NCBI GenBank assembly: GCA_017609205.1 | Contig: JAFCEL010000001.1 | Location: 214,183-278,182, forward strand | DNA: 64,000 bases | Direction of reading: 5' to 3' | Source: Candidatus Pacearchaeota archaeon | GTDB taxonomy: Archaea > Nanobdellota > Nanobdellia > Pacearchaeales > GW2011-AR1 | Part shown: piece after piece, positions 1 through 64,000 of the stretch | How positions within the stretch are numbered: the stretch's first letter is position 1 | How the letters are laid out: each line of letters begins with the position of its first letter | Notes under the pieces: model-generated | Database searches by the model: none | The model's input: the letters and a program-made list of their open reading frames with translations, nothing else | Told to the model about the DNA's origin: nothing | Made by a program: the position numbers and the translations under genes

Positions 1-54
1 TTATGGGCTTATTAAAATCCAGAAGATTTAAAATGTTTAGAATCTTTATGCAAT

Positions 55-243
55 ATGGGATTAATTGTTAAATCAAATATAAAAAAGATTGTTCGGGAAT
101 TGCAGGGGAAAAATGAAGAAATAACTTCTGTTGCAGAAGAAGTAGGAAGGGCATTAGAAAGAAAAGTAGAGGAGATTTTAAGGGACGCGATAAAACGCGC
201 AAGAGAAAACCACAGACGGACACTCCATGCTAGAGATTTATGA
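55..243 (+). CDS. small histone-fold-like DNA-binding protein (archaeal histone / DUF1931-like)
   Basis: 62 aa with a short helix, loop, long helix pattern. C-terminal 'HRRTLHARDL' resembles the 'GRKTxxxxD(I/V)' L2/alpha3 signature of archaeal histones. Similarity judged by eye only. Confidence 0.45.
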   Translation: MGLIVKSNIKKIVRELQGKNEEITSVAEEVGRALERKVEEILRDAIKRARENHRRTLHARDL

Positions 244-298
244 TATCCCAGATTAAGGGGGATAGCAAATAATAAAAATCCTTTTGATTCTTTATTTT

Positions 299-733
299 AT
301 GGTTTCAAAAAAATCCGCTAATTCTTCTCGTGGAAAAAAGGCAAGGGCGGCAGGTGCGCGTTTTGAATTAAAAGCAAGAAGTGACCTAGAGAAAAACGGT
401 TGGATTGTCAGCAAATGGATGAATAATGTTGATTTAGAGAATAAAAAACTTATTCCTGCAAAGAGAAAATACAATCCTTTTTTAAGGGCACTCTCGATTG
501 GGACAGGCTTTCCAGATTTTATTGCATTTAAAAAAAACGGAAGAATAGACTATGAAATAATCGGTGTAGAGGTTAAAAAGAACGGGTGGCTTGATAAAGA
601 AGAAAAGGCAAAATGCTCCTGGTTACTAAAGAATAAAATCTTTTCTAGAATATTAATTGCAAGAGGGAAAAAAGAAGGGAGAAGACTGAATATTAAATAC
701 ATTGACTTTGAAGAAAAACATAATAAAACTTAA
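299..733 (+). CDS. PD-(D/E)xK nuclease, Hjc-like (putative Holliday junction resolvase)
   Basis: The track ORF starts at a TTG (284); the first ATG is 299. Motif order G-x-x-FE ... 'GFPDFIAF' ... 'GVEVKK' matches the Hjc G..E / PD.IA / E.K catalytic layout, with an insertion between motifs I and II. Confidence 0.5.
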   Translation: MVSKKSANSSRGKKARAAGARFELKARSDLEKNGWIVSKWMNNVDLENKKLIPAKRKYNPFLRALSIGTGFPDFIAFKKNGRIDYEIIGVEVKKNGWLDKEEKAKCSWLLKNKIFSRILIARGKKEGRRLNIKYIDFEEKHNKT

Positions 734-756
734 AACAAATAAAGATTTTATAATTC

Positions 757-1434
757 ATGAAGAAGATTGTATATCCTGTCTTTATGATTTTCTTGATTTA
801 TTTTATTTCTGCAGAAATACGCATCAACGAGATTGAAATAAATCCTAGTGAAGGAAGAAGTGGAACAGAATGGATTGAATTGTATAGTGATAAAGAAATA
901 GACATTTCTGGTTGGGAAATTTATGATGGTCTAACAAGTCAAACAAAAAGATACATCATCCCCGAAGGAACAAAAATAAAGGAGTTTTATATTATTGAAT
1001 TTGAAAGAGCTGTCCTAAATAATGGGGGAGACTTTATTATTTTAAAAAATAAAGAAAGTGTAGTTGATAAAACCCCTGTTCTAAAAGAAAGTGTTTATTC
1101 TTCTAAAACATGGCAGTATTGCGATGGAGAGTGGGATTTTCTAGAAAAGACAAAGAATAGAAAAAATAATTGTAAAGATGAAACAAATGAAGATGAAAAA
1201 ATAGTCGAGAAAGCGCTTACCTATGAAACAAAAAAGGAGAAGAGTGATTCAATGGAAAAAATAAATACTAAAGAAACAATTAGACTCATTCCAAAAAATA
1301 TAAAAGATAAGAATTTCTTAGAAAAAATAGACAAGAGAGATTTTTCCTTGTATGGACTGATAGCATTCAGTATCTTACTCTTGTTTTTGTTTATACTAAA
1401 AATACAAGGATCAAAGAAAGATGAACTCCAATGA
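757..1434 (+). CDS. secreted/anchored lamin-tail-domain (LTD) protein
   Basis: N-terminal signal peptide. 'IRINEIEINPSEGRSGTEWIELYSDKEIDISGWEI' matches the LTD pattern (INE...NP...EWIEL.N....L.GW). C-terminal hydrophobic helix followed by a basic tail. Confidence 0.7.
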   Translation: MKKIVYPVFMIFLIYFISAEIRINEIEINPSEGRSGTEWIELYSDKEIDISGWEIYDGLTSQTKRYIIPEGTKIKEFYIIEFERAVLNNGGDFIILKNKESVVDKTPVLKESVYSSKTWQYCDGEWDFLEKTKNRKNNCKDETNEDEKIVEKALTYETKKEKSDSMEKINTKETIRLIPKNIKDKNFLEKIDKRDFSLYGLIAFSILLLFLFILKIQGSKKDELQ

Positions 1435-1888
1435 TAATATCAGGGCAATAGTAATTTTAGAAATCTTAGGAAGACCTCCAGAACATTTAAAAGAAACGCT
1501 GGAAAATCTTACAAAGAGTATAGGGGAAGAAAAAGGGATTTTTATTGTTGAAAAGAAAGTTAGTGAGCCCTCCCCTCTTAAGGAAAAAAATGACTTCTAC
1601 ACCAGTTTTGCAGAAATTGAAATTGAAATTGAAAATTTATTCAGTCTTGTTTTTTTAATGTTTAAATATATGCCTGCCCATATTGATATTCTCACTCCTG
1701 AGAAAATCTCTATGACAAATACTGAATGGAATGATATTCTTAACGAACTTACAAGAAGACTTCATGGATATGATGAAGTCGCAAGAGTTCTTATGACAGA
1801 AAAAGCAATGATGCAGAAAAAGATTGAGGAATTAATAGGAAAGGGTAAGAATAATAAAAAAACAAAGAAAAACAAAAAGAATTCTTAA
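1421..1888 (+). CDS. hypothetical protein with Lys-rich C-terminal tail
   Basis: ATG start overlapping the upstream gene by 14 nt. Coding-like composition. No recognisable motif. Confidence 0.45.
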   Translation: MNSNDNIRAIVILEILGRPPEHLKETLENLTKSIGEEKGIFIVEKKVSEPSPLKEKNDFYTSFAEIEIEIENLFSLVFLMFKYMPAHIDILTPEKISMTNTEWNDILNELTRRLHGYDEVARVLMTEKAMMQKKIEELIGKGKNNKKTKKNKKNS

Positions 1889-1947
1889 TCATACAATCAC
1901 TCTCAGAAGATTCATTTATTAAAAATACAATAGATGATTAATAGATA

Positions 1948-3369
1948 TTATTTCTTTCCAAATTTCTTCTTAAACTCCTGCAAGCGTTTCAAAGCATCTT
2001 TTTCGAGTTTTTTGTCATCTTCTGATTCCTTTGATACTTGCCTATAAGGGACTTCTCGGGGTGGTTGCAAAGGAACCTCTTTATTTGAGATCCCTGGTCT
2101 CTTCTCAAAAGGGAATTTTGGCTTGCTCTCAATTTTTCTGTATTTTAGAAAAAACCATATTAAGAACCCTATAACAAGGACAATCAAAATCCATCCGAGC
2201 CATCCAAAAGAACCTTTCTCTTGTTTTATGCAAGACCCTTCGCAACAGACTCCATCTTTCGCATAAGTTATCTCAACAGAACATTTCTCTCCCTCAAGGC
2301 ATGTCCTTCCGCCTAAATCACTGCAGGTTTTTATTACTGATTCTTTTATTTCAGATTCAGACAGCTTATAATCCCTAAGATAGATTAAAGTTAATGCAGA
2401 ATAAGTGTAAAGTCCTGAATCTGTTTGCGCCTTCAATTGTCCTTCTATAACCTTTTCTTCTAAACTTTTGGAAAAATACAAGCCGATTTCTGCTTCTTCT
2501 CCAACATCAAGAAATTCTATATTTTTTATCGGAATTAATAAATAGGGATTTAATTCTTCTGAAAAAGAGATTTGAATATTAGATAAAGGTTCTTGCCCAG
2601 TATTCTTAATAGCAACTGTCTTAACTAATTCTTCCCCTGTAGGTATCTTTATTTGAAGCTCTTTTGAATCAAATTGAAAATTCTGCTCTTTCTTATTTGA
2701 TACAGGTGTTGCAAGGACATATAGAGGGATTTCGTAATATGTTTGGTTACCTGTGTAGATAATTATTTTTTTAAGAGAATCTTCTTCAATATCCTTAACC
2801 TTGAAAGACAATTTTTGTTTTGCTCCAGAAATAAGCGAGAAAGAATTTTCATCTCCTTCATTGAATTCTCCAAAAGAAGAAGAGTAATATGTTCCTTCAT
2901 CTCCAGAGACAGTCTCTATTTTAAGATTGATTATTATTTTGTTCTCCTGCAAATTCTGCATTTCCACATCAAAATCTCCAGATGTTACTATTACTCCTGG
3001 GTCAACCCAGAAATCAGATGTCTGATTTGTTATAGTGAAATTTTTTATTATATCCTCCTCAACTACCTGACTTCCCTTCATATATTTAACATCCTCTAAC
3101 CTAACAGAATAGTTTGCAGGATTTTCAGGAAGTTGTGCATAAAGATAATATTCTTCACCTATTTTTGTTAAATGAGGCTCAATTGAGACTCTTACATGTC
3201 CCCTGTAGAATCTTACATTTTCTTTAGTGACAGCATCAACAAAATTTGCAGAGAAAGTGGATATTAAAGTTTCCCCTTGAGAATAAGTTTCTTTCATATT
3301 AAATTCAACTGCAGAAAATAAAGGGGATAACAAAAATAAGACTGCAAAAAATATTATTGGAATCTTCAT
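1948..3369 (-). CDS. surface protein: signal peptide, beta-rich ectodomain, one Cys-rich module, TM helix, Pro/Lys-rich tail
   Basis: N-terminal 'MKIPIIFFAVLFLLSPLFSA'. Module 'CSDLGGRTCLEGEKCSV...DGVCCEGSC'. TM 'WLGWILIVLVIGFLIWFFL', then a roughly 75-aa basic/Pro tail. Confidence 0.6.
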   Translation of the reverse strand: MKIPIIFFAVLFLLSPLFSAVEFNMKETYSQGETLISTFSANFVDAVTKENVRFYRGHVRVSIEPHLTKIGEEYYLYAQLPENPANYSVRLEDVKYMKGSQVVEEDIIKNFTITNQTSDFWVDPGVIVTSGDFDVEMQNLQENKIIINLKIETVSGDEGTYYSSSFGEFNEGDENSFSLISGAKQKLSFKVKDIEEDSLKKIIIYTGNQTYYEIPLYVLATPVSNKKEQNFQFDSKELQIKIPTGEELVKTVAIKNTGQEPLSNIQISFSEELNPYLLIPIKNIEFLDVGEEAEIGLYFSKSLEEKVIEGQLKAQTDSGLYTYSALTLIYLRDYKLSESEIKESVIKTCSDLGGRTCLEGEKCSVEITYAKDGVCCEGSCIKQEKGSFGWLGWILIVLVIGFLIWFFLKYRKIESKPKFPFEKRPGISNKEVPLQPPREVPYRQVSKESEDDKKLEKDALKRLQEFKKKFGKK

Positions 3370-3476
3370 AAGAAAAACAAAGAAAACTAATTTAAATAAT
3401 TTATCTAATTATACACAAATTTCTTTTGCATCAATATCCTGAGATTAAAAGAATAATATTCCCGGGTCTTTTTAGA

Positions 3477-5270
3477 TTATTTTCCAATCTCCCTTAATCT
3501 TTTCAAAACATCATCGATTTCGCTTGATTTTTTTACAGGAGTTTTATGAGGAATTCTCGATGATGGAGGAAGAATCCTTCTCGGAGTTGTTCTCGGATGA
3601 ACAGGTCTCAACATTTGACGCGCAAGTCTTGAACCTGGCTTTCCAGGTTTTGTTTTCTTAAATTTGGACTTAAATTTATCATAATAAGGTTTTAACCTAT
3701 CCCTAAATATTATCGCTAATATAAGAAGAATAATCAGAATAATTAAAAGCCAAATCCACCATAAACTCTTTCCCTCTGAAGAATCTTTTTTCATACAACA
3801 AGAATCCCCATAATCACAAGAGTAAGAAGGATTTTCCTCCTCTCCACTCTCACAAGAATAAGGCCTACAAGTTCCTCCATAAGATTCGCAATCTGCTCCT
3901 GATTTTCCTGAACTTTGCTCACACCTTCCTCCAACACAACAAGACTCTCCGTAAGATGCATCAGAAGATTCAACTGTTGTTCCTCCAAGACATATCTCCT
4001 TGGAACTACATATTTTTCCTCCCTGCTTTGAACAGGACTCAAGAGGAGGTTTAGTATCACAGCACATGAAAACTCCTGAGCAAGAATAATCCTTGAGAAT
4101 ATTCCCTTCGCAATTTATCTCAGGCATACAATAATAACCAGCATCCTCACAATCTAAAGAAGAGGATTTTGAAGAATAAGATTTCTTAGGCCAAAGAGAA
4201 TAAAGAAGAAAAGCATTATTTCTTATGTTGCCTCCGTCCCAGCATCCATCTCTTCCCTGAATCTCCAAAAGCCAGTTTTTTGTATTGCTCTTCTCAACAG
4301 GATCTTCATACTGAAAAGGTAAAAGTGCAACTGCAGAATCATAAAATTTATCTCCTGATTCATCCCAGTATTGATTCTTCTGCTTAAGAAGAATGTTTGC
4401 TCTGAAATCAGAAGAGCCAGTGAGCAAATATAAAAATGCTTCTGGAAGAAATTCTTCATTATCTTCATACATAGTTATAAGATAAGGTAAATAAGAAGAA
4501 ACATCATAACCCAAATGGTCAAGGACTAATGTTGCCCATAAACTTCCTTCATAATCACATCTCCCAGATTCTGAGAAACATTTGAAATCGACTTTTTCAT
4601 AAGTTGTTCCTTCTGCTGAAGCAGAAGAAATTGATTCAGAAACATGAATTGTCGAAGAGGTTTTTTTCTTGTATAAAAAAGTCGTCAAAAATTGCTCGTC
4701 GCAGGATATTTCAAAGGTATAATCATAACATGAAGGAGAAACCTTAAGCCACCAATCACCACTTGATAAGCTCAAACAATTTCCAGCAGAAGAACTTAAT
4801 TTCTTATCTTCTCTTATAGTTATTTTATATGATGCTCCTCCATAACTTATTGTGCATCTTGTTTCAGATGGGCTTTCAATTTCTAAATACCACACAATAT
4901 CTTCAGGCGTAGTATTTTTTGTCAAGAGCCAATTCTCTGCATTTAAAGTAGAAGAACCAGCATTATCAAGAGCTAAAATCGCTTGAGCAGTTGTCTTTAT
5001 TTTACAATCAGATTTTGGCCAACACTCATTCTCATTCCATGCATCAGCCAAAACTTCTTCCTTGCACTTTCCTATTGCAAGAAGAGAGAAAATATTATCT
5101 TCTAAAGAAGATGAACAGTCATCCCCAAGTTTTGATTCAAGACATTTATAAGCATCATCCACTTTTGAAGATTCATCGAGGGGATTTGCAGTTTCATTTT
5201 CTGCAAAAATAAAGGGCATAACTAAAAGTGCAAATAGAAAAACCCCTAATAATAACACCTGCTTTTTCAT
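3477..5270 (-). CDS. surface protein with alpha/alpha-toroid (prenyltransferase/terpene-cyclase-like) repeats, three Cys-rich modules, TM helix and basic tail
   Basis: Signal peptide. Repeated '..A.A.LAL...G' and 'DGCWDGGNIRNNAFLLYSLWP'-type helical repeat motifs. Three C..GG..C....C...CC..(G)xC modules. TM 'LWWIWLLIILIILLILAIIF'. Fold assignment by eye only. Confidence 0.5.
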   Translation of the reverse strand: MKKQVLLLGVFLFALLVMPFIFAENETANPLDESSKVDDAYKCLESKLGDDCSSSLEDNIFSLLAIGKCKEEVLADAWNENECWPKSDCKIKTTAQAILALDNAGSSTLNAENWLLTKNTTPEDIVWYLEIESPSETRCTISYGGASYKITIREDKKLSSSAGNCLSLSSGDWWLKVSPSCYDYTFEISCDEQFLTTFLYKKKTSSTIHVSESISSASAEGTTYEKVDFKCFSESGRCDYEGSLWATLVLDHLGYDVSSYLPYLITMYEDNEEFLPEAFLYLLTGSSDFRANILLKQKNQYWDESGDKFYDSAVALLPFQYEDPVEKSNTKNWLLEIQGRDGCWDGGNIRNNAFLLYSLWPKKSYSSKSSSLDCEDAGYYCMPEINCEGNILKDYSCSGVFMCCDTKPPLESCSKQGGKICSSKEICLGGTTVESSDASYGESCCVGGRCEQSSGKSGADCESYGGTCRPYSCESGEEENPSYSCDYGDSCCMKKDSSEGKSLWWIWLLIILIILLILAIIFRDRLKPYYDKFKSKFKKTKPGKPGSRLARQMLRPVHPRTTPRRILPPSSRIPHKTPVKKSSEIDDVLKRLREIGK

Positions 5271-5304
5271 AGTTGAGATAAAGAAGAGATATTTATAAAT
5301 TTCA

Positions 5305-6555
5305 CTATTTCTTTTTATGATTTATCAAACTTTTTTTTATTGTATAATTTACAGGGTTTTTTATTTTAACACAGAATTCATCAGGGGCACAAACACCAAT
5401 TCCTTGATAAAATTCCTTACAGTTTGGAGGCATAAGAGGTTTTCTTTTATAACTCCAAGATAGTTGAGATTTTATATAGCCTTCTTTTAAAGGAATCTTA
5501 TTTTTTTTATTCCATTCATAAATTTTCTTTTCTAATTCTTCTCTCTCCATTCCAACAGAACGTAAGAGATTTATCAAGATAAATACAGCCCTTTTCCTAC
5601 CGTCAGAAATCCCACTTAAAATTTTCTTAATACAAGGTGGAAAATTAGAATCAGATAATTTATCAATTTTTACTGGCCTGAAACCAGAGAATTTTTTTTC
5701 TTCCTGCAAATTATTTTCTCTATACCAATCAAGAGCTTGCATTAAAAGTTCTGATGCTTCTCCTTCTTCTACTCGCGGATAAAAATCTCTTACTTTAACT
5801 TTCATAGGATTTGCATCTTTAGGACTAAATTTCTCCAATTCTTCCTCATCAAGAACAACACTAGAAAGTGCAGTTTTCTCATGAAGAGAATAGGGTGTCC
5901 TAAAGAGATGTCTAGGAGAGACAAGAACCAAATCAGGCATTACTTCTTTAGGAGCCTGGAAATTTTTTACATATCTGCTTGGTTTTTCTAAATCAGAAAT
6001 TTTCTCGATTAATTGTTTTTTCGTCCTTTCAATGATATACCGAGTAATTATCCTGGGATAATCAGGAAATTTTTCAGACGTTTTTATTTCATTTATCTTT
6101 TCAGGAAAAGATTTCCAAGGAATTATTATATGGAATCCTTTTGAACCAGAGAATTTTATCCTGAAATTCTTTATTCTATGAAACTTAAGAAGATTGATTA
6201 TCTCTCTTGCCATAATTTTTGAATAATCAAGATATCGGCTGTCAATATCAATTAACAAATCCCATCCAATCCGCAGTTCATTTGCTTGTTGTTCATTCAT
6301 TCCTGTTTGAATTTGCAAAGGATCAGACCAGAGTTCTTCTGAACAATGGAAAGAGGTTGCTCCTTTTTTCACTAATTCAAAAATATCGCCTTGATATTGA
6401 AAATAATCAGGCCTCTTGCCAAAACCCTCAAAGTAGCGAGGGCAAATTTCGCGATGTTTTGAAAATTCAAAGATTGCCTTTTGAACTTCAGGATTAGAGT
6501 AATAAAGAGAAGTTATCTTTCTTATACGCTGCTCTTTTAGAGAATATTCTGACAT
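5305..6555 (-). CDS. priS: DNA primase, fused catalytic subunit PriS plus PriL C-terminal (Fe-S) domain
   Basis: AEP catalytic core 'WDLLIDIDS' and 'FSGSKGFHIIIPW'. C-terminal 'NFPPCIKKIL...GRKRAVFILINLL' matches the PriL/p58 'FPPC' motif, and three further Cys ('PPNC','GVC','EFC') give four candidate Fe-S ligands. Confidence 0.85.
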   Translation of the reverse strand: MSEYSLKEQRIRKITSLYYSNPEVQKAIFEFSKHREICPRYFEGFGKRPDYFQYQGDIFELVKKGATSFHCSEELWSDPLQIQTGMNEQQANELRIGWDLLIDIDSRYLDYSKIMAREIINLLKFHRIKNFRIKFSGSKGFHIIIPWKSFPEKINEIKTSEKFPDYPRIITRYIIERTKKQLIEKISDLEKPSRYVKNFQAPKEVMPDLVLVSPRHLFRTPYSLHEKTALSSVVLDEEELEKFSPKDANPMKVKVRDFYPRVEEGEASELLMQALDWYRENNLQEEKKFSGFRPVKIDKLSDSNFPPCIKKILSGISDGRKRAVFILINLLRSVGMEREELEKKIYEWNKKNKIPLKEGYIKSQLSWSYKRKPLMPPNCKEFYQGIGVCAPDEFCVKIKNPVNYTIKKSLINHKKK

Positions 6556-6625
6556 AAGTTAATGAATCAGAACGAGTTTAAATAAATAATCTATAATGAA
6601 AAATAACAATTAATTTAAAGGTAAA

Positions 6626-7375
6626 ATGTCTGATTTTGAGATGTTAGTCAAAATAGAGAATCCTCTCACTTTTACAAAAGTAATTGAGATCATATCTGAG
6701 TTGGTCTCAGAAGTAAGAATGAACTTTAATGAATTTGGAATGAGCATTACAGCTATTGACCCTGCAAATGTTGCAATGGTTGGGTTCAGGATTCCAAAAA
6801 GTTCTTTTTCCCAATTTGAAACAGGAGATGAAGTAATAGGAGTCAATTTAGATAATCTTAAGAAGATTATGAAAAGAACAAATTCTGGAAGTTCTGTTAT
6901 ACTCAAAAAAAGAGAAAATCTTCTTGATATAGAAATTCAAGACAGAATAAAAAGAAAATTCAGTTTAAACCTAATTGATATTGAAAATGAAGAAATTGAT
7001 TTTGAAGAAAAAACATCAAGAATGATGTTTAGTTCAAAAGTTGAACTAAATTCTTCAGATTTTATTGATTCCATCGAAGATTGCATTGTTGTTGCAGATG
7101 CATGTTCTTTTATAATTGAAGAAGGCAAATTTATTATTGAAGCAAAAGAAATGAATTCAGCAAGAGCAGAATTTTCTGATGAAGCATTAATTTCAGGCGA
7201 GAATTGTAAATCAAGATATAGCTTAGAATATCTCTCCAAGTTTACAAAAGCATCAAAACTCTGTGACAAAACAAAGATAAGCCTTGCAAATAATCATCCA
7301 CTTAGGATTGATTTCAAGATTAATGCAATTGAATTAAGTTTTATTCTTGCTCCAAGAGTAGAAACAGAAGATTAA
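6626..7375 (+). CDS. pcn: DNA polymerase sliding clamp PCNA
   Basis: 249 aa, the typical PCNA length. 'GMSITAIDPANVAMVGFRIP', 'GVNLDNLKKIMKR' and C-terminal 'LAPRVE' are characteristic. Divergent from the primase gene. Confidence 0.9.
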   Translation: MSDFEMLVKIENPLTFTKVIEIISELVSEVRMNFNEFGMSITAIDPANVAMVGFRIPKSSFSQFETGDEVIGVNLDNLKKIMKRTNSGSSVILKKRENLLDIEIQDRIKRKFSLNLIDIENEEIDFEEKTSRMMFSSKVELNSSDFIDSIEDCIVVADACSFIIEEGKFIIEAKEMNSARAEFSDEALISGENCKSRYSLEYLSKFTKASKLCDKTKISLANNHPLRIDFKINAIELSFILAPRVETED

Positions 7376-7620
7376 AACCGAATCCAGTATAAAAGTGCCC
7401 CTAAATTCCCTAAGAATTCTAAAAACTTGCTATCAGATTCTTTTTTATGAATTTTAAGGGACTCTTCATTAGCAGGAACTGAATAACCCACTGCATTAGG
7501 AGAAACTAATTCATTCTGAAAATTATATGCAGGAGGAGAATGAGTACATCCTCCAAAAAGAATTAATCCAGCCAAAGAAGAAACTACCAACTTATCCTTT
7601 ATTGTTCTCCTCATGTACAT
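7372..7620 (-). CDS. small hypothetical protein with lipobox-like N-terminus
   Basis: 82 aa. 'SLAGLILFGGC' resembles a lipoprotein signal. No other support. Confidence 0.3.
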   Translation of the reverse strand: MYMRRTIKDKLVVSSLAGLILFGGCTHSPPAYNFQNELVSPNAVGYSVPANEESLKIHKKESDSKFLEFLGNLGALLYWIRF

Positions 7621-7658
7621 TAATTACCAAATAAAAGAATATAAACCTTTTGAAAAAG

Positions 7659-7666
7659 TTTATATA
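7659..7666 (+). promoter_or_regulatory. candidate TATA box (TTTATATA) upstream of the RHH gene
   Basis: 'gaaaaagTTTATATAg' matches the archaeal BRE/TATA consensus, 43 nt before ATG 7709. Other A/T-rich candidates exist (for example 7673-7680). Confidence 0.3.
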
Positions 7667-7708
7667 GTATTATTAAATATATTTAGTAATATAAAGTAAT
7701 ATCCAAAT

Positions 7709-7843
7709 ATGAAAGTTAGAATTTCTGCAACAATAGATAAAGAAACCTTAAAAATTGTAAAAGAATTTCTAGAAAAAGGAACATACAGAAATAAATCACA
7801 TGTTATTGAAGAAGCAATTAAATCCTTGAAGAGAAAGAAATGA
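7709..7843 (+). CDS. ribbon-helix-helix (CopG/Arc-like) transcriptional regulator, 44 aa
   Basis: Not in the ORF track (under 60 aa). My translation is MKVRISATIDKETLKIVKEFLEKGTYRNKSHVIEEAIKSLKRKK, a beta-strand, helix, helix pattern typical of RHH proteins. Its TGA overlaps the next ATG (ATGA at 7840-7843). Confidence 0.6.
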   Translation: MKVRISATIDKETLKIVKEFLEKGTYRNKSHVIEEAIKSLKRKK

Positions 7844-8610
7844 AAAGAGGGCAAGCAACAATTTTTATTATTGGAGGAGTAGTCCTAATAAGCTTTCTAG
7901 TTTTCTTCTTTTTATTTAAGGGAAAAATAATACCTCCAAAACTAGGGAGCAAAGAAACAAACCCCAACCTTTTTCTTGAATCATGTATAGAAAAAAAGAC
8001 AAAAGAAGCAATAAAGATAATGGCTCCTCAAGGAGGGTACATTAATCCTGAATTTAGTTTTAAATTTAAATTTAGCGACGGAGATTTCCAGAATATATCT
8101 TATCTTTGTTATACTCAGAATTATTATATTCCCTGTATTAATCAAGAACCAATGTTAATTGAACATTTAAAAAAAGAGATAAAAGATTATATTGCAGAGG
8201 ATGTTGAAAATTGTTTTGATAGTTTTATTTCTGATTTGAAAGAACAGAACTATGAAGTAAATTCATCATATTCTGGATTTGATATTGAATTAGCCCCTAA
8301 AAAAATCTTAGTTAAGATATACGGAGAAATAATCACTGAGAAAACAGGTGAAACATTAAAACGAGAGAATTTTGAGGTAAGGATTCCTACAAAGATTTAT
8401 GATTTAGCAATTGTTGCTCAAGAAATTATCAGCCAAGAAGCAGAATACTGTCATTTTGACCAAGTAGGATTTATGATTCTGAATCCAAAGTTCGAACTTA
8501 ATAAATTCAAGACAGGAGATTCAGATATAATTTATACAATAATAGATAAAGACAGTAAGGAGGAATTTCGATTCGCAGTGAGAAGCTGTGTGATACCACC
8601 AGGAATGTAA
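7840..8610 (+). CDS. prepilin-like (class III signal peptide) Cys-containing protein, paralog A1
   Basis: 'MKRGQATIFIIGGVVLISFLVFFFLF' is a basic stretch, then RGQ, then a hydrophobic helix. Collinear with 12458-13231 (GG.INP, YLCYT..YY..C, F.FA.RS...PPG). Confidence 0.65.
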   Translation: MKRGQATIFIIGGVVLISFLVFFFLFKGKIIPPKLGSKETNPNLFLESCIEKKTKEAIKIMAPQGGYINPEFSFKFKFSDGDFQNISYLCYTQNYYIPCINQEPMLIEHLKKEIKDYIAEDVENCFDSFISDLKEQNYEVNSSYSGFDIELAPKKILVKIYGEIITEKTGETLKRENFEVRIPTKIYDLAIVAQEIISQEAEYCHFDQVGFMILNPKFELNKFKTGDSDIIYTIIDKDSKEEFRFAVRSCVIPPGM

Positions 8611-11600
8611 TGATGAAAAAGAATATTCTTACAACAACAGTCATATTTCAGATTTTCTTATTAGCAATTACAGTTTTCGCAAATAGCTATAATCTTCATT
8701 CAAGTGATTTAATTCCTGTTGTCTCTGCAGAGGATTCGTTCTCCTGTTGCCCAAAAACAAATGATGGAGCAATTTGTCAGGATGTTTCTTCTGATTATTC
8801 TAACTGTGCTGAAGAACTCCTTCCAACAAAATGCGATTATGTTGCAAAATGTAAATTAGGTTGCTGTATCGACGAAAAAGAAGGCTTATGCACAACAAAT
8901 TCTCCAAAAGGAAAATGTGAAGAAGATGGGGGAATCTGGCAAGAGGATAAAAATTGTAACACATTTGAATGTCAAAAAGGTTGTTGCGTATTAGGTGAAA
9001 AGGTTGAGTTCATTACAGAGGATAGATGCAATAAACTATCATTATTATTTGGATTTGATAAGGATTTCAGGGATTTGGAAACAGAATTGGAGTGTTTTGC
9101 ACTCGAAAAAAGCCAACCTGAGGGAGCATGCATATTTAATGGGGGTGTTTGCAAATTTACCACTGAAAGTGAATGCAGAAAACTAGGAGGAAAATTCTCA
9201 GAAGGCAATCTCTGTTCTAAAGAAAGTTTGAATACTATTTGTGAAAGACAAGCATCTATTGGGTGTGTTGAGGGAAAAGATGAAATTTACTGGTTTGACA
9301 GCTGTGGGAATAAAGAGAATATTTACTCTTCTAATAAAGATGCTTCCTGGAACAATGGAGAAGTTCTAAAAAAAGAAGATAGCTGTGGAGCTGGTTCTTC
9401 AAATATTAATTCAAAATCTTGCGGGAATTGTAACTATTTCCTTGGGAGTAAGTGTGCAGAATCTTCATCAGGAAAAGCCAGAGTCGATGATGGAAATTTC
9501 GTCTGTAAAAATCTGAATTGTATTGACGAGAACGGAAAAGAAAGAGTAAATGGAGAAAGTTGGTGTGTTTATGATTCATTCATTGGAGACGGAAAAGATG
9601 CTGTAGGTTCAAGACACTGGAAAAGAATGTGTATTAATGGAGAGATAAAAGTAGAGCCCTGTGCGGATTATCGTGGGCAAATATGCGTCCAGTCGAATAT
9701 AAACGGAACCGGGAGAAACTTCTCAATAGCTGCTTGTGTCATTAATGAAGCAACAAAATGTCTTAGTTATAATTCTAATCAAGACATGGATTCTTGCAGA
9801 AAGAACGAATATTGTGTTGTTAAAGAGATTAATGTAGACTCTGGTTTTCAATTTGATGTATGCGTGGGAAAATACCCAAAGGGTTTTGACCTGACAGGAG
9901 AGGAATATCTAGAATCGCGGGATATGTGTGGAATAGCGAGCCAAAAATGCGAAGTGCTTTATGTAAAAGATTGGAAAGGGCACTGGAAATGCAAAAAGAA
10001 CTGCAACTGCGAGAGTGAAGAATTTTCAAAGCAAATGAATGATTTGTGTATTTCTCTCGGAGATTGTGGAAGTTACATTAATTATATTGGGGATGGAACA
10101 GACAATTCAGATGTGGAAAATGCTCCTGAAATACCGTGGCAGGATTACAAAAAATTCGCAGAGCCAGTAAAAGGGTTATATGCAGAAGCAAAGGATATAG
10201 AAGAAGTCTTAGAGGTAATTAAAAAAGATTATAGAAAAGATTCTAATGCCAAAGGACAAGAGAAGAATAGTTTTGCAGAAGGAATAAAATTGCTCGGAAC
10301 AATATCAAGTTCCACAGGAAGTCTAATTAGTGGGTTGGCATGGGCTGGAGGATCAGTAAAAATTATTGGGGCAGGACAAACAATACCTTCAGGAGCCCAA
10401 GTTTTAGGAGGGAGTGTGGTTACTGGTCCTGCAGGAGGATCTTCCTTAGTTGCTGGAGAAGGAGGAACATTAGTTGCTACTAAAGGCGCAATAGGAGGTC
10501 AGGGATTGGTTGGAACAACACTCGGTTCTGTAGGGGCTGCTGCAGGGGGAATTGGGATTGGAATGACTGTTGGGTCTTTCGCTGCAAAAGCATTTGGAAT
10601 TAAAGGAAATGCTGCAACATTCTTATCATTAGCAGGGGGAATAGCAGGGGGAATAGCTGGATATGGTGCATTTGCATATAGTGCTGCTTCAACAGCAGCA
10701 GGGGGAGGAGCTGCAGGAGCAGCAGCAGGCTCTAGTGCAGCAGGAGGATTAGGAGGAATCTCTACTTTCGGAGGTTCTTCACTCTTCACAGGATCTTTCG
10801 GACCCATGATGGCAGCATTTGCATGGGCTGTGATTGTTGTTGTCGTCCTAGCAGTTGTTATAAAAATCATTGGTTGGGGGGACACAAAGATAGTCACTGT
10901 TCAATTTGAATGCATGCCATGGGAAGCACCCTTAGGAGGGGATAATTGTAATAAATGCAATGACGATCCCTTGAAACCTTGTTCCAAATATAGATGTGAA
11001 AGCTTAGGACAGGCATGTATATTATTAAATGAAGACACTGAAAATCCTGTTTGTGAAAGCTTGCCAAAAGAAGACAATCCCCCAGTAATTTCTACTGGCG
11101 AGATTCTCGATGATCTCACATTTCTCAATACAGGAGAATCAAAAACAGAGATAAGTGAAATCGGAAAAAAGTGTATTACAGAATTCAAACCTGTTTTGTT
11201 CTCCTTAAATACCGACGAATATGCACAATGCAAGTATAGTTTTGAAAAAACAAAAAATTACGACGAAATGGAGCAATTCCCTCTTGAACAAAATAAATTC
11301 TCAAAGAATCATACATTTGCTTTTTCAATACCAAGTGTTGATAGCCTCAATACTTACAACACTATCAAAAATATCAGTGAAATGTTTTCAGAAATGAATA
11401 TGTATATTAGATGCCAAGATGTTCATGGGAATTATAACAAAGACGAATATACTGTTCATTTCTGCATTAATTCAGGACCAGATATAACCCCTCCTATTCT
11501 CGTTGCTACAAACCCAAAACATAATTCTTATGTCAAATATGGAACAAAAGAAATTCCGGCTGAAATATATCTCAATGAACCATCAGATTGCAAATATGAT

Positions 11601-12413
11601 ACTAGAGATGTAAGTTATGAAGCAATGTCCCATAATATGACTTGCTTTACAGAACTATTGCAACTTACTGACTTTGGCTGGAAATGCTCTACAACATTAA
11701 AAGGTTTCGATAAGGAAGAGAATAAATTTTATATTAGATGCAAAGACCAACCATGGCTTGTCAATGATTCTGTAAAGATAGTAAATGAAAAAACAAATGA
11801 AACAACTTATAAAACAAGAAACGTGAATACAGAAAGTTTTATTTTTACATTGAAAAGTTCATTAAACAAACTAAATATCACCTCCATCTCCCCAAAAGGA
11901 GAGATTAGTGGGGGTTTTGAACCAATAACTGTTGATCTAGAAGTTAAAACTTCTGGAGGCGCAAACAATGGAGAAGCAACATGTTACTACAAATTTTCAG
12001 AGAATGAAACAGAAACATTATTTTTTGATACTTTCTCTAATATTCACAAACAAACATTTAACAGCATGATGAGTGGGAATTATAAAATTTGGGTCAGATG
12101 CGAAGATGATGCAGGAAATATCGCAGAAGATACAACAGAATTTGAATTAAATCTCGATACAAAACCCCCAATAGTTGTGAGAGTGTATTCTGAAGACGGG
12201 AAAATTAGGTTAATAACAAATGAGGAAGCAGAATGTTATTATGATTTTGATAGATGTAATTTTAATTTTGAAAATGCAAGTTCAATGACAAATTTCTTTT
12301 CAAAAGAGCACAAAATAGAAAAAATCTCAGGACAAACCTATTATGTAAAATGTAAAGATATCTGGGGTAATTATGGAAATGGTTGTAGTATCATTATAAA
12401 GACCTTTAGCTAG
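8610..12413 (+). CDS. giant secreted Cys-rich protein B1: Cys-rich N-domain, Gly/Ala-rich hydrophobic region, four C-terminal repeat modules
   Basis: 1267 aa with a Sec-type signal peptide. The N-terminal ~500 aa are collinear with 13232-14701, with matching Cys spacing. Residues 563-757 are Gly/Ala/hydrophobic. The C-terminus has four repeats ending in '(Y/F)xxC.D..GN'. Confidence 0.75.
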   Translation: MMKKNILTTTVIFQIFLLAITVFANSYNLHSSDLIPVVSAEDSFSCCPKTNDGAICQDVSSDYSNCAEELLPTKCDYVAKCKLGCCIDEKEGLCTTNSPKGKCEEDGGIWQEDKNCNTFECQKGCCVLGEKVEFITEDRCNKLSLLFGFDKDFRDLETELECFALEKSQPEGACIFNGGVCKFTTESECRKLGGKFSEGNLCSKESLNTICERQASIGCVEGKDEIYWFDSCGNKENIYSSNKDASWNNGEVLKKEDSCGAGSSNINSKSCGNCNYFLGSKCAESSSGKARVDDGNFVCKNLNCIDENGKERVNGESWCVYDSFIGDGKDAVGSRHWKRMCINGEIKVEPCADYRGQICVQSNINGTGRNFSIAACVINEATKCLSYNSNQDMDSCRKNEYCVVKEINVDSGFQFDVCVGKYPKGFDLTGEEYLESRDMCGIASQKCEVLYVKDWKGHWKCKKNCNCESEEFSKQMNDLCISLGDCGSYINYIGDGTDNSDVENAPEIPWQDYKKFAEPVKGLYAEAKDIEEVLEVIKKDYRKDSNAKGQEKNSFAEGIKLLGTISSSTGSLISGLAWAGGSVKIIGAGQTIPSGAQVLGGSVVTGPAGGSSLVAGEGGTLVATKGAIGGQGLVGTTLGSVGAAAGGIGIGMTVGSFAAKAFGIKGNAATFLSLAGGIAGGIAGYGAFAYSAASTAAGGGAAGAAAGSSAAGGLGGISTFGGSSLFTGSFGPMMAAFAWAVIVVVVLAVVIKIIGWGDTKIVTVQFECMPWEAPLGGDNCNKCNDDPLKPCSKYRCESLGQACILLNEDTENPVCESLPKEDNPPVISTGEILDDLTFLNTGESKTEISEIGKKCITEFKPVLFSLNTDEYAQCKYSFEKTKNYDEMEQFPLEQNKFSKNHTFAFSIPSVDSLNTYNTIKNISEMFSEMNMYIRCQDVHGNYNKDEYTVHFCINSGPDITPPILVATNPKHNSYVKYGTKEIPAEIYLNEPSDCKYDTRDVSYEAMSHNMTCFTELLQLTDFGWKCSTTLKGFDKEENKFYIRCKDQPWLVNDSVKIVNEKTNETTYKTRNVNTESFIFTLKSSLNKLNITSISPKGEISGGFEPITVDLEVKTSGGANNGEATCYYKFSENETETLFFDTFSNIHKQTFNSMMSGNYKIWVRCEDDAGNIAEDTTEFELNLDTKPPIVVRVYSEDGKIRLITNEEAECYYDFDRCNFNFENASSMTNFFSKEHKIEKISGQTYYVKCKDIWGNYGNGCSIIIKTFS

Positions 12414-12428
12414 TCGTAATAAAGAAAA

Positions 12429-12436
12429 TTTATAAA
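12429..12436 (+). promoter_or_regulatory. candidate internal TATA box (TTTATAAA), leaderless-type spacing to ATG 12458
   Basis: TATA consensus 22 nt upstream of the ATG, with no SD in between. Confidence 0.4.
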
Positions 12437-12457
12437 CAAGAGTTATTTAATAGAATT

Positions 12458-13231
12458 ATGACAAATAAAAGAGGACAAATAACTATTTTCATCATTATTG
12501 GAATAATAATTGTAGGTCTTGCTATTGTCATTTACCTTGTGTTCCCTCAAATAAAAACAAAGATAGGATTATCTTCAAAGAACCCTTCTTCTTTTATGCA
12601 GGCATGTATGGAGGATTCAATAAAAGAAACCGTAAAAACAATCTCTTCTAATGGAGGGAGTATTAACCCAAAAAACTATGTGTTGTATAACAATAATAAA
12701 ATAGAATATTTATGTTACACTAATGAATATTACAAAACATGTGTTGTTCAAAGACCCCTTCTTAAAAGACATATTGAAGAAGAAATAGAAAAAGAAATAA
12801 AAGACGAAGCAAAAAATTGCCTTGATAAACTAAAAGAAAATTATGAGAGTAGAGGATATAATGTGAACATAAAAGATGGGAATATTGATGTTGAATTGCT
12901 GCCTGAGATTATTGCAGTAAATTTTAATAATAGTGTTGTTCTTACAAAAGACCCCTCTGAAAAATATGATCTTCTAAGAATTTCTGTCAAAAATAATCTT
13001 TATGAGCTGATTAGTATTGCAAACAGTATAATTCAATGGGAAGCAAGTTATGGCGATGCTGAAACAACAACATACATGAATTATTATCATGATTTAAAAG
13101 TTGAAAAGAAAAAACAATCAGACGGAACAACAATATATATCTTAACTAACAGAAATACAGGAGATAAATTTCAATTTGCATCAAGGAGTTTAGCATGGCC
13201 TCCTGGTTATGGTGCAGAAGGAGTTGCTTAA
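12458..13231 (+). CDS. prepilin-like (class III signal peptide) protein, paralog A2
   Basis: 'MTNKRGQITIFIIIGIIIVGLAIVIYLVF'. Collinear with A1. Confidence 0.65.
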   Translation: MTNKRGQITIFIIIGIIIVGLAIVIYLVFPQIKTKIGLSSKNPSSFMQACMEDSIKETVKTISSNGGSINPKNYVLYNNNKIEYLCYTNEYYKTCVVQRPLLKRHIEEEIEKEIKDEAKNCLDKLKENYESRGYNVNIKDGNIDVELLPEIIAVNFNNSVVLTKDPSEKYDLLRISVKNNLYELISIANSIIQWEASYGDAETTTYMNYYHDLKVEKKKQSDGTTIYILTNRNTGDKFQFASRSLAWPPGYGAEGVA

Positions 13232-14701
13232 ATGAATGAGAAGATTTTAATCTTGTTTGTAGGAATCTTATTAGTTGCAACATTCGTTAGTGCAGAGACA
13301 TCATATTGCTGCGAGAGATTAATCTCAGGGGCATGGTGTCAGAATGCTCCAGAAAGCAGTTGTGACAATAATTATAGGGTTGTTCCTACTTCTTGTGAAT
13401 CCACTTCTTATTGCAAATTAGGAACATGCATTGACAGTGAAGAAGGAACCTGTATAGAGAATACACCTCAGAAAGTTTGTGAAGATTCTAAAGGAGTTTG
13501 GTATGATAAAGATAGTGATGAAGTTCCCCAATGTAACTTGGGTTGTTGTATTCTAGGAGATCAAGCAGCATTTGTTACAAAAACAAGATGTAAAAGATTA
13601 TCCTCGTTGTATGGTCTTGAAACAAATTTCCGGGATGATATTAATGGGGAATTTCAGTGTATTGCAAGCGCGACTTCAGAAGTAAAAGGGGCATGTGTTT
13701 TTGATAGAGAATATGAAAGAACATGCTTAATTCTAACAAAAAAAGAATGTGCTGAGATGCAGATAGCAAATAAAACAGAATTCTATGAAGGAAGATTATG
13801 TTCTGACGAGACTCTTAACACAAATTGCGGACCTTCTGAAAAAACAACATGTGTTGAGGGAAAAGATGAAGTTTATTTCTTAGATACTTGCGGAAATATC
13901 GCGAATATATATGATGCTTCAAAAATAAATGACAAAGAATATTGGGCAAAGATTAAAGATAAATCAGAGAGTTGTAATTATGGTTCTTCAAACGCCAATT
14001 CTGCAACATGTGGAAATTGTGACTATTATCTTGGAAGCACTTGTAAAGATTATAAATTAAATAAGGGGAATAGAAAACCCACTTATGGAACAAATGTTTG
14101 CCAAGACTTAAGCTGTGAATATAATGGGAAAAAATATGAGCATGGAGAAACATGGTGTGCAGAGAGCAAAGGTTCAGAAGACAATCTTCCTGGTTCAAGA
14201 TATTTTAGAATGATATGTTACAATGGAGAAGTAAGTGTTGAACCTTGCGCTGATTTCAGACAAGAGATTTGTATTGAATCAGAAATCGAAGGATTCAGTA
14301 CTGCTGCATGCAGAGTTAACAGATGGCAAGATTGTGTTTCACAAGGAAATTCAAAAGACTGCGAAAATGAAGACAGAAGAGACTGTATTTGGTTGGGAAA
14401 AGGACAGGGATGTGTTCCAAAATATGCCCCTGGATTTAATTTTTGGGAAAGTGGGGATGCTGAATCAATATGTTCGCAAGCAAATATGGAGTGCGAGGTT
14501 GTTTATGAAAAAACATTGGGAGGAGATAAAAAATGTGTGAGTGGATGCGAATGTATTTCAGATTCATGGAAAAGCAAGATGAATCAAATGTGTGTTTCTC
14601 TCGGAGATTGTGGAAGCAGTACAAATTACATTGGAATAAAAGGATATCACGACGAGAATGCTGTTTACTCTGGCACTGCAGATAAAGAAGATAAAGAGTA
14701 A
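13232..14701 (+). CDS. secreted Cys-rich protein B2 (paralog of the B1 N-terminal domain)
   Basis: Signal peptide 'ILILFVGILLVATFVSA|E'. I count about 43 Cys in 489 aa, at positions collinear with B1. The ATG directly follows the A2 stop (TAAATG). Confidence 0.75.
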   Translation: MNEKILILFVGILLVATFVSAETSYCCERLISGAWCQNAPESSCDNNYRVVPTSCESTSYCKLGTCIDSEEGTCIENTPQKVCEDSKGVWYDKDSDEVPQCNLGCCILGDQAAFVTKTRCKRLSSLYGLETNFRDDINGEFQCIASATSEVKGACVFDREYERTCLILTKKECAEMQIANKTEFYEGRLCSDETLNTNCGPSEKTTCVEGKDEVYFLDTCGNIANIYDASKINDKEYWAKIKDKSESCNYGSSNANSATCGNCDYYLGSTCKDYKLNKGNRKPTYGTNVCQDLSCEYNGKKYEHGETWCAESKGSEDNLPGSRYFRMICYNGEVSVEPCADFRQEICIESEIEGFSTAACRVNRWQDCVSQGNSKDCENEDRRDCIWLGKGQGCVPKYAPGFNFWESGDAESICSQANMECEVVYEKTLGGDKKCVSGCECISDSWKSKMNQMCVSLGDCGSSTNYIGIKGYHDENAVYSGTADKEDKE

Positions 14702-14713
14702 TTTAAGTTAAGA

Positions 14714-14721
14714 TTTATAAG
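14714..14721 (+). promoter_or_regulatory. candidate internal TATA box (TTTATAAG), leaderless-type spacing to ATG 14743
   Basis: TATA-like element 22 nt upstream of the ATG. Confidence 0.35.
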
Positions 14722-14742
14722 TTAAAGTTTTCTTTTATATAA

Positions 14743-15234
14743 ATGAAAAAAAAGGGGCAAATGAAATTATCTTTTGGGATGATTTTTACTATTATCCTCA
14801 TTGTCGCGTTTATGGCCTTTGCATTTTATGCTATACAGAAGTTTCTAGGAATGCAGAGAACACTTGAAGTAGGAAGTTTTGCAAGTACTTTCCAAGAAGA
14901 CATTAACAGAATGTGGAAAAGTTCCGAAGGATCCCAGGAAAAAGAATATTATCTTCCAAAAAGAATAGAAAAAGTCTGCATAATTGACTATAGTTCTAAT
15001 TTAAGAGGAAAAAACAAAGAGATTGGAGATAAATTAAAACAAGTCTTTTATGAAAAAGAGAATATATTCTTCTACCCTCTTGGTTCTGCAGAAGGGCTTG
15101 ATGCTTTAGCGATTGAACATCTCGACTTAAAAGAAATAACAAAAGAAGAGAATCCATTCTGTATTGAGAATTCTGGAAAAATAAAAGTAATAATAAAAAA
15201 AGATTATGAAAACTCTCTTGTAATAATAAAATGA
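14743..15234 (+). CDS. prepilin-like protein C
   Basis: 'MKKKGQMKLSFGMIFTIILIVAFMAFAFYAI' is a class III-type N-terminus. Two Cys in the mature part. Confidence 0.6.
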   Translation: MKKKGQMKLSFGMIFTIILIVAFMAFAFYAIQKFLGMQRTLEVGSFASTFQEDINRMWKSSEGSQEKEYYLPKRIEKVCIIDYSSNLRGKNKEIGDKLKQVFYEKENIFFYPLGSAEGLDALAIEHLDLKEITKEENPFCIENSGKIKVIIKKDYENSLVIIK

Positions 15235-16151
15235 ATAAGGGCTATCTTGATTTTTCATTTGCGACGATTTTTGCGATTATTGCAGGTATTTTCATTTTAG
15301 GTCTTGCTATTTATGGTTCGACAAGACTATTAAAGACAGAACAAGAAGTCCAGGATGTAAAAACAGGAAAAGAAATCGGAATCTTATTGAACCCCCTTGA
15401 AATAGGATATGAAACAGGAAAAGTCACTTCTTTTTCTATTCCTGCAGACACAAGAATTTACAATAATTGCAAAGAAGAAGGTGTTTTTGGAAGACAACTC
15501 ATTAAAATATCTCAAAAAAGTTTTGGTAAATGGACTGAAACAGACTTGAACGTTAGTTTTGAGAATAAATATATTTTCTCGAAAAGGCCTGTTGAAGGAA
15601 AAGAATTCTACTTATTCTCAAAACCATTTGAATTTCCATTTAAAGTCAGTGACCTGATTTACATGACTTCTGCGAAAGATTCTTATTGTTTTGTGAACCC
15701 CCCAGAAGAAGTTAGAGGTGAATTATCTTCATTAAACCAGAAGAATATTTTTCTAGATAATTGTTCAGAAGAGAGTACAATAATTTGCTTTAATGAATTT
15801 GAAGACTGCGACGTAAAAATCAATTATGAAGAGGGTTATTTAAAAAAGAATAATAACGTTCTTTATTTCAAAGGAGATGCCTTAATGTATGCAGGTGTTT
15901 TTTCTGATGCTGGGAGTTATGAGTGTCAATTAAAGAGATTAATGAAAAGAGTGGGAGTATTAGCCCAAGTTTACTCTGATAAAGCTAATTTTGTCTCAAG
16001 AAGAGGATGTAATTCAAATTTAAATGAAGATTTGCTTAGATTAATTAACTTTTGCAATAATTTCAAAGATTCATCAGAGATAAAATTAGTTGCCAAGATT
16101 TCAGAGGAAATACAAAATAAAAATAAATTTGCAGAGTGTAAATTATGGTAA
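15231..16151 (+). CDS. prepilin-like Cys-rich protein D
   Basis: 'MNKGYLDFSFATIFAIIAGIFILGLAIYG'. ATGA overlap with C. About 10 Cys. Confidence 0.6.
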   Translation: MNKGYLDFSFATIFAIIAGIFILGLAIYGSTRLLKTEQEVQDVKTGKEIGILLNPLEIGYETGKVTSFSIPADTRIYNNCKEEGVFGRQLIKISQKSFGKWTETDLNVSFENKYIFSKRPVEGKEFYLFSKPFEFPFKVSDLIYMTSAKDSYCFVNPPEEVRGELSSLNQKNIFLDNCSEESTIICFNEFEDCDVKINYEEGYLKKNNNVLYFKGDALMYAGVFSDAGSYECQLKRLMKRVGVLAQVYSDKANFVSRRGCNSNLNEDLLRLINFCNNFKDSSEIKLVAKISEEIQNKNKFAECKLW

Positions 16152-16675
16152 AGGAAAAATCAATCCGAGCACAAGTAAAAATCCAACAGATGCTTTTCAT
16201 GCTATTAGCAATAACTTTATTTTTTGTACTTGTTGGAATTTTCTTGATTGTTATTGGTTTTTCAGGGTTGAAGGAATCTGCCATTGAATTGCAAGAAAAA
16301 AATTCACTCTTATTAGTTACTAAACTTGCCAACTCACCTGAATTCTCGTGTGGCGAATCATTTGGAAGCAATAAAATAAATTGTATCGACGGAGATAAAA
16401 TTATGATGCTAAAAGAGAACAGTGAAAAATACAAGAATTTTTGGGGAGTATCCAATATTGAAATAAGAAAAATTTATCCAGAAACTGATGGAAAGAAAGA
16501 ATGCACAATTAATAACTATCCTGAATGTAATATTATGAAAATTTACTCAAAAGAAAGTTTGGGTGTAGATGTCTCAAATTTTGTAACATTATGCAGGAAA
16601 GAATTATCATTGGGGGGCGGTAGTTATGACAAATGTGAGATCGCTAAAATGATTGTTCGTTATGAATTAGAATGA
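16145..16675 (+). CDS. prepilin-like/signal-anchored Cys-containing protein E
   Basis: '..IRAQVKIQQMLFMLLAITLFFVLVGIFLIVIGF'. 7-nt overlap with D. Paired Cys ('FSCGESFGSNKINC', 'KECTINNYPEC'). Confidence 0.5.
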   Translation: MVKEKSIRAQVKIQQMLFMLLAITLFFVLVGIFLIVIGFSGLKESAIELQEKNSLLLVTKLANSPEFSCGESFGSNKINCIDGDKIMMLKENSEKYKNFWGVSNIEIRKIYPETDGKKECTINNYPECNIMKIYSKESLGVDVSNFVTLCRKELSLGGGSYDKCEIAKMIVRYELE

Positions 16676-17154
16676 AAAACAAAAAAGGACAGGAAGAATT
16701 CGTAGGTTTTGGTCTGATAATAATAGTCGTAGCAGTAATATTATTGATTTTTCTAAGTTTTGTTCTTAAAAAAAATTCACAAAAAGAGTATGTTGAAAGT
16801 TATGAAGTTGAAAGTTTTATACAATCAGCTCTTCAATATACTACAGACTGCGAAGACAATCTTGAATTTCTGTCAATCCAAAAAGTTATCTTCAGTTGTA
16901 TTGACAAAGAAACTTGTTTAGATAAAAGAAGTAGCTGTGATGTATTAAATGAAACCTTAAAAGAAATTGTTGAAAAAAGTTGGAGAGTTGAAAAAGGAAG
17001 TACAATCCAAGGATATAAAATGCAGATTATAGATGGCGAGCAAGAAATTATTAGTATAAAGAAAGGGAATGAAACAAAGAATAATAAAGGTTCTAAACAA
17101 CATTTTAGCAGAGGGGGTAATGAAGTAGAAATCTCTTTTACTGTATATTATTAA
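16672..17154 (+). CDS. prepilin-like protein F
   Basis: 'MKNKKGQEEFVGFGLIIIVVAVILLIFLSF'. ATGA overlap with E. Cys cluster 'FSCIDKETCLDKRSSC'. Confidence 0.6.
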   Translation: MKNKKGQEEFVGFGLIIIVVAVILLIFLSFVLKKNSQKEYVESYEVESFIQSALQYTTDCEDNLEFLSIQKVIFSCIDKETCLDKRSSCDVLNETLKEIVEKSWRVEKGSTIQGYKMQIIDGEQEIISIKKGNETKNNKGSKQHFSRGGNEVEISFTVYY

Positions 17155-17495
17155 ATTTTTATATTAATTATTATTGAATCTACAATAATTTTTGGCCTAT
17201 GTCTAATTCTCTTGCCTTCTTTTTCTTCAACAAAGGAAATAAAACCAAATCTCTCTAGCAATTTTACATCATCAAAAACAGATTTGAAATTTCTGCCTAG
17301 AATTTTAGCAAGAGAATAGATTGAATCTGGATTTTGATTTTTTATCGTATCAAGAATTCTTGCTTTTTCATTGCTTAGAAGATTCCTTATAGCAGAAATT
17401 CCTGAAAAATCATAATCTTTTTTTGAAGTTCCCTTTTTTCTAAATAAATTGAAGGTTCCTTTTGAAAGAGTAATTATCAATTCTCGTTTAGCCAT
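17151..17495 (-). CDS. winged-helix transcriptional regulator (predicted)
   Basis: 114 aa. 'RILDTIKNQNPDSIYSLAKILGRNFKSVFDDVKLLERFGFISF' looks like helix-turn-helix plus wing. Its 3' end overlaps gene F by 4 nt, convergent. Confidence 0.5.
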   Translation of the reverse strand: MAKRELIITLSKGTFNLFRKKGTSKKDYDFSGISAIRNLLSNEKARILDTIKNQNPDSIYSLAKILGRNFKSVFDDVKLLERFGFISFVEEKEGKRIRHRPKIIVDSIIINIKI

Positions 17496-17568
17496 TTTTA
17501 ATTTTATACATTAATATAGATATCTGTTTATTTATCATATATATTAATTAAATAACATACATATTAAA

Positions 17569-17630
17569 AAATGTTTCGTTTATGGAAAAAAGGGTAAATG
17601 TAATTATAGGGAAGTTACATCGAAACATTT
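17569..17630. repeat. perfect 10-nt inverted repeat AAATGTTTCG / CGAAACATTT with a 42-nt spacer
   Basis: 17569-17578 is the exact reverse complement of 17621-17630. The right arm abuts or overlaps a TATA-like box. Confidence 0.7.
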
Positions 17631-17637
17631 ATAAATA
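17628..17637 (+). promoter_or_regulatory. candidate TATA box (TTTATAAATA) for the S-layer gene, implying a leader of about 200 nt
   Basis: 'gaaacaTTTATAAATAaac'. An alternative TATA-like site lies at 17690-17698. Confidence 0.35.
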
Positions 17638-17846
17638 AACCCTTGTTTTGGGCTGTTTTTCTTATTATTATAAGGGGAAAGATAGTAAACTTTTTAAAGG
17701 AAAATCGATTTTTGATAGAAGCACCCAATGGGGTTCTAATAGGGATTAAAATGAAAAAAAAATCATACTCATCAAGTGAAATAACTTTCCCTATGGTTAT
17801 TACACTTGGCGAGCGTTGTCGTAGACAGCATAATCATAGAGCTGAA

Positions 17847-17853
17847 AGGAGGT
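17847..17853 (+). promoter_or_regulatory. Shine-Dalgarno site AGGAGGT
   Basis: Strong SD 7 nt upstream of ATG 17861. Confidence 0.75.
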
Positions 17854-17860
17854 TATAAAT

Positions 17861-20515
17861 ATGAAATTTAATTTTAGAAAAGTTGCTGCTGTTGCAAGTA
17901 GTGCATTAATGGTCGGTATGACCATGGGTGTTGCTGCTGCTGCAAATTATCCTGCACCTTTCGTTGTCGGAAGTAATGCAGATGTAGCAATTGTTTATGG
18001 TACAGGTGCTGGTGTATCTTCACTGGACTTGATCCAAGCAGGCAATATTCAAACAAATCTTCAATCTGCTATGGGAACAACAAGCAGTGGAACAAGCACA
18101 ACTGTTACAGGTGAAGCTTATGCGTTATTCACAAGTTCATCTAAGATTTATATGAACACAAGTTTGAATAGCGTTAGAACAACACTAACAGATACAGAAT
18201 TGCCAGTTGTTCTTGCTGATGGCCAATTTGAAGGTGATCAGACAAGAGATTACACCCAAACAATTACAATTGGTTCTACACCAATTCTTGAGTTTGGAAA
18301 TCATCCAACAAGTGATGATGACCCAACTGTTGCATTCTCAACAGGAACAAGCACATCAAATGTACTTTATAATTTAACAGTTACATTTGACGGAGCTGTT
18401 AACTTTACCGATTCTGATTCAATCGGAGAATCAATGACAATCTTCGGTAAACAATACACTGTTGGTGCTGGAACTACAAGTACAAAACTTTACTTGTATG
18501 AATCCTCAGAAACAGTTGAGTTATCTATTGGTGGCTCTAACCCTACATCGCAGACAGTTACAGTCAATGGTGAAACATATACTGTTGAACTTACAGGTGC
18601 ATCTGACAGTTCAGCTACTATTAAGGTAACAGATAGTAGTGGAGCATCTCAAACAAAAGAGATTAACGAAGATGCCTCAAAGAAAGTTCAAGGTATAGAC
18701 ATTGCTGTAAACCTTGCTGATGAGGATACTGCTACAAATAGATTAACTGCAGAGATTACTGTTGGTGCTAATAAGATACTGCTTCAAGACGGAAACAAGG
18801 TAAAAGTTGGTTCTGATGAAGACAGTATTGATGGAACACTTGTAACAAAGAGTGGAACTAATTGGGCAGCGTCCACAGGTTTCACAATAGGTATTGTTCC
18901 AGAAGATACAGATGTTGATGCTATTGTAGCTGGTGAAAGTTTCACAGACCCTGTGTTTGGAACATTAAAGATTGACTTTGCGTCTCTTTACTCAGATGAT
19001 GATAGAGAGACTATCAAAATAGCTCCATCAGGTGGAGACAAAGCAACTCTTGAAATGACCACACATACTGGTGCTACAAAAAAGATTAATTGGTTTTACA
19101 ACGACAGCCTTGCTGCAAAATTAGCAGATGCTGGTGACTCTGGAAAAGACGTTATTCACGTCATGGAAGGAGAGAAAATCAATGTAACTCAGTATGTTGT
19201 TGTGGGTAATGAAGATGAAGGTTATCTTCTTGAATTCTATCAGTTCAGTAATGACACTGATGACCAAGATGATGAAATTATCTTCAGAGATGCTTTCAAT
19301 CCAACAGATACATTCCAGGTAACAGGAATTACAACAGAAGGTACTGGTAGCTTAATTGTTGGTGGAAAAACTTACACAGTTTCATACCACGATGAAAGCG
19401 CCGAGGGTGCAGACTATGTAACTCTTGACTATCCTGATACCTCAACTGATAACTATTTTGTATTGTACCCTACAATACAAACATCAAAAGGAGCAAAAGT
19501 TGCTTTCTATGAACCTAAGATAGACCTCAATCTGAATAGCCCTGTAAATACCTCAACAGGTGATTTAGAAAGGTTGTATTTCCCTGACGGAGATGGATAT
19601 ACATACGTTAGCTTTGCTGTGAACGATTCAACTGAGTGGAACATTACTGTTCAAGGAGGATCAGCTTCCACACTCACCACAAATAATACTAGCGACTATG
19701 TAGACGTCTCTATTGGACAATTGAAATATAGGTTCCAAGGTTCTGGAAACAATCTCACAGACATCTACTTATTAGATGCTGCAGAGAGCTCTACTCAAAC
19801 ACTTCCAGCAATTATCATCTTTGAAGAAAAAGATGATGATAGTGAATATGAAGCATTGATTGTTGAAATGGATGCTAAATCATCTGCTTCAGAATTAGCA
19901 GGAGTTCAAGAAGTTGAAACAACCTGGAATAACAATGCTGCATACACTGACTGGAATGAAATCCAGATGGAAGCAACAGATGATGACATCTATGCTACAA
20001 TGGATAAATGGGGTACACTTATCAAAACAGATAAGTCTGCTTCAGATCAATACAGTGTAGAGATCAGTTATCCTGATGAGCAGATTCACGCACAGGTTTA
20101 TGTTGGTGAAGTTGGTGCTGAGATAACAGCAGGAAGTTCTACTGGAACATCTACTCCACTTGGAGAAGTTCTTGTAAAAGACAGTGAAGTTAGTTCTGTA
20201 AGCACAAAGAACTTGATTATTATAGGTGGTAGTTGTATTAATTCAGCTGCTGCTACATTGTTAGGTGGTGCTTACTGTACTGCAGATTTCACAGCCCAGA
20301 CAGGTGTTGGTTCTGGTGAGTTCTTGATCCAGAGCTTTGGTGATTCAAGCTTGACAAGTTCAGGCAAAATCGCATTGCTTGTCGCTGGTTATGATGCTGC
20401 AGACACTGTTAACGCTGCTAAGTATTTGACTACAAAAACAGTTGATACAACAGCAGGCAAGAAATACAAAGGAACTTCAGCAACTAGTGCAGAACTTGTA
20501 ACAACGTCTGAATAA
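17861..20515 (+). CDS. S-layer-like major surface glycoprotein
   Basis: Signal peptide 'VAAVASSALMVGMTMGVAAAA|NYPAPFVVG'. Thr/Ser/Asp-rich, with only two Cys near the C-terminus and at least ten N-x-S/T sequons. Codon usage is visibly less A/T-biased than the neighbours. Strong SD, long leader and oligo-T terminator. Confidence 0.7.
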   Translation: MKFNFRKVAAVASSALMVGMTMGVAAAANYPAPFVVGSNADVAIVYGTGAGVSSLDLIQAGNIQTNLQSAMGTTSSGTSTTVTGEAYALFTSSSKIYMNTSLNSVRTTLTDTELPVVLADGQFEGDQTRDYTQTITIGSTPILEFGNHPTSDDDPTVAFSTGTSTSNVLYNLTVTFDGAVNFTDSDSIGESMTIFGKQYTVGAGTTSTKLYLYESSETVELSIGGSNPTSQTVTVNGETYTVELTGASDSSATIKVTDSSGASQTKEINEDASKKVQGIDIAVNLADEDTATNRLTAEITVGANKILLQDGNKVKVGSDEDSIDGTLVTKSGTNWAASTGFTIGIVPEDTDVDAIVAGESFTDPVFGTLKIDFASLYSDDDRETIKIAPSGGDKATLEMTTHTGATKKINWFYNDSLAAKLADAGDSGKDVIHVMEGEKINVTQYVVVGNEDEGYLLEFYQFSNDTDDQDDEIIFRDAFNPTDTFQVTGITTEGTGSLIVGGKTYTVSYHDESAEGADYVTLDYPDTSTDNYFVLYPTIQTSKGAKVAFYEPKIDLNLNSPVNTSTGDLERLYFPDGDGYTYVSFAVNDSTEWNITVQGGSASTLTTNNTSDYVDVSIGQLKYRFQGSGNNLTDIYLLDAAESSTQTLPAIIIFEEKDDDSEYEALIVEMDAKSSASELAGVQEVETTWNNNAAYTDWNEIQMEATDDDIYATMDKWGTLIKTDKSASDQYSVEISYPDEQIHAQVYVGEVGAEITAGSSTGTSTPLGEVLVKDSEVSSVSTKNLIIIGGSCINSAAATLLGGAYCTADFTAQTGVGSGEFLIQSFGDSSLTSSGKIALLVAGYDAADTVNAAKYLTTKTVDTTAGKKYKGTSATSAELVTTSE

Positions 20516-20527
20516 ATAGTTTAATTA

Positions 20528-20549
20528 TTCTTTTCTTTTTCTTTTTTTT
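20528..20549 (+). terminator. oligo-T tract (archaeal-type terminator)
   Basis: 'ttcttttctttttctttttttt', 13 nt after the S-layer stop codon. Confidence 0.55.
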
Positions 20550-20601
20550 AACAATCAGCGAATGCTCAAAAGGTTTTTATATACAACCAGGATAATATTC
20601 T

Positions 20602-21171
20602 ATGCGAAGAATTATTTCAAAAGAGGAGGAAAAAAAGAAAAGAAAAAGAAAGCAATTGATTGTTGGACTTGTCCTTATTATAGTCATGCTCGGAAGCACT
20701 TTTGGCATAGTTGTTAATTCTTTTGGAAAGAAGAAAAATTCCGACGAGAAAATAATATATAATAATGTTGAATTTGAAAGACAAGGAAACTACTGGAGTA
20801 CGAGGCTAGGAGAAAAAATTTTTATTTTTAGATACAATCCTAAAGAAGTTCTTTTTATTCCTGGTTATGTTAAAAGCTTTAGTGATTACGCTGGAAAACC
20901 ATTATATATTTATTCTGAAAGTGAAGGTGCAGAACTAGAAATATATAGAAATTTTCAGAATATCGTTCAGAGAATGCAGAAAGCTTGTTATAAGGAATGC
21001 GAAGAAGATTTGCCTATCAAAAACTGCGATAATAATTTCATAATAATTCAAAATTCCAGCATTGTAAATATTGTGCAAAATAAAAGCTGTGTTTATATCA
21101 CAGGACCAGAAGAAAACCTTACCCAAATTACTGACGAATTTTTATTTAAGGCTATAGGGATAGAAAAATAA
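20602..21171 (+). CDS. N-terminally anchored extracytoplasmic protein (hypothetical)
   Basis: Lys-rich N-terminus plus TM 'LIVGLVLIIVMLGSTFGIVV'. 'YNNVEFE' and 'FRYNPKEV' recur in the next gene. Confidence 0.5.
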   Translation: MRRIISKEEEKKKRKRKQLIVGLVLIIVMLGSTFGIVVNSFGKKKNSDEKIIYNNVEFERQGNYWSTRLGEKIFIFRYNPKEVLFIPGYVKSFSDYAGKPLYIYSESEGAELEIYRNFQNIVQRMQKACYKECEEDLPIKNCDNNFIIIQNSSIVNIVQNKSCVYITGPEENLTQITDEFLFKAIGIEK

Positions 21172-21211
21172 GAATAACAAATCTTATAAAACAAAGGAGA
21201 TAAATATTAGA

Positions 21212-21946
21212 ATGGTCGAGAAGAAAAAAATTTCCAAGCAAAGTTCCAAAAAGGACAAAGAAAAAGTCTGTGAGATTTTTGAAGTTGAAAGCAGAAAAGG
21301 AAATAAAAAGATTGTTAAAAGTTGCGGAGAGATTGATGAAAAAAAATCTAATGAAAAAGAAATTAAAGAACAAAATAAAATTTTAAAAAGAGTTCTAATT
21401 GGAATAGGATTATTTATTGTTTTCTTTATTGCCTTATTTCTATGGATTGATTCTGTTCGCCATTTTAATTATAGGGGTGTTGAATTTGAAATTGTCAAAG
21501 AGGGTAAATTAATACTCTATAAGACAACTCTCCCTGTTTACTATCAAGGGGGGATAAGAGATTATAATTTTTATTTGAGAAAAGATCCCAGGAAAATTGA
21601 TGAAAGTGTTCAATTTAATGGAGAAATACGGCTTCTTAAAAATCTCGTCGTTAACTCAAGTGATTTCAAATGTGATGGAGACGAAATTATAGCCCTTGCA
21701 AACTTAGTGAAACTCTATGATGTTCTCGGCTCAAAAGTTATTAAAGACCCAAATGCAACCTGCGATAAATTAGGAAGATATGCATATATAACTATAAAAG
21801 ACGGCAATGAAACAAAAATTACAGAAAAAAGTATTGCATGTTATGATATCGAAGTCAGTAATTGTGAGATTCTGGAAGCAATTGAGAGATATATGACTGA
21901 AACCTTTGTTGAAGTGAATAAAATCAAGGCATCTCTCTCTTCCTAA
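21212..21946 (+). CDS. N-terminally anchored extracytoplasmic protein, distant paralog of 20602-21171
   Basis: Lys/Glu-rich N-terminus, TM 'VLIGIGLFIVFFIALFLWI', then 'YRGVEFE' and 'FYLRKDPRKI'. Confidence 0.5.
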   Translation: MVEKKKISKQSSKKDKEKVCEIFEVESRKGNKKIVKSCGEIDEKKSNEKEIKEQNKILKRVLIGIGLFIVFFIALFLWIDSVRHFNYRGVEFEIVKEGKLILYKTTLPVYYQGGIRDYNFYLRKDPRKIDESVQFNGEIRLLKNLVVNSSDFKCDGDEIIALANLVKLYDVLGSKVIKDPNATCDKLGRYAYITIKDGNETKITEKSIACYDIEVSNCEILEAIERYMTETFVEVNKIKASLSS

Positions 21947-22523
21947 AGTAATAAAATAAAGAGATAATTACAGCAACTGAAAGGGCTGCTATTGTTATCA
22001 AAAGTTTAAGAATTGGATTAATTTCACTCCCAAAAAAGAACCCTACTAAAATTAAAAATAATACCCAAATTCCTGCACCAAGAGATGTGAAAAAGATAAA
22101 CTTCGGAAGATTCATTCTGGAAAAACCAGCAGGTAGAGAAATAAACTGGCGAATAACCGGAATTAACCTTCCTACAAAGATAATTATCTCTCCGTATTTT
22201 GCAAAATAATAATCAGATTTTTTTATTTTTTGATGTGTTATAAAGAAAATCCTTCCATACTTGTGAACAAGAAAATCAATTGTTGTTCTTCCTAAATAAA
22301 AAGCGAGAAAGTAATTGATAAGCGCTCCTACCAAACTACCCAGAACTCCTGCTAGAAAAACAAGGAGAAAATTCATTTCTCCACGAGCAATTAATGCTCC
22401 TGCTGGAATCATGATTACTTCACTTGGAAAAGGAATAAAAGAACTCTCAATAGTCATTCCAATAAAAATTCCAAGATATCCTAATTTATTGATAATTAAT
22501 AAAAAAGCATTCAGAAAATTCAT
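21924..22523 (-). CDS. DedA/SNARE-associated family membrane protein
   Basis: 'LGYLGIFIGMTIESSFIPFPSEVIMIPAG' and 'RLIPVIRQFISLPAG' are typical DedA motifs. Confidence 0.75.
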   Translation of the reverse strand: MNFLNAFLLIINKLGYLGIFIGMTIESSFIPFPSEVIMIPAGALIARGEMNFLLVFLAGVLGSLVGALINYFLAFYLGRTTIDFLVHKYGRIFFITHQKIKKSDYYFAKYGEIIIFVGRLIPVIRQFISLPAGFSRMNLPKFIFFTSLGAGIWVLFLILVGFFFGSEINPILKLLITIAALSVAVIISLFYYFRKREMP

Positions 22524-23035
22524 TTTATTTTCTTATAAAGGAATTTAAGATCAGAATAAAAAGGAATTTCTTTTATTTTAAATAGCCTTACATTAAAAAA
22601 CCATATTCCTGCTACAAAGAGAGCACCTCCAAAATACCAAAGAGTTTTATGGATGGATTCAAAAAGTGGAGAATTATTAATAAGAAGAAGTCCAAGAAAA
22701 AAAATCCTCAGAATATTAAAGATAAAAAAGATAAAAAAAGATAAAAAAAGAACACTTAATCGGTCCTTGATTTTTATGTTAGGCGTTGATAAGTTTAAAA
22801 TAAATAAAAGATAATATGCAGACCCTGCAATACAAGCATTTATGAATTCTATTTTAAAACATTCTGAGATAAGAATAGAATTTCCAGAGATAATTGTATC
22901 AAAGAATAAACTAAAAAGGAAGTAGGAAGAATAAATAGTTAAGGGCGTAAATAAAAAATAAAAAATAAAAAGATTTGGAAAAGAAACAACTAATATAAAA
23001 GCATAGCGAAATAATAAATATCTTATTTTATTCAT
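22520..23035 (-). CDS. miniature archaeosortase/exosortase-family transpeptidase
   Basis: 171 aa, polytopic. Ordered Cys ('INAC68IAGS'), Arg ('FNILR110IFFLG') and His ('ESIH129KTLWYFGG') match the exosortase/archaeosortase catalytic triad order. Directly downstream of a protein with a C-terminal sorting-type signal. Confidence 0.6.
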   Translation of the reverse strand: MNKIRYLLFRYAFILVVSFPNLFIFYFLFTPLTIYSSYFLFSLFFDTIISGNSILISECFKIEFINACIAGSAYYLLFILNLSTPNIKIKDRLSVLFLSFFIFFIFNILRIFFLGLLLINNSPLFESIHKTLWYFGGALFVAGIWFFNVRLFKIKEIPFYSDLKFLYKKIK

Positions 23036-23064
23036 AAGATTCTAAAAAAAAGAAGTTTAAATTT

Positions 23065-24732
23065 TTATCTAATTAATCTAATAATTAAAATAACTATTGC
23101 TATCAAAATCAAGACAGTTATAATTCCTGTAGTTATAACAAAGGATAATGAAAACTCGCTTGGTATACTAAATCCAGATTTTGCTATTTGAACTGAAACA
23201 GGCTGAGTAACTACAAGTTGCCCTTCTGAAAGAACCTCGATATCAAAATTATTTTCACCTGAAGCATCTTTCTTTACATCAAAAGTGAGTGTTACTGTTT
23301 TTGATTCTCCCTTTCCTATAACAAAAGTTGCTGGTGATACATCCACGGAATTTGCCCAACTTGCATAAGTTGCTGCATTAACATTGTATGTTGCAGAATC
23401 ATCGCCTGTGTTTGTAATTGTAGCCTTAATAGTCAATTTTTCTCCTGCTTTTCCACCTGATTCTAATGAAGCAGAAACAATTGCATCTGCAGATGTGCCC
23501 CTGCAATTTCCTTCAATTGTAAATGTCTTTGTAAACTTAGACTCATCCTCGTCATAATCATTTTCATAGATATCATTGTCCTCATCATAAACCTCAAAGG
23601 TTAAGATATATGTCTTTTCTTGTGCATCTTTTGGAATTTTTAATAGAACATTCAAGTCCTCATTCCTATAAGATCTAATTTCATTGAATTCTATTATTTC
23701 AGAAATACCCAATTCTTTATTGTAGATTTTAACTTTAACATCATCCTGGTCATCACTTCCAATATTCCATACATCTGCTGTTATTTGCATATCTTCTCCG
23801 CAAGAGACAATCTCCGGAAGATTTACCTTGTTTAAAATTACAAAATCAGACTCTTCCTCTATTGAAATCTCTTCAGAGTCGCTTGCACAAGTGTCTTGTC
23901 CATCAAGAGAGCCAGCATCATTGTCATCAATTGTTCCTGTAGCACGAACAACAAGATTGTAATTATTGCCTACAAATTCATCGAAATCCATGTCAAAATC
24001 TTTTTCATTAATATTAAATGTGATTGTGAAAGTATCCTCTTTGCCATCTTTAAGCTTGAAATTATCTATTTCGTCAAGCTCAACAACCCAATCATTAAAA
24101 GAATCATCTGTAATTCCCCATTCAAGCGATATGTCATCAATATTATAATCACCATTATTTTCAACTTTTATCTCAACTTCAATCTCATCAAAAGGAAGCC
24201 ATTCTTCGTCCTTTCCAAAACCCTTTATTACAGAAACATCCTTTATTCGAACATCAAGCTCTCCATTATTTGTTGATACACCATTGTCATATTTGCAGAT
24301 ATCTGAAGTTGATGAAGCTGCAGTAACTGTAATTGAAACAGGCACACTATAATTAGTAGCTGAAGAATAAGTTCCTTCGAAAGTTATATTTCCGGTATAG
24401 GTTCCAACTGCCTGAGATGAGGGGATAGAAACTGTTAAAGTCACAGTATCATTATCCAATCCTTCTAAATAGGAAGGCACACTTGATAATGCAAGATTAG
24501 AACTTGCAAGAGTATTTGAACCAGAAGTTAAAGATTGCAGATAACCTTTAATACTTGTCATATTCTGAGTAGCAGTATTATTTATCACAAAATTAACTGT
24601 GATTACATCCCCTTGAGTTCCACTTCCTGTAATTGTGGATGGATTGAAATCCATTGCAGCATTAACTGCTCCTGTTAAGAACACTATTGTGAAAATTCCT
24701 AAAATCAGTGATGTTAAATTTCTTTGTTTCAT
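23065..24732 (-). CDS. secreted CARDB/S-layer-domain-like surface protein with C-terminal 'PSEF'-TM-RLIR sorting signal
   Basis: Signal peptide. Repeated 'V.V.N.G....' beta-sandwich motifs ('VEIKVENNGDYNIDD','TADVWNIGSDDQDDVKVKIY','IKATITNTGDDSATYNV'). C-terminus 'IPSEFSLSFVITTGIITVLILIAIVILIIRLIR'. Confidence 0.7.
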   Translation of the reverse strand: MKQRNLTSLILGIFTIVFLTGAVNAAMDFNPSTITGSGTQGDVITVNFVINNTATQNMTSIKGYLQSLTSGSNTLASSNLALSSVPSYLEGLDNDTVTLTVSIPSSQAVGTYTGNITFEGTYSSATNYSVPVSITVTAASSTSDICKYDNGVSTNNGELDVRIKDVSVIKGFGKDEEWLPFDEIEVEIKVENNGDYNIDDISLEWGITDDSFNDWVVELDEIDNFKLKDGKEDTFTITFNINEKDFDMDFDEFVGNNYNLVVRATGTIDDNDAGSLDGQDTCASDSEEISIEEESDFVILNKVNLPEIVSCGEDMQITADVWNIGSDDQDDVKVKIYNKELGISEIIEFNEIRSYRNEDLNVLLKIPKDAQEKTYILTFEVYDEDNDIYENDYDEDESKFTKTFTIEGNCRGTSADAIVSASLESGGKAGEKLTIKATITNTGDDSATYNVNAATYASWANSVDVSPATFVIGKGESKTVTLTFDVKKDASGENNFDIEVLSEGQLVVTQPVSVQIAKSGFSIPSEFSLSFVITTGIITVLILIAIVILIIRLIR

Positions 24733-24842
24733 TTTGTTGTAATTCTGGAGTTATGAAGGTTTATAAGTTTTTCTATGATTTGAAATATATTTGAAAAACA
24801 ACATTTCAAAAGTTTTATATACGAGAAATGATTATTAGATGA

Positions 24843-25235
24843 ATGACTGTAATATCCAAAGAAAATTCTTTTGGTGCATGGGCATTTCTTATTGGAGTTG
24901 TTTTGGCTGTGCTTATTGGAATTGGAACATCCTCTTTAATACCTATTGATTCAATAATAAAACATAGTCCACAGATTTATGCAGTTCTCGTTATATTAGG
25001 AATTTTAGTAGGATTTTCAATTAAAGCAGAAAGAAAGGATGCTCAGACATTTCTATATACAGGAGCAATTCTTGTCATAATAAGCAAATTTGGTATGGAC
25101 AGTGTTACTGGATCTCTGATTGGAATAGGTGTTGGAGGATTAGTTTCTTCGATATTTGGAGCACTGCTCACATTATTTGTTCCTGCTACAATCATAGTTG
25201 CATTGAAAACAGTGTTCTCTATTGCGAGAATTTAA
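24843..25235 (+). CDS. small integral membrane protein (about 4 TM), hypothetical
   Basis: Four hydrophobic Gly-rich segments. No recognisable family. Confidence 0.45.
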   Translation: MTVISKENSFGAWAFLIGVVLAVLIGIGTSSLIPIDSIIKHSPQIYAVLVILGILVGFSIKAERKDAQTFLYTGAILVIISKFGMDSVTGSLIGIGVGGLVSSIFGALLTLFVPATIIVALKTVFSIARI

Positions 25236-25845
25236 GTTCAAAGAAATTAACAATTTTAGGGCTGTTCATATCTAATCTCGGACAAGCAGTATTAACCCAT
25301 GATTGAATATCTGAAAAGTTCTCAAATTCGTTTATATTCACATTATTGCATACAAACAAATAAGAATCTTTATCAACAAGATTCTTTCTTAATTTTAGAG
25401 CTTTATCAAAATTCTGCTGTCCTTTTTTTGTGGATATTAAAATTCCGACTTTTTCTGCATTAAGAAATTTGACATAAGAGGCTTTTTTGCTTTTTTCAAA
25501 ATTCCTTATATCTTTTTCTGATATTTTTTCCAATTTACTCTTATTATATATATAAACAGGAAGTTTTGTAGTATAAGCAAGAGAAATTGCGTGAAACTTT
25601 CCATCGCTGATTAATAATACAGCCTGAGTAGGTTTAGGCAATTTTAATTGAGAACATCCGAGTACTTGTATAAAATTAGTTATAATATGTTCTTTACTTA
25701 GCAATTGTTTAATTCCTTTTGCCTGAGAACTATATTGAATAGAATAAGCAATTGCAAGATATTTAGGGAGTTTTTTAGAAAAACCCAATATTCTCTCTTT
25801 ATTGATTTTTGAATTTAATTTTACTGGAATAAATAATGTTTTCAT
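25219..25845 (-). CDS. dph2: Dph2-like diphthamide synthesis protein, short two-domain form
   Basis: 'QVLGCS', 'DGKFHAISLA', 'KVGILISTKKGQ' and 'NTACPRL' align by eye with domains 2-3 of archaeal Dph2. Only 208 aa, against roughly 340 typical. Confidence 0.55.
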   Translation of the reverse strand: MKTLFIPVKLNSKINKERILGFSKKLPKYLAIAYSIQYSSQAKGIKQLLSKEHIITNFIQVLGCSQLKLPKPTQAVLLISDGKFHAISLAYTTKLPVYIYNKSKLEKISEKDIRNFEKSKKASYVKFLNAEKVGILISTKKGQQNFDKALKLRKNLVDKDSYLFVCNNVNINEFENFSDIQSWVNTACPRLDMNSPKIVNFFELKFSQ

Positions 25846-25958
25846 AAAAAATCAAGGAAGAATTAGTTAAAAAAGTTATGTAATTATGAAGCCAAATTTA
25901 CAATTAAATTTCTATAAGTCTTATCTAGCCAATCCCTAGTTTCTCGTTCCCCTTAGAA

Positions 25959-26351
25959 TTAATAAGTCTCAAACTTATGTTTGGACTGGTCCCCTTTTGG
26001 TTTTGAGACTTCCTTGGATATTTTTGCAAATGAAGGTGTTACAATAATTATATTTTCTCCAAATCCTGCAATACTTCCTTCAAGAGCGTCTGTTGTTTTT
26101 TTAATTTTTGAAACAGCCCGTTTTAATTCAATAGAATCTTTTTGTCTTAAAGTTTTAATATCAATTACCGCAATTGTATATCCTTGTCTTAATGCATTGA
26201 GGACATCATTTACTTCATCATAACTCTTTAGAACAAATAATTTAACCAAGACTTTATTTTCTTTCTCTTCTTTTTCTAAATCGATCTCGATATACTCGTC
26301 GTCAAAATCATCTGAAGAAGTCATTACCTTCCTTAATCTATCAAACACCAT
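25959..26351 (-). CDS. sepF: cell division protein SepF (FtsZ membrane anchor)
   Basis: The ATG at 26351 gives an N-terminal amphipathic 'MVFDRLRKVM'. Core 'VLVKLFVLKSYDEVNDVLNALRQGYTIAVIDIKTL...LEGSIAGFGENIIIVTP' fits SepF/DUF552. The track start 26399 is less likely. Confidence 0.7.
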   Translation of the reverse strand: MVFDRLRKVMTSSDDFDDEYIEIDLEKEEKENKVLVKLFVLKSYDEVNDVLNALRQGYTIAVIDIKTLRQKDSIELKRAVSKIKKTTDALEGSIAGFGENIIIVTPSFAKISKEVSKPKGDQSKHKFETY

Positions 26352-26372
26352 GTTAAAAATATATGGAACAGA

Positions 26373-26380
26373 TTTATAAA
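26373..26380 (-). promoter_or_regulatory. candidate TATA box (TTTATAAA) 21 nt upstream of sepF ATG 26351 (leaderless-type)
   Basis: The minus strand reads 'ctTTATAAAtc'. The spacing is compatible with transcription starting at or near the ATG. Confidence 0.4.
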
Positions 26381-26407
26381 GATTTCTGTGATTTTTCACT
26401 ATTTCCC

Positions 26408-26719
26408 TTACTTATGACTCACTAATTCTTCTCTCAAACTTTCAATCTTGTCAGTAAGAGCGCTTTCTTGTTTTTCTATGGACTTCACCCTCAATTCAAG
26501 AAGCCTTTCTTTATTCTTTAACTCATCAACTATCTTTGACTTATCAGATTTAATCATTAATTGCCCTATAATCTTAAAGACTTCATTATCGGACTTTTCG
26601 ATTTCTCTTAAAGCAGACTGTGTTTCTGAAATCTCCATCTGAAATGCCTGTTTTTGAAGAAGCAGATTTTGCAGATTATTTTCTAAAAATTGCATTTCTT
26701 GGATTTTATTGTCTGACAT
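26408..26719 (-). CDS. pfdB: prefoldin beta subunit
   Basis: 103 aa with a coiled-coil, beta-hairpin ('VFKIIGQLMIK'), coiled-coil layout. Sits in the conserved L37Ae-rpoP-pfdB context. Confidence 0.8.
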   Translation of the reverse strand: MSDNKIQEMQFLENNLQNLLLQKQAFQMEISETQSALREIEKSDNEVFKIIGQLMIKSDKSKIVDELKNKERLLELRVKSIEKQESALTDKIESLREELVSHK

Positions 26720-26720
26720 T

Positions 26721-26858
26721 TTATTCTGCCTTTATTTTCTTGACTATTGTCCGTGGTTTGAAGAATATTTTACTACCACAATTTGGACAAACAAATCTTC
26801 TTTTCATGTCTTCACTTTTTATCTTTTTGTTGCACTTAAAACACTTATAGGTCGTCAT
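26721..26858 (-). CDS. rpoP: DNA-directed RNA polymerase subunit P (Rpo12)
   Basis: Not in the track (45 aa). My translation is MTTYKCFKCNKKIKSEDMKRRFVCPNCGSKIFFKPRTIVKKIKAE, a CxxC...CxxC zinc ribbon with 'Y.C..C' and 'CP.CG.KI.FK.R' as in archaeal RpoP. Confidence 0.8.
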   Translation of the reverse strand: MTTYKCFKCNKKIKSEDMKRRFVCPNCGSKIFFKPRTIVKKIKAE

Positions 26859-26859
26859 T

Positions 26860-27081
26860 TTATTTGTCTAAGTAATAGGTTCCTCCTGCAAATTTTTTTT
26901 CACACCTAGAGCATTTCCATATCCCTTTTGACAATCTCTTGACTCCAACTTTGCTGCAAAAAGGGCATGTTTGTTTTTTTCGCTGTTTCTCTTCTACCTT
27001 TACAAGCTTATCTCTTACTCTCTTTCCATATCTCGCCCCAAATCTTCCGGCTGATTTTGTTTTTTTGGATTTACTTGGCAT
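26860..27081 (-). CDS. rpl37ae: ribosomal protein eL43 (L37Ae)
   Basis: 'GRFGARYGKRVR' plus zinc ribbon 'CPFC...WKCSRC'. SD 'GGAGTG' upstream. Confidence 0.9.
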   Translation of the reverse strand: MPSKSKKTKSAGRFGARYGKRVRDKLVKVEEKQRKKQTCPFCSKVGVKRLSKGIWKCSRCEKKFAGGTYYLDK

Positions 27082-27210
27082 TTAACACTCCTATTTCTTG
27101 ATGCACTTTCTATTTAACATAAAGATACTTCTGCATAATATTCTCGACGGAGATTGTACAATCTTACATAATCTTTGTCTGAGTCCCATTATAATTTAAC
27201 CATCAATAGG

Positions 27211-27218
27211 TTTATAAA
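27211..27218 (+). promoter_or_regulatory. TATA box (TTTATAAA) for tRNA-Pro
   Basis: 'aggTTTATAAAata' ends 23 nt before tRNA position 1 (27242), the typical archaeal spacing. Confidence 0.55.
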
Positions 27219-27241
27219 ATATTTGGGCAATTTAATATTGC

Positions 27242-27314
27242 GGGGATATGGGGTAGCCTGGTAGCCTTTCAGGTTTGGGACCTGACGACCCCGGTTCAAA
27301 TCCGGGTATCCCCA
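27242..27314 (+). tRNA. tRNA-Pro (anticodon UGG)
   Basis: Hand-folded cloverleaf. Acceptor GGGGATA/TATCCCC, anticodon stem TCAGG/CCTGA, loop TTTGGGA, T-arm CCCGG-TTCAAAT-CCGGG, discriminator A. No encoded CCA. Confidence 0.85.
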
Positions 27315-27932
27315 TTATTTTTTCTCCTGAGAAGAATCTTCTTTTTTCTCCTCAGTCTTCTTTGCCTCCAATTGTTTAGCAATCTTTTCTTGCTGTTTCT
27401 GAATTTTCTTAAAATAATCTTCCAATTCCTTTTTCTTTTCTTCGGTCATCTCGGTTTTTTCTTCATTAATTTCTTTATCATATTTCCCTTCTTCTATCTC
27501 CTTTATAACCTCAACTGCGGGTTTATTTTCAATAAGAATTCCAAGACTAACGCAACTTCCTATGACAGTTTTAACCGCTGATTTTAGATTTTTACAAAGA
27601 AGATTTTGCATTTTTGTTTTTGCTATAGAAATTATTTGTTCAATTGAAGCATTTGCTACTTGTAAATCCTTTTGTAATCCCGAACCTTTCTCTATTCCTA
27701 ATTCTTTTTTCAGCAACTCTGCAACAGGAGGAGAAAAAACCCTCACCTGAACCTCTTTTGTTCCAACATCAATATCAAGCTCAACAGGCACCTTCATCCC
27801 CTTAAAATCCTTTGTCGCATCATTTACCTTTTGTATAACTGAATTTACAGGAATTCCTGCTGGTCCAAGTTTCTGGCTAAGAGCTGGACCTGGCTTCATT
27901 GCCCCGCCCTCTGCTAAAATCTTAATAATCAT
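27315..27932 (-). CDS. rpl11: ribosomal protein uL11 with Lys/Glu-rich C-terminal extension
   Basis: 'IKILAEGGAMKPGPALSQKLGPAGI'. Start chosen at ATG 27932 because of the SD 'GGAGGA' 8 nt upstream (track start 27968). About 55 extra K/E-rich residues at the C-terminus. Confidence 0.85.
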   Translation of the reverse strand: MIIKILAEGGAMKPGPALSQKLGPAGIPVNSVIQKVNDATKDFKGMKVPVELDIDVGTKEVQVRVFSPPVAELLKKELGIEKGSGLQKDLQVANASIEQIISIAKTKMQNLLCKNLKSAVKTVIGSCVSLGILIENKPAVEVIKEIEEGKYDKEINEEKTEMTEEKKKELEDYFKKIQKQQEKIAKQLEAKKTEEKKEDSSQEKK

Positions 27933-28122
27933 TTTGATATCCTCCAAAAAGATTTGATAGAGACTCATACTGTTGATTCATCACAATTAACCTATCTTCT
28001 AATTCCCTCGCTCTATCATCTCCAATAGACTCTAGATAAGCCAAATCTCTTTTTACACTCCTAATTCTATTATAATTCCATTCAAGGAATTTATCTACCA
28101 CATAATTAAAGACTCTATTCAT
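27922..28122 (-). CDS. hypothetical helical protein wedged between spt5 and rpl11
   Basis: 66 aa from ATG 28122, with SD 'AGGAG' about 10 nt upstream. Overlaps the spt5 stop by 8 nt and the rpl11 start by 11 nt. No known motif. Confidence 0.4.
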   Translation of the reverse strand: MNRVFNYVVDKFLEWNYNRIRSVKRDLAYLESIGDDRARELEDRLIVMNQQYESLSNLFGGYQNDY

Positions 28123-28576
28123 TTTTCTCTTCTCCTTTACTTTCACGACGAACAACTTTTACATTATCAATCTTTACTGTGACTGGCAATGGAACTACTG
28201 CTCCAAGCAGACTTACTGTAACTTCTTCCTTTTGTTTATCTATTTTTATAACTTTTGCTTTTTCTTTCTTGAAGGGCTCTGAAATCATCTCTACAATATC
28301 TCCCTCTCTTATTGAAATATCCTCGATAGAGGGCTCTATCATATTTTTTATTTCTTCATACCCTATTGTTTTTCCGATTATCCCTTTAACATAAGGAAGA
28401 TTGAAGACTGCTTCTTCTGCAGAATCCCTATCCTCTGCTTCTAAAAGAATATAACCTCTTAATCCATGAGGCCGTGACACAGAATATACATTAAGTTGTT
28501 TTCGCTCTGCTTTTTTAGAGATCATATCAACTGCATTCTCTTCTTTGTTTGTTGTTACTTTGATAACGAAAATCAT
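28115..28576 (-). CDS. spt5: transcription elongation factor Spt5 (NusG)
   Basis: NGN domain 'IFVIKVTTNKEENAV...GYILLEAE' plus KOW 'GDIVEMISEPFKKEKAKVIKID'. The first ATG is 28576 (the track start is TTG). Confidence 0.85.
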   Translation of the reverse strand: MIFVIKVTTNKEENAVDMISKKAERKQLNVYSVSRPHGLRGYILLEAEDRDSAEEAVFNLPYVKGIIGKTIGYEEIKNMIEPSIEDISIREGDIVEMISEPFKKEKAKVIKIDKQKEEVTVSLLGAVVPLPVTVKIDNVKVVRRESKGEEKNE

Positions 28577-28661
28577 TTGGAAATCAATTTTTAGTTTCAA
28601 CTACCCCTTAATACCTAAGAAGTAGATATAGATTATTAAAAATCTGGGTTTATAAAATTTC

Positions 28662-28844
28662 CTATATAAAAAGTTTCATTATAATTGATATTAAAAAACC
28701 AAGTGCTCCGAGAATAGCGATTCCAATCGCAGAGATTTTTGCAACTTGCTCATATTCTTTTTTTGAAGGTTTTTTTAAAACACTCCAGACTCTTCTGCAC
28801 TTTATATAAAAGGATTTTACTGAAATAAATATTTTTTTAACCAT
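28662..28844 (-). CDS. secE: protein translocase subunit SecE/Sec61-gamma
   Basis: 60 aa. 'RVWSVLKKPSKKEYEQVAKISAIGIAILGALGFLI' is a basic segment plus a single C-terminal TM. Sits in the conserved ftsZ-secE-spt5-L11 context. Confidence 0.8.
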   Translation of the reverse strand: MVKKIFISVKSFYIKCRRVWSVLKKPSKKEYEQVAKISAIGIAILGALGFLISIIMKLFI

Positions 28845-28893
28845 AAGCTAAAATAAGAAAAAATGCTTTATAAAAATTGTGTGGAATGGTTTT

Positions 28894-30009
28894 CTATTCA
28901 AAAAAGTCTATTCCAAGTTCGTCTTCAATTTCTTTATGCCGGATAGTTTCGATTGATTCACTATGTCCTATTATTTGGGAACTTTTGACACCTGTCACAA
29001 TGAGTAAAACACGAATTGATTTTTCCATATCTTCTGCAATTTGTGCTCCCCATATTAATTTTGCATCAGGACTTAGTTTATTTCCAATAGATTCGATGAT
29101 TTCTCTACACTCATCCAAACTCATGTTTGGTCCTCCAATGATATTGACCAATGCTCCAGTTGCATCTGAAATATCAACATCAAGAAGAGGATTATCAAGT
29201 GCTTTTGTTACTGCATCCATGGCTCTATTTTCAACATCTGATTCACCCATCCCAATCAAAGAGACTCCTCCATCTGACATTACTGCACGGATATCTGCAA
29301 AGTCAAGATTAACTAATCCAGAAGTTGTTACAAGCTCTGTAACCCCTTTAACAGCATTTGTCAAAATCTCATCGGCAATCTTAAATGCTGTTTGTAATGG
29401 TAATTCAGGAGCAAGTTCTAGTAATTTATCATTTGGTATAACAATAAGAGTATCTACTGTAGACTCCATTCTCTCTAGACCGTCCATAGCATTTTCCACT
29501 CTTTTTCTTCCTTCAATGGTAAACGGAAGAGTTACAATACCAATAGTTAATGCCCCCTGTTTCTTTGCAAGACTTGCTATTACAGGTGCTGCCCCTGTTC
29601 CAGTTCCTCCTCCTAAACCACATGTAATAAAAATCATATCTGCACCAGCGATTTTCTTTTTTATCTCTGATTCTGATTCTTTTGCTGCTTCCTGCCCTAC
29701 CTTAGGATTACTTCCTGCTCCCAAGCCACTTGTTAATTCCTTTCCAATTAATATCTTATAATCAGCATTTGCATAAAGTAAATCCTGCGCATCTGTATTT
29801 ACTGCAATTAATTCACCTCCCTTAATACCAATCTCCCTCATTCTGCTCAAAGAATTGCAACCTCCTCCTCCAACACCTATCACTTTTATCTTCGCTGATT
29901 GTTTTTTTAGAAGTTCTGCAAGTTCCCTATCAATCGCCTTTAATTCATTCTCAGAATTAGTAGATATTTGAGAAAAGCTGTCTCTTGGTTTATCATAAAT
30001 CTCGTCCAT
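28894..30009 (-). CDS. ftsZ: cell division GTPase FtsZ
   Basis: 'IKVIGVGGGGCNS', tubulin signature 'GLGGGTGTGAAPVIA', 'NLDFADI'. Confidence 0.95.
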   Translation of the reverse strand: MDEIYDKPRDSFSQISTNSENELKAIDRELAELLKKQSAKIKVIGVGGGGCNSLSRMREIGIKGGELIAVNTDAQDLLYANADYKILIGKELTSGLGAGSNPKVGQEAAKESESEIKKKIAGADMIFITCGLGGGTGTGAAPVIASLAKKQGALTIGIVTLPFTIEGRKRVENAMDGLERMESTVDTLIVIPNDKLLELAPELPLQTAFKIADEILTNAVKGVTELVTTSGLVNLDFADIRAVMSDGGVSLIGMGESDVENRAMDAVTKALDNPLLDVDISDATGALVNIIGGPNMSLDECREIIESIGNKLSPDAKLIWGAQIAEDMEKSIRVLLIVTGVKSSQIIGHSESIETIRHKEIEDELGIDFFE

Positions 30010-30316
30010 AGGAAAACTAATATTGAATTATTTTTAAGGATTGTTGTAGTGATTTGAGATGATAAATTTTAAAATAAAAAACCATAATTAATTTATGACT
30101 AAAAATAGATTAAAAGGAATTTTTTATTAGGGTTATCATTACTACTTTTATCTTGGAATGATTCTCTTCCAGTTATTTTTTAATTAAACAATTTTTATAT
30201 TGAAGCTATTGAAATCAATACAGAAAATACAAATAAAATCAAAATTTGTTTTTTTATTAAAGATAAACTTTTCATAAAAAAGATAGGATAAAGAGTATTT
30301 AAGATTTATTCATTGC

Positions 30317-30955
30317 TTATTTGTCAGGTTTCTCTTTAATCTCTTCAACTTCCAACTCTAATCCAAGGACCTCTTTAAATTTATCTTTGAATAATTCAAC
30401 AAAATTTTTCATTCCTTTTTCAACTTTGAGAATAATCTTTTTATCTTTAACCTCAAAATCAAAATCTTTTTTAAACAAAAAATCATTGAGTGCTTTTATT
30501 TTTTCATTTATATTGTCTACTCTTCTCAAAATTTTAATATTATAAATCACTATCTTTCCTGCAAGAGGATTATTAAAATCAACTATAACTCTTCCTCCTG
30601 AAACAGCTAGGATTTTCCCTATTCTTCCGTCGAAATGAAACATAGCTCCCTGAACAGGGGTTGCTTTGTGCTCTCGAAAAACTTTCATAGGAATTATCTG
30701 AATAAGCCTGGATTCCCTTTTTCCAAAAGCATTCTCAGGTGTTAATTCAATCTCATATTCCCCAATTTTCTTCCCAATCAAGAAATCATCAATCCCCTTC
30801 AAGAACATTCCTTGTCCAAGACAATAAACAAAGGGTTTAGCCTCAATATTCAGTTTTGCCTTTTCCAAATCCTTTTTAACATTAGAATCAAAAATTTCCC
30901 CTTCTTTAGTTTTTCCTGTGAATTCTATTTCAATAAAATCTTTTTCTTTTAACAT
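30317..30955 (-). CDS. FKBP-type peptidyl-prolyl isomerase (SlyD/archaeal long FKBP-like)
   Basis: 'IEFTGKTKEGEIFDSN', 'GQGMFLKGIDDFLIGKKIGE', 'DFNNPLAGK'. Confidence 0.8.
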   Translation of the reverse strand: MLKEKDFIEIEFTGKTKEGEIFDSNVKKDLEKAKLNIEAKPFVYCLGQGMFLKGIDDFLIGKKIGEYEIELTPENAFGKRESRLIQIIPMKVFREHKATPVQGAMFHFDGRIGKILAVSGGRVIVDFNNPLAGKIVIYNIKILRRVDNINEKIKALNDFLFKKDFDFEVKDKKIILKVEKGMKNFVELFKDKFKEVLGLELEVEEIKEKPDK

Positions 30956-31004
30956 AAAAGACTTTTAGTAAAAATGTTTATAAATGTATTTCTTTTTTTA
31001 TGTT

Positions 31005-31397
31005 ATGGTTTTGAAAATAATAAATGCTACTGAAGCAAGAACAGGAACAAATATTATTCTCGAAGGAGAACCATTTACAATTAAGAAAATTGATATTTCT
31101 AAGACAGGAAAACATGGGCACGCAAAATGTAGGATTGAAGCGCAAGGAATGCTAAAAGACACCAGAAAAGTTTTTGTTGTTCCAGGACATGAAAGATTTG
31201 AAGTTCCTATGGTCGAGAAAAAAAAGGCCCAAGTTCTTTCAAAAGGGGAGAAAAAAGCAAGTGTAATGGATTTAGAAACTTTTGAAACCCTTGAGATTGA
31301 CTGTCCTGACGAAGAAGTTCTTGACTCCCTTGAAGAAAATGGAAATTGTGAATATTGGAATATTGAAGGAGAAAAAATTATCAAAAGGAAACTTTGA
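31005..31397 (+). CDS. eif5a: translation initiation factor 5A (aIF5A)
   Basis: Hypusination loop 'SKTGKHGHAK'. Start taken at ATG 31005. Confidence 0.9.
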   Translation: MVLKIINATEARTGTNIILEGEPFTIKKIDISKTGKHGHAKCRIEAQGMLKDTRKVFVVPGHERFEVPMVEKKKAQVLSKGEKKASVMDLETFETLEIDCPDEEVLDSLEENGNCEYWNIEGEKIIKRKL

Positions 31398-31465
31398 TAA
31401 TCGCCACGCCCAGCACACCTTTTCCAAACCGAAGAAGTTTTAAACCCAATTTTTCTTGATTGATT

Positions 31466-31630
31466 ATGGCGACTAAGATACCTGAAGCACAAAATAGAAT
31501 GTTCAAGAATATTTTTATTTGTAAAAAATGCAAAAGAAAGCAGAGAGCAGATCCTTTAAAGATTTTAAAAGGAAAGGTGAAATGTAGAAAGTGCAAGAAA
31601 AGTGCATTTAGAACAATAAAAAAGAAATAG
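31466..31630 (+). CDS. rpl40e: ribosomal protein eL40 (L40e)
   Basis: Not in the track (54 aa). My translation is MATKIPEAQNRMFKNIFICKKCKRKQRADPLKILKGKVKCRKCKKSAFRTIKKK, matching the '.iC.kC....n......CRkC....R..KK' pattern of archaeal L40e. Confidence 0.65.
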   Translation: MATKIPEAQNRMFKNIFICKKCKRKQRADPLKILKGKVKCRKCKKSAFRTIKKK

Positions 31631-31642
31631 GTTTAAATTATA

Positions 31643-33052
31643 ATGTTTATAGCATATGACTTAATTTTACTCGTATTGTTTGTCTTATTTGTATCTCTTT
31701 TTCTATATAAAAATAAAAAAAATCTAAGGAAAGAAGGTCTATTGTTCTTATATAAAACACCGTGGGGAATACAATTTATTAACACCGTCGGGAAAAAGTA
31801 TAAAAGAACATTGAAAATTGCAAGTTATATTTCTGTTGGAATTGGTTATCTTTTGATGATTTTTGCGCTTTATTTTGTCTTAAAGGTAGTTTGGATGTAT
31901 ATTTTTAATCTTGATCTTGTAAGAGCAATAAGAGTTCCACCAATTATGCCAATAGTTCCATATATTGACAAGCTTGTTCCGGGTCTTCCAAGTTTCTATT
32001 TTGTATACTGGATAATTATTCTTGCTATTATAGCAATAACTCATGAATTTGCCCATGGTATTTTTTCAGTCTATAATAAAATAAGAATTAAAAGTACTGG
32101 ATTTGGCTTTTTCCCTTTTTTCTTTCCTGTTTTTCTAGCAGCCTTTGTTGAACTTGATGAGAAAAAAATGCAAAAACAGAAAATTTTTCCACAGTTAAAT
32201 ATTCTCTCTGCAGGAACTTTTGCGAATATTTTGACAGCAATATTCTTTTTTGTTATAATGGTTTTATTTTTCTCAATTGCTTTTGAACCTGCAGGAGTCG
32301 TATTTGATGATTATTTCTATTCGATAGTTCCAATCTCGACTATAAAAATGATTGGAAACCATTCAATAGAAAACCCCACATATGAAAAGATCGTTCGTCA
32401 AATAGAGAACGAAGATTTTAGAGAGATTAAAACAAATGAAAAAGAATATTATTCAATAAAAGGTTTCACAAAAGACAAAAAGAATATTTTGTTATATGAA
32501 AAGACTCCTGCAGTAGAAGCAGGCTTAAAAGGGGCCATAATAAAGATAGATAATGTATCTGTTAAAAGTCTTGAGGAGTTAAAAAAAGAATTCTCGAAGA
32601 AGAAGATAGGAGACAGCATTTTAATAACTACTAAAACAAATGCAAACGAAGAAAATTATGAGATTGTCCTTAAGGAAAATCCTTTTGAAAAAGATAGACC
32701 TTGGATGGGAATCGTTTTTCAAAAATATGAGTCAACAGGAGTTATGGGAAGAATTATAGGAGCCATCTCTAACTTCAAAGACAAAAATATTTATTATTCA
32801 CCCAAGTTCGACGGTCTTTCTGTATTTCTTTATAACCTTTTATGGTGGATTGTTCTTATAAGTTTTAGTGTTGCTTTGATTAATATGCTTCCAGTGGGAA
32901 TCTTTGACGGAGGAAGATTTTTTTATCTCACAATCTTAGGAATAACAAAGAATGAGAAAATTGCCAAGAGATTCTTTGCTTCATCGACGTATTTTTTCTT
33001 ATTTCTGATAATTCTAGTTATGTTCTCATGGATTATCTCTTTTATGAGATAA
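31643..33052 (+). CDS. site-2 protease (M50 family) with PDZ-like insert
   Basis: 'ITHEFAHGIFS' (HExxH) and 'NMLPVGIFDGGRFFY' (NxxPxxxxDG) in a polytopic membrane protein. Confidence 0.85.
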   Translation: MFIAYDLILLVLFVLFVSLFLYKNKKNLRKEGLLFLYKTPWGIQFINTVGKKYKRTLKIASYISVGIGYLLMIFALYFVLKVVWMYIFNLDLVRAIRVPPIMPIVPYIDKLVPGLPSFYFVYWIIILAIIAITHEFAHGIFSVYNKIRIKSTGFGFFPFFFPVFLAAFVELDEKKMQKQKIFPQLNILSAGTFANILTAIFFFVIMVLFFSIAFEPAGVVFDDYFYSIVPISTIKMIGNHSIENPTYEKIVRQIENEDFREIKTNEKEYYSIKGFTKDKKNILLYEKTPAVEAGLKGAIIKIDNVSVKSLEELKKEFSKKKIGDSILITTKTNANEENYEIVLKENPFEKDRPWMGIVFQKYESTGVMGRIIGAISNFKDKNIYYSPKFDGLSVFLYNLLWWIVLISFSVALINMLPVGIFDGGRFFYLTILGITKNEKIAKRFFASSTYFFLFLIILVMFSWIISFMR

Positions 33053-33071
33053 TTTTAATTTAAGAAAAATA

Positions 33072-33079
33072 TTTAAATA
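33072..33079 (+). promoter_or_regulatory. consensus TATA box TTTAAATA upstream of the AKKK micro-ORF
   Basis: 40 nt upstream of ATG 33119, with SD 'AGAGGT' in between. Confidence 0.5.
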
Positions 33080-33118
33080 ATAAATTACTAAACTTATTAA
33101 TTAAAAGAGGTTATTACA

Positions 33119-33235
33119 ATGGCAAAGAAAAAAGCAACAAAGAAGAAGGCTACAAAGAAAAAGCCAGCAAAAAAGAAAGCTGCTAAGAAAAAAGCAACAA
33201 AGAAGAAGGCTACAAAGAAAAAAAAGAAGAGATAA
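33119..33235 (+). CDS. 38-aa Lys/Ala/Thr-repeat basic micro-protein
   Basis: Not in the track. My translation is MAKKKATKKKATKKKPAKKKAAKKKATKKKATKKKKKR. It has its own TATA box, SD and downstream T-tract. Confidence 0.5.
   Translation: MAKKKATKKKATKKKPAKKKAAKKKATKKKATKKKKKR
33125..33222 (+). repeat. perfect 38-nt direct repeat (33125-33162 = 33185-33222), period 60 nt
   Basis: 'aagaaaaaagcaacaaagaagaaggctacaaagaaaaa' occurs twice, in frame, inside the micro-ORF. Confidence 0.9.
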
Positions 33236-33258
33236 TTAACATATCTCTCTTAATTACA

Positions 33259-33272
33259 TTGTTTTTTGTTTT
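33259..33272 (+). terminator. T-rich tract after the micro-ORF
   Basis: 'ttgttttttgtttt', 24 nt after the stop. Confidence 0.4.
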
Positions 33273-33308
33273 AAAAATGTTTAAATTCTGTTTCTTATTT
33301 TTATTTTT

Positions 33309-34307
33309 ATGATACCAAAAAAAATCAAGAATGTTTTAAAGAAGCAACATTATTCTCTCGTCGGTAAACACTCTGCAATTCAAATCTGTCGCTGGACAAA
33401 AAAATCTTTAAGAAACGAGGGGGTTTGTTATAAAGAAAAATTCTATGGAATAAAATCACACCAATGTTGCCAAATGACACCTGCAGTTGTTTGGTGCCAA
33501 AACAAATGTCTGCATTGTTGGAGGGCGATTGAATATACTCTTGGAACAAAAATTAAAAAAAGTGATTCCCCTTCTGAGATTATTGATCAATGCATTGAAG
33601 CACAAAAGAGATTATTAGTCGGATTTAAAAAAATCCCGAATAGCAAGAGAAAACAGTTAAGCAAAGCAGATATGAAAAAATTTAAAGAGGCTCAAGAGCC
33701 AATGCAATTTGCAATTTCGCTTTCTGGTGAACCGACCCTTTATGAAAAAATAGGCGAATTAATCACAGAACTTCGCCGACGGAAAAAAACAAGTTTCCTT
33801 GTAACAAACGGGCTTAGACCGAGAAAAATCTTAGAATTGAAAAGAAAAAACCAACTACCAACGCAATTATATATTTCTGTAAACTCCTCAAATAAAAAAG
33901 ACTATGAAAAATTCCATAGAAGTTCAGAAAGAAATGCTTGGGAAAAGCTGAATTTAACATTAAGGATTTTACCGTCGCTGAAATGCAGAACTGTCTTTAG
34001 AATTAATCTTATTAAGGATTTCAATATGGATAAAAAGAATATAAAAGAGTTTGCCAAACTGATCAAAAAATCAAATCCCATGTTTGTAGAGCTAAAAGGC
34101 TTTATGAGTGTTGGTTTTGCTCGTCAAAGAATAGGATATGATAAAATGCCCTGGCATGAAGAAATCAAAGATTTCGCTGAGAAACTTGTAAATGAATTAA
34201 ATAGAATTGGTGTTAAAATAAAAATCCTCGACGAGCATTATTTTTCAAGAGCATTAGTAATTGGAAGAAATAAAAAAGATCTAAAAATTAAGGAGGATCA
34301 AATCTAA
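33309..34307 (+). CDS. taw1: tRNA 4-demethylwyosine synthase (Taw1/TYW1, radical SAM)
   Basis: 'ICRWTKKSL.....VCYKEKFYGIKSHQCCQMTP...WCQNKCLHCWR' is the characteristic TYW1 double Cys-cluster N-terminus. Confidence 0.85.
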   Translation: MIPKKIKNVLKKQHYSLVGKHSAIQICRWTKKSLRNEGVCYKEKFYGIKSHQCCQMTPAVVWCQNKCLHCWRAIEYTLGTKIKKSDSPSEIIDQCIEAQKRLLVGFKKIPNSKRKQLSKADMKKFKEAQEPMQFAISLSGEPTLYEKIGELITELRRRKKTSFLVTNGLRPRKILELKRKNQLPTQLYISVNSSNKKDYEKFHRSSERNAWEKLNLTLRILPSLKCRTVFRINLIKDFNMDKKNIKEFAKLIKKSNPMFVELKGFMSVGFARQRIGYDKMPWHEEIKDFAEKLVNELNRIGVKIKILDEHYFSRALVIGRNKKDLKIKEDQI

Positions 34308-34639
34308 GAGTATTTCTTTCTTGCCTTTTTCTCGTCCTCTTCATCTAAAAAACTACAATAACCAAATCTGTCTGGAAACAATTCAGAATCAATTAATTCC
34401 AGATATTCAAGAGCATCTCTAATTTCCAAGTGTTCAGGATTTCCAAATTCTGGTCGATTCTTCTTAAAGAAATTCAAAAGCTCGGATTCTTCAAAGATTC
34501 TTCCTGAAGGAGTTTTTATTCTATTTGGAACATAAAAACCCATTTGCCATTCTTGTAAGAACATAAATCCCCTATCCTCAAAAGCAAAAATCTTTTTCCG
34601 GATTATCTCTTCTTTAATTTCCCATTCTTCCAATCCCAT
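34304..34639 (-). CDS. hypothetical protein
   Basis: The first ATG is 34639 (the track start 34666 is GTG). No motif recognised. Confidence 0.4.
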   Translation of the reverse strand: MGLEEWEIKEEIIRKKIFAFEDRGFMFLQEWQMGFYVPNRIKTPSGRIFEESELLNFFKKNRPEFGNPEHLEIRDALEYLELIDSELFPDRFGYCSFLDEEDEKKARKKYS

Positions 34640-34683
34640 TTTCAATCTGTTTATTATAATAATCACCTATAATGAACTAATAT

Positions 34684-35034
34684 TTACAAATCAATAACAC
34701 CTTCTTTTGTTAATGCTGCGAATCTTATCCCAACTGGCAGATTAATTAACGCCGAAATCAAGGCCATATGCTCTTTTCCATCACCTGAAGCAATACTCAA
34801 AGCAACTTCTGTCCCATCAATCTTTCCTTTTAGTTTATTTTTAAATTCTTGTTGAAGTTCTTTAAGCCTCTTATTTAGATCAACCTGAATAAATTCAAAA
34901 TTCTTTTCATGAGAGAATTTCTTTGCAAAATCTCCACCTAAAAGGATAATCTTATCCCATTCTCCATATTTCATTAAACCAGAAACTTGCGCCCAACTTC
35001 CCTGACCTGACGACAAAAGTGCAATAAGTTCCAT
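34684..35034 (-). CDS. hypothetical protein (alpha/beta, Rossmann-like pattern)
   Basis: 116 aa with alternating beta/alpha pattern 'MELIALLSSGQGSW...KIILLGG'. Family not recognised. Confidence 0.4.
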   Translation of the reverse strand: MELIALLSSGQGSWAQVSGLMKYGEWDKIILLGGDFAKKFSHEKNFEFIQVDLNKRLKELQQEFKNKLKGKIDGTEVALSIASGDGKEHMALISALINLPVGIRFAALTKEGVIDL

Positions 35035-35184
35035 ATGAAAGAATAACTCAATTCTTTTTAAGGATTATTGTGATTTCCTTACCGAATGATTTATAAACCT
35101 TCTTCATCTAAACATCTTAACCATTAACTACATCATCTTGAAATAAGATTCTATGTTCAAGGTGCATAGGTAGGAGGTTGTAGA

Positions 35185-35817
35185 ATGATTGAATTATCAG
35201 AACAACTAAAGAATGCTTTAACTGAACTAAGGAAAGGAAAGGAAAGGAAGTTTGACCAAACAGTTGATTTAATTATTAATCTGCAAAAATTCGACATAAA
35301 GAAGAATTCTCTAAACATTTTTATTTCTGTTCCAAACAAAATAAAAGACAAAAAAGTTTGTGGTTTTTTAGAATCGAGGAATAAAGATATTGAAACAATA
35401 ACACCTGAAGAATTCAAAAAATACTCTGATAAGAAAAAACTCAAAAAACTTGTTAAAAAATTCGATTTTTTTATTGCACAGGCAAGTCTTATGCCAAAAG
35501 TTGCTACAACCTTTGGACGCGCATTGGGCCCTTCTGGAAAAATGCCCTCCCCACAACTTGGAATTATACTAAATGCCGATGAAAAAACAATAAAAGAAAC
35601 TATCAAGAAAGTTGGTAATAGTATCAAGATAAAAACAAAAGAGCCAAGTATCAAAATCCCCATAGGAAAACAAAGTATGGATGATGATAAAATCATCGAA
35701 AATATTCTTACAGTATACGAAGCTGTTCTAAAGAACCTTCCAAAAAACAAAGAAAACATCAAAAACCTTGAGATAAAATTCACAATGACTAAACCCATTA
35801 AAATAAAATTAAAATGA
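35185..35817 (+). CDS. rpl1: ribosomal protein uL1
   Basis: 'FDQTVDLIINL', 'MPKVATTFGRALGPSGKMPSP'. SD 'AGGAGG' upstream. Confidence 0.9.
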   Translation: MIELSEQLKNALTELRKGKERKFDQTVDLIINLQKFDIKKNSLNIFISVPNKIKDKKVCGFLESRNKDIETITPEEFKKYSDKKKLKKLVKKFDFFIAQASLMPKVATTFGRALGPSGKMPSPQLGIILNADEKTIKETIKKVGNSIKIKTKEPSIKIPIGKQSMDDDKIIENILTVYEAVLKNLPKNKENIKNLEIKFTMTKPIKIKLK

Positions 35818-36683
35818 AAAGAAAAATACCTGACTATAAAATAAAAACAGTGAAAGAATTAGAAGATTTGATAAATAACAAAAAGACAATTCTGATTGCA
35901 TCAATAAAAAATATTCCGGGTTCACAATTTCAAGAGATTGTTAAAAAATTACGGGGAAAAGCCATTGTAAAAGTTCCTAAGAAAAGCCTAATATTCAGGG
36001 CCATTGAAGAAGCTGGAAATGAGAGTGTAAAAAAACTTAAGGAGAACATAAAAGAAAGTTTTGCAATTCTTTTCTCTGAACTAGATGCTTATGAACTTGC
36101 AGGAGAGTTACTAAATAATACAAGTCCTGCAAAAGCTAAACCAGGGCAAGAAGCTCCGGAAGATATTACAATCGAAGAAGGACCAACAGATTTAGTTCCA
36201 GGTCCTGCAATTTCTGAGCTGGGTGCACTAGGAATTCAAATCCAAATTGAAAAAGGGAAAATCCATATTAAAAAATCAAAAGTTATTGTAAAACAAGGAG
36301 AGAAGATTTCAAAGAAAGCTGCTGATTTGATGGCAAAACTAGATATAAAACCATTCAAAATAGGATTCATTCCTATTTGCGCTCTTGATACTCAAGAAGG
36401 AAAATTATATTCAGAAATCAGAATTGATAAAGAGGGAACGATTAATGAGTTAAAAGAAGCTTATTCCAAAACAATCCCATTTGCTGTAGCTATAGGGTAT
36501 CCTACAGAAGACACAATTAAGTTTTTACTTGTTAAAGCACTTGCTCATGCTTCTACATTGGAAAAGCTTGTTCAACAACCAGAAGAAAAAAAACAGAATA
36601 AAAATCCAGAAGAATTAGAAGAAAAAAGTGAAGAGAATACTCAACCAGAAAATAAATCAGGGGAAGAAAAGAAAAATGAATAA
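35814..36683 (+). CDS. rplP0: ribosomal stalk protein P0 (uL10), lacking the conserved C-terminal stalk peptide
   Basis: The N-terminal uL10 domain and 'GPTDLVPGPAISELGALGI' are typical. The C-terminus ends '...NKSGEEKKNE' instead of the '..GL.ALFG' tail. Confidence 0.85.
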   Translation: MKRKIPDYKIKTVKELEDLINNKKTILIASIKNIPGSQFQEIVKKLRGKAIVKVPKKSLIFRAIEEAGNESVKKLKENIKESFAILFSELDAYELAGELLNNTSPAKAKPGQEAPEDITIEEGPTDLVPGPAISELGALGIQIQIEKGKIHIKKSKVIVKQGEKISKKAADLMAKLDIKPFKIGFIPICALDTQEGKLYSEIRIDKEGTINELKEAYSKTIPFAVAIGYPTEDTIKFLLVKALAHASTLEKLVQQPEEKKQNKNPEELEEKSEENTQPENKSGEEKKNE

Positions 36684-36790
36684 AGAAATATGCCAAGAAG
36701 AAAAAAGTGAAAATATAGTTTTTCTAATAGAAAAAGAATTAAAGATGTTCAAGATTAATACTCCATTTAAAATAGGAGGCTATAACTAAA

Positions 36791-37090
36791 ATGCAAAACA
36801 TATATGCAGCCCTTTTACTGCATAAAGCAGAGAAGGAAATTAATGAAGAGAACTTAAAGAAAGTTGTTGCTGCTGCTGGTATCGACGCTGATGACTCAAA
36901 AATAAAGTCATTAGTTGCAAGCCTAAAAGGCGTTGATATAGATAAGGAATTAGAAAGTGCGAGTTTGGTTGCTGCTGCTCCTGCTGGTGGAAATGCATCA
37001 GCTGGTGAGTCTGAGAAGAAACAAGAAGCAAAACCAAAAGAAGAGAAAAAAGAAGCTGCAGCAGAAGGTTTGTCAGCACTATTTGGATAA
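36791..37090 (+). CDS. rpl12: ribosomal stalk protein P1 (aL12)
   Basis: 'MQNIYAALLLHKAEKEINEENL' N-terminus, Ala/Glu/Lys hinge and canonical C-terminal 'AAEGLSALFG'. Confidence 0.9.
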   Translation: MQNIYAALLLHKAEKEINEENLKKVVAAAGIDADDSKIKSLVASLKGVDIDKELESASLVAAAPAGGNASAGESEKKQEAKPKEEKKEAAAEGLSALFG

Positions 37091-37260
37091 TTTTATTTAA
37101 AGCTGGCAGACCTGAAATTTTTCTAGATAGAAATAGAGTATAATAAGATTCTTAGGTTTTCCTTAAGAAGAACTTATTAATTTTCAGATTAAATCTAGGA
37201 GTACTTTAATAGTTTTAGAAAACATTAAATTTTAAACTGATTTTTAATTGGATAATATAG

Positions 37261-37333
37261 GCCTCAGTAGCTCAGCTAGTAGAGCAATTGATTCGTAATC
37301 AATAGGTCGGGGGTGCAAATCCCTCCTGAGGCT
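37261..37333 (+). tRNA. tRNA-Thr (anticodon CGU) with non-canonical D- and T-loops
   Basis: Acceptor GCCTCAG/CTGAGGC, D-arm GCTC-AGCTAGTA-GAGC, anticodon arm ATTGA-TTCGTAA-TCAAT, T-arm GGGGG-TGCAAAT-CCCTC, discriminator T. Confidence 0.75.
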
Positions 37334-37384
37334 TCCATCAAAGCTACAACAAAATAATTTAAATAGAATGTTTTTTGATTCTTC

Positions 37385-39343
37385 ATGAAGTGGTCACTTT
37401 ATCAAAAAGGAAAATTCCTTGAACCTCTCAAGTTCTCTAATGGAAAAACACAGGAAGACATTGTAAATGAAGTTCTAAATGCAATCAAAGAGGGGCATAA
37501 AATAATCTTTATTAAGGGAATTTGCGGGACAGGCAAATCCGCAATTGCTCTCAATATTGCAAAAGAAATAGGAAAAGCCTCGATAATTGTCCCGGGGAAA
37601 AATTTACAGATGCAATATAAAAAAGATTATGAAGAAGATAAATACTTGAAAAAAGACAATGGAGAAAAATTAAAGATAAGCGTAATCACTGGAAGGAGTA
37701 ATCACAAATGTAAATTCCTCGAGGACAACCAATTAATTATTCCAAAAATAAAAAGAGAAATTAATTCAAAACTTTATGATATCTTTGAAGGGAGAATAGA
37801 AGAAAAGAACAAAGACCTATCTGCTGATAATCCAAACATTCCCTGCAAGATTGAAATAAAAGAGAAGAATTGGAAGAAGATTAAAGAATATCTGAAGAAA
37901 AATAAAGATATTAAATATAGGAATTTTTTAGACATAAAAGATGTCAAAAGAGTCTCTATCGCAAGTGTTTGTCCTTACTGGTGTCCTGTTCTCCCTGATA
38001 AATATGAATTAGGGGGTAAGAACTTTATGAATGCTATAAAGAAAAGTTATGAAGGACTTAATAAGACGAATTTTATTTTTTATAAGAGAAAACCAGGATG
38101 CAAATTCTACGAACAATTTGACTCTTTTATCGACTCAGATGTGATTGTTTTTAATTCCACAAAATATCTTTTAGAATCCTTTATGAATAGAAAACCTGCA
38201 ACAGAAATTGAAATTGTTGATGAATGTGATGAATTCCTTGATAGATTCTCAAATCAAAGAAACATAAATCTAGACAGACTTCAATACTCATTAACAGACA
38301 TATTTTCAAAAGAAGAGAATAAAATCCAGATTATTAAAGAACTGAATGAGATAATCTCTTATATAAAAAAAGACAGAAAAATCAATGATGCTATTTTGTC
38401 AAATGAGATAATTCCGCTCAAGGAGACTGGAGTTTATGACCTGTTAAGAATCTTTCTTAGAAATAATGAATTCCTCGACGAAGCAGATGACGAAAATTAT
38501 GCATTAGATGTGGAAGAGACAGCAAAGATGTTCGAAGATTTTTTAGAAGAGAGTTATATTGTTGTCAAGAAAAAAGATAAAAATTTGATAGTAGGAATTG
38601 TGAGTATAAATCTTGCGAAAAGACTTAAAGAACTTGTAGATAAAAACAAGGTTTTTGTTATGATGTCTGGAACAATTCACTCTGAGGATGTCCTAAAGAA
38701 TATCTTCGGGATACATGATTTTAAGATTATAGAAGCAGAAACAAAAAGTCAGGGCAAAATTGAGATTAAAGAAACAGGATTAGAGAAAGATTGTAGATAT
38801 GCTAATTTTTCTAATGGCAAATTCAATCGCGAAGATTATCTTAAATCACTTGATAAATGTATCGAAGTCTCAAAAAAACCCACACTAGTTCATGTTAATG
38901 CCTTTGCTGATTTACCTACTGATATTGAAATTAAAAAGTTTGGATTAAAAAATCTGATTAGCAGAGAGAGATTAAAGGAAATACAACATCAGGATAAGAC
39001 AGGAAAATTAGTTGAGAAGTTTAAAAGAGGGGAAATAAAAGTCTTTTTTTCTACTCGAAGCGGAAGAGGAATTGATTTTCCAGGAGAACAATGCAACAGT
39101 ATTGTATTTACAAAATATCCAAACCCAAATGTTCAAGATGCTTTTTGGAGAATTTTACATAAAGCAAAACCTCTTCATTATTGGGCTTTTTATAAAGATA
39201 AAGCATTACGAGAATTTTGGCAAAAGATTTATCGTGGTTTGAGGTTTAAAGAAGATTTCATTTATTTATTAAGTCCTGATAAAAGAGTTTTAGATACTAT
39301 TAAAATCCAAACCCAGAATAGTTCTGATATTTCAGTATTCTAA
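37385..39343 (+). CDS. SF2 helicase, XPD/Rad3/DinG-like (putative Fe-S helicase)
   Basis: Walker A 'GICGTGKSAIA', 'VITGRSNHKC', Cys set including 'VCPYWC', DExx box 'VDECDEF', C-terminal 'STRSGRGIDFPGEQCNSIVFTKYPNPN'. Confidence 0.55.
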   Translation: MKWSLYQKGKFLEPLKFSNGKTQEDIVNEVLNAIKEGHKIIFIKGICGTGKSAIALNIAKEIGKASIIVPGKNLQMQYKKDYEEDKYLKKDNGEKLKISVITGRSNHKCKFLEDNQLIIPKIKREINSKLYDIFEGRIEEKNKDLSADNPNIPCKIEIKEKNWKKIKEYLKKNKDIKYRNFLDIKDVKRVSIASVCPYWCPVLPDKYELGGKNFMNAIKKSYEGLNKTNFIFYKRKPGCKFYEQFDSFIDSDVIVFNSTKYLLESFMNRKPATEIEIVDECDEFLDRFSNQRNINLDRLQYSLTDIFSKEENKIQIIKELNEIISYIKKDRKINDAILSNEIIPLKETGVYDLLRIFLRNNEFLDEADDENYALDVEETAKMFEDFLEESYIVVKKKDKNLIVGIVSINLAKRLKELVDKNKVFVMMSGTIHSEDVLKNIFGIHDFKIIEAETKSQGKIEIKETGLEKDCRYANFSNGKFNREDYLKSLDKCIEVSKKPTLVHVNAFADLPTDIEIKKFGLKNLISRERLKEIQHQDKTGKLVEKFKRGEIKVFFSTRSGRGIDFPGEQCNSIVFTKYPNPNVQDAFWRILHKAKPLHYWAFYKDKALREFWQKIYRGLRFKEDFIYLLSPDKRVLDTIKIQTQNSSDISVF

Positions 39344-39356
39344 GGATTTATATAAA

Positions 39357-39451
39357 CGCCGCCGCCAGGAATCGAACCTGGATGCCCAAAAGGGCCCCGG
39401 TTTCTCGAAGAGAGACTCAAGCCGGGTGCAGTACCATTGTGCCACGGCGGC
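39357..39451 (-). tRNA. tRNA-Ser (anticodon UGA) with a 14-nt intron at 37/38
   Basis: Reverse complement folds as acceptor GCCGCCG/CGGCGGC, anticodon stem CCCGG/CCGGG, loop CTTGAG|intron|A, long variable arm GCCC-TTTT-GGGC, T-arm CCAGG-TTCGATT-CCTGG, discriminator G. Confidence 0.8.
39402..39415 (-). other. tRNA intron (TCTCTCTTCGAGAA) at the canonical 37/38 position
   Basis: 21 nt lie between the two halves of the anticodon stem; removing 14 nt restores a 7-nt loop. Confidence 0.65.
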
Positions 39452-39483
39452 ATATTTATAAAACCAATCAAGAAGTTTTAAAA

Positions 39484-39753
39484 TTATCTATTAAAAATTC
39501 TCTTCCAAAAAGGCTTTCTTATTCTTATAGGTTGATTATTTTCATCAATAATCTCATACTTAATTCTCGGTTTTTCCCTAAACTCAGGAACTTTCTTAGA
39601 TAACTCTTTATTTAATTCTTTTATAGCCCTATCAATTATTGCTCTTGAATATCCCTGTTTTAATAAGGCTATTTTAAGAGACTCAAGAGTATATCCTTTT
39701 GAAATATTTTTTCTAAGATACTCCACTAATTGTGATTTATAATCAACAACCAT
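39484..39753 (-). CDS. hypothetical small protein
   Basis: 89 aa, helical N-terminal half, basic C-terminus. No motif recognised. Confidence 0.4.
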   Translation of the reverse strand: MVVDYKSQLVEYLRKNISKGYTLESLKIALLKQGYSRAIIDRAIKELNKELSKKVPEFREKPRIKYEIIDENNQPIRIRKPFWKRIFNR

Positions 39754-39788
39754 ATTCCAGAAGAGAAGAATTATTTAAAAAAATAATG

Positions 39789-41270
39789 CTACTTGAGAAT
39801 AATAGGGTTTTCTTCGTTATAAAACTTTATTGCTTCTTTTAAGCGATATTTTGATTCAGCATAGATGGTAAGAATTTTCTCTCCTTGTTTCACAGAATCT
39901 GATTTATTAAAATGAAGATACAAACCTGCAAATTTATCAACAGGACATCCAGCAATTCTTGCAAGAGAATTTATTTTCTTGGAATTTATCTCTTTTATAA
40001 CACCTGATTTTTTTGCTACTAAATCTTTTTTGAATTTTCCTGGTTTAATTTTCCTTAATCTTCCTCCTTGAGCCTCAATTATTTCCTTAAATTTACTAAA
40101 AGCCTTTCCTGAATCAAGAATCTTCTGAGCAAATTTTATACCCTCTCCTTTTTTAGCCTTCCCCGTCATATCTAAAAGTTCTCCTGCAAGCAAAAGAGAC
40201 TTCTCCTCCAAATCTCTTGGTCCATTCAACTTAGGGTCAAGAACTTCTATAACATCTCTTAATTCCAACGCAGGTCCAATCCCGCTTCCCATTGGCTCAT
40301 CAGCACGGGTAAGAATAACCCTAAGATTTTTTTTAAAATATTTTCCAAGATATTCAAATTTTCTCTTTAATCTAAGGGCTTTCTTCTCGTCAACTTTTGC
40401 ATTTTTCCCGTAGGGGATATCAATAATGATATATTTGCTTCCACTTGCAAGTTTTTTAGACATTATTGATGCCAAGAGCTGGGCTTCAGGATCAATCCTT
40501 AACATTTTCTCCACATTAATAATTTTAGAATCCGCAGGCACCATTCCTAATGCCCCTCCCCACACAAAGCATCCTTTTGTTTTACTTACAATCTTTTTAA
40601 CCTCTTTTATTGAAAACTCGACATTAGCTAATGTTTCGATTACATCTGCAGTTCCTGCAGGAGAAGTTATTGCTCTTGAAGAAGATTTTGGCATAATTAA
40701 TCCTGCGGCAGTACATATAGAAACCACTATGGGAGTTGTTCTATTTCCTGCAATCCCTCCTATAGAATGTTTATCAACAACGAACTTGTTCCTAAAATTA
40801 AGTCTATTTCCAGATTCTAAAATAGCCTCGATAAGATAAATTGTTTCTTTCATGGACATTTTTTGTTTATATATTGCTGAAATGAAAAGTGCAATTTCTG
40901 TTTCAGAAAGAGAATTATTCACAATGTCCCTTATTATAGATTTTATTTCTTTATTTTCTAATTTTTTACCAGATAATTTCTTTTTTATAAAGATTAAACT
41001 CTCAGGCATTGGCGCTAGATTAATGTCTACAATTTGCCCCTCCTTTAATTTGCATCTTTTCTTTAATTCTATTGATACACCAATCTCATTCTTAGTAAAA
41101 AACCCATCAGCAATATCTACGATAGTAAAAACCTTTTTAGAATGCTTAGATATCTTTCTAAGAGAAATCCTTTCATTAGTATGAACGCCGATTTTTTCAG
41201 CAGTCTCCTTTCTTAAAATTGCTACTGGCAATCCTGCTGACCATTCGAGAAGTTTTACTCTTAATTCCAT
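39789..41270 (-). CDS. deoA: AMP phosphorylase (thymidine-phosphorylase family with N-terminal extension)
   Basis: N-terminal 'MELRVKLLEWSAGLPVAIL' extension domain plus 'VDKHSIGGIAGNRTTPIVV' and 'SSRAITSPAGTADVIE', typical of archaeal AMPpase. Confidence 0.8.
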   Translation of the reverse strand: MELRVKLLEWSAGLPVAILRKETAEKIGVHTNERISLRKISKHSKKVFTIVDIADGFFTKNEIGVSIELKKRCKLKEGQIVDINLAPMPESLIFIKKKLSGKKLENKEIKSIIRDIVNNSLSETEIALFISAIYKQKMSMKETIYLIEAILESGNRLNFRNKFVVDKHSIGGIAGNRTTPIVVSICTAAGLIMPKSSSRAITSPAGTADVIETLANVEFSIKEVKKIVSKTKGCFVWGGALGMVPADSKIINVEKMLRIDPEAQLLASIMSKKLASGSKYIIIDIPYGKNAKVDEKKALRLKRKFEYLGKYFKKNLRVILTRADEPMGSGIGPALELRDVIEVLDPKLNGPRDLEEKSLLLAGELLDMTGKAKKGEGIKFAQKILDSGKAFSKFKEIIEAQGGRLRKIKPGKFKKDLVAKKSGVIKEINSKKINSLARIAGCPVDKFAGLYLHFNKSDSVKQGEKILTIYAESKYRLKEAIKFYNEENPIILK

Positions 41271-41278
41271 TTTACACT

Positions 41279-42346
41279 TTATCTAAGAAGATTTATAACA
41301 AAGCCTTTTGAATTACTGTCCTGCGATAAAAAAACCCCCGGGGTTTTTTTGTTACGATACGTTTCTAAAACTATAAAGAGGTAAGCAATAATTAAGGGTC
41401 CAAGAATAAACCCTATTACTCCGAAGAAAAATATTCCTCCAATCATACTTATCAAAACAATGGCAGGATGCATTCTTGCCCTCTTTGAAACAATAATTGG
41501 TCTCAAAAGATTATCAACAATATTTGAAATAAGTCCAAAGATAGTAAGGGTTATTGTAGAAAAAATATTTCCTTCAATTAAAAGATAAATTGCTACAGGA
41601 ATCCAGACAATTGTTGTCCCTATAATTGGTAGAATTCCTGCAAGACATGCTAAAAAAGCTAAAAATAAAGCATTTGGGACACCAAGAACAAAAAAACCTA
41701 TTCCCACTATAACTCCTTGTAGAAACCCAATAACAACTTGTCCATAAACAACAGAGTAGGTTATATCTTTTGATGATTCAAATATTTCCTTTTCCACCTG
41801 TTTTGAAAAAGGCAGTAAACTTCTGATATATGCAACAAATAAATCTTTATCTCTAAGAAGAAAAAAGAAAGTAAAAGAAACAACAAGAAATTGTAGAAAC
41901 AATATTGGGAAATCGAGGATTAAATTAGAAAAGGAATTTGTAAGAGAATTTGTAATCTTTATTACAAAAGAATGGATAATTGATCCCACTTCTGCTGAAA
42001 ATTCGTAAGAAGCAAAAAGAGATGGGAAAATCTCTTGCAAAGGTTTTACAAAATCAATTTGTTGAGATGCTTGAAAAATTCTAAAAGACTGATTGATTAT
42101 AATTGGGGTCAAAAACCACAGGGGAAGAAGTATTGCCAAAATTAACGTTCCACAGATTATAAATGCAGGTATATTTCTTGAATGGATTTTTCTATACAAA
42201 AAATCATAAACTGGAGAAAACATAAATGCAAGAATAATCCCGATTACTATTGACAATAAGATAGGTTTGAGGAGAAAAAAGGATAAGAGCATAAGAACTC
42301 CCATTACTGCAAGGGTTGCAATCTTTTTAAAATCGTATTCTTCCAT
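41279..42346 (-). CDS. AI-2E/PerM (UPF0118) family membrane transporter
   Basis: 355 aa with about 8 TM. C-terminal 'DNLLRPIIVSKRARMHPAIVLISMIGG' resembles the family signature. Confidence 0.55.
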   Translation of the reverse strand: MEEYDFKKIATLAVMGVLMLLSFFLLKPILLSIVIGIILAFMFSPVYDFLYRKIHSRNIPAFIICGTLILAILLPLWFLTPIIINQSFRIFQASQQIDFVKPLQEIFPSLFASYEFSAEVGSIIHSFVIKITNSLTNSFSNLILDFPILFLQFLVVSFTFFFLLRDKDLFVAYIRSLLPFSKQVEKEIFESSKDITYSVVYGQVVIGFLQGVIVGIGFFVLGVPNALFLAFLACLAGILPIIGTTIVWIPVAIYLLIEGNIFSTITLTIFGLISNIVDNLLRPIIVSKRARMHPAIVLISMIGGIFFFGVIGFILGPLIIAYLFIVLETYRNKKTPGVFLSQDSNSKGFVINLLR

Positions 42347-42428
42347 TTAAACCTCTTTAAAAAAGAGGAGGTTTAAATTTATAAAGGTTTGGAGTTTAAA
42401 TTTAAAAATAAACAAATAATCAGATAAA

Positions 42429-43154
42429 ATGAATTTCATAAAAAAAATCTTTGATGAAAAAGCAGATAATCTTGTCCATTTACAATTTCAAAAATTCTCT
42501 AAGGGAGAATTCAAAAATAAGGCATTAATTGAGGTTAAAAAATTGGGAAAGGGTTGGACAATTAAAACATCTGCAGAATTTGCAAACGAATTAGTAAGAA
42601 TCGTGGCTGAAAAATTAAAAGAGAAAAAAACAACCATTACTGGCGCAATCATTTCAACACTAAACCTTAAAGAGAATCCTGAATTCAGCAGATTTCTGGA
42701 ACACGCAGAGATTAAACAATTTCAAGGTATCAAAAGATATTTGATAAAAGAAGAAATATCTGGAAATGAACTGATAAATCTCCTTGATAAAAGTCCGAAA
42801 GCCTTTTTCGCATTAAGTTTTGAATACGAAGGGAATAAATTAAAAATAAAACCCAAAGCCCCAAAATCAGGAAAACCAAGTTCAAAAGGAGGAGAATCTC
42901 CAAAAGCAGATTTTTGTGTTCTAAAGACATCTGATGAACAGATTATAAGAAATTTTATTTTTGAAAAAGAGAATTTTAAAGAGGCAAAAGTCAACCATAC
43001 TTTTCTTATTGAAAGAATAGAAATCCCAGAAAACCTAAAAGACAGCAAAGACTTTGCTAAAATAAGAGAAGAATCTAAAAGAGTAGGGAAGATAATTCGT
43101 GAAGCAGTTATTGACGGAGAACATATTAAAACAGAAAAAGAGTTTAAAGCCTGA
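42429..43154 (+). CDS. hypothetical protein with central Lys/Pro/Ser linker
   Basis: 241 aa. No motif recognised. Confidence 0.45.
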   Translation: MNFIKKIFDEKADNLVHLQFQKFSKGEFKNKALIEVKKLGKGWTIKTSAEFANELVRIVAEKLKEKKTTITGAIISTLNLKENPEFSRFLEHAEIKQFQGIKRYLIKEEISGNELINLLDKSPKAFFALSFEYEGNKLKIKPKAPKSGKPSSKGGESPKADFCVLKTSDEQIIRNFIFEKENFKEAKVNHTFLIERIEIPENLKDSKDFAKIREESKRVGKIIREAVIDGEHIKTEKEFKA

Positions 43155-43334
43155 AGTTAAAGCCTAGTTGCATTTGTTTTCTCTTTCCAAGGAACCAAGA
43201 CCTTTTCTATTTTGTAAAGAGTGTTATAGAAATAAAAGATTTATTTAGCATTACCGAATACTTTTTAAACCAACATTTCCCACTAATTATATCCAGGGTA
43301 GATATTAAAATGATAATATCCGCATTATTTAGAA

Positions 43335-44276
43335 ATGCCGACAAGAAAATCGCCAAGAAAAGGAAGTTTACAATTTTGGCCAAGAAAACGGGCCAGTAAG
43401 TTTTTACCTAGAGTAAACTGGGATGCTATTTCTTCTGGTAAAAATCTCAAAGGATTTATATGTTACAAAGCTGGTATGGCTTCTGTATCTATTAAAGACA
43501 ATACCCCTGATTCTATGACAAAAGGCAAAGAAAGAATAATTCCTGCAACAATTCTTGAATGCCCTGCTATGAAGATTTTCTCTGTAAGATTTTATAAAAA
43601 TAAAAAAGTTGCAAATGAAATTCTTGCTGAAAAATTGGACAAAGAACTTAAGAAAAAGATTAAGATTCCAAAAAAACATAAAAAATTAGAAGAAATAAAA
43701 TTAGAAGATTATGATGATATTCGACTAATCTGTTATTCAATTGTCAAAAAAACAGGAATAAAAAAGAAACCGGATTTAAGTGAAATAGGATTAAAAGGAA
43801 GTTTTGAAGAAAAAATAAATTTTGTTAAAGAAAACCTGAATAAAGAGATTTCAATTGAAAATGTTTTTGAAAAAGGGCAATTAGTTGATGTTAGGGGATT
43901 AACTAAGGGCAAAGGTTTTCAAGGCCCTGTTAAAAGATTTGGAATTACATTGAGAGTTCATAAGTCAGAGAAAGGTGTAAGAAAAGTTGGAAGTATTGGT
44001 CCGTGGCATCCTGCACGGGTAACATTCAGAGTTCCAATGGCAGGACAACTTGGTATGTTCACAAGAGTCATTTATAATAATAAAATTCTAGATATGGGCA
44101 AATCCGAAGACAAATTCAGGAACATAAAAAATTTTGGAGACATAAAAACAAATTATATGATAATTACGGGTTCTGTTCAAGGACCTGCAAAAAGGCAACT
44201 GCTTGTTACTTCTCCTCTAAGAGAAACAAAAAAACAGAAAAAGAAAAATTATGAATTACTGGAGATATTGAAATGA
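43335..44276 (+). CDS. rpl3: ribosomal protein uL3
   Basis: 'PRKGSLQFWPRKRA', 'GKGFQGPVKRFG'. Confidence 0.9.
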   Translation: MPTRKSPRKGSLQFWPRKRASKFLPRVNWDAISSGKNLKGFICYKAGMASVSIKDNTPDSMTKGKERIIPATILECPAMKIFSVRFYKNKKVANEILAEKLDKELKKKIKIPKKHKKLEEIKLEDYDDIRLICYSIVKKTGIKKKPDLSEIGLKGSFEEKINFVKENLNKEISIENVFEKGQLVDVRGLTKGKGFQGPVKRFGITLRVHKSEKGVRKVGSIGPWHPARVTFRVPMAGQLGMFTRVIYNNKILDMGKSEDKFRNIKNFGDIKTNYMIITGSVQGPAKRQLLVTSPLRETKKQKKKNYELLEILK

Positions 44277-45061
44277 AAACTAAAATATTCTCGGTCAAAG
44301 GGAAAGAAAAAGGAGAAATTGCACTTCCTAAATGTTTTTCTGCTCCGATAAGAGAAGATATTGTGCAGAAAGTTTTGGAAATTAAAAAGACAAAACAACC
44401 TTACGGACCAAACCCTCTTGCAGGAAATTATTCTGCTGCAGGAAAAATCGTCCATAGAAGACACGTATGGAAATCTCAATATGGGAGAGGAATATCAAGA
44501 GTGCCAAGAAAGATATTCTCACGTAGGGGCTCTCAATTTAATTGGGAAGGTGCAACTGCCCCAAATACAAGAGGTGGAAGAAGGGCTCATCCTCCTAAGC
44601 CAATCTCAATGATTAGCACTAAAAAAATAAATAAAAAAGAATTAAAAATTGCGTTTGAATCTGCATTAAGCGCAACTGCTAACAAAGAATTTATTGAAAA
44701 AAAGTATGAAAGAATTGAAAAAATAGATAAGAAGGTTCCATTTGTCGTTGATTCTGAAATTGTTAAATTAAAAATAAAAGAAATCATAAAAAGCCTGAAG
44801 GAAATTCTTGGGGAGAAACTCTTTGATATTGCAATTAAGAAAAAAAGCATTCGTGCTGGAAAAGGAAAGATGAGAGGAAGAAGATACAAAAAGAGCGCAG
44901 GAATCTTAATAGTTATTGGTGAGAATGAAAAATTGAAAACAAAGCAGTTTGATGTAGTCAATGTTAAGAATTTGGGAGTTAATGACCTAGCAAAAGGGGG
45001 CCTTGGAAGATTAACAATCTATACAGAAAATGCAATTAAATTTTTGGAAGGAAAAAAATGA
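44273..45061 (+). CDS. rpl4: ribosomal protein uL4
   Basis: 'GRGISRVPR', 'TRGGRRAHPPK', 'RAGKGKMRGRRY'. Confidence 0.9.
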   Translation: MKTKIFSVKGKEKGEIALPKCFSAPIREDIVQKVLEIKKTKQPYGPNPLAGNYSAAGKIVHRRHVWKSQYGRGISRVPRKIFSRRGSQFNWEGATAPNTRGGRRAHPPKPISMISTKKINKKELKIAFESALSATANKEFIEKKYERIEKIDKKVPFVVDSEIVKLKIKEIIKSLKEILGEKLFDIAIKKKSIRAGKGKMRGRRYKKSAGILIVIGENEKLKTKQFDVVNVKNLGVNDLAKGGLGRLTIYTENAIKFLEGKK

Positions 45062-45216
45062 ATTTCTTAAATCTTGAACAAAAAATGGATATACACGGAA
45101 ATTTAACTAAAGGGGATATTTGTGAAAGAGAATTTTTCAATCCAGAAGATTATCGTTGTAAAAATTGTGATGATTATAAAGTATGTATGCAAAAGTATGG
45201 GAGGAAAGATGAATAA
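45058..45216 (+). CDS. 52-aa four-Cys micro-protein, translationally coupled to rpl4 and to the exonuclease gene
   Basis: Not in the track. My translation is MNFLNLEQKMDIHGNLTKGDICEREFFNPEDYRCKNCDDYKVCMQKYGRKDE. ATGA overlap with the rpl4 stop, and its TAA overlaps the next ATG (ATGAATAA). SD-like 'GGAAGGA' upstream. Confidence 0.45.
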   Translation: MNFLNLEQKMDIHGNLTKGDICEREFFNPEDYRCKNCDDYKVCMQKYGRKDE

Positions 45217-45859
45217 CCAAATTTTACCTATAGTATTAGATATAGAAACAAGCGGACTTAATATGCTTAAATCAGGGATCTGGCAAATTGGTGCAATTGA
45301 TTTAAACACAATGGAAGAATTTTTTGATGAATGTAGAATCGACGAAGAAGATGAAATAGCTAAAGAAGCATTAGTCATTATTGGAAAAACAGAAGAAGAA
45401 TTAAGAGATAAAAATAAAGAAACTCAAAAAAAATTAATCGAGAAATTCTTAAGATGGATTGATAAAAGAAAGATGATAAATTTTGTCTGCCAAGGTCCGC
45501 AATTTGATATGGGTTTTTTAATAGCAAAGATTAATAAGTATAACCTTAAAGAAACATTTCATTATAGAGCCTTTGATTTGCATACCATTGCACAAATGAG
45601 ATATTATGAGAAAAATAAGAAGTTTAAAATTAAGGATAATAAAAGTGATATGAGTCTTTCTGAAATATTGAATTTTTGTGGTTTACCTGATGAGAGAAGA
45701 TTACTTGAAAAAGGAGACATAGTAAAAGAAGGTAAACCTCACAATGCTCTTGAAGACGCAAAACTTACAGCAGAATGCTTTTCACGGATTATTTTTGGAA
45801 AGAATCTCCTTCCTAAATTTACTAAATTTAACATCCCAGAGGAATTGAAAAATGATTAA
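45209..45859 (+). CDS. DEDDh (DnaQ-like) 3'-5' exonuclease inserted between rpl4 and rpl23
   Basis: ExoI 'LDIETSGL', ExoII 'QGPQFDMGFL', ExoIII 'HNALEDAKL'. Start taken at ATG 45209, preceded by SD 'GGGAGGA' (the track ORF begins at GTG 45122). Confidence 0.75.
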   Translation: MNNQILPIVLDIETSGLNMLKSGIWQIGAIDLNTMEEFFDECRIDEEDEIAKEALVIIGKTEEELRDKNKETQKKLIEKFLRWIDKRKMINFVCQGPQFDMGFLIAKINKYNLKETFHYRAFDLHTIAQMRYYEKNKKFKIKDNKSDMSLSEILNFCGLPDERRLLEKGDIVKEGKPHNALEDAKLTAECFSRIIFGKNLLPKFTKFNIPEELKND

Positions 45860-46091
45860 ACCACTTACAACTGAAAAAGCAGTAATAAAAATTGAATCAG
45901 AGAATGTTTTGACTTTTATAGTGGATATTAATAAAACAAAAGACGAAATTAAAAAAGAAATTGAAAAACTGTTTGAAGTAAAAGTTGAAAAGATAAGAAC
46001 ATTGATAAGAGATAACAAAAAATATGCTTATGTTAAATTAAAAAAAGACTTTCTTGCTATTGATTTAGCGACAAAGTTAGGTATCATGTAA
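45852..46091 (+). CDS. rpl23: ribosomal protein uL23
   Basis: 79 aa. 'KPLTTEKAV...ENVLTFIVD...KKEIEKLFEVKVEKIRTL' and operon position. Confidence 0.85.
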   Translation: MIKPLTTEKAVIKIESENVLTFIVDINKTKDEIKKEIEKLFEVKVEKIRTLIRDNKKYAYVKLKKDFLAIDLATKLGIM

Positions 46092-46096
46092 TAAAT

Positions 46097-46795
46097 ATGG
46101 GAAAAAGAATAATTCAACAACGAAGAGGAAGGGGAACTCTTACTTATAAAGTTCGAAAAAAAGCATTTAGATATAAGCTACAATTCCCAAGAAAATTAGA
46201 AGGAGAGGGAGAAGTTGTAAAGTTAATTAATTCTCCAGGACATACAGCTCCAATTGCAAAGATCAAATTTAATGAGGGTATTTTTTATATTCCTGCATGT
46301 GAAAAAATGTTTGAAGGACAAAAAATAAACTTTGATGAAAAAAAACCTAAAGAAGGAAATATTGTAAAGATGAAATATTTACCTGTGAAAACAAAAGTTT
46401 ATTGTATTGAATCACGTCCTGGAGATGGAGGGAAATTTATAAAGGCTGGAGGAAATTCTGCAATGATAAACCGAATTGTCGGAGAGAAGATATTTGTAAT
46501 TATGCCCTCAAAAAAAGAAAAAGAATTTAATTCAGAATGCCGAGCAGTCGTAGGCATTATTGCAGGAGATCAAAGGAAAAACAAACCAGTGGTCAAGGCA
46601 GGAAAAAAATACCATATTAAAAAATCAAAAAGCAAGTTATGGCCCAGAACCTCTGCAGTAAAAATGAACGCAATTGACCATCCATTCGGCTCTGGTCGAG
46701 GAAAAAATCCTAAAAGCAAGATTGCTAAAAGAAATGCTCCGCCTGGAAGAAAAGTTGGATTAATAAGACCGAGGAGGACAGGTAAAAGAAAATGA
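46097..46795 (+). CDS. rpl2: ribosomal protein uL2
   Basis: 'GGKFIKAGGNSAMI', 'AIDHPFGSGRGK'. Confidence 0.9.
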   Translation: MGKRIIQQRRGRGTLTYKVRKKAFRYKLQFPRKLEGEGEVVKLINSPGHTAPIAKIKFNEGIFYIPACEKMFEGQKINFDEKKPKEGNIVKMKYLPVKTKVYCIESRPGDGGKFIKAGGNSAMINRIVGEKIFVIMPSKKEKEFNSECRAVVGIIAGDQRKNKPVVKAGKKYHIKKSKSKLWPRTSAVKMNAIDHPFGSGRGKNPKSKIAKRNAPPGRKVGLIRPRRTGKRK

Positions 46796-46834
46796 ATCTA
46801 AAAAATAAACAAAAATTTATCAAAGAATCAAATA

Positions 46835-47239
46835 ATGATTAAAATGGAAATAACAAAAAAACAATTCACATATAGAGGGAAAACAATTGAAGAATTAAAA
46901 AAATTAGATATTCGTGAATTTGCAAAATTAGTTCCTTCCAGAAATAGAAGAAATATTCTAAGAAATTTTCAAAAGATAGAGGATTTTGTCAAAAGATCTA
47001 GAAAGAAGATTGAAAAAGAAAAACCAATAAAAACACATTCAAGAGATTTGATTGTTGTTCCTGAAATGATTGGATGGAAAATTATGGTTCATAATGGAAA
47101 TAAATTCATACCAGTACAGATAATCGGAGAAATGCTTGGACATAAACTCGGAGAATTTGCACCTACAAGAGCAAGAATTAAACATAGTAAAGCAGGTGTA
47201 GGAGCAACAAAAGGAACTAAACATAAATCGAAAAAATGA
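46835..47239 (+). CDS. rps19: ribosomal protein uS19
   Basis: '[28 protein letters not shown]'. Confidence 0.9.
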
Positions 47240-47284
47240 TTTTCAGATTATTTAAGATAAATTCAATGAGAAATAAGAAATAAA

Positions 47285-47920
47285 ATGCCAAATACAGAAA
47301 AACCAACAACAATTGCAGCAAAAAAACAACAAGGGATAGTTAAAACCCCAAAAATAAAATCAAATCAAGCTAAAACATTGGAACCAAAAAATTCAGTGAT
47401 TAAAAAAAATGAAAAATCCCCTGAAGAAGATAAAAAAGAGAAAAGAGAAGATAAAAAAATTGAAAAGAAAAAAGAATCTAAAAAACAAGTTATTAAAAAA
47501 ATCAAAAAAGAAGAAGTTGTTGTTAATGCTAAAAACCTTCATATATCAACAAAAAAATCTGCTGCTATTTGTAAATTTCTAAAAGGGAAAAAAATTGAGA
47601 CTGCAATTGAACAGTTGGAAGAGGTTCTCAAACTAAAGAGAGCTATCCCAATGAAAGGGGAAATCCCTCATAAAAAAGGCAGAATTATGTCAGGAAGATA
47701 TCCTCAAAATGCAGTTAAGGAATTTTTAGTCTTATTAAAAAGCCTTCAAGGAAACGCGAATAACCATGATGTTGAGGAGCCAGTTATTGTTGAAGCGATT
47801 GCAAACATTGGTGAAAGACCTTTAGGAAGGTTTGGCAGGTGGAAAAGAAAAAGAACCCATATTAGAATCGTTGCACGAGAAAAGAAAATGATTAAAAACA
47901 AGGAGAGGAAGAAAATATAA
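47285..47920 (+). CDS. rpl22: ribosomal protein uL22 with a Lys-rich N-terminal extension of about 75 aa
   Basis: The core starts at 'VVNAKNLHISTKKSAAICKFLKGK'. The preceding K/E-rich segment is not part of canonical uL22. Confidence 0.8.
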   Translation: MPNTEKPTTIAAKKQQGIVKTPKIKSNQAKTLEPKNSVIKKNEKSPEEDKKEKREDKKIEKKKESKKQVIKKIKKEEVVVNAKNLHISTKKSAAICKFLKGKKIETAIEQLEEVLKLKRAIPMKGEIPHKKGRIMSGRYPQNAVKEFLVLLKSLQGNANNHDVEEPVIVEAIANIGERPLGRFGRWKRKRTHIRIVAREKKMIKNKERKKI

Positions 47921-47921
47921 A

Positions 47922-48608
47922 ATGGAAGAGAAAAATATTGTGAGATTCAAAAAAGAAGAATTTGCTGTTCGTGAAAGTATTAAGAAATTTTTAGGTAAGG
48001 GAAAAGTCAGCAGAGTCAAGATCATCTATACCCCTGTTGGAGAGAAGATAGTTATTTCAACACATAAACCAGGACTAGTCATTGGAAGAAAAGGAGAGAA
48101 AATCGAAGAGATAACAAAAATTTTAAAATCCCGATTCAAACTTGAAAACCCTTCTATTGAAATTGATGAGATTAAAAAACCTGAATTTGATGCTCAAATA
48201 AATGCAGATGAAATTGCACTAGAACTTGAGAGATTTGGCCCTCTAAAGTTCAAGGTAATTGCTTATAGGACTCTTAAGAGAATTATGAGTTCTGGGGCAT
48301 TAGGAGCTGAAATAAGGTTAAATGGGAAACTTCCAGGTTCGAGAGCAAAACCATGGAGATTTGCTCAGGGATATCTCAAAAAAACAGGTGATTCTGCAAA
48401 AGTTGTTGATAGAGCTCAAGCAAGAGCAGAAACAAAACCAGGAACAGTTGGAGTCAAAGTAGCCATACTATCTCCTGAAGCAAAGTTGCAAGATAAGATA
48501 ATAATCGACGAAGAAATGCTCGATAGAATTAAAAAGAATATAGAGATCAAAGAAGAAAATAAATCACCAAAGAAAAAAGGTTCTAGAAAGAAAAAGAAAA
48601 CAAAATGA
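47922..48608 (+). CDS. rps3: ribosomal protein uS3
   Basis: KH domain 'PGLVIGRKGEKIEEI'. 'GAEIRLNGKL'. Confidence 0.9.
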   Translation: MEEKNIVRFKKEEFAVRESIKKFLGKGKVSRVKIIYTPVGEKIVISTHKPGLVIGRKGEKIEEITKILKSRFKLENPSIEIDEIKKPEFDAQINADEIALELERFGPLKFKVIAYRTLKRIMSSGALGAEIRLNGKLPGSRAKPWRFAQGYLKKTGDSAKVVDRAQARAETKPGTVGVKVAILSPEAKLQDKIIIDEEMLDRIKKNIEIKEENKSPKKKGSRKKKKTK

Positions 48609-48805
48609 AATTTAGAGAAATTCAAAAATTGAGTAAGTCAGACAGAGAGAAAAAGCTTAAAGAGCTAAGACTCGAATTAATCAAATCACAAACAGGCGCC
48701 TCTAAACAAGGGGGTTCAAAAGCAAGACAAATTAGGAAGATTATTGCAAGAATACTCACACTCAACAACTCTGAAAATAAATCAGAAAAGTTGAATGAAA
48801 AATAA
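48605..48805 (+). CDS. rpl29: ribosomal protein uL29
   Basis: 'REIQKLSKSDREKKLKELRLELIK' and operon position. Confidence 0.85.
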   Translation: MKFREIQKLSKSDREKKLKELRLELIKSQTGASKQGGSKARQIRKIIARILTLNNSENKSEKLNEK

Positions 48806-48808
48806 ACA

Positions 48809-49108
48809 ATGGAAATATGTCCAAAATGTGGCCTGCCAAGGCAGGCATGTGTGTGTGAACAAATCGGAAAAAGTTCGCAAAGAATAACTGTGACAACAGA
48901 CAAAAAAAGATATGGAAAGATAGTGACTGTTGTCTCAGGATTTGATAGCGACATAGATATCAAGCAAATCGCAAAAGCACTGAAAAGTGAACTTGCTTGT
49001 GGAGGGACCTCCAAAGAGAATACAATTGAACTTCAAGGAGACCACACAAGGAGAATAAAACCCCTCCTTGTGAAACTTGGCTTTGAAGAAGAATTAATAA
49101 GCGATTAA
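48809..49108 (+). CDS. eif1: translation initiation factor aIF1 (SUI1)
   Basis: N-terminal Cys knuckle 'CPKCG...CVC' plus 'KRYGKIVTVVSGF' and 'ACGGTSKENTIELQGDH'. Confidence 0.85.
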   Translation: MEICPKCGLPRQACVCEQIGKSSQRITVTTDKKRYGKIVTVVSGFDSDIDIKQIAKALKSELACGGTSKENTIELQGDHTRRIKPLLVKLGFEEELISD

Positions 49109-49135
49109 TTCCATCACACAAGAACAAAGAGAAAA

Positions 49136-49534
49136 ATGGCGAAGAAAGAACAAACAGAGAAAGCAGGAGAAAGAATGAAAGATAGCTGTGCTGATGTTAA
49201 ATGCCCTTTCCATGGAAAATTGAAAATTCGTGGAAGGAGCTTTGAAGGAAGAGTTATAAGAAAATTCCCCAAAAGAATTACAATCGAATTAGAAAGAATG
49301 ATCTACATAAGAAAATATGAAAGATATACAAAGTCAAGAACGAAAATTCATGCGCGACTTCCTGATTGTCTAGAAAAAGAGATTAACATTGGGGATTTAG
49401 TCAAGGTGCAAGAGTGCCGTCCATTAAGTAAAATAATCCATTTTGTCGTTACTGAAAAAATTAAAGATACTAATCTTAAACAAGATTCAGATATCGCGCA
49501 TCATAGGAGTATAAAACAAGGAGATAAAAAATGA
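49136..49534 (+). CDS. rps17: ribosomal protein uS17
   Basis: 'CPFHGKLKIRGRSFEGRV', 'GDLVKVQECRPLSK'. Confidence 0.9.
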   Translation: MAKKEQTEKAGERMKDSCADVKCPFHGKLKIRGRSFEGRVIRKFPKRITIELERMIYIRKYERYTKSRTKIHARLPDCLEKEINIGDLVKVQECRPLSKIIHFVVTEKIKDTNLKQDSDIAHHRSIKQGDKK

Positions 49535-49932
49535 AAGCTGTTAGTGCCAAACCTACAAGAGCATTTAACTTAGGAGCATATTTAATTGCAGCAGACAATA
49601 GTGGTGCAAAAGTTGTAAAATTAGTTGGAGTAAAAAAAGGAAAAAGTAAGAAAGGTCGACAAGGCTATGCTAAAATTGCAGATTGGGTTAAAGTAAGTAT
49701 CAGAAAAGGTGTTCCAGATATGAAAGGGAAAGTTTTTGATGCAGTAATAATCAGACAAAAAAGACCTTATAAAAGAAAAACAGGGGAAAGAGTTGCATTT
49801 GAAGATAATGCTGTTGCAATTCTAAAAGATGACAAAGGGAATCCAAAAGGAACTCAGATTAAAGGACCAATTGCAAGGGAGGTTTTAGAGCGATGGCCAA
49901 GTGTGGCAAAAATCGCAAATATTGTTTATTAA
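49531..49932 (+). CDS. rpl14: ribosomal protein uL14
   Basis: 'ADNSGAK...VKL', 'AVIIRQKRPYKR', 'FEDNAVAI'. Confidence 0.9.
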   Translation: MKAVSAKPTRAFNLGAYLIAADNSGAKVVKLVGVKKGKSKKGRQGYAKIADWVKVSIRKGVPDMKGKVFDAVIIRQKRPYKRKTGERVAFEDNAVAILKDDKGNPKGTQIKGPIAREVLERWPSVAKIANIVY

Positions 49933-49933
49933 G

Positions 49934-50173
49934 ATGGCTGAAAAAAATGGATACTGGAATATTGAAATAGCATTAACCTCTATGAGAAGTTATATGGGAC
50001 AAGGATCAGATAATATTTCCAGAGACCACGAAGAAATTAACAGGGCATACAAAAGAGCAAGAGATGCTGCTATGGCTCTTGGAATGAATGTAATGGGTCT
50101 TCCTAGAAGAATAACCCAGAAGAGAATTAAAAGAAATTTAAAATTAAGCGAAATTATGGAGGGATATTTTTAG
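49934..50173 (+). CDS. 79-aa hypothetical protein inserted between rpl14 and rpl24
   Basis: The ATG lies 1 nt after the rpl14 stop and the stop lies 1 nt before the rpl24 ATG. No clear SD and no motif recognised. Confidence 0.4.
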   Translation: MAEKNGYWNIEIALTSMRSYMGQGSDNISRDHEEINRAYKRARDAAMALGMNVMGLPRRITQKRIKRNLKLSEIMEGYF

Positions 50174-50174
50174 G

Positions 50175-50618
50175 ATGAAACAAAAATTTTCAACTAAATG
50201 GAAGTCAAGTAAACAACCTCGTAAAAAAAGGAAATACATAGCAAATGCACCCTTGCATATTAAGAGAAAATTCTTGAGTGTGAACTTATCAAAAGAATTA
50301 AGGAAAAAATATGGAAAAAGAAATATTGTCTTAAGAAAAGGTGATATTGTAAAAATAATGAGGGGGAAATATAAGAAAAAACAAGGTAAGGTAATTGAAA
50401 TTAAGATAAAAAACGGGAAAATCTATGTAGAAGGAATTCAAATAACCAAAAGAGACGGCTCAAAAACAAATGTTCCTTTAAAGGCATCAAACCTTCAAAT
50501 TATTGAGTTAAATTTAGAGGATAAAAAGAGAATTAAAAAAATGAAGAAAGAAGAAAAGAAACAAGAACTTAAAAAGAAAGAAAATCCAAAAAGTAAATTA
50601 AAGGAAAAGAAGAAATAA
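50175..50618 (+). CDS. rpl24: ribosomal protein uL24 with K/E-rich C-terminal extension
   Basis: KOW 'KGDIVKIMRGKYKKKQGKV'. Confidence 0.9.
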   Translation: MKQKFSTKWKSSKQPRKKRKYIANAPLHIKRKFLSVNLSKELRKKYGKRNIVLRKGDIVKIMRGKYKKKQGKVIEIKIKNGKIYVEGIQITKRDGSKTNVPLKASNLQIIELNLEDKKRIKKMKKEEKKQELKKKENPKSKLKEKKK

Positions 50619-50619
50619 A

Positions 50620-51270
50620 ATGGCTCATTTAAAAAGACAATTAGTACCAAAGAGATGGCCAATCGCAAGGAAAGGAACATCCTTTATAGTCAGACCTAGA
50701 GGAAACATTCGCAGGGGTATTCCATTGTTAATTGTTTTAAGAGATATGCTAAAAATCTGCCAAAACAGAAAGGAAGTCAAAAGAGCAATTCATGAAAAAA
50801 AGATATTAGTAAATGGAAAACCTGTAAGAGATGATAAAAACACCCTGTTATTATTTGATACACTGACAATTGTTCCCTCGAATAAATTCTATAGAATATG
50901 TTTATCAGAAAAGGGAAAATATTCTCTTGAAGATATAAAAGAAGACGAATCTATCAAAAAAATTAGTAAGATTATGAATAAAAAGATCCTGAAAGGAAAA
51001 AAAGTTCAGTTGAATCTAAGAGATGGAAGAAATTTCCTTTCAGACATAAAATGTAATATAGGCGATTCTGTGCTGATTAATCTCAAAAGTAAAAAAATAG
51101 AGAAGTGCATCCCATTGAAGGAGAAAGCAAAAATCATTATTGTCGAAGGAAAACACGCTGGGAAGAAAGGTATTCTAGAAGAATTAGAATCAAAAAGCAA
51201 GATGGCTAAATTAAAAATCAATGGAAAAAAGATCAATGTTCTAATTAAACAGATTATGGTGGTGGAATAA
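50620..51270 (+). CDS. rps4e: ribosomal protein eS4
   Basis: 'MAHLKRQLVPKRWPI' N-terminus, typical of S4e. Confidence 0.9.
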   Translation: MAHLKRQLVPKRWPIARKGTSFIVRPRGNIRRGIPLLIVLRDMLKICQNRKEVKRAIHEKKILVNGKPVRDDKNTLLLFDTLTIVPSNKFYRICLSEKGKYSLEDIKEDESIKKISKIMNKKILKGKKVQLNLRDGRNFLSDIKCNIGDSVLINLKSKKIEKCIPLKEKAKIIIVEGKHAGKKGILEELESKSKMAKLKINGKKINVLIKQIMVVE

Positions 51271-51271
51271 G

Positions 51272-51772
51272 ATGAAGCAAAATCCAATGAGAGAGATAAA
51301 AATAGAGAAAGTTGTTCTAAGTGTAGGAGGAATTGGAGATGAATTAGAAAAAGGTGTTAAACTTTTGGAGTTTTTAACAAATAGAAAGGCTGCAAAGATG
51401 AAATCCAAAAAAAGAATTCCTAATTTTGGGGTCAGACCAGGATTAGAAATAGGGGCGGTTGTAACTTTAAGAAAGAATATTGAAGAATTTCTTAAAAAAA
51501 TGCTCGCAACAATAGATAACACTTTAAAGAAAAAGCAGATTAGTGAAAATAATTTTTCCTTTGGAATAAAAGAGTATATTGAAATCCCAGGAATTGAGTA
51601 CCAAAGAGATATTGGAATAAGAGGGTTCGACATAACAGTTGTCTTCAAGAGGGCTGGAAGAAGAGTCAAATTAAGGAAGATAAAAAAAGGAAGAATTCCC
51701 TCAAGACAGATGATTTCAAAAGAAGAAATAATTAAATTTATGGAAGAAAATTTCGGAACAAAGTTTATTTAA
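51272..51772 (+). CDS. rpl5: ribosomal protein uL5
   Basis: 'NPMREIKIEKVVLSVG', 'FGIKEYIEIPG'. Confidence 0.9.
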   Translation: MKQNPMREIKIEKVVLSVGGIGDELEKGVKLLEFLTNRKAAKMKSKKRIPNFGVRPGLEIGAVVTLRKNIEEFLKKMLATIDNTLKKKQISENNFSFGIKEYIEIPGIEYQRDIGIRGFDITVVFKRAGRRVKLRKIKKGRIPSRQMISKEEIIKFMEENFGTKFI

Positions 51773-51773
51773 A

Positions 51774-52004
51774 ATGACGGCATCAGATTGGAACAAAATA
51801 TTGAAACAATTAAGAAAAAAACCTGCAAAGTTAAAGAAATTTCTAAAACATAATAAACCCAAAGAAAGAAAAATAGGGATTGTTGTTAGAAAATGCGAAA
51901 GATGCGGGAGATTTGGTGCACACATAAAATCATATGGATTAAACCTATGCCGACACTGTTTTAGAGAGATTGCAGAAGAAATCGGCTTTAAAAAATATAG
52001 TTAA
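51774..52004 (+). CDS. rps14: ribosomal protein uS14 (zinc type)
   Basis: 'CERCGR....YGLNLCRHCFRE'. Confidence 0.85.
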   Translation: MTASDWNKILKQLRKKPAKLKKFLKHNKPKERKIGIVVRKCERCGRFGAHIKSYGLNLCRHCFREIAEEIGFKKYS

Positions 52005-52005
52005 A

Positions 52006-52290
52006 ATGTTAATAGGAATAAAAAACCTCAGAGAGAATATTGAAAAGAGCGTTGCTGATACAACGCTGATTTATCAGGACTTATTCGAGGTAATGTACTC
52101 TATAATGAGTGAAGCAGATAAAACCTCTCTGGATAACGGTAGAAGAAGAATCGAACAAATGTTAGACACATATAAGAATCTAATGAATATTTACAAAATA
52201 ACTAGAAGAGAGTCTATGATAGATCCAAGATATTTTGATAAAATACTTAAAAAAAGTTTAGAATTAAAAGGTTTGGAGGTTGAACTATAA
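52006..52290 (+). CDS. 94-aa hypothetical helical protein inserted between rps14 and rps8
   Basis: The ATG lies 1 nt after the rps14 stop and the stop lies 1 nt before the rps8 ATG. The rps8 SD (GGAGGT) lies inside its 3' end. No motif recognised. Confidence 0.4.
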   Translation: MLIGIKNLRENIEKSVADTTLIYQDLFEVMYSIMSEADKTSLDNGRRRIEQMLDTYKNLMNIYKITRRESMIDPRYFDKILKKSLELKGLEVEL

Positions 52291-52291
52291 A

Positions 52292-52672
52292 ATGTCACAC
52301 GATGTAGTTGCCGACGGACTAAATATGATAAAGAATGCAAAAAGAGCTAGAAGAAACTCTGTAAAAATAAAAAGAATATCTAATCTCTTAATTGAAATTT
52401 TGAAAATAATGAAGCAAAAAGAAGCAATTAAAAAATATAAGATTAACAGCAAAAATAAATCTGTTGAGGTGACTTTAGGAGATATAATTGAATGTAAGGC
52501 AATAAAACCTAGATTCAGTTGTGATGTTTCACAGATTGAAAAATACAGAAGAAGATATTTACCTGCAAGAAATATGGGAACAATGATCGTTTCAACGAAT
52601 AAAGGAATTATGACTCATGAAGAAGCTCAAAAAGAAAATGTTGGAGGGTGCTTAATTGCATTTTTTTACTGA
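52292..52672 (+). CDS. rps8: ribosomal protein uS8
   Basis: 'DVVADGLNMIKNA', C-terminal 'GIMTHEEAQKENVGGCLIAFFY'. Start at ATG 52292 with SD GGAGGT. Confidence 0.9.
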   Translation: MSHDVVADGLNMIKNAKRARRNSVKIKRISNLLIEILKIMKQKEAIKKYKINSKNKSVEVTLGDIIECKAIKPRFSCDVSQIEKYRRRYLPARNMGTMIVSTNKGIMTHEEAQKENVGGCLIAFFY

Positions 52673-52706
52673 TGGTCCTAAAAATAAACAGACAGAGGAT
52701 TGAAAT

Positions 52707-53249
52707 ATGAAAAAAGAATTAATCAAAGTTGTTGAAATCCCAGACGAAGTAGAGATTAAGAGAGAAGATGATATTTTAATTGTAAAAGGCCCTCTTGGAG
52801 AAAATAAAAAGAAGATAGGCATAGGGAAACTAATTTTTGAAATAGGAGAAAAAGAAATTAAAATAGGACATAAAAAAGCTACAAAAAAAGAAAAAAAGAG
52901 AATTAACACAATTGTAGCGCACATAAAAAACATGATTAAAGGTGTAAAGGAAAAACATGAATATAAATTGAAAATATGTTCAAGCCATTTCCCAATAAAT
53001 GTAAATGTCGAAAATGGAAAGGTAGTTATCAAAAATTTTCTTGGAGAGAAAAATGATAGGGAAGCAGAAATTCCAGAAGGAGTTGAAGTGGAAATTAAAG
53101 GGCAAGAAATAATTGTATCATCAACCAATAAAGAGCTTGCTGGGCAAGCTGCTGCAAACCTTGAAAGAGCAACGAAAATTCGTGGAAAAGACAGGAGAAT
53201 ATTCCAAGATGGAATTTACATAACCCACAAAGGAGGAAAAGAAATATGA
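52707..53249 (+). CDS. rpl6: ribosomal protein uL6
   Basis: Two-domain uL6 pattern. 'LKICSSHFPINV', 'IRGKDRRIFQDGIYI'. Confidence 0.9.
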   Translation: MKKELIKVVEIPDEVEIKREDDILIVKGPLGENKKKIGIGKLIFEIGEKEIKIGHKKATKKEKKRINTIVAHIKNMIKGVKEKHEYKLKICSSHFPINVNVENGKVVIKNFLGEKNDREAEIPEGVEVEIKGQEIIVSSTNKELAGQAAANLERATKIRGKDRRIFQDGIYITHKGGKEI

Positions 53250-53566
53250 AATTTATAAGACGGGACTGGTTTAGGTTTGGAAAATTCAAAAGAAAGAAAA
53301 AACAGAAATGGAGAAGACCTACAGGAAGGGATAATAAAATGAGAGAAAAAAGAAAAGGATATCCTGCAGTGGTTAGCATTGGATATAAAAAACAAAATAG
53401 AAGAATTCAAAGAGTTATCTTTAATTTAAAAGACCTGGATAGGATAAAAAAAGATGAAATCGTTGTTTTAGGAAAAGTCGGAAAGAAAAAACGAGAAGAA
53501 ATTTTAAAAAAAGCCAAAGAAAAAAACATAAGCATTTCTAATATAAAAAGGAAAAAACAAAAATGA
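53246..53566 (+). CDS. rpl32e: ribosomal protein eL32
   Basis: 'KKQKWRRPTGRDNKMR' and operon position. Confidence 0.85.
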   Translation: MKFIRRDWFRFGKFKRKKKQKWRRPTGRDNKMREKRKGYPAVVSIGYKKQNRRIQRVIFNLKDLDRIKKDEIVVLGKVGKKKREEILKKAKEKNISISNIKRKKQK

Positions 53567-53970
53567 ACCTCGCAAAGAAAAAAACATTAGCTCAGAAAGT
53601 TCTCAAAATTGGAAAAAGAAGAATCTCATTTGTGAAATCAAGAATCGACGAAATTAAAGAAGCGTTAACAAAACAAGATATAAGGGATCTTTATGAAGGA
53701 GGAGCGATCATTGTAAAAGATAAAAAAGGAAGAAGAGCAAAAAAGAAAGGAAAAAGAAAGAGAGGTCCTGGAAAAATAAAGAAGACTGTTAATAAAAGAA
53801 AGAGAGAGTATGTTGTTCTGACAAGAAAATTAAGAAAATATGTAGCTGAATTAAAGAAAAAAGGGGAATTGAGCTCTGAGGAAGCAAAAGAAATCAGAAA
53901 AAAAATAAGAAACCGAAATTTTAGAAGCAAAAGCCATTTAAAAGAATATATTGGAAATTTGAGAAAATGA
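53563..53970 (+). CDS. rpl19e: ribosomal protein eL19
   Basis: 'LAQKVLKIGKRRI', 'RRAKKKGKRKRGPG'. Confidence 0.85.
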   Translation: MNLAKKKTLAQKVLKIGKRRISFVKSRIDEIKEALTKQDIRDLYEGGAIIVKDKKGRRAKKKGKRKRGPGKIKKTVNKRKREYVVLTRKLRKYVAELKKKGELSSEEAKEIRKKIRNRNFRSKSHLKEYIGNLRK

Positions 53971-54434
53971 TGAATAAAGAATTATTAAAAGAACTTGAAG
54001 ATAAATTTCAGATTATGCAGAGAGATCTAGGAATTAAATCATCTCTTGAGGAGCTTGATGAGATATTTTTTATTAAAGATCATATTCTTAAAGAAGGGTT
54101 TGTAAGCAATAATTTATCTAGACAAATTTGTTCAAGAATAGTCGAAACTTATATGAGTTGGACGAACTATCTTCATAGCCTTGTAGTTCCAAATCCCCAA
54201 AATATATTAAATATAAGTGAAGCTAAATTGTTTGATTCTGAAGAGAAAAAAATAATAAACGATCTTATGAAAAAAACAATGAAACTTAATAGCAGAAATA
54301 ATCTTATTTGTCTTACAAAAGATAAAAAAGAAGAAAGCGAATTCATAGACGACGCCATTCGAGAATGGAGAGAGAACTTTAATCGAAAATTAATACAAAT
54401 AATTAATAAAATTAAAGAAGGGTGGGAAAAATGA
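53967..54434 (+). CDS. 155-aa hypothetical protein inserted between rpl19e and rpl18
   Basis: ATGA overlaps at both ends (53967-53970 and 54431-54434). Helical and acidic. No motif recognised. Confidence 0.45.
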   Translation: MMNKELLKELEDKFQIMQRDLGIKSSLEELDEIFFIKDHILKEGFVSNNLSRQICSRIVETYMSWTNYLHSLVVPNPQNILNISEAKLFDSEEKKIINDLMKKTMKLNSRNNLICLTKDKKEESEFIDDAIREWRENFNRKLIQIINKIKEGWEK

Positions 54435-54922
54435 AAACCTTAAAGAAAAGAAGAAGAGAATGCAGAACAAATTACAAAAAAAGATTAAACCTTCTTAAAG
54501 GTGAAAGACCAAGACTAGTCTTCAGAAGAACAAATAAATACCTTATTGCACAGTATGTAGTCAGCAAAGAAGCAAAAGACAAGATTCTCTTTGGAATAAC
54601 ATCAAAAGAATTAATAAAATACGGCTGGCCTGAAAGTTCTGCCGGAAGTTTAAAATCAATCCCGGCTTCATATCTAACAGGACTTTTAATCAGCAAAGAA
54701 ATAATTAAAAAGAAACTAGAACACCCAATTGTTGATTTTGGGATGTTAAGAACACTCCATAAAACAAGAATTTTTGCTTTTTTGAAAGGATTGATCGACG
54801 GAGGATTAGACATTAAATGTCCTAAAGAAAGTTTTCCAGAAGAAGAAAGAATAAAAGGCCGTGATTTGAAAAATAAAATTTTATTTGAGGAAATTAAATC
54901 AAAAATAGAAAAAATAAAATGA
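54431..54922 (+). CDS. rpl18: ribosomal protein uL18
   Basis: 'RRECRTNYKKRLNLL....PRLVFRRTNKYLIAQ'. Start at ATG 54431. Confidence 0.9.
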   Translation: MKTLKKRRRECRTNYKKRLNLLKGERPRLVFRRTNKYLIAQYVVSKEAKDKILFGITSKELIKYGWPESSAGSLKSIPASYLTGLLISKEIIKKKLEHPIVDFGMLRTLHKTRIFAFLKGLIDGGLDIKCPKESFPEEERIKGRDLKNKILFEEIKSKIEKIK

Positions 54923-55707
54923 CTGAAAAAAAAGAAAAGAACTTCGAGGATGAATTTGCAGAGATTCCTGAGGATATTTTAGATGAAGAAGAATTATTAG
55001 AACTTAAAAAAATGAAAGAAGAAACCGAAGAAAGAGTAAATGGAAAAGAAGAGACAAAAAAAGAAAAAAAACCGGTTTCTGCTTGGGATCCAAAAACAAA
55101 ATTAGGAAAAGACGTTAAGAGCGGGAAAATAAAAGATATTGATGAAATATTAGAAAAGAATCAAAAAATTTTAGAGCCAGAGATCGTTGATTCCTTGATT
55201 GAAATCCAATCAGATTTAATCTCAATTGGACAATCAAAAGGAAAGTTTGGTGGAGGAAAAAGAAGGGCATGGAGACAAACGCAACGAAAAACTAAAGAAG
55301 GAAATGTTCCAAGTTTTTCAACAATGGCTGTTGTTGGCGACGGAAAGGGACATGTCGGGATTGGAGAGGGAAAAGCAAAAGAGACTCTTCCTGCAAGAGA
55401 TAAGGCAATTAGAAAAGCTAAATTAAATATATTCAAAATTAAAAGAACTTGCTCTGCATTTGATTGTGATTGCACAGAAAAGCATACAATCCCTTACAAA
55501 ATTGAAGGAAAATGCGGGAGTGTGAGAGTTGTTCTCATTCCTGCACCACAAGGAACAGGATTAGTGGTGGGAAGAGAATTGAAAAAGGTCTTAACCTTAG
55601 CAGGAATAAAAGATGTTTACAGTAAAACATTTGGAAAGAAGAGAACTACATTTAATTTGGTCAAGGCATGTATTAATGCATTAAAGAAAACTAATCCATA
55701 TCAATAA
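54919..55707 (+). CDS. rps5: ribosomal protein uS5 with acidic N-terminal extension
   Basis: 'FSTMAVVGDGKGHVGIGEGKAKE', 'GTGLVVGRELKKVLTLAGIKDV'. Confidence 0.9.
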   Translation: MTEKKEKNFEDEFAEIPEDILDEEELLELKKMKEETEERVNGKEETKKEKKPVSAWDPKTKLGKDVKSGKIKDIDEILEKNQKILEPEIVDSLIEIQSDLISIGQSKGKFGGGKRRAWRQTQRKTKEGNVPSFSTMAVVGDGKGHVGIGEGKAKETLPARDKAIRKAKLNIFKIKRTCSAFDCDCTEKHTIPYKIEGKCGSVRVVLIPAPQGTGLVVGRELKKVLTLAGIKDVYSKTFGKKRTTFNLVKACINALKKTNPYQ

Positions 55708-55708
55708 A

Positions 55709-56140
55709 ATGAAAATTGCAGTTATTAGGATAAGAGGGCAAGTAGGACTAAAGAAAGAAATAGCTGAAACTCTCAATAGATTAAGATTAAGAAGAAAATA
55801 TAGTTGTGTTGTTTTTGAAAATCCAACAAAAGTTCAATTAGGGATGATAAAGAAGGTTAGAGATTTTGTGGCTTATGGGGAAATTAATGAAGAAACATTA
55901 AAAAATTTAATAGAAAAAAGAGGGCAATTGATTAGTAAGAAAAAGGATATTCCGAACAGCGAAGAAGTTATTAAAGGACTGCATGAAGGGAAAAAATTTG
56001 AAGATTTTAATTTAAAACCTTTTTTTAGATTGCATCCTCCTCGAGGAGGGATTGAAAGCAAAAAACATTTTAGTGTAGGAAAAGGTGTCTTAGGCGATAA
56101 CAAAGATAAAATAAATGATCTTATTAGGAGGATGCTATGA
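55709..56140 (+). CDS. rpl30: ribosomal protein uL30
   Basis: 'IAVIRIRGQVGLKKEIAETLNRLRL'. Confidence 0.9.
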   Translation: MKIAVIRIRGQVGLKKEIAETLNRLRLRRKYSCVVFENPTKVQLGMIKKVRDFVAYGEINEETLKNLIEKRGQLISKKKDIPNSEEVIKGLHEGKKFEDFNLKPFFRLHPPRGGIESKKHFSVGKGVLGDNKDKINDLIRRML

Positions 56141-56382
56141 TTTTTGATAAATTTCAACAAAAAGAAATCTTCTTACAAGGCGTTGCAGAATCACCAACTT
56201 TTCCAGGAAAATCGTATTATATTATTACCAAAGAAGGAGAGATTGTAAGAATCTCAAAGGATTTATATGAGAAATTCAGATTTATAGTTTATAAAAAAGA
56301 AGATGACGCTTATGTTCCTTGTTCACGAGGGGATATTACAGATAAGATATTAAAAGAAAGGCTGGATAAAGCATTAAAATGA
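56137..56382 (+). CDS. 81-aa hypothetical protein inserted between rpl30 and rpl15
   Basis: ATGA overlaps at both ends. Strong SD 'TAGGAGGA' 4 nt upstream. No motif recognised. Confidence 0.5.
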   Translation: MIFDKFQQKEIFLQGVAESPTFPGKSYYIITKEGEIVRISKDLYEKFRFIVYKKEDDAYVPCSRGDITDKILKERLDKALK

Positions 56383-56855
56383 AACTCAAAAAAAGAAAGA
56401 AATCATCAAGAATGCATGGAAGAAAGATGGGAACTCACGGAGGTGGAGCTAGAGTTAAAAGGAAAAAAAGCGGAAGTAAAGGAGGTGTTGGTATGGCTGG
56501 GAGTGGAAAGAGAGGAGACCAGAAAAAAACACTTATCTATAAAAAGTATGGAAATAAATATTTTGGCAAACAAGGAATTACAAGCAGAAAGACACAAAAG
56601 AAAAAAGAGAATAAGATAAATCTTCAACAAATTGAAGCAAATATTGATAATTATGGAAAGAAAACAGCAAAAGGTTGGGAAATTGATTTAAGAGATTACA
56701 AAATCCTTGGAACAGGTGAGATAAAAAATAAACTAATTATAAGTGCGAAATCAGCTTCGAAATCTGCAATTGAAAAAGTTAAAAAAGCTGGTGGAGAGAT
56801 AATTCTTTCAGAAAAGGTTAAGAAACAAGAAATTAAAAAAAAGAAAAAAGATTAG
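56379..56855 (+). CDS. rpl15: ribosomal protein uL15
   Basis: 'KKSSRMHGRKMGTHGGG...GGVGMAG' and operon position. Confidence 0.85.
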   Translation: MKLKKRKKSSRMHGRKMGTHGGGARVKRKKSGSKGGVGMAGSGKRGDQKKTLIYKKYGNKYFGKQGITSRKTQKKKENKINLQQIEANIDNYGKKTAKGWEIDLRDYKILGTGEIKNKLIISAKSASKSAIEKVKKAGGEIILSEKVKKQEIKKKKKD

Positions 56856-56960
56856 AACTAAAAGAGGTTTTTGGGATTTGTTCTTATGACTCAATCAGAT
56901 AGGTTACCTCATAAACCTTCTTGCAGAAACCTTTTAAACCATTTCAAATAATTAATATTT

Positions 56961-58400
56961 ATGGATTTGAGAAACATATTCCAATTTATTCCAGAGGTTA
57001 CAAAACCTTCTGAAAAGAAAGTTGGGTTTAATGTAAAACTTAAATGGACCTTAATAGTCCTTGTAAGTTTCTTTATATTAGCAAATATTCCTCTATTCGG
57101 ATTATCTGAAAATGCTCTTGGAAGATTTGAATATCTTGCAATTGTTCTTGGAACTTCTTTTGGGAGTATTATCTCTCTTGGAGTTGGACCAATTGTAATG
57201 GCATCGATTATTTTGCAATTATTAACTGGTTCGGGAATCTTAAATATCGACACAACAACTACTGAAGGCAAGAAATTTTTTCAAGGTATTCAAAAATTAC
57301 TTGTATTCTTTTTTATAGTTTTTGAAGCAACAGTATATGTTCTGATGAAAGGACTAGAGGCTACTCCAGGTTTTACTGGTCTGCTGATTGCTCAATTAAT
57401 ATTGGGAGGGCTTGCAATTTTTTATATGGATGAAGTTACAAGTAAATGGGGTTTTGGATCTGGTGTTAGTTTATTTATTGGGGCAGGTGTCTCGTGGAGG
57501 ATTTTTACGTCTGCATTTCAATTCATAAATCAACAAGGAAAAAATTGTCTCCTTGATTTCAAGAATACTGCATGCTCAGGGAAATTTCTTGTTTTAATCC
57601 AGTCAATAATTAATAAATATCCTATAGAATTCTTTTCTGCAGCAGCGACGATAATTGCTACAATCTTAATCTTTCTTGTTGTTGTATGGGCTCAATCATT
57701 AAAGGTTGAAATTCCTCTTTCATTTGGAAGGATTCGTGGATATTCTGTAAAATGGCCATTGTCATTTTTTTATGCTTCTGTTATTCCTGTAATCTTAACT
57801 TCCGCATTAATTGCGAATCTACAATTATTCGGAGGGATGCTCGAGAATGCTGCTGCCCCTTGTTTTATTGAGGGGGGAGTTTGTTCAGGCTCTGCAAAGA
57901 TAGCATCTTATTTCGGATGGCTCGGGCATTTTGTTCAAGGACGAGCAGTTTCAGGATTTGCTTTTTGGCTAGGATCAACGAATCTTCTTGAATTATTTAT
58001 TCGTGGAGGATTTTTACCGAAATACTTATTGCAAGGATTGACCCATATGATGTTCTTTATGTTTTTTTCAACAATATTCGCTGTTTTCTGGGTTAAAACT
58101 TCAGGAATGGATCCAAAAGCACAAGCAGAAAAAATTGCTGCATCAGGTTTGCAGGTTGCTGGTTTCAGGCAGGATATTAGAATTTTAGAGAGTATATTAA
58201 ATAGATATATAATGCCCTTAACAGTCATGGGTGGTTTGGCCATTGGTCTGCTCGCGTCATTGACTAATTCGCTCGGGGCATTAGTTTCAGGGACTGCAAT
58301 ATTGCTAGTTATTATGATTATGTTTCAGTTCTATCAGAACATTGCACAACAACACTCAGTCGATATGAATCCTGCAATGAAAAAATTTATGGGAGGTTAA
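56961..58400 (+). CDS. secY: protein translocase subunit SecY
   Basis: 10-TM protein. 'LGVGPIVMASIILQLL', 'GSGVSLFI'. Position after rpl15. Confidence 0.9.
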   Translation: MDLRNIFQFIPEVTKPSEKKVGFNVKLKWTLIVLVSFFILANIPLFGLSENALGRFEYLAIVLGTSFGSIISLGVGPIVMASIILQLLTGSGILNIDTTTTEGKKFFQGIQKLLVFFFIVFEATVYVLMKGLEATPGFTGLLIAQLILGGLAIFYMDEVTSKWGFGSGVSLFIGAGVSWRIFTSAFQFINQQGKNCLLDFKNTACSGKFLVLIQSIINKYPIEFFSAAATIIATILIFLVVVWAQSLKVEIPLSFGRIRGYSVKWPLSFFYASVIPVILTSALIANLQLFGGMLENAAAPCFIEGGVCSGSAKIASYFGWLGHFVQGRAVSGFAFWLGSTNLLELFIRGGFLPKYLLQGLTHMMFFMFFSTIFAVFWVKTSGMDPKAQAEKIAASGLQVAGFRQDIRILESILNRYIMPLTVMGGLAIGLLASLTNSLGALVSGTAILLVIMIMFQFYQNIAQQHSVDMNPAMKKFMGG

Positions 58401-58429
58401 GTTTATAAGTAATATCTTATTTAACTGAA

Positions 58430-58975
58430 ATGGTCAAGAAAAAGATAGGTTTTAGAACAATTCTTATTGTCATGATTTTAACCCTTGTAATTGCAGGACT
58501 ATGGGATAGTCTTCCGTTAATAAGAGATCTTGTTCATTCAATTCTTGATCCAAGTTTTGGGACATTGCTCAATTGGAATCTTTATCTTGGAATGATAATA
58601 ATTGTTATATTTATTTCTTTTTTAACAACACTTATTCAAAAATACACTACAGACCAAGAAGCACTAAAAGAACTGAAAGAGAAGCAGAAAAGAATTCAAG
58701 AAGAGATTAAAAAATTTCAGAAAGAAGGGAATTCAGCAAAAACAATGGAATTACAGAAAAAACAATTTGAAGCAATTCCAGAAACATTTAGGTTAAGTAT
58801 GAGTTCTTTTGTATATACGGGTGTTCCATTTATTCTTTTTATAAGGTGGTTCCAAGATTTCTTTGCATCTGCAGGAGAAATTAGATTCCTTGGATTTCTA
58901 AACTGGTTTTGGTTTTATTTAATTCTTCTAGTACTCATTGGAGGAATATTAAGAAAGGTTTTAAAAGTTCATTAA
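58430..58975 (+). CDS. DUF106 / EMC3-TMCO1-like membrane insertase (archaeal YidC/Oxa1 homologue)
   Basis: TM1, then coiled-coil 'ALKELKEKQKRIQEEIKKFQKEG...MELQKKQFE', then two TM helices. Conserved position downstream of secY. Confidence 0.6.
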   Translation: MVKKKIGFRTILIVMILTLVIAGLWDSLPLIRDLVHSILDPSFGTLLNWNLYLGMIIIVIFISFLTTLIQKYTTDQEALKELKEKQKRIQEEIKKFQKEGNSAKTMELQKKQFEAIPETFRLSMSSFVYTGVPFILFIRWFQDFFASAGEIRFLGFLNWFWFYLILLVLIGGILRKVLKVH

Positions 58976-58987
58976 TCCTGAAGACTT

Positions 58988-59407
58988 ATGAAAGAAAACA
59001 CAAAACAACAAGAAGATCTATTTAAACTTGCTCTCTTTGAACAACAAATCCAAAATATTCAAGAACAGACTTCAGCAGTAGAAAGAGCAATTGTTGATCT
59101 AAAATCATTAACCTTAGGTATTGAAGAATTAATCGGTAAAAAGGGTGAGGAGATTATGGCTTCTATTGGAAAAGGAATTTTTGCAAAAGCAAAACTCCTT
59201 TCAGAAGATTTGCTTGTTGATGTTGGAGACAAAAATCTTGTAAAGAAAAACATTCCTGAAACAAAAAAACTCATAGAAAATCAGATTAAAAAATTAGAAG
59301 ATATCAAAAGAGAACTCTCAGAAAACTTGGAAAAAATCAATAAAGAATTAACCAAGATTTTCACGGAGACCCAAAAACAAGAATCCAGGAAGAAGGCAAG
59401 ACAGTAA
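58988..59407 (+). CDS. pfdA: prefoldin alpha subunit
   Basis: 139 aa with long coiled coils flanking 'EEIMASIGKGIFAKAKLLSEDLLVDVGDKNLVKK' (two beta-hairpins). Confidence 0.7.
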   Translation: MKENTKQQEDLFKLALFEQQIQNIQEQTSAVERAIVDLKSLTLGIEELIGKKGEEIMASIGKGIFAKAKLLSEDLLVDVGDKNLVKKNIPETKKLIENQIKKLEDIKRELSENLEKINKELTKIFTETQKQESRKKARQ

Positions 59408-59446
59408 ATAAATTATTTATTTGAGAAAAGAAAAAATTGTTTGAAA

Positions 59447-60259
59447 CTAATTAACTTTCTTTAAAAATTGACTATAATTTAAAATTCCTAATTCACTAAT
59501 TATCCTCGTGATATATTTTTTATCAACAAACTCAAATGCAGGGTTTTTTATTTTTATATCCTCAGGGGCATTATTCCAAACCTCATTTAATTTTCTTTGC
59601 TCAGTGGGAATTTTTCTACCTGTAAATTTCCAAGAATCAGCAACAATATAAACCGGTATGTTTTCCTGTTTCGCAAGTTTCGCAATTGTCTCAGAACCAA
59701 TTTTATTTATTATTCCTTTTTTTAGGATTGCATCTGCTCCCAAGAAAACTTTATCTACTTTTTTATTTCCTTGCTCCCCAGAAAGTGCAACTCCAATAGC
59801 AGAATCGACAAACATTGTTACATTTATTCCTGCTTTTCTAAGTTCTCGAGAAGTTTTTCTTCCCTGAAATAAGGGACGTGTTTCTGTGTTATACACCTCA
59901 AATTTTTTCTGTTTTTTTTTCGCATAAATTAAAGCATTAACAACAGTGGTTGAATGACAATGAGTAAAAATTACATCATTGCTCCTAATTAATTTATAGA
60001 CATTTTTATTTATCTCGTCTTGTGCCTCCTTAAAATGTTTAGATATTTGAGAGTAATTTTTTGTTTTCTCAGCAAAGTTAAGAACTTTCTCCATCATTGG
60101 TTCTGTCGGGCGAGAGGATAAAAGAATCTTCTTTGTTTTCTTTGTAGGATGAAGTTTGTAAGCAAAAAGTGCTTTTTTAGCTATATTCGTAGCACCCTGT
60201 ATCTTTATTCGTTTGATATCCCTTATAATCTGATTTAACCTCTTTTGCTTATCTTCCAT
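59447..60259 (-). CDS. eIF-2B alpha/beta/delta-family sugar-phosphate isomerase, likely ribose-1,5-bisphosphate isomerase
   Basis: 'IQGATNIAKKAL', 'THCHSTTV', 'VFLGADAILKKGIINKIGS'. The family also includes aIF2B and MTR-1-P isomerase, so specificity is uncertain. Confidence 0.5.
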   Translation of the reverse strand: MEDKQKRLNQIIRDIKRIKIQGATNIAKKALFAYKLHPTKKTKKILLSSRPTEPMMEKVLNFAEKTKNYSQISKHFKEAQDEINKNVYKLIRSNDVIFTHCHSTTVVNALIYAKKKQKKFEVYNTETRPLFQGRKTSRELRKAGINVTMFVDSAIGVALSGEQGNKKVDKVFLGADAILKKGIINKIGSETIAKLAKQENIPVYIVADSWKFTGRKIPTEQRKLNEVWNNAPEDIKIKNPAFEFVDKKYITRIISELGILNYSQFLKKVN

Positions 60260-60313
60260 TATAATAAGGATAAATTGAATAACATTTAAATATTCTACTT
60301 TTATAAGGATAAT

Positions 60314-61177
60314 ATGTTTGAATCAATAATCAATCCAAAAAGAAATGAAAGAGGGCCTATAAAGATGTTTTTTGTAGGGATTTTATTCGGTTCATTGTCC
60401 CTTATATTGGTCCACTTGTTTTTTTCTTCTGATTTTGTTCTATCCCAATACTCAGGAATGATTGTTGTAACATTTTGTGTGATGTTTTCTTTTCCTTATC
60501 TCTATTTTTTAATAAAACAAGAGGAGTCTGAAGACGAACAGGTTGAAGGAATTAGTGGTGTGTGGGGTGCTCATAAAGACGCTATATTTGCGTTTATGTG
60601 GCTATTCATAGGTTTTGTTGTTGCATTTTCTTTTTGGAATATCGCACTTAAAAATGATGATCTATTCGGCGCTCAACTAAAAACATATTGTATGATCAAT
60701 GACCCAGGACAAATAGATTCGTGCATTGCAAGGAATTCTCACAAAACAATTAACAATCTGCACACAGGAGCAGTTACAAAAGAAATGAGGTTGTTCTCAA
60801 TTATTGAAAATAATGTCTACGTAATGATATTTACACTCTTATTTTCATTAATCTTCGGAGCAGGAGCCATATTTGTCCTTGCGTGGAATGCAAGTGTAAT
60901 TGCTTCTGCAGTAGGTGTTTTTGCAGAATATCATTTTTCACAGATTCCTCTAGGGATTCTCAGATACATGGTTCATGGAGTTCCTGAAATTGCCGCATAT
61001 TTTGTAACAGCACTTGCAGGGGGAATTATTGGAGCAGGGGTTATAAGAAGACAAATAAAAGATAAAAGATTTCTTAGAATAATTGAGAATAGTATCATAC
61101 TTTTATTCATCGGAATAATTTTGCTTGTATTTGCAGCATTCGTTGAAGTCTACTTCACTCCAATGTTATTTAATTAA
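60314..61177 (+). CDS. SpoIIM-like (DUF95) membrane protein
   Basis: 'AWNASVIASAVG' and 'HGVPEIAAYFVTALAGGIIG' resemble the family signature. Confidence 0.55.
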   Translation: MFESIINPKRNERGPIKMFFVGILFGSLSLILVHLFFSSDFVLSQYSGMIVVTFCVMFSFPYLYFLIKQEESEDEQVEGISGVWGAHKDAIFAFMWLFIGFVVAFSFWNIALKNDDLFGAQLKTYCMINDPGQIDSCIARNSHKTINNLHTGAVTKEMRLFSIIENNVYVMIFTLLFSLIFGAGAIFVLAWNASVIASAVGVFAEYHFSQIPLGILRYMVHGVPEIAAYFVTALAGGIIGAGVIRRQIKDKRFLRIIENSIILLFIGIILLVFAAFVEVYFTPMLFN

Positions 61178-61178
61178 A

Positions 61179-61319
61179 ATGGTAAGATATAGATGCAAAA
61201 ATTGTAATTATTTTTTTGATTCAGAAAAGTTTCAGAAAAAGTGTCCTTATTGCGGAAAAGAGAGCGTTGAGAGAGAACTTGATGCAGAGGGAATCCTAAA
61301 AGAAATTAGTAAAACTTAA
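61179..61319 (+). CDS. 46-aa zinc-ribbon protein (FmdB-like CxxC...CxxC)
   Basis: From ATG 61179: MVRYRCKNCNYFFDSEKFQKKCPYCGKESVERELDAEGILKEISKT. The upstream part of the track ORF overlaps the previous gene. Confidence 0.5.
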   Translation: MVRYRCKNCNYFFDSEKFQKKCPYCGKESVERELDAEGILKEISKT

Positions 61320-61343
61320 AAATTCACGAGGCAATAGAATAAA

Positions 61344-62330
61344 ATGAATCCTTTGTTAATAATCTCTTTTCTGATAAGCTTTCTGGTCACCCTTTTTGCA
61401 ATGCCCTTTTGGATAAGAAAAGCAAAAAGTTTAGGTCTTATCTGGAATGATATGAATAAATTTCATCATCCAAAAAATGTTGTGGGTTCTGGAGGATTGA
61501 TGATGGTTTTTGGATTTATTATTGGAACTCTGAGCTACGTTGCAATGAATACTTTTTACTTTCGGACAACAGAAAGGTTAATTGAAATATTTTCTGCACT
61601 TTCATCCATTCTAATAGTTACGGGTATTGCTCTTCTCGACGATTTATTTGGTTGGCAGAAAGGCGGGCTTTCAAAAAGATCCAGAATCTTACTTGTTCTT
61701 ATTGCTGCAATTCCACTTATGGTTGTTAATGCAGGAGAATCTACAATGATGGGAATAAAATTCGGATTATTATATCCTTTATTATTGATCCCAATAGGAA
61801 TTCTTGGAGCAACAACAACTTATAACTTTTTAGCTGGATTCAACGGACTTGAAGCAAGCCAAGGAATTATAATCTTAACAGCTCTTGCAGGAGTAACGTA
61901 TCTAACAGGAAATAGTTGGTTGAGCATTGTGATTCTCTGTATGGTTGCCTCTTTGATGGCTTTTTATTTATTTAACAAATATCCTGCAAAGATATTTCCA
62001 GGAGATGTTTTAACATATCCTGTGGGGATAATGATTGCTATTGTAGCGATATTAGGAAATATAGAAAAAATTGCTGTCTTTTTTTTCATTCCATATATGA
62101 TTGAATTTTCGTTAAAGGCCCGAGGTAAATTTGAAAAGGAAAGTTTTGCAGAACCAAAACCTGATGGAAGCCTAGAACTAAAATACAATAAAGTTTATGG
62201 GCTTACTCATTTATCAATATATATTCTTAAAAAATTTAAAAAGAAAGTTTTTGAAAAAGATGTTGTTCTTTTAATAAATAGTTTCCAACTATTAATTATA
62301 TTAATAGGTTATCTCCTTTTTATTGTATAA
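61344..62330 (+). CDS. aglH: GT4-family polyprenyl-phosphate GlcNAc-1-phosphate transferase (AglH/WecA/MraY-like)
   Basis: 'LLDDLFGW', 'NFLAGFNGLEASQG', 'KIFPGDVLTYPVG' in a polytopic protein. Confidence 0.75.
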   Translation: MNPLLIISFLISFLVTLFAMPFWIRKAKSLGLIWNDMNKFHHPKNVVGSGGLMMVFGFIIGTLSYVAMNTFYFRTTERLIEIFSALSSILIVTGIALLDDLFGWQKGGLSKRSRILLVLIAAIPLMVVNAGESTMMGIKFGLLYPLLLIPIGILGATTTYNFLAGFNGLEASQGIIILTALAGVTYLTGNSWLSIVILCMVASLMAFYLFNKYPAKIFPGDVLTYPVGIMIAIVAILGNIEKIAVFFFIPYMIEFSLKARGKFEKESFAEPKPDGSLELKYNKVYGLTHLSIYILKKFKKKVFEKDVVLLINSFQLLIILIGYLLFIV

Positions 62331-62363
62331 AAAGTTTTTAAAGAAGAGATCTTTTGAAAAATA

Positions 62364-64000
62364 ATGGATAAAAACAAAACAGAAATAGAGGGGGAAAAGG
62401 ATATTGCTGAAGGAGACAGCAACAACAAAAAAATAAAAATTGAAAAGGACAAGAACGAAACCATAACCAATAAAAAATCCAAAGAAGAACAAAAAATAAT
62501 CAATTTCTTCAAAAGTAAAAAAGGGCAATGGATTGGTGTTGGAATTTTGCTATTATTCATAATTATTTTCAGCTCATGGATAAGAGTTCAGAATTTATCT
62601 TTGCTTGTGGATTCTACGACAGGAGAATATATTCCAACAGCTCTTGACCCTTTTTATTTTCTGAGAATTGCTGATACTCTTGTTAATAACGGAGGAGAAC
62701 TTCCAGTAATCGACGAAATGAGACATCCAGGAGGAAATGTTCCATTCATAAAAGAGATTCTGCCACAAGCGATTGTCTTAATATGGAAAATTTCAAAGAT
62801 ATGCGGAGATTATAGTTTACAATATATCGACGTTATTTCTCCTGTTATATTTTATATATTGGGATTAATAGCATTCTTTTTTCTAATTTATGTTCTAACC
62901 AACTCAAAGATAGTTGCCATCTTAAGCTCCTTTTTTCTTTCGATAATCCCTTCATACCTTTATAGAACAATGGCTGGTTTTGCAGACCATGAAGCAATAG
63001 GTATGTTCTCATTTTTTTTGACATTAATAGCTTATACTTATTCCTTAAGATTCTTAGATAAAGATAGGAATTACAAAAAACAATTAGCAAAAAACATTGG
63101 TTTTTCTATGCTCCTGGGGATTTTGACAGCTTTAACCATTTTAAGCTGGGGAGGTGTTTCAACATATCTCTTCATGATAATCCCATTTTGTTTTTTTATA
63201 TTCTGGATTATTAAAGTAAAAGAGAATAAGCGCTATCTGGCTAACCTTATTCTATTCTATTCTGGTTGGTTATTTTTCTCAATTATTTTTGGATCTCTAA
63301 CAGGGAATAAAATAACTTACCTAATTCAATCAAAATTATTAAGTTCAAGCGGATTGGGAAGCTTATTTGTCTTAGGATTCATTATTGTAGATTATTTATT
63401 AATAACAAAAGAAAGTCTATTAATAAAAGATAAAAGAATAAAGAAATTTAGAATCTTTTTTAGTTTAATTATAGTAAGTATCTTAGGTCTTTTATTTCTC
63501 GTTATTTACAAACAAGATTTTGGAGTTTTAGCAGATATTTTTAACAGACTCCTCCATCCCTTTGGAACAGATAGGGTTGGATTAACTGTTGCAGAAAACA
63601 AACAACCATATTTAAGAGATTGGATAGATCAAATAGGAAAAACCATTTTCTTATTATTTTATTTTGGACTATTATTTATTGGATTCAATCTATCTAAAGG
63701 TCTAAGAAGTAAAAAAGATTCGATTTATTTTTCTATCTTTTGGACAATCTTTATCTCAGGAATTCTATTCAGCAGAATCTCCCGCTCTTCAATGATAGAT
63801 GGAACAAATCCCCTAAGTAAATTCATCTACTTCGGAAGTATAATTCTTTTTGCAGGATATTTTTTAAAAATTTACCTTAATAAAGAAATAAAAGTTAAGC
63901 CAGAGATGATGATAATCTCCTCATGGATGTTCTTTATGCTAATATCTGGAAGAGGTGCAATAAGATTATTTTTTGTTGTGACACCTTTTATTTGTTTTAT
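62364..64000 (+). CDS. aglB: oligosaccharyltransferase AglB/STT3 (5' part, runs off the window)
   Basis: Not in the track because it is open at the window end. My translation from ATG 62364 stays open where I read it. 'ALDPFYFLRIA' and 'MAGFADHEAIG' match the first two STT3 acidic-loop motifs. Many TM helices. Confidence 0.7.
   Translation, partial: MDKNKTEIEGEKDIAEGDSNNKKIKIEKDKNETITNKKSKEEQKIINFFKSKKGQWIGVGILLLFIIIFSSWIRVQNLSLLVDSTTGEYIPTALDPFYFLRIADTLVNNGGELPVIDEMRHPGGNVPFIKEILPQAIVLIWKISKICGDYSLQYIDVISPVIFYILGLIAFFFLIYVLTNSKIVAILSSFFLSIIPSYLYRTMAGFADHEAIGMFSFFLTLIAYTYSLRFLDKDRNYKKQLAKNIGFSMLLGILTALTILSWGGVSTYLFMIIPFCFFIFWIIKVKENKRYLANLILFYSGWLFFSIIFGSLTGNKITYLIQSKLLSSSGLGSLFVLGFIIVDYLLITKESLLIKDKRIKKFRIFFSLIIVSILGLLFLVIYKQDFGVLADIFNRLLHPFGTDRVGLTVAENKQPYLRDWIDQIGKTIFLLFYFGLLFIGFNLSKGLRSKKDSIYFSIFWTIFISGILFSRISRSSMIDGTNPLSKFIYFGSIILFAGYFLKIYLNKEIKVKPEMMIISSWMFFMLISGRGAIRLFFVVTPFICF

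Follow-up and report, generated by a model that had tools for sequence, protein, structure and literature searches.

A conserved gene cluster of Pacearchaeota-type archaea encodes prepilin-like and cysteine-rich proteins of a putative surface complex

Positions 7709-17154 of the 64-kb stretch of DNA analyzed here (the window) carry a genuine gene cluster, conserved in Pacearchaeota-type DPANN archaea, for six pilin-like membrane proteins (A1, A2, C, D, E and F) and two large Cys-rich surface proteins (B1 and B2), laid out as RHH-A1-B1, A2-B2 and C-D-E-F (Table 1). The ORFs and coordinates of the original prediction were confirmed, and its gene junctions were borne out by the ORF coordinates: ATGA at 7840-7843 (also read directly), 15231-15234 and 16672-16675, TAATG at 8608-8612, direct adjacency of A2 and B2 with no gap at 13231/13232, and a 7-nt overlap between D and E at 16145-16151. 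The TATA-like boxes predicted about 22 nt before the ATGs at 12458 and 14743 were found at that spacing, counted from the end of the box. They fit a genome-wide pattern: in a scan of the window, approximately 18 of 43 genes had a box of this kind that begins 25-29 nt upstream (background 0.004 per nt), and all six internal cluster genes lacked one. The presence of boxes before A2 and C and their absence from the internal genes make the proposed three transcription units plausible. The boxes also fix the ATGs of A2 and C, giving leaders of 6 and 5 residues, respectively, which are typical lengths for archaeal prepilins.

Table 1. Cluster genes, promoter-like elements and conserved neighbors (a slash marks the predicted cut)
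Feature	Coordinates	Strand	Basis	N-terminus
Small RHH (CopG-type) regulator, heads unit 1	7709..7843	+	Pfam RHH_1, E 2e-4, above its cutoff	
A1, prepilin-like, 256 aa, globular ectodomain ~225 aa	7840..8610	+	N-terminus	MKRG/QATIF
B1, surface protein, 1267 aa	8610..12413	+	sequence features, 39% identity to B2	
TATA-like box TTTATAAA	12429..12436	+	starts 29 nt and ends ~22 nt 5' of A2 ATG	
A2, prepilin-like, 257 aa, core A-family copy	12458..13231	+	homologues, motif, Cys	MTNKRG/QITIF
B2, secreted, 489 aa, 43 Cys, core copy of B ectodomain	13232..14701	+	homologues, Cys	
TATA-like box TTTATAAG	14714..14721	+	starts 29 nt and ends ~22 nt 5' of C ATG	
C, small prepilin-like, 163 aa	14743..15234	+	K[RK][GA]/[QA]M[KQE]LSFGMIF in 35 orthologues	MKKKG/QMKLSF
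D, prepilin-like, 306 aa	15231..16151	+	K[KR][GA]/[YAF]L[QE]ISFxWLF in 32 orthologues	MNKG/YLDFSF
E, small prepilin-like, 176 aa	16145..16675	+	K[KR][AGS]/Q[ML]KIQQMAF; Q in 30/31	MVKEKSIRA/QVKIQQ
F, small prepilin-like, 160 aa	16672..17154	+	K[KSR][AGS]/QEEMVGF; Q, E, E, G, F in 30/30	MKNKKG/QEEFVGF
Winged-helix regulator (HVO_A0114 family), convergent	17151..17495	-	Pfam PF25212, E 3e-16	
Secreted protein, S-layer-like, 884 aa	17861..20515	+	orthologue in L003 with PF05124 S_layer_C; synteny kept	

The six pilin-like proteins begin with a basic leader of 4-9 residues, followed by [KR][GAS], then Q or Y and about 20 hydrophobic residues (mean Kyte-Doolittle hydropathy of the 20-mers 1.8-2.9). 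A six-frame scan of the full 64 kb for [KR][GAS][QAYFLE] plus a hydrophobic 20-mer, with a start codon upstream, returned these six genes and only four irrelevant matches (transmembrane segments inside two further proteins, and two short ORFs in antisense), so the layout is not due to chance. No other gene in the 64 kb has it, and the motif is absent from other single-pass proteins of the window (20602-21171 and 21212-21946). Homologues of all six proteins keep the junction, so the predicted [KR]G/Q-type site is conserved, in the form [KR][GAS]/Q, rather than lacking. Across 30-85 orthologues per family the junction is near-invariant and the leader varies in length and sequence. In the A family, Q +1 and F +5 occur in 133/133 proteins, with G, A or S at -1, and conservation begins sharply at the predicted cut; the motifs of C-F are similarly sharp. 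Families A, C, D, E and F have the N-terminal segment alone in common, a restriction likewise seen in pilins. No curated pilin or class III model fits these N-termini, and the HMM check proposed for the six ORFs gave no significant match (Pfam Class_IIIsignal matched 4 of 132 N-termini, best E 0.55).

Beyond the shared segment, A1 and A2 are paralogous (30% identity, E 9e-37; hhalign 100%), and the N-terminal 80 residues of C are related to D (hhalign 95%). The A1 motif reads K[RK][GAS]/QVTIF; its Q and F are found in 48/48 orthologues. For A2 we found 1446 homologues, the best 120 of which are 59-67% identical and all unnamed, and 550 representatives at E<=1e-30; Q7, F11 and four Cys are invariant. 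Paired Cys had been noted in every mature domain, and conserved Cys occur in all ectodomains, with two invariant in C, six in D (plus two nearly invariant), six in E and four in F, and about 41 invariant or nearly so in B2.

The two large ORFs had been described as plain Sec-type secreted proteins with about 9% Cys, a description that suits B2 (secreted, 8.8% Cys) but not B1, which has 5.2% Cys overall and a strongly hydrophobic segment at residues 725-762 of its hydropathy profile. B1 comprises a signal peptide, a Cys-rich ectodomain (38-500), a Gly/Ala-rich hydrophobic region with transmembrane character (555-762) and four Ig-like repeats (~760-1267), and is thus predicted to be membrane-embedded with two ectodomains, not simply secreted. 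Its Cys fall in residues 1-500 (45) and 760-1267 (21), and there are none in 500-760. The repeats have the form C-x-Y...C-x-D-x-x-G-N with one Cys pair each, and gave only sub-threshold Pfam matches to Big_13 and Y_Y_Y. Identity between B1 and B2 extends over B1 residues 38-494. B2 has 1841 homologues, the best at 53-74% identity, and in the window lacks the Gly/Ala-rich hydrophobic segment. An extra core-module gene, B2', is present in most relatives and has been lost from the window. Together, the conserved Cys of all ectodomains and the Cys-paired Ig-like repeats of B point to an extracellular location.

The order PCNA-[A1 B1]x0-2-A2-B2-B2'-C-D-E-F-HTH-S-layer-like gene recurs in ~160 loci from MAGs labelled Pacearchaeota or Woesearchaeota, and all related genomes sampled retain the cluster, which is lineage-specific, as predicted, and strongly syntenic. 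A and B genes always form adjacent pairs, with one to three copies per locus, and at one locus (L099) an extra A-like gene lies 5' of an unrelated 670-aa secreted protein; both observations fit an adaptor-plus-cargo module. In 10 other loci the RHH gene (58-73% identity) lies directly 5' of the first A gene. Toxin-antitoxin and nucleotidyltransferase genes are occasionally inserted within the cluster in some relatives. Nearly all loci that extend far enough have the HVO_A0114-family regulator after F; we class it, together with the 884-aa S-layer-like protein, which has no Pfam match of its own, as a conserved neighbor and not a demonstrated member of the cluster. A pacearchaeosortase (NF033505, E 4e-61) lies 5 kb downstream together with its PACE-CTERM target. 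The two corroborate the predicted DPANN origin of the DNA and, with the S-layer-like gene and an AglB glycosylation cluster, make the neighborhood a cell-envelope island.

None of the structural proteins of the cluster, D included, gave a significant match in Pfam, NCBIfam or PDB profile searches, and Foldseek searches with AlphaFold models of A2 and B2 were likewise without significant result. The suggested checks for known relatives thus returned nothing, in keeping with the original view that no characterized family is represented. The A2 model (pLDDT 87), with an N-terminal helix at 5-28, a low-confidence linker and a next helix at 43-65, matched no PDB fold and no pilin fold; the B2 model (pLDDT 77) matched only vWC/EGF-like mini-modules in PDB and BFVD, at E>0.04. 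The assembly machinery said to be missing from the 64 kb was found neither there nor within ±10 kb, about 84 kb of the 511-kb contig in all, where Pfam/NCBIfam annotation gave no ATPase, platform or A24 peptidase. Neither a T2SSE ATPase nor a T2SSF/FlaJ platform nor an A24 peptidase occurred in the scanned ORFs, with every ORF of at least 400 aa among them, and the ribosomal-protein stretch that the window's own contig covers has no assembly genes in its annotation. In the flanks of ~160 related loci, including loci with C-F apart from A-B, motif scans revealed no TFF-type Walker A and no A24-like GxGDxK. No major-pilin candidate is present.

We give roughly even chances to the reading that the cluster encodes a surface complex that is lineage-specific, type-IV-filament-like and rich in disulfides, and that has modular adhesin units. 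It would supply the structural subunits of a Pacearchaeota-type Nanoarchaeia surface complex that follows the principle of type IV filaments (TFF). Families A, C, D, E and F would be made as prepilins, and a signal peptidase of class III would cut the short basic leader after [KR][GAS], exposing Q (A/Y in D) at +1 of the hydrophobic helix. The helices may then pack together to form a short pseudopilus or tip-like stem, heteromeric in composition, with C-D-E-F as its core, the counterpart of the four minor pilins of bacterial T4P/T2SS, and each A protein would link one large partner B to this stem. The B proteins, as disulfide-rich adhesin-like ectodomains, would form the business end in contact with a host cell or surface, B2 being soluble and B1 and B2', which bear Ig-like repeats, being held in the membrane by their Gly-rich hydrophobic segment. 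The peptidase and any ATPase or platform would be encoded elsewhere in the genome. The cluster is a strong but unproven candidate apparatus for cell-cell contact by the tiny Pacearchaeota-type DPANN cells.

Several lines of evidence count for a TFF-like complex, namely the confinement of the class III layout to the six N-termini, the sharp conservation at the predicted cut, the N-terminal-only sharing, the leader lengths fixed by TATA boxes, the adaptor-plus-cargo arrangement of A-B pairs, the extracellular-type Cys and the envelope-island setting. Published reports of TFF system 1 in DPANN (bioRxiv 10.64898/2026.04.22.720090), of FlaI/FlaJ/pilin-like genes in Woesearchaeota (PMC6642349) and of Pacearchaeota enrichment in the size fraction of large cells, suggestive of strong host attachment (bioRxiv 10.1101/2020.05.14.094862), count in the same direction. 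Counting against it are the lack of a pilin model or fold match, the low-confidence linker of A2, the machinery not found near the cluster, the lack of a major pilin, and one paper's statement that type IV pilus components are missing from DPANN genomes, which probably rests on bacterial models. In addition, a membrane-bound complex accounts for the hydrophobic anchor of B1/B2' better than a distal pilus tip does. The original reading of a surface assembly with class III-type signals is partly supported, its DPANN origin, junction conservation, lineage specificity and absence of known relatives having been borne out; cleavage, co-assembly, A-B pairing, an adhesive role and a filament or host-attachment nature are inferred.

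The main rival, which we regard as possible but doubtful, holds that the N-termini stay uncleaved and act as ordinary signal anchors in type II membrane proteins, with the conserved K-G-Q junction serving topology or helix packing. The proteins would build a membrane-anchored envelope complex, rich in disulfides, that lies beneath or inside the S-layer (e.g. for S-layer anchoring or scaffolding) and is unrelated to type IV filaments. This rival accommodates the missing pilin HMM and fold matches, the failure to find TFF machinery in any flank examined, the membrane embedding of B1/B2', the flexible linker after the transmembrane helix in the A2 model, and the S-layer-like and other envelope genes that constantly adjoin the cluster. 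However, it does not explain why five ectodomain families, with nothing but an N-terminal segment in common and with free variation upstream, have an invariant small residue at -1 and Q at +1, nor why other single-pass window proteins lack the motif.

An improbable alternative is a host-membrane contact or penetration device, in which B is driven through the S-layer by a pseudopilus-like stem of A and C-F and the Gly/Ala-rich segment of B enters the host membrane to form a bridge or pore. The 170-residue Gly/Ala-rich hydrophobic region between the two ectodomains of B1 would suit such a device, as would the minimal metabolism and apparently firm host attachment of Pacearchaeota and the occurrence of the cluster in every related genome sampled, but this region is more simply the protein's own membrane anchor, is entirely lacking from B2 of the window, and no fold likeness to fusexins/HAP2, viral fusion proteins or pore-forming toxins was found in PDB or BFVD. 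Because no substrate-binding-protein domain or ABC transporter lies in or next to the cluster at the loci with gene order examined, and the giant Cys-rich partners have no bindosome counterpart, we consider very improbable a bindosome-like nutrient-capture layer, in which class III-signal proteins at the membrane bind substrates for uptake as Sulfolobus sugar-binding proteins do, even though class III-like signals on large globular domains (A ~225 aa, D ~270 aa) and the encoding of bindosome substrates typically apart from their machinery speak for it. Mobile-element, viral or defence cargo, as opposed to a core cellular structure, is suggested by the RHH regulator at the head of the cluster and the occasional insertions in relatives, but is effectively refuted by synteny, with the chromosomal position fixed between PCNA/primase and the S-layer-like gene in ~160 loci; also against it are the lack of a B relative on IMG/VR viral contigs and a GC content equal to that of the surroundings.

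TFF system 1 pilins of Methanococcus maripaludis are cut before Q +1 by EppA, and the Epd pili of this system (EpdA-E with EppA) resemble the TFF-like complex proposed here in their short basic leaders, in requiring several minor pilin-like proteins together, in their adhesin-like accessory proteins and in the report of system 1 from DPANN. In contrast, the cluster has no sequence or HMM match to Class_IIIsignal/DUF361, its locus is without ATPase, platform and peptidase genes and without a short major pilin, and its ectodomains are much larger and disulfide-rich, with giant Cys-rich partners. Bacterial T4aP/T2SS systems have minor-pilin tip complexes with PilY1, encoded for instance by fimU-pilVWXY1E and by three alternative clusters in Myxococcus xanthus. 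Here the resemblance appears to be one of architecture and not homology: one translationally coupled operon contains four small pilin-like genes, an adhesin-like protein that is large and Sec-dependent is encoded next to a pilin-like partner, and modules occur in duplicate. The B proteins differ in having no beta-propeller or vWA domain, in the predicted membrane embedding of B1/B2' and in their archaeal context, and E +5 is not conserved. The Sulfolobus bindosome (Bas system) likewise involves large globular class III-signal proteins encoded away from assembly machinery, but the cluster lacks its substrate-binding and ABC-transporter domains. Finally, Thermoproteales TFF loci of subclades 4B/4E contain ATPase and TadC genes, and the cluster differs from them in its DPANN, mesophilic lineage with 31% GC and in the lack of a detected sequence relationship; even so, these loci, with their cysteine-rich pilins, S-layer-like proteins and putative adhesins, share with the cluster several small pilin-like proteins, large proteins with signal peptides, Cys conserved throughout and association with an S-layer-like gene (Makarova et al. 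2016, PMC4858521).

The nine co-directional genes of the cluster span about 9.5 kb, on a contig of about 0.5 Mb that may represent most of the genome. Six of the genes encode prepilin-like proteins (A1, A2, C, D, E and F) and two encode large Cys-rich partners (B1 and B2), preceded by a gene for an RHH protein. Neighboring genes overlap by 4, 1 or 7 nt or are directly adjacent, in agreement with the junction layout of the original prediction, and the only two gaps, 44 nt before A2 and 41 nt before C, each hold a TATA-like box starting 29 nt 5' of the ATG. Because the six internal genes lack a box at this spacing, the proposed division into three units, RHH-A1-B1, A2-B2 and C-D-E-F, each with leaderless transcription, is a reasonable reading of the sequence. 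The spacing recurs across the window: about 18 of the 43 genes checked, including those at 3369 (-), 5270 (-), 6555 (-), 20602, 21212, 24843, 30955 (-), 37385, 56961 and 58430, have a TATA-like box starting 25-29 nt 5' of the start codon (background 0.004 per nt), which would imply mostly leaderless mRNAs in this genome.

Coordinates of the cluster, of other features in the window and of features in related loci (positions outside the window are those of the locus named).
Feature	Sequence	Position	Strand	Length	Family
Secreted protein, smaller	window	1948-3369	-	473 aa	
Secreted protein, larger	window	3477-5270	-	597 aa	
Primase	window	5305-6555	-	416 aa	small and large primase subunit
ORF between PCNA and RHH genes	window	7372-7620	-	82 aa	
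Cluster	window	7709-17154	+		
RHH protein	window		+	44 aa	Pfam RHH_1
A1	window		+	256 aa	
B1	window		+	1267 aa	
A2	window		+	257 aa	
B2	window		+	489 aa	
C	window		+	163 aa	
D	window		+	306 aa	
E	window		+	176 aa	
F	window		+	160 aa	
Pacearchaeosortase and PACE-CTERM genes	window	22520-24732	-		NF033505, NF033506
PACE-CTERM protein	window	23065-24732	-	555 aa	NF033506
tRNA-like gene	window	39356-39452	-	97 nt	
B2'	L001	12564-14789			
B2'	L003	12500-14947			
Toxin-antitoxin genes	L003	15018-15624			nucleotidyltransferase/HepT type
ORF between A2 and B2	L072	10743-11105		120 aa	
Region of third A-like gene	L099	6111-9467			
Third A-like gene	L141	near 5893			
N-glycosylation island	L084	11021-20987			

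The prepilin-like N-termini are real and not a product of chance. All six proteins fit the class III signal layout (a short basic leader, K/R at -2, G/A/S at -1 and about 20 hydrophobic residues), with leaders of 4-9 mostly basic residues followed by [KR][GA], then Q (Y in D) and a hydrophobic 20-mer. A six-frame scan of the full window for this layout returned the same six genes and four irrelevant matches. Among orthologues drawn from 80 GTDB species loci (30-85 per family), leaders differ in both length and sequence, and the boundary to the conserved part is sharp. The -1 residue is G, A or S, and Q occupies +1 in A1 (48/48), A2 (85/85), E (30/31), F (30/30) and C (28/35); D orthologues carry Y, A or F. 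From the junction onward, near-fixed residues follow in each family (QVTIF in A, QMKLSFGMIF in C, LQISFxWLF in D, QMKIQQMAF in E and QEEMVGF in F). The lack of a conserved [KR]G|Q-type site in homologues had been named as the outcome that would overturn the prediction, and this objection therefore fails. In M. maripaludis, EppA cuts the Epd pilins (system 1) before Q. Pairwise comparison with hhalign showed A1 and A2 to be homologous along their full length and the first 80 residues to be common to C and D, and the remaining pairs share at most the N-terminal helix, which is the pattern of pilin families.

The most economical reading of the cluster is a lineage-specific, type-IV-filament-like surface complex, a view in which our confidence and our doubt are about evenly balanced. 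C-F would form a minor-pilin-like core of four members, A would act as a pilin-like adaptor coupling the neighboring B, and B would be a disulfide-rich adhesin module with Ig repeats, of which each genome has one to three versions.

Its main rival, which we consider unlikely though well worth weighing, holds that the hydrophobic segments serve as uncleaved N-terminal anchors in an envelope complex that has nothing to do with filaments. This alternative draws on the lack of HMM or fold support for pilins: the class III layout stood up in all six proteins, but the pilin and class III models of Pfam and NCBIfam gave no significant match to the full-length cluster proteins, and in a Pfam scan of 132 N-terminal segments, which returned transmembrane noise only, Class_IIIsignal (PF04021) matched 4 (best E 0.55). 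The AlphaFold model of A2 (pLDDT 87) has helices at residues 5-28 and 43-65, with a low-confidence linker at 30-39 between them, followed by an alpha/beta domain; Foldseek against the PDB gave a best E of 0.009 at TM 0.12, with no pilin among the matches. Profile searches of the PDB, run with alignments of A, B, C, D, E and F, came back empty, and Pfam and NCBIfam searches of all cluster proteins and their relatives gave only sub-threshold Ig-like matches in the C-terminal half of B. With Foldseek searches of the A2 and B2 models likewise free of significant matches, the statement that none of the eight proteins belongs to a characterized family holds for the databases searched. We rejected A as a thiol-disulfide oxidoreductase, as it has no CxxC and its four conserved Cys are scattered along the sequence, and set aside the JGI name "YceG cell division protein" on one homologue, which no model supports.

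The uncleaved-anchor alternative also draws on the absence of assembly machinery in the flanks examined. As originally stated for the 64 kb, the window showed no T2SSE-type ATPase, no FlaJ/TadC platform and no A24 peptidase (PibD/FlaK/EppA); every ORF of at least 400 aa and every multi-pass membrane ORF in it either was scanned or has an annotation on the source contig. Pilus machinery is also lacking in the 10 kb on either side, which together with the window make up about 84 kb of the 511-kb contig. Motif scans of the flanks of about 160 related loci revealed neither a type IV filament (TFF)-type Walker A motif nor an A24-like GxGDxK motif, and nothing turned up in the non-canonical contexts in which C-F lie apart from A-B. 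What argues against mere anchoring is the sharp -1/+1 junction, conserved across otherwise unrelated ectodomain families. Type IV pilus components have been described as missing in DPANN (bioRxiv 10.1101/2020.05.14.094862), a verdict probably reached with bacterial families and one that we weighed as weak evidence; TFF systems 1 and 4A have been reported in DPANN (bioRxiv 10.64898/2026.04.22.720090) and FlaI/FlaJ/pilin-like genes in Woesearchaeota (PMC6642349).

The large partners had been described as two Sec-type proteins with about 9% Cys. This was borne out for B2, which has a Sec signal and 43 Cys, about 41 of them conserved; in B1 the Cys content is 5.2% overall, and the protein also has a hydrophobic transmembrane region. 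The B2 model (pLDDT 77) is a row of small beta-rich disulfide modules for which Foldseek against PDB and BFVD found nothing significant, the marginal local matches being vWC/EGF-like mini-modules (E>0.04). The large partner shows no homology to PilY1 (beta-propeller, vWA), its counterpart in bacterial minor-pilin tip complexes, by Pfam or in the B2 Foldseek search. One B2 homologue (P0223, 585 aa) carries a precomputed Copper-bind annotation (PF00127, cupredoxin), the sole Pfam annotation among the 240 homologues listed. The N-terminal ectodomain of B1 is 39% identical to B2 and is followed by a charged linker and then by about 170 hydrophobic, Gly/Ala-rich residues that end in a strong transmembrane segment at 725-762. 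The C-terminal half contains 21 Cys and four tandem repeats of the form C-x-Y...C-x-D-x-x-G-N, the source of sub-threshold Ig-like matches. Since every repeat has its own Cys pair, this half most likely lies outside the cell, and B1 would accordingly be a hairpin anchor with two ectodomains, as judged from its sequence.

A device inserting into the host membrane is possible, yet we give it a slim chance: no fold match supports it, and a Foldseek search of PDB and BFVD with the B2 model gave no class II fusion-protein fold (fusexin/HAP2). Similarly unlikely, in our estimation, is a pilin-like, disulfide-rich spike made without canonical TFF machinery through an unrecognized processing or assembly route, with the Gly-rich segment of B bridging into the host membrane. 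If this were true, insertion of B would create the bridge to another cell that these minimal organisms rely on. A bindosome-like nutrient layer appears very improbable, given that no substrate-binding-protein domain was found in A-F with Pfam and NCBIfam and no ABC transporter in the loci with examined gene order.

Homologues of A2 and B2 number 1446 and 1841, respectively; identity is 53-74% among the best 120 of each, none of which, the "YceG" label aside, bears a name beyond "hypothetical". An exhaustive A-family profile search (E<=1e-30) yielded 550 representatives of 50% identity clusters, the few named ones being Nanoarchaeia, and relatives of A or D are encoded in 176 GTDB species genomes as well as in at least 385 metagenome stretches. 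The conservation check set out in the original prediction gave a clear answer, as gene order is fixed over about 160 sampled loci: two secreted proteins (-), primase (-), PCNA (+), zero to two copies of A1-B1, A2, B2, B2', C, D, E, F, an HTH gene (-) and an S-layer-like protein (+). This synteny excludes a mobile or viral origin; a viral one we also rejected on finding no B relative on the viral contigs of IMG/VR.

Within this order the A-B part is modular. A and B are almost always an adjacent pair, and extra A-B modules number none in 16 loci, one in 37 and two in 1. As a gene in its own right, B2' encodes a homologue of the C-terminal half of B1 (residues 764-1267). It is present in 34 of the 37 loci with enough flank and missing from the window and its closest relatives. 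We located it in L001, L003 and about 75 other related loci; in the window it is deleted. Many B2' N-termini read [KR]G|A-L-A-L-S-Q-I, class III-like in look, and B1 N-termini share an I-F-Q-I core. Two related loci, L099 and L141, have a third A-like gene after B2', which in L099 precedes genes for an unrelated secreted protein of 670 aa and for a 202-aa protein lacking Pfam matches, suggesting that the A family may partner more than one kind of cargo. At least four GTDB loci, along with a few metagenome contigs, have the A-B part separated from C-F, in agreement with separate promoters. The RHH gene is found before the first A gene in ten or more other species. Toxin-antitoxin genes between B2' and C in L003 and a short ORF between A2 and B2 in L072 indicate that small insertions are tolerated at unit boundaries.

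The organism is an archaeon with 31% GC, a fused primase, PCNA, FtsZ and an archaeal ribosomal operon, and the pair of pacearchaeosortase (NF033505, E 4e-61) and PACE-CTERM protein (NF033506, E 5e-110) fixes the taxon as a Pacearchaeota-type DPANN. The pacearchaeosortase gene lies directly downstream of that for its presumed substrate, a putative S-layer protein with CARDB and fn3 domains and a second S-layer candidate of the envelope island; this protein is the sole NF033506 match in the window, with none in A-F, B1 or B2. The primase product matches both subunit families in one protein, hence a fused PriS-PriL primase, and adjoins PCNA in all related loci. Beside it, the two secreted proteins have Sec signals, a C-terminal transmembrane segment and a basic tail, the larger containing 30 Cys and neither having a family match; as they keep this place in most related loci, both may form part of the cluster's surface repertoire. 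The ORF between PCNA and the RHH gene, a gene call on the source contig, has a lipobox-like N-terminus (LILFGGC). Further along, ARAGORN reported a tRNA-like gene with an apparent four-base anticodon (ctct), possibly a tRNA with an intron or some other unusual feature. L084, a stretch reaching beyond the 3' end of the window, carries an N-glycosylation island just past that end, with AglB/STT3, several GT1, GT2 and GT4 glycosyltransferases, PMT_2 and methyltransferases.

Among uncultured archaea, Pacearchaeota rank with the most reduced and the most abundant. A surface role for the cluster fits its position in a cell-envelope island, with the S-layer-like gene, the pacearchaeosortase system and, further on, the AglB genes, and fits the firm host attachment reported for Pacearchaeota (bioRxiv 10.1101/2020.05.14.094862). 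The cluster is therefore a concrete candidate set for their attachment apparatus, joining six pilin-like proteins to giant Cys-rich proteins with no detectable relatives or known folds. As a type-IV-filament-like surface complex, it would enlarge the archaeal type IV filament repertoire by several protein families; if the genomes prove to have no peptidase, it would instead represent a new use of the prepilin-like N-terminus. Searches of Pfam, NCBIfam, the PDB and the literature turned up no description of these families. Prepilin-like N-termini on surface proteins are already known as a principle; new are the protein families, their folds, the A-B modularity and the fixed genomic position in Pacearchaeota.

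What the first reader, a model, noticed from the sequence alone, without database searches (positions are those of the whole stretch)
8610..12413. 1267-aa protein joining a ~500-aa Cys-rich ectodomain, a ~195-aa Gly/Ala 'glycine-zipper'-like hydrophobic region and four C-terminal repeat modules
Seen in sequence:
- After a Sec signal and the Cys-rich domain, residues 563-757 (nt 10296-10880) are almost entirely G/A/S/T/I/V/L. Examples are GGIGIGMTVGSFAAKAFGI, LSLAGGIAGGIAGYGAFAYSAAS and AAFAWAVIVVVVLAVVIKIIGWG. GxxxG/AxxxG spacing recurs, and this stretch is locally much more G+C-rich than its flanks.
- The region after the last hydrophobic helix is Cys-rich again: CMPWEAPLGGDNCNKCNDDPLKPCSKYRCESLGQAC.
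- Four tandem modules follow. Each has an early 'x-C-[KY]-Y' and ends '(Y/F)-x-[IVK]-[RK]-C-x-D-x-x-G-N': MYIRCQDVHGN, FYIRCKDQPW, IWVRCEDDAGN, YYVKCKDIWGN. Modules are separated by PP(I) linkers.

Inference:
- Both Cys-rich halves should be extracytoplasmic, so the Gly/Ala region must cross the membrane an even number of times or be re-entrant.
- Glycine-zipper segments are known from pore-forming and oligomerising membrane proteins. A membrane-embedded oligomer with two large ectodomains is therefore plausible, and could be a cell-cell contact or channel component.
Basis: partly seen in the sequence, partly recalled or inferred. Interest (0 to 1): 0.7.

Follow-up and report, generated by a model that had tools for sequence, protein, structure and literature searches.

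The report
DPANN membrane-anchored two-lobed surface protein
This gene encodes a real, widely conserved but uncharacterised cell-surface protein of tiny symbiotic (DPANN) archaea: a novel cysteine-rich head and a four-domain Ig-like stalk, both outside the cell and joined by a glycine-rich membrane anchor, in an operon with pilin-like proteins next to the S-layer gene, which makes it a candidate part of their unknown attachment machinery.

Summary
The 1267-aa ORF (8610-12413, +) is real and uninterrupted. It is the founding-type member of a large DPANN-only family: 431 relatives in GTDB species genomes and 1,234 clusters at 50% identity. It matches no Pfam, NCBIfam, PHROG or PDB sequence family.

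Anatomy:
- a signal helix
- a ~480-aa, 45-Cys domain (AF2 pLDDT 89) with no fold match in PDB or BFVD
- a charged linker
- a Gly/Ala hydrophobic region with four segments: weak H1, a conserved glycine-zipper hairpin H2-H3, and strong TM H4
- a 7-Cys knot
- four homologous Ig-like modules

- Intact natural variants lack any TM between the halves, so both halves share the exported compartment.
- Four hydrophobic segments is the modal count.
- The C-half has exported-type composition.
- Cys counts are odd+odd in 86% of fused proteins, which suggests one inter-half disulfide.

Context is new. The gene sits in a translationally coupled operon with six class-III-signal (pilin-like) proteins and a second paralogous module, beside the S-layer gene.

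Function is inferred, not shown: a membrane-anchored attachment or envelope complex. The pore/channel idea remains untested.

The parts
8610..12413 (+). Whole ORF, 1267 aa: fused N-domain plus C-half surface protein (module 1 of the operon).
   Evidence: The identical protein is on two independent assemblies. More than 900 homologues were found.
8610..8729 (+). N-terminal signal/anchor helix (residues 6-24) plus a spacer ending in the conserved V-S-A (residues 38-40).
   Evidence: KD 2.29 and dG -0.97. AF2 helix 3-31 followed by disorder at 32-41. The QIxLL...SY motif is shared with the N-termini of free C-half proteins. Whether it is cleaved by a Sec-type or a class III peptidase is not resolved.
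8730..10109 (+). Cys-rich N-domain (residues 41-500, 45 Cys), a novel fold.
   Evidence: AF2 pLDDT 89.4. No PDB match (best E 0.22) and no BFVD match. All Cys are at least 95% conserved, and the variable ones are lost in pairs. It is 39% identical to the 489-aa ORF at 13232..14701.
10110..10286 (+). Charged K/E-rich linker (residues 501-559) carrying the conserved AP..SW..Y..Y..PV.GQ motif.
10287..10358 (+). H1: weak hydrophobic segment (residues 560-583), family motif LGTISGxxG, specific to the fused family.
   Evidence: dG +4.6. Present in about half of homologues at KD >= 1.3. Low-confidence coil in AF2.
10521..10694 (+). H2 (residues 638-661), a short K-containing loop, and H3 (residues 667-695): glycine-zipper helical hairpin.
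   Evidence: AF2 helices at pLDDT 54-68. dG +4.1 and +3.6. In-register conserved GxxxGxxxG. Homologous to Ha-Hb of free C-half proteins.
10800..10871 (+). H4: strong transmembrane helix (residues 731-754), followed by GWG-D/K-TK.
   Evidence: KD 2.99 and dG -3.6. AF2 helix. It lies 10-21 residues before CxPW across the family.
10899..11099 (+). Seven-Cys knot: F.C.PW.AP.GG..C.KCN.D.LKPC..YRC.SLGQAC...NE..ENP.C.
   Evidence: Every Cys is 100% conserved. pLDDT above 90. Also conserved in free C-half paralogues.
11115..12410 (+). Four homologous Ig-like beta-sandwich modules: residues 836-958, 959-1085, 1086-1186 and 1187-1267. They carry 14 invariant Cys.
   Evidence: hhalign between modules. 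AF2 pLDDT above 90 and all-beta. Foldseek matches to Ig/FN3/cadherin ectodomain arrays down to E 1.9e-13. Sub-threshold Big_13 hit in module 3.
7709..7843 (+). 44-aa ribbon-helix-helix-like ORF that overlaps the start of the next gene by 4 nt. Candidate operon regulator.
   Evidence: Weak RHH_1 hit on the orthologue in L004.
7840..8610 (+). 256-aa pilin-like partner (MKRG|QATIFIIGG...) whose stop overlaps the target's start codon.
   Evidence: Found in 77 of 81 related loci directly upstream of each N/C module. The [KR]GQ + hydrophobic N-terminus is conserved and there are 4 invariant Cys.
12458..14701 (+). Module 2: 257-aa pilin-like paralogue (12458-13231) plus a 489-aa secreted N-domain paralogue (13232-14701). 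The free C-half gene found in many other genomes is absent here.
14743..17154 (+). Four small overlapping genes (163, 306, 176 and 160 aa) with class-III-type signal peptides.
   Evidence: [KR][GA]Q/Y lies directly before the hydrophobic stretch in all orthologues. Overlaps of 4-7 nt.
17861..20515 (+). 884-aa putative S-layer protein, the conserved downstream neighbour.
   Evidence: Weak S_layer_C hit. Synteny.

Best explanation
The ORF encodes the membrane-anchored core subunit of a DPANN-specific cell-envelope complex.

Proposed mechanism:
1. After export through Sec, a disulfide-rich head of novel fold (residues 41-500) lies outside the cytoplasmic membrane.
2. A disulfide-rich stalk (7-Cys knot plus four Ig-like domains, residues 764-1267) also lies outside.
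3. The intervening Gly/Ala region forms the anchor. It most likely has four helices: weak H1, the conserved glycine-zipper hairpin H2-H3, and strong H4. These enter and leave the membrane on the outer side.
4. Head and stalk are probably tied together by one inter-half disulfide.
5. The protein is made in fixed proportion with a ~260-aa pilin-like partner, a second paralogous head (and, in most genomes, a second stalk), and four small pilin-like proteins.
6. Together these build a surface structure that reaches into or through the S-layer and serves for attachment to hosts or particles, or for envelope architecture.

Shown here: the anatomy, conservation, operon, the two halves sharing one compartment, and the Ig-like fold.
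Inferred: the helix count, the inter-half disulfide, co-assembly with the pilin-like proteins, and the adhesive role.
For: Family and conservation:
- More than 900 homologues; 431 relatives in GTDB species genomes; the loci listed are DPANN or unclassified archaea apart from one labelled bacterium; 1,234 clusters at 50% identity.

Same compartment for both halves:
- Intact zero-TM fused variants exist, consisting of signal peptide, N-domain, soluble linker and C-half. They include P0086, which is on at least 24 contigs in the module-2 position.
- The modal number of hydrophobic segments is 4 (75 of 163).

Exported character of the C-half:
- Composition score is +0.037 to +0.084, against a cytoplasmic maximum of -0.003 (n = 37).
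- Cys content is 4.1%, against 1.9% or less in cytoplasmic proteins.

Disulfides:
- All 66 Cys are at least 95% conserved.
- Variable Cys are lost in pairs.
- Counts change in steps of two, and both halves are odd in 118 of 138 fused proteins.

Folds:
- N-domain pLDDT 89 with no PDB or viral match.
- The C-half is a tandem Ig/FN3/cadherin-like array resembling adhesion-molecule ectodomains.

Anchor:
- H2-H3 hairpin and H4 helix in AF2.
- Conserved in-register Gly zipper.
- Homologous hairpin in free C-half proteins.

Operon:
- The pilin-like partner is in 77 of 81 loci.
- The canonical order is conserved and lies next to the S-layer gene.
- Class-III-type N-termini.
- Overlapping start and stop codons.
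Against: - AF2 gives only three confident-looking helices, and H1 is low-confidence coil.
- On the translocon scale only H4 is an unambiguous TM.
- Residues just after H4 are slightly basic (K+R 2.5-2.7 vs D+E 1.8-1.9), as expected of a stop-transfer with a cytoplasmic C-side.
- A few family members show a single hydrophobic segment (6 of 163).
- The pilin-like proteins match no pilin HMM.
- No pilus ATPase, platform protein or prepilin peptidase lies in the 64-kb window.
- No experimental or proteomic evidence exists for the family.
Confidence: 0.55

Rival explanations
1. It is a receptor-like protein with an odd number of crossings. The N-domain is outside, the H2-H3 hairpin plus H4 (or H4 alone) spans the membrane, and the knot plus Ig-like array is cytoplasmic, for example as part of an intracellular basal structure. 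In this reading the conserved Cys bind metal.
For: - AF2 shows three helices.
- Only H4 has a negative insertion energy.
- There is a slight excess of K/R after H4.
- The knot contains CxxC...Cx4C spacing that could bind zinc.
- Titin-type intracellular Ig arrays are also among the Foldseek matches.
Against: - Zero-TM fused variants place both halves behind one signal peptide.
- Every C-half sub-domain has exported-type composition.
- Cys counts change by twos and are odd in each half.
- Module 3 has only 2 Cys, too few for a metal site.
- In free C-half proteins the residues after the last TM are net neutral (K+R 2.26 vs D+E 2.37), and acidic in the L002 copy (ETEE).
- The secreted N-only paralogues need an external docking partner.
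Confidence: 0.1
2. It is a pore-former or fusogen. The Gly/Ala hairpins oligomerise into a channel, or insert into the host membrane like a fusion peptide or translocator, creating the cytoplasmic bridges seen between DPANN cells and their hosts.
For: - Conserved glycine-zipper hairpin.
- The marginally hydrophobic helices (dG +3.6 to +4.6) are of the kind that can switch between soluble and inserted states (own knowledge).
- The Gly/Ala-rich hydrophobic composition resembles class I viral fusion peptides (own knowledge, not tested).
- The proteins of DPANN attachment organelles and cytoplasmic bridges are unknown.
Against: - No structural similarity of the head to any viral or cellular fusogen.
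- No Pfam glycine-zipper or pilin-hairpin family matches.
- The hydrophobic region is dispensable in intact paralogues.
- Outside H2-H4 it is poorly conserved.
- H4 would be retained in the producer's own membrane.
- No oligomer prediction could be run.
Confidence: 0.12
3. It is a purely structural envelope component. It would act as a membrane-anchored stalk or spacer that supports or positions the S-layer, analogous in role to SlaB of Sulfolobales, with no direct role in host contact or in pilus-like filaments.
For: - Conserved adjacency to the S-layer gene.
- A membrane anchor plus a beta-sandwich stalk about four domains long.
- Near-universal presence across Pace- and Woesearchaeota-type genomes, as expected of a housekeeping envelope part.
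Against: - The tight, translationally coupled association is with six class-III-signal proteins rather than with the S-layer gene. The S-layer gene is 706 nt away, beyond an oppositely oriented regulator gene.
- The duplicated and variably fused, split or TM-less second module suggests diversification typical of interaction proteins.
Confidence: 0.2
4. It is an artefactual fusion of two genes, produced by a frameshift or assembly join in the Gly-rich stretch.
For: - In other genomes, N-domain-only and C-half-only genes exist as separate ORFs.
Against: - The identical 1267-aa protein occurs on independent assemblies.
- Most of the 120 best homologues are full-length fusions.
- 50-76 fused ORFs are present in species-representative genomes, usually as module 1 beside a separate module 2.
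Confidence: 0.01

Closest known systems
Minor-pilin / large-adhesin modules of type IV filament systems. Bacterial examples are PilY1 with minor pilins and the modular pilin PilB of Streptococcus sanguinis. An archaeal example is TFF 'system 1' with many pilins and accessory proteins.
   Same: - Several small proteins with class-III-type signal peptides are encoded together with a very large, multi-domain, adhesin-like extracellular protein.
- DPANN are reported to carry TFF system 1, with diverse pilins and accessory proteins (preprint 10.64898/2026.04.22.720090).
   Different: - No sequence or HMM relationship to any pilin or PilY1 family.
- No ATPase, platform protein or peptidase in the neighbourhood.
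- The large protein has its own internal hydrophobic hairpins, which are incompatible with extraction into a filament.
- The locus is duplicated in tandem.
Glycine-zipper membrane proteins (the GxxxGxxxG helix-packing motif; Pfam Gly-zipper_Omp, Gly-zipper_YMGG and Rick_17kDa_Anti families).
   Same: - A conserved in-register G-x3-G-x3-G in H3 and a related stripe in H2.
- The two helices are predicted to form a tight helical hairpin.
   Different: - No HMM match at E <= 1.
- Most of the 195-aa Gly/Ala region is low-complexity and variable in length, with motif counts at chance level.
- The region is embedded between two large ectodomains rather than forming a small stand-alone protein.
Tandem Ig/FN3/cadherin-like ectodomain arrays of surface adhesins: Bap, RTX adhesins, cadherins, PTP-delta/NCAM; and the Pfam Big_13 domain.
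   Same: - Four consecutive beta-sandwich domains with short Pro-containing linkers.
- Foldseek E down to 1.9e-13.
- Module 3 gives a Big_13 hit at 21.4 bits.
   Different: - The resemblance is at fold level only (7-12% identity).
- The Big_13 score is below the gathering threshold of 27.
- Each module carries invariant Cys pairs and the family-specific C-[KY]-Y ... [RK]-C-x-D-x-x-G-N signature.
- The array follows a unique 7-Cys knot.
SlaB-type membrane-anchored S-layer stalk of Sulfolobales (own knowledge; SlaA/SlaB are mentioned in PMC11329633).
   Same: - A membrane-anchored beta-sandwich stalk.
- It is encoded next to the S-layer protein gene.
   Different: - No homology.
- The anchor is internal and multi-helical, not a single C-terminal TM.
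- There is an additional large Cys-rich head and there are pilin-like partners.
Cys-rich membrane fusogens (HAP2/fusexins, viral class I/II fusion proteins).
   Same: - A large disulfide-rich ectodomain followed by hydrophobic, Gly/Ala-rich segments and TM helices.
- It occurs in organisms that form cytoplasmic bridges with their hosts.
   Different: - The N-domain model matches no fusogen in PDB or BFVD (best E 0.22 and 0.011; TM-scores normalised to the query (TMq) below 0.1 and at most 0.12 on either normalisation for the best-ranked hits).
- No PHROG or viral-contig relatives.

Membership tests
Glycine-zipper membrane protein families (Pfam Gly-zipper_Omp / YMGG / Rick_17kDa_Anti) | Significant match to a family HMM. 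| tested here: not met
   Residues 563-757 scanned alone against Pfam at E <= 1 gave 0 families.
Glycine-zipper membrane protein families (Pfam Gly-zipper_Omp / YMGG / Rick_17kDa_Anti) | A GxxxGxxxG motif conserved in register within a hydrophobic helix, and more frequent than composition predicts. | tested here: inconclusive
   The motif is conserved in register in H3 and partly in H2 across 50 fused orthologues. Counts over the whole region equal the shuffled expectation.
Archaeal type IV pilins / type IV filament (TFF) locus (applies to the operon partners and, loosely, to the target's N-terminus) | A class III signal peptide: basic residue(s), G/A at -1, then about 20 hydrophobic residues. 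| tested here: met
   [KR][GA]-Q/Y lies immediately before the hydrophobic stretch in all orthologues of the 256/257-, 163-, 306-, 176- and 160-aa proteins, whatever the leader length. For the target itself the motif is degenerate (KKN-ILTTT...) and a V-S-A site follows, so its status is ambiguous.
Archaeal type IV pilins / type IV filament (TFF) locus (applies to the operon partners and, loosely, to the target's N-terminus) | A match to pilin HMMs (Pilin_N, Class_IIIsignal, archaellin). | tested here: not met
   71 orthologues were scanned. There was one weak Pilin_N hit (E 0.036) and nothing else relevant. NCBIfam gave none.
Archaeal type IV pilins / type IV filament (TFF) locus (applies to the operon partners and, loosely, to the target's N-terminus) | Linkage to an assembly ATPase, a platform protein and a prepilin peptidase. 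| tested here: not met
   None is present in the 64-kb window or within +/-10 kb in six examined loci. Presence elsewhere in the genomes could not be tested.
Bacterial Ig-like domain Big_13 (PF19077) | An HMM score at or above the gathering threshold (27 bits). | tested here: not met
   Module 3 scores 21.4 bits (E 3.6e-4). The other modules give no hit. There is a faint Big_13 hit on the 712-aa paralogue.
Bacterial Ig-like domain Big_13 (PF19077) | A beta-sandwich Ig-like fold in tandem array. | tested here: met
   The AF2 model is all-beta with pLDDT above 90. Foldseek gives 606 PDB matches at E <= 1e-3, and the 50 best listed are almost all arrays of Ig/FN3/cadherin-type beta-sandwich domains.
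Membrane fusogens (class I/II viral, HAP2/fusexin) | Structural similarity of the ectodomain to a known fusogen fold. | tested here: not met
   The N-domain model has no match at E <= 1e-3 in PDB or BFVD.
VirB2/TrbC-type conjugative pilin hairpin | An HMM match, and a stand-alone two-helix protein. | tested here: not met
   No Pfam match for residues 563-757. The hairpin is embedded in a 1267-aa protein. The resemblance (two Gly/Ala helices joined by a short basic loop) is recalled from memory only.
Archaeal S-layer proteins | An S-layer domain HMM match (e.g. S_layer_C). | tested here: not met
   The target has no such hit. Only the neighbouring 884-aa protein has a weak S_layer_C hit.

The most novel reading that the evidence does not exclude
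The operon encodes a DPANN-specific, envelope-spanning host-contact machine whose parts have never been identified. The two-lobed Cys-rich proteins would form the membrane-embedded base or portal, and the pilin-like proteins would form the filament. The conserved glycine-zipper hairpins would oligomerise into, or insert as, the conduit or fusogenic element that opens the cytoplasmic bridge to the host.
Probability: 0.12. Interest if true: 0.9.

Novelty: new variant of a known kind. Interest (0 to 1): 0.6.

Why it matters
DPANN archaea are ubiquitous, mostly uncultured and depend on physical contact with hosts. The proteins that build their attachment structures are explicitly unknown (bioRxiv 10.1101/2024.05.04.592509), and most DPANN-specific membrane or extracellular families lack any annotation (PMC8204110).

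This work defines one such family and makes it testable:
- It is found in 431 stretches of GTDB species-representative genomes, essentially all from DPANN archaea.
- It has a defined domain map, including a head domain of apparently novel fold.
- It has a supported topology.
- It sits in a conserved ten-gene operon with pilin-like partners beside the S-layer gene.

This gives concrete targets for antibodies, metaproteomics, AF-multimer modelling and cryo-ET in the cultures now appearing. It also gives a marker locus for comparing host-interaction repertoires across Pace- and Woesearchaeota.

Tried and rejected
1. Pfam, NCBIfam and PHROGs scans on the whole protein, on eight sub-regions and on the neighbours gave nothing significant.
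2. A PDB sequence-profile search gave nothing.
3. A viral-contig scan found no relatives.
4. Positive-inside charge statistics around H2, H3 and H4, in both the fused and the free families, gave contradictory or near-neutral values and were dropped as a topology test.
5. N-glycosylation sequon enrichment matched expectation everywhere and was uninformative.
6. Short 'C-half only' representatives of 500-620 aa, considered as possible signal-anchor variants, proved to be 5'-truncated fragments.
7. A C-terminal GG.LGF tail on N-only proteins occurs in only 3 of 29 and was dropped.
8. My first sub-range alignments (A1, A2) were mis-anchored by MAFFT and were replaced by A3 to A5.
9. Reading the target's N-terminal helix as a class III signal peptide is tempting because its motif is shared with free C-half proteins. 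However, many members also have a V/A-x-A Sec-type site, so the question is left open.
10. Literature searches for any description of the family or operon found none.

Full report
OBSERVATION

The window is about 31% GC and archaeal: it has PCNA, a fused PriS/PriL primase, ribosomal operons and SecY. The exact protein is recorded on independent JGI/NCBI contigs of 55-57 kb and 511 kb.

Regional composition matches the description:
- residues 41-500 hold 45 Cys (10%);
- residues 563-757 are G26/A19/S11/I8/V8/T7/L6 % with no Cys;
- residues 758-1267 hold 21 Cys.

The local GC rise to 0.47-0.49 is real and follows from Gly and Ala codons. The four C-terminal modules are true homologous repeats (hhalign probability 73-97%).

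Two details of the observation are weaker. Over the whole Gly/Ala region, GxxxG and small-xxx-small counts equal those of shuffled sequence. A PP linker is also missing before module 3.

A REAL, LARGE, UNANNOTATED FAMILY

- A word-indexed search found 903 homologues. Most of the 120 best listed are 1150-1400 aa and cover 96-100% of the query. Those that carry a name are labelled Pacearchaeota, Nanoarchaeota or simply archaeon, all 'hypothetical' apart from one evidently spurious transporter annotation, and none has a Pfam domain.
- An exhaustive HMMER search with the C-half alone found 1,234 clusters at 50% identity with E <= 1e-30. Lengths are bimodal at about 1100-1350 and 670-930 aa, and the C-half is always C-terminal.
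- GTDB species genomes contain 431 relatives. The 78 loci listed are labelled Pace-, Woese- or Nanoarchaeota or unclassified archaeon, with one Aenigmatarchaeota, one Iainarchaeum and one (L062) labelled 'bacterium'.
- There are no relatives in viral contigs or PHROGs.
- The artefactual-fusion hypothesis is therefore refuted.

ANATOMY

In an alignment of 114 members, the N-domain, the post-TM motif (F.C.PW.AP.GG..C.KCN.D.LKPC..YRC.SLGQAC) and the modules are strongly conserved. The Gly/Ala region is conserved mainly in composition and varies in length. All 66 Cys are at least 95% conserved, and the few variable ones are lost in perfect pairs: 85/116, 271/274 and 461/465.

AlphaFold2 with family alignments gave two models:
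- Residues 1-526 fold with high confidence (pLDDT 89.4). Foldseek finds nothing comparable in PDB (best E 0.22) or BFVD, so this is an apparently novel fold.
- Residues 461-1267 form a knot and four beta-sandwich modules at pLDDT above 90. Helices lie at 638-661 (H2), 667-695 (H3) and 731-754 (H4) at pLDDT 54-75, with disordered Gly/Ala loops.

The C-half matches tandem Ig/FN3/cadherin ectodomain arrays at fold level only (E down to 1.9e-13, 7-12% identity). Module 3 gives a sub-threshold Big_13 hit. No PDB sequence relative exists.

Family-wide, the hydrophobic region has up to four segments:
- H1, weak, with the motif LGTISGxxG;
- the H2-loop-H3 hairpin;
- H4, a strong TM 10-21 residues before CxPW.

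H3 carries an in-register conserved G-x3-G-x3-G, and H2 carries G-x4-G-x3-G-x3-[GAS]. A glycine zipper is therefore real in the hairpin but not across the whole region.

CONTEXT

The gene lies in a conserved, tightly packed operon. In order:
1. a 44-aa RHH-like ORF;
2. a 256-aa protein;
3. the target;
4. a 257-aa paralogue of the 256-aa protein (30% identity);
5. a 489-aa secreted paralogue of the N-domain (39% identity, E 3e-95);
6. four small overlapping genes (163, 306, 176 and 160 aa);
7. an oppositely oriented HTH gene;
8. the putative S-layer gene.

Gene junctions are -4, -1, +44, 0, +41, -4, -7 and -4 nt, which implies co-translation. The ~260-aa partner precedes each N/C module in 77 of 81 loci.

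All six small proteins and their orthologues begin with [K/R]-[G/A]-Q/Y directly followed by about 20 hydrophobic residues, whatever the leader length. This is the class III (prepilin-peptidase) signal pattern. None matches a pilin HMM, and no pilus ATPase, platform protein or peptidase is nearby.

In most genomes the second module also contains a C-half, in one of three forms:
- a separate 640-930-aa protein with its own N-terminal helix, a variable linker, a homologous hairpin plus TM, the knot and four modules (31% identity to the target, E 2e-88);
- fused to its N-domain;
- fused without any TM (below).

The window's organism lacks a second C-half.

Tests that did not decide the question:
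- AF2 shows three helices.
- The translocon scale gives H4 -3.6 but H1-H3 +3.6 to +4.6 kcal/mol. That is the upper edge of the real TM helices in the window's own SecY.
- Charge bias is contradictory between the paralogous families.

Four independent lines favour an extracytoplasmic C-half:
1. Among 163 distinct fused proteins the number of hydrophobic segments between the halves is 0 (5), 1 (6), 2 (15), 3 (48), 4 (75) or 5 (14). The zero-segment proteins are intact. Each has a Sec signal peptide, a full N-domain, a soluble 87-162-aa linker, no other hydrophobic peak (KD19 <= 1.29) and a complete C-half. P0086 is carried by at least 24 contigs in the module-2 position. There the two halves must share one compartment, and the N-domain is exported.
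2. Four segments is the modal count.
3. With Cys excluded, every C-half sub-domain scores +0.037 to +0.084 on a composition log-ratio. All 37 cytoplasmic proteins of the window score -0.003 or less (leave-one-out), and exported ones range from -0.04 to +0.16. Cys content is 4.1% against 1.9% or less.
4. Cys counts vary between family members in steps of two: N-part 39, 41, 43, 45, 47...; C-part 19, 21, 23, 25. Both parts are odd in 118 of 138 fused proteins. Free C-half proteins have exactly 21 Cys downstream of the TM in 19 of 19 cases. This is the signature of disulfide pairs plus one Cys per half left over, most simply an inter-half disulfide.

I therefore put about 0.85 on both halves being outside. 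The anchor would then cross an even number of times, most likely as H1-H4.

MECHANISM (INFERRED)

The protein is a membrane-anchored two-lobed surface subunit: a novel head plus an Ig-like stalk about four domains long. It is stabilised by about 33 disulfides and made in fixed proportion with pilin-like partners and a second head/stalk set. Together they would form an attachment or envelope structure at the S-layer.

The hydrophobic region acts primarily as an anchor. Intact paralogues dispense with it, which argues against it being the catalytic or conductive heart of the system. The conserved zipper hairpin may mediate helix packing with the N-terminal helices of the pilin-like partners.

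Rivals:
- cytoplasmic C-half (0.10);
- pore or fusogen (0.12);
- purely structural S-layer stalk (0.20);
- artefact (0.01).

COMPARISON AND NOVELTY

The protein works like, but is not a member of, the following:
- type IV filament minor-pilin/adhesin modules;
- glycine-zipper proteins;
- Ig-array adhesins;
- SlaB-type stalks.

Every family-defining HMM test failed, and the head fold is unmatched. No paper in the searchable library describes the family. One paper notes that DPANN-specific membrane and extracellular families are unannotated, and another that the proteins of attachment organelles are unknown.

I rate it a new variant of a known kind: a surface adhesion or envelope complex associated with pilin-like proteins. 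Interest is 0.6. There is a 0.12 chance that it is the core of a genuinely new host-contact machine.

Noticed in passing
window 1948..3369 (-) and 3477..5270 (-): Two signal-peptide proteins of 473 and 597 aa with no significant family match. The 597-aa one has 30 Cys (5%). They are syntenic with the operon, upstream of primase and PCNA, in 26 and 35 of 81 related loci. They may belong to the same surface system.
   Followed up: partly
window 5305..6555 (-): A 416-aa protein combining DNA_primase_S and DNA_primase_lrg hits. It is a fused PriS-PriL primase, next to PCNA (6626..7375), and is conserved immediately upstream of the surface operon.
   Followed up: no
window 7709..7843 (+): A 44-aa ribbon-helix-helix-like ORF (MKVRISATIDKETLKIVKEFLEKG...) that overlaps the first operon gene by 4 nt. 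The orthologue in L004 has a weak RHH_1 hit. It is a possible autoregulator of the operon.
   Followed up: partly
window 13232..14743: This organism lacks the second C-half gene. The 489-aa N-domain paralogue is followed after 41 nt by the 163-aa gene, whereas most related loci have N plus C (split or fused) at this position. The partner of the orphan secreted head is unclear.
   Followed up: partly
window 39356..39452 (-): A 97-nt tRNA (Rfam 46.5 bits) that ARAGORN reports with a four-base 'anticodon' ctct. It is probably an intron-containing archaeal tRNA.
   Followed up: no
window 757..1434 (+) and 23065..24732 (-): Further exported proteins: a 225-aa lamin-tail-domain (LTD) protein, and a 555-aa CARDB + fn3_6 protein. 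The latter is adjacent to an unannotated 171-aa polytopic membrane protein (22520..23035, -) and a VTT/DedA protein.
   Followed up: no
window 61344..62330 (+): A Glycos_transf_4 protein (E 6.5e-28) of AglH/GPT type. It is a candidate initiating enzyme for N-glycosylation of surface proteins.
   Followed up: no
L062 (JAUUWR010000018.1): A contig labelled 'MAG: bacterium' carries PCNA plus the complete archaeal operon start. It is probably a mis-binned or mis-labelled DPANN contig.
   Followed up: no
L025 83-2329 / P0126; P0226; L005 18594-21386: Unusual family variants:
- One fused protein has the Gly/Ala region replaced by a Trp/Tyr-rich stretch with a single aromatic TM.
- One has exactly two strong TMs.
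- One free C-half has a ~400-aa Pro-rich insertion after its N-terminal helix.
The single-TM cases (6 of 163) do not fit the even-crossing model and remain unexplained.
   Followed up: partly
L084 4514-8524 and 10001-13840: In the GW2011_AR13-like lineage both modules are fused proteins (1336 and 1279 aa), and the second lacks any TM. The locus there is flanked by MacB/FtsX genes rather than primase and PCNA, so the operon's neighbourhood is not universal.
   Followed up: partly

What the first reader, a model, noticed from the sequence alone, without database searches (positions are those of the whole stretch)
43335..58400. Archaeal L3-to-SecY ribosomal super-operon interrupted at five positions by six co-oriented, tightly coupled non-ribosomal ORFs
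Seen in sequence:
- Gene order is L3-L4-[52 aa Cys ORF]-[DEDDh exonuclease]-L23-L2-S19-L22-S3-L29-SUI1-S17-L14-[79 aa]-L24-S4e-L5-S14-[94 aa]-S8-L6-L32e-L19e-[155 aa]-L18-S5-L30-[81 aa]-L15-SecY.
- Every insert is on the same strand. Each either overlaps its neighbours (ATGA or 8 nt) or is separated from them by a single nucleotide.
- The inserts show no similarity to each other by eye.

Established knowledge:
- This cluster is among the most conserved gene orders in archaea, and I know of no canonical gene at any of these five positions.
- Genes often found here are absent: the RNase P protein Rpp29 near S17, and adenylate kinase after SecY. After SecY the window has the DUF106 insertase and pfdA instead.

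Inference: the inserts are co-expressed stoichiometrically with ribosomal proteins. They may be lineage-specific ribosome-associated or ribosome-biogenesis factors. Alternatively, some could be spurious ORFs in spacers.
Basis: partly seen in the sequence, partly recalled or inferred. Interest (0 to 1): 0.7.

Follow-up and report, generated by a model that had tools for sequence, protein, structure and literature searches.

The report
Variable guest genes in ribosomal operon
The ribosomal-protein operon of this tiny DPANN archaeon really does carry six extra genes wedged between ribosomal genes, but related genomes carry different, mostly unrelated extras at other junctions, so they look like fast-turnover guest genes riding a highly expressed operon and not like a fixed set of new ribosome parts.

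Summary

The ribosome-factor interpretation is mostly not supported. I compared about 100 related Woesearchaeota/Pacearchaeota loci:
- 22 of 25 junctions of this operon carry an insert in some genome.
- Genomes carry 0-7 inserts each.
- 128 insert ORFs fall into 100 families, 85 of them singletons.
- About 10% are ordinary enzymes (AdoHcy hydrolase, HAD, HIT, MazG, DEDDh exonuclease).

The closest full-length relative shares only the 155-aa insert.

What each window insert is:
- **216-aa insert:** a DnaQ-like DEDDh exonuclease (dN/dS about 0.2).
- **155-aa insert:** a conserved family of at least 61 members with a confident fold that has no PDB match. It usually sits at L19e-L18, but also at L3-L4, after LeuRS, and beside Msr/thioredoxin genes.
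- **79-aa and 81-aa inserts:** tiny families that also occur at another junction or outside the operon.
- **52-aa and 94-aa inserts:** orphans among about 15 billion proteins.

The best explanation is promoter-less accessory genes captured at stop/start junctions and expressed by translational coupling, with rapid gain, loss and divergence. I found no description of this in the searched literature.

The parts
43335..45061 (+). Ribosomal proteins L3 (43335-44276) and L4 (44273-45061), the upstream anchor of insert site 1
   Evidence: Pfam Ribosomal_L3 E=3.5e-58 and Ribosomal_L4 E=3.3e-22. The 3' end of L4 carries GGAAGGAAAAAAATGA, an SD-like motif plus an ATGA overlap with the 52-aa ORF.
45058..45216 (+). 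Insert 1a: 52-aa acidic orphan ORF (pI 5.3) with H13 and C22/C34/C37/C43. It may be a small zinc-binding protein or merely a translated bridge.
   Evidence: ORF. It has an ATGA overlap with L4 and an 8-nt overlap with the exonuclease start, and GGGAGGAAAG precedes that start. Only a sub-threshold ZZ zinc-finger hit, E=0.004. Only a self-hit among 1.84 billion representatives. Absent in relatives that have the exonuclease at this junction. Codon score 0.11, not distinguishable from controls. P(stop-free) = 0.01.
45209..45859 (+). Insert 1b: 216-aa DnaQ-like DEDDh 3'-5' exonuclease
   Evidence: Pfam RNase_T PF00929 E=4e-12, 47.4 bits against a cutoff of 24. PHROG 192 'DNA polymerase exonuclease subunit' E=8e-24. 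PADLOC DEDDh profile E=6e-17. PDB DnaQ 8h18 E=9e-7. Motifs DIETSG at residue 11, QFDMGFL at 98 and HNALEDA at 178. Orthologs sit at the same L4-L23 junction in L020/L031, L032 and L033. dN/dS 0.16-0.23.
45852..49932 (+). Uninterrupted block L23-L2-S19-L22-S3-L29-SUI1-S17-L14
   Evidence: Pfam hits for every gene. No Rpp29 domain between L29 and S17.
49934..50173 (+). Insert 2: 79-aa basic protein (pI 9.9), member of a small family that moves between junctions
   Evidence: 1-nt spacers on both sides. An 82%-identical homolog P0068 sits at the same L14-L24 junction in L083. Distant relatives sit at L14-L24 in L061 and at L5-S14 in L019. dN/dS 0.28, and dS 0.28 is far below the flanking genes (L14 0.79, S17 1.2). 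Absent from the closest relative L025.
50175..52004 (+). L24-S4e-L5-S14 block
   Evidence: Pfam. All junctions are 1-nt spacers.
52006..52290 (+). Insert 3: 94-aa orphan ORF (pI 6.3)
   Evidence: TAAnATG junctions on both sides. Its 3' end encodes GGAGG ahead of the S8 ATG at 52292. No Pfam, NCBIfam, PADLOC or PHROG hit. Only a self-hit in 1.84 billion representatives. The exact protein is present on at least 5 contigs with the same neighbours. P(stop-free) = 1e-4. Codon score 0.17.
52292..53970 (+). S8-L6-L32e-L19e block
   Evidence: Pfam.
53967..54434 (+). Insert 4: 155-aa all-helical protein of a conserved, unnamed family restricted to Woesearchaeota/Pacearchaeota-type archaea
   Evidence: 61 homologs at 45-67% identity, none with a Pfam domain or a name. 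Invariant residues F14, R52, W65, E85, W134 and W153. AF2 pLDDT 96.1, pTM 0.89, seven helices. No PDB or BFVD structural match and no PDB sequence match. dN/dS 0.14. Contexts: L19e-L18 in 8 loci, L3-L4 in 1, after LeuRS in 2, after MsrB in 1, Redoxin/MsrA in 1.
54431..56140 (+). L18-S5-L30 block
   Evidence: Pfam.
56137..56382 (+). Insert 5: 81-aa small beta-sheet-plus-helix protein (pI 8.6) of a three-member family
   Evidence: ATGA overlaps on both sides. Only two other clusters exist in 5.8 billion proteins. P0069 (45% identity) is at L30-L15 in L084. P0070 (36%) is outside any ribosomal operon, between Hjc and RadA. AF2 pLDDT 88.9: five strands plus a C-terminal helix. No PDB match. dN/dS about 0.48.
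56379..59407 (+). L15, SecY, EMC3/DUF106-type insertase and prefoldin alpha (end of the cluster; no adenylate kinase)
   Evidence: Pfam. The same SecY-EMC3-PfdA order is seen in relatives.

Best explanation
The six ORFs are real, promoter-less accessory genes lodged in the stop/start junctions of the L3-SecY operon. They are one snapshot of a clade-wide, fast-turnover process in Woesearchaeota/Pacearchaeota-type DPANN archaea.

**Shown**
- Each insert takes over the start-codon position that the downstream ribosomal gene occupies in uninserted relatives.
- Each insert ends in an ATGA or TAAnATG junction, usually with a GGAGG-like motif encoded in its own last codons.
- The set of inserts differs from genome to genome in position, number and family.
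- Most families are tiny or orphans and diverge faster than the flanking ribosomal genes.
- Several families occur at more than one junction or outside the operon.

**Inferred**
- Because of those junctions, ribosomes pass from gene to gene without a gap. The guests are therefore co-transcribed and co-translated at ribosomal-protein levels without polar effects.
- Genes arrive by recombination, for which the highly conserved flanking ribosomal genes provide homology. They persist if useful or harmless, drift quickly and are often lost.

**Content of the window**
- One DnaQ-like DEDDh exonuclease.
- One well-conserved helical protein of unknown function.
- Two narrow-family small proteins.
- Two orphans that may be young genes or mere translated bridges.
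For: - **Identity and junction anatomy:**
- **ORFs fill the gaps in relatives:** in 82 related loci there are 108 distinct gaps of 150-1300 nt between ribosomal genes. 80 are filled >=85% by one same-strand ORF, against 5 filled by an antisense ORF.
- **Tight coupling in relatives:** of 122 insert ORFs (median 83 aa), 111 start with ATG. Starts lie +1 nt (42), -4 nt (29) or -1 nt (10) from the upstream stop.
- **Variable position and number:** 22 of 25 junctions are used. Among 22 non-redundant full-length loci, 5 have no insert, 6 have one and 11 have 2-7.
- **Variable content:** 128 inserts fall into 100 families with 85 singletons. Some families sit at different junctions.
- **Ordinary cargo:** only about 12 of 122 hit Pfam. 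These are AdoHcy hydrolase, HAD, HIT, MazG, 2-thiouracil desulfurase, VIT1 and RNase_T.
- **Patchy distribution on the ribosomal-protein tree:**
- **Fast divergence:** homologous inserts are far more diverged than their flanks, for example 52% against 95%, with dN/dS 0.15-1.15.
- **Transfer signal:** the 79-aa insert is the opposite case. It is 82% identical to L083 with dS 0.28, while flanking S17 and L14 are 62-76% identical with dS 0.8-1.2. Nucleotide identity peaks over the insert and its immediate flanks.
- **Coding-like sequence:** population codon usage scores 0.265, against 0.09 for stop-free shuffles and antisense ORFs.
- **Mobility of the 155-aa and 81-aa families:** both are also found outside this junction or operon.
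Against: - No transcript, ribosome-profiling or proteomic data exist, so co-expression is inferred from sequence only.
- The recombination route rests on one clear case. The co-converted flank is only suggestive, because the 3' half of L14 has low dS in other genome pairs too.
- The 155-aa family is at L19e-L18 in 8 of 13 loci and in translation-related operons in 11 of 13. This fits a genuine translation-linked role better than pure hitch-hiking.
- I did not measure whether other operons in these genomes take up guests at the same rate, so the preference for ribosomal junctions is not shown.
Confidence: 0.7

Rival explanations
1. Lineage-specific ribosome-associated or ribosome-biogenesis factors, made in step with ribosomal proteins because they act on or in the ribosome.
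For: - The inserts are tightly coupled inside the operon.
- The 155-aa family is under purifying selection with a confident fold.
- That family lies at L19e-L18 in 8 independent loci, at L3-L4 in one and after LeuRS in two.
- The 79-aa insert is basic, pI 9.9, with an RRITQKRIKR stretch.
- A 3'-5' exonuclease could in principle trim rRNA.
Against: - Five of the six inserts are missing from the closest relative's operon.
- Two have no homolog anywhere.
- The 81-aa family also sits between Hjc and RadA.
- The 155-aa family also sits next to MsrB/MsrA/thioredoxin genes.
- Four of the six inserts are acidic (pI 5.3-6.3) and the 81-aa one is 8.6, whereas all ribosomal proteins here have pI >= 9.35.
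- The exonuclease's best profile matches are DnaQ and phage DNA-polymerase proofreading subunits, not RNases.
- Relatives insert obviously unrelated enzymes at the same kind of site.
Confidence: 0.15
2. Translated 'bridge' ORFs. Some inserts, above all the 52-aa and 94-aa orphans, are kept open only so that ribosomes carry on to the next ribosomal gene. The act of translation matters and the peptide does not.
For: - Both are orphans among about 15 billion proteins.
- Their codon scores (0.11 and 0.17) lie close to the control value of 0.09.
- Their 3' ends carry the SD for the downstream gene.
- Several insert families in relatives have dN/dS of 0.7-1.15.
- The closest relative has tandem 59-nt units at L14-L24. 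Each is an SD plus a 20-codon mini-ORF chained by ATGA overlaps.
Against: - Small basic ribosomal proteins score just as low on the codon test: L29 0.10, S14 0.08, L32e 0.08.
- As a population the inserts score higher than ribosomal genes.
- Four window inserts show purifying selection or confident folds.
- The hypothesis cannot be tested for orphans without close relatives.
Confidence: 0.3
3. Self-mobilising selfish elements: homing-endonuclease-like genes, integron cassettes, transposons or toxin-antitoxin modules that target ribosomal junctions.
For: - Same-orientation, promoter-less, mostly orphan small ORFs resemble integron cassettes.
- Families appear at different junctions.
- The 79-aa insert is less diverged than its flanks, as expected after horizontal spread.
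Against: - There are no HNH, GIY-YIG, LAGLIDADG, transposase, integrase or toxin/antitoxin families among the 6 window inserts or the 122 related inserts.
- There is no room for attC-like inverted repeats, and none are present. No target-site duplication flanks the inserts.
- The downstream junction type is independent of the upstream type.
- Most homologous inserts are more diverged than their flanks, not less.
Confidence: 0.07
4. Assembly or annotation artefact: chimeric metagenome contigs, or chance ORFs in spacers.
For: The source is a metagenome-assembled genome. The ORFs are short and the genome is AT-rich.
Against: - Stop-free frames are improbable by chance.
- The same architecture appears in dozens of independent assemblies.
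- The exact 94-aa protein with the same neighbours is on at least 5 contigs.
- Same-strand ORFs fill 80 of 108 gaps, against 5 for antisense ORFs.
Confidence: 0.02

Closest known systems
Canonical non-ribosomal residents of the S10-spc-alpha cluster (SecY, adenylate kinase, Map, IF1 in bacteria; SUI1, Rpp29, SecY, Adk, DUF106, Cmk in archaea) and sporadic additions such as Hsp20 in Thor-/Odinarchaeota clusters (PMC10833476)
   Same: These are non-ribosomal genes embedded co-directionally in the ribosomal super-operon and presumably co-transcribed with it.
   Different: The known residents are few, ancient and positionally fixed across phyla. Here the guests are numerous (0-7 per genome), use 22 of 25 junctions, belong to about 100 unrelated families and differ between close relatives.
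Phage 'morons' and other accessory genes slotted between conserved genes of a co-linear operon
   Same: Small, often orphan, strain-variable genes sit between conserved syntenic genes. The same junctions hold different genes in different genomes. Cargo includes MazG, HIT and exonucleases.
   Different: Morons typically bring their own promoter and terminator. These inserts have no intergenic space at all and depend on stop/start coupling. The host is a cellular chromosome's core operon, and none of the small inserts hits a PHROG family.
Integron gene cassettes, including archaeal integrons (PMC9668308)
   Same: Promoter-less, same-orientation, mostly unknown-function small ORFs expressed from an upstream promoter, with high turnover.
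   Different: There is no integrase, no attI, no attC-like inverted repeats and no room for them. Insertion occurs at many different sites, not in one array. The membership test failed.
DnaQ/RNase T-type DEDDh 3'-5' exonucleases (Pfam PF00929)
   Same: The 216-aa insert passes the Pfam threshold and has the Exo I, II and III motifs with His.
   Different: It is a stand-alone 216-aa protein encoded between L4 and L23 in one subclade only. Its substrate is unknown.

Membership tests
Archaeal S10-spc ribosomal super-operon | Co-linear order L3-L4-L23-L2-S19-L22-S3-L29-(SUI1)-S17-L14-L24-S4e-L5-S14-S8-L6-L32e-L19e-L18-S5-L30-L15-SecY on one strand | tested here: met
   Pfam identifies every gene. 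The order is identical in 20+ related loci.
DEDDh exonuclease (PF00929 RNase_T / DnaQ-like) | Profile match above the curated threshold | tested here: met
   47.4 bits against a gathering cutoff of 24. Supported by PHROG 192 at 8e-24, the PADLOC DEDDh profile at 6e-17 and PDB DnaQ 8h18 at 9e-7.
DEDDh exonuclease (PF00929 RNase_T / DnaQ-like) | Catalytic Exo I (DxE), Exo II (D) and Exo III (H-x4-D) motifs | tested here: met
   DIETSG at residue 11, QFDMGFL at 98 and HNALEDA at 178, read directly from the sequence.
DEDDh exonuclease (PF00929 RNase_T / DnaQ-like) | 3'-5' exonuclease activity and substrate (DNA or RNA) | not testable with these tools
   Needs a biochemical assay.
Ribosomal protein or dedicated ribosome-associated factor | Conserved presence and position across the lineage that shares the ribosome | tested here: not met
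   The closest relative L025 shares only the 155-aa insert. The 52-aa and 94-aa ORFs are orphans. Insert families switch junctions or lie outside the operon. Partial exception: the 155-aa family is at L19e-L18 in 8 of 13 loci.
Ribosomal protein or dedicated ribosome-associated factor | Strongly basic, rRNA-binding composition | tested here: not met
   Insert pI values are 5.3, 6.05, 6.3, 6.2, 8.6 and 9.9. All 22 ribosomal proteins have pI >= 9.35, median 10.25. Only the 79-aa insert is basic.
Ribosomal protein or dedicated ribosome-associated factor | Sequence or structural similarity to a known ribosomal protein or assembly factor | tested here: not met
   No Pfam or NCBIfam hit. No PDB sequence hit. 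No Foldseek hit for the 155-aa or 81-aa models.
Ribosomal protein or dedicated ribosome-associated factor | Physical association with ribosomes | not testable with these tools
   Needs ribosome purification with mass spectrometry or cryo-EM. No culture is known.
Integron gene cassette | attC recombination site (imperfect inverted repeat) at the 3' end of each cassette, with an adjacent intI/attI | tested here: not met
   The inserts overlap or abut their neighbours by -8 to +1 nt, which leaves no space. The repeat scan finds no flanking inverted repeats. No integrase lies in the cluster.
Free-standing homing endonuclease or transposable element | Nuclease or transposase domain, and target-site duplication or conserved ends | tested here: not met
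   No such Pfam family among the 6 window inserts or the 122 related inserts. No direct repeats bracket the inserts.
Toxin-antitoxin or anti-phage defence module | Match to known defence or TA families, with a paired-gene architecture | tested here: not met
   PADLOC hits only the generic DEDDh profile for the exonuclease. The inserts are single genes, apart from the 52-aa/exonuclease pair, which is unpaired in relatives.

The most novel reading that the evidence does not exclude
In Woesearchaeota/Pacearchaeota-type DPANN archaea, the stop/start junctions of the most conserved operon in biology act as an integrase-free gene landing pad and nursery.
- Foreign or newborn ORFs, including mini-ORFs made by tandem duplication of a junction as seen in L025, are captured there.
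- They are expressed at once at ribosomal-protein levels through translational coupling.
- They are exchanged between lineages by recombination anchored in the conserved ribosomal genes.
- They are then fixed, relocated or lost.

This would make the operon a major source of the orphan small proteins typical of these reduced genomes. Within that picture, the 155-aa family would be a guest that became a long-term, possibly translation-linked, resident with a new fold.
Probability: 0.35. Interest if true: 0.75.

Novelty: new variant of a known kind. Interest (0 to 1): 0.6.

Why it matters
**Phylogenomics.** The S10-spc cluster is the textbook example of frozen gene order, and its genes are the standard phylogenomic markers for metagenome-assembled genomes. 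A whole archaeal clade using its junctions as variable slots for accessory and orphan genes changes how that synteny should be read. Such ORFs are not automatically ribosome factors.

**Expression in reduced genomes.** It suggests how genomes with few regulators get new genes expressed: by translational coupling into a strong operon.

**Gene birth and turnover.** It offers a tractable natural system for studying the birth, turnover and horizontal exchange of small proteins.

**New protein families.** It flags two confidently folded families with no structural relatives, the 155-aa helical and the 81-aa beta-plus-helix proteins, for experimental work.

Tried and rejected
1. **A shared C-terminal motif** that I thought I saw by eye among many small inserts. 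All-against-all phmmer gave no support, so I dropped it.
2. **Concatenating the four small orphans into one query** for the word-indexed protein search. It returned nothing, not even self-hits, and one capped search was wasted. The same trick worked with the exhaustive HMMER search.
3. **Junction duplication as the general origin of inserts.** The first 30 nt of inserts are no more similar to their own downstream ribosomal gene than to permuted ones, 0.379 against 0.380. It remains only as an anecdote in L025.
4. **Target-site duplication or matching junction types at both ends.** Downstream junctions are -4 or +1 whatever the upstream type, and no flanking repeats were found.
5. **Horizontal spread as the general rule.** Only the 79-aa insert is less diverged than its flanks. 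The 155-aa insert, the exonuclease and the 81-aa insert match their flanks, and most other families are more diverged.
6. **A clean co-conversion tract around the 79-aa insert.** This is weakened because the 3' half of L14 has low dS in unrelated pairs too.
7. **A codon-usage frame test for individual short ORFs.** It does not discriminate, since 95% of stop-free shuffles also prefer frame 0. It is informative only as a population mean.
8. **Remote homology for the 155-aa and 81-aa proteins.** PDB sequence profiles and Foldseek against PDB and BFVD gave nothing significant.
9. **Rfam scan of the window.** It found only three tRNAs outside the cluster.
10. **Literature searches.** I found no description of the phenomenon.

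Full report

Yes. Six + strand ORFs lie between ribosomal genes:
- 52 aa, 45058-45216
- 216 aa, ATG 45209 to 45859
- 79 aa, 49934-50173
- 94 aa, 52006-52290
- 155 aa, 53967-54434
- 81 aa, 56137-56382

The junction sequences are ATGA overlaps, one 8-nt overlap, or TAAnATG with a single spacer base. GGAGG-like motifs sit in the last codons of the upstream ORF. The guest ORFs themselves carry such motifs for the next ribosomal gene, for example GGAGG at the end of the 94-aa ORF before the S8 ATG at 52292.

Composition-preserving shuffles give a stop-free frame across each insert with P between 0.01 and less than 5e-5. All six are gene calls in the public records of a 511-kb contig. The 94-aa protein with the same neighbours is found on at least five contigs. 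Assembly artefact is therefore excluded. No Rpp29 or adenylate kinase domain occurs in the cluster. SecY is followed by an EMC3/DUF106 protein and prefoldin alpha, as in relatives.

**2. What are the six ORFs individually?**

Pfam and NCBIfam recognise only the 216-aa protein, as an RNase_T/DnaQ-type DEDDh exonuclease.
- Its three catalytic motifs are intact.
- Its best profile matches are a phage 'DNA polymerase exonuclease subunit' family, the generic DEDDh profile in PADLOC and DnaQ structures.
- Orthologs occupy the same L4-L23 junction in one neighbouring subclade, without the 52-aa ORF. They evolve under purifying selection, dN/dS 0.16-0.23.

The 155-aa protein belongs to a family of at least 61 unnamed proteins of about 155 aa at 45-67% identity.
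- It has invariant Arg, Glu and Trp residues and near-invariant Cys55 and His70.
- dN/dS is 0.14.
- AlphaFold2 gives a very confident seven-helix model, pLDDT 96 and pTM 0.89.
- That model has no significant match in the PDB or in viral predicted structures.

An exhaustive HMMER search of 1.84 billion cluster representatives covered the other four.
- The 52-aa and 94-aa ORFs have only self-hits.
- The 79-aa ORF has one 82% relative.
- The 81-aa ORF has two relatives at 45% and 36%, confirmed as the whole family.
- The 81-aa protein folds confidently into five strands plus a C-terminal helix, pLDDT 89. It too has no PDB match.

None of the small ORFs hits a defence or phage family.

**3. Comparative context changes the picture.**

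I used S8 as an unbiased probe and fetched 24 genome loci and 58 metagenome loci from Woesearchaeota, Pacearchaeota and Nanoarchaeota MAGs. The order of the ribosomal genes is conserved, but the gaps are not.
- There are 108 distinct gaps of 150-1300 nt. 80 are filled at least 85% by one same-strand ORF, against 5 by an antisense ORF.
- The 122 distinct insert ORFs have a median length of 83 aa. 111 start with ATG. Starts lie +1, -4 or -1 nt from the upstream stop in 81 cases.
- 22 of the 25 junctions from L3 to prefoldin are used somewhere. S17-L14, S8-L6, L30-L15, S14-S8 and L14-L24 are the most used.
- Among 22 non-redundant loci spanning L3-L15, five have no insert, six have one and eleven have two to seven. 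The window's five occupied junctions are within that range.
- Clustering 128 inserts gives 100 families, 85 of them singletons.
- Only about a tenth hit Pfam, and those are ordinary enzymes and transporters. They include S-adenosylhomocysteine hydrolase between L32e and L19e, HAD, HIT, MazG, 2-thiouracil desulfurase, VIT1 and the exonuclease.
- As a population the inserts have coding-like codon usage, 0.265 against 0.09 for stop-free shuffles and antisense ORFs.

**4. Are the window's inserts conserved in place?**

Mostly not. On a tree of S8-S5 proteins the window's sister group (L025, L077, L001) shares only the 155-aa insert. It has tight, uninserted junctions at L4-L23, S14-S8 and L30-L15.

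At L14-L24 the sister genome has no homolog of the 79-aa ORF. Instead it has 2.3 tandem copies of a 59-nt unit. Each unit is an SD-like motif plus a 20-codon mini-ORF, chained by ATGA overlaps.

Families also move:
- The 79-aa family is at L14-L24 in the window, L083 and L061, but at L5-S14 in L019.
- A two-transmembrane family is at S8-L6, L14-L24 and L22-S3.
- The 81-aa family is at L30-L15 in L084, but between Hjc and RadA in L085.
- The 155-aa family is at L19e-L18 in eight independent loci, at L3-L4 in one, directly after LeuRS in two, after MsrB in one, and between a thioredoxin-like gene and MsrA in one.

**5. Dynamics.**

Homologous inserts at the same junction are usually much more diverged than the flanking ribosomal genes, for example 52% against 95% amino-acid identity. 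Their dN/dS ranges from 0.15 to about 1.1. Rapid divergence explains the many orphans.

The 79-aa insert is the exception. Against L083 it is 82% identical with dS 0.28, while S17 and L14 are 62% and 76% identical with dS 1.2 and 0.8. Nucleotide identity rises from about 72% to 85-97% over the insert and its immediate flanks. This indicates recent exchange between lineages. The flank signal is only suggestive, because the 3' half of L14 also has low dS in other pairs.

I found no recombination sites, target duplications, inverted repeats or mobility genes. Insert 5' ends do not resemble the downstream gene.

**6. Mechanism.**

Shown:
- The guest's start codon sits exactly where the downstream ribosomal gene's start sits in uninserted relatives.
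- The guest ends by recreating an ATGA or TAAnATG junction, often with an SD in its own coding sequence.

Inferred:
- The operon stays a gap-free chain of coupled ORFs. Guests are made without their own promoter, and downstream ribosomal genes suffer no polarity.
- Gain and exchange occur by recombination using the conserved ribosomal genes as homology arms. Rapid drift and loss follow.

The guests are not typical ribosomal proteins. Four of the six have pI 5.3-6.3, the 81-aa insert 8.6, and only the 79-aa insert (9.9) reaches the ribosomal range. All 22 ribosomal proteins here have pI of at least 9.35.

**7.

The description is accurate. 'Co-expressed' is plausible. 'Ribosome-associated factors' is not supported as a general reading, though it remains open for the 155-aa family, with 11 of 13 contexts in translation-related operons. 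'Spurious ORFs' is rejected for four of the six. It survives, as a translated-bridge variant, for the 52-aa and 94-aa orphans.

**8. Comparison with known systems and novelty.**

Non-ribosomal residents of this cluster are known (SecY, Adk, SUI1, Rpp29). Sporadic additions are also known, such as Hsp20 in some Asgard clusters (PMC10833476). These are few and fixed.

The behaviour here resembles phage morons or integron cassettes, but it fails their defining features. There are no own promoters or terminators, no attC and no integrase.

Full-text searches found no description of variable guest genes at ribosomal junctions in DPANN archaea. That absence is limited to the library searched. I rate it a new variant of a known kind (accessory genes hitch-hiking in operons), of moderate-to-high interest.

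**9. Limits.**
- There are no expression data.
- Relatives are MAG or metagenome contigs.
- dS is near saturation for several pairs.
- The rate of insertion in other operons was not measured. The rest of the window is also rich in genes without Pfam hits.
- The recombination route rests on one case.

Noticed in passing
L025:6671-6806 (L14-L24 junction of the closest relative, Ga0210018_1000528): A 59-nt tandem repeat (2.3 copies, 84% match). Each unit holds a GGAGG-like motif, an ATG and a 20-codon mini-ORF that ends in an ATGA overlap with the next unit. It may be a snapshot of de novo ORF formation at a junction.
   Followed up: partly
L055:11347-12612: A complete S-adenosyl-L-homocysteine hydrolase gene (Pfam AdoHcyase E=3e-75) sits between L32e and L19e in a related genome. 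Other relatives carry HAD, MazG, HIT and 2-thiouracil desulfurase genes between ribosomal genes.
   Followed up: partly
L088, L094, L090, L097 (contexts of 155-aa family members P0055, P0063, P0053, P0029): Outside the ribosomal operon, the 155-aa family sits right after MsrB (next to DoxX, VKOR and SOD), or between a DsbD/thioredoxin pair and MsrA, or right after LeuRS. Together with near-invariant Cys55 and His70, this hints at a redox or protein-repair role.
   Followed up: partly
L023 and L071 (same arrangement in both): The operon is rearranged. The L5-S14-S8-L6-L32e-L19e block lies between SUI1 and S17, so even the core order is not inviolate in this clade.
   Followed up: no
window:42429-43154 (+): A 241-aa gene with no Pfam hit lies immediately upstream of L3. 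A 234-aa gene with no Pfam hit occupies the same place, between an AI-2E transporter and L3, in L092. Sequence similarity between the two was not tested.
   Followed up: no
window:47285-47530 and 54919-55250: L22 has an N-terminal Lys/Glu-rich low-complexity extension of about 80 aa (211 aa in total). S5 has an acidic N-terminal extension of about 110 aa. Both are longer than the Pfam domain cores.
   Followed up: no
window:7840-17154 (+): A run of tightly packed genes (256, 1267, 257, 489, 163, 306, 176 and 160 aa). Seven of them were scanned and have no Pfam match; the 489-aa one was not scanned. Orphan-rich operons are therefore not confined to the ribosomal cluster.
   Followed up: partly
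window:26408-27081 (-): An L37ae / 45-aa zinc-ribbon (RpoP-like) / prefoldin-beta trio with 1-nt spacers and no guest genes. The RpoP assignment and its 'canonical' status are from memory, not tested.
   Followed up: partly
L084:2042-2401 and 5027-5335; L098:4229-4468 and 4884-5195; L096:5053-5202: Further unannotated guest ORFs lie at S8-L6, S5-L30, L30-L15 and L15-SecY in loci fetched for other reasons. This reinforces how common the phenomenon is.
   Followed up: no
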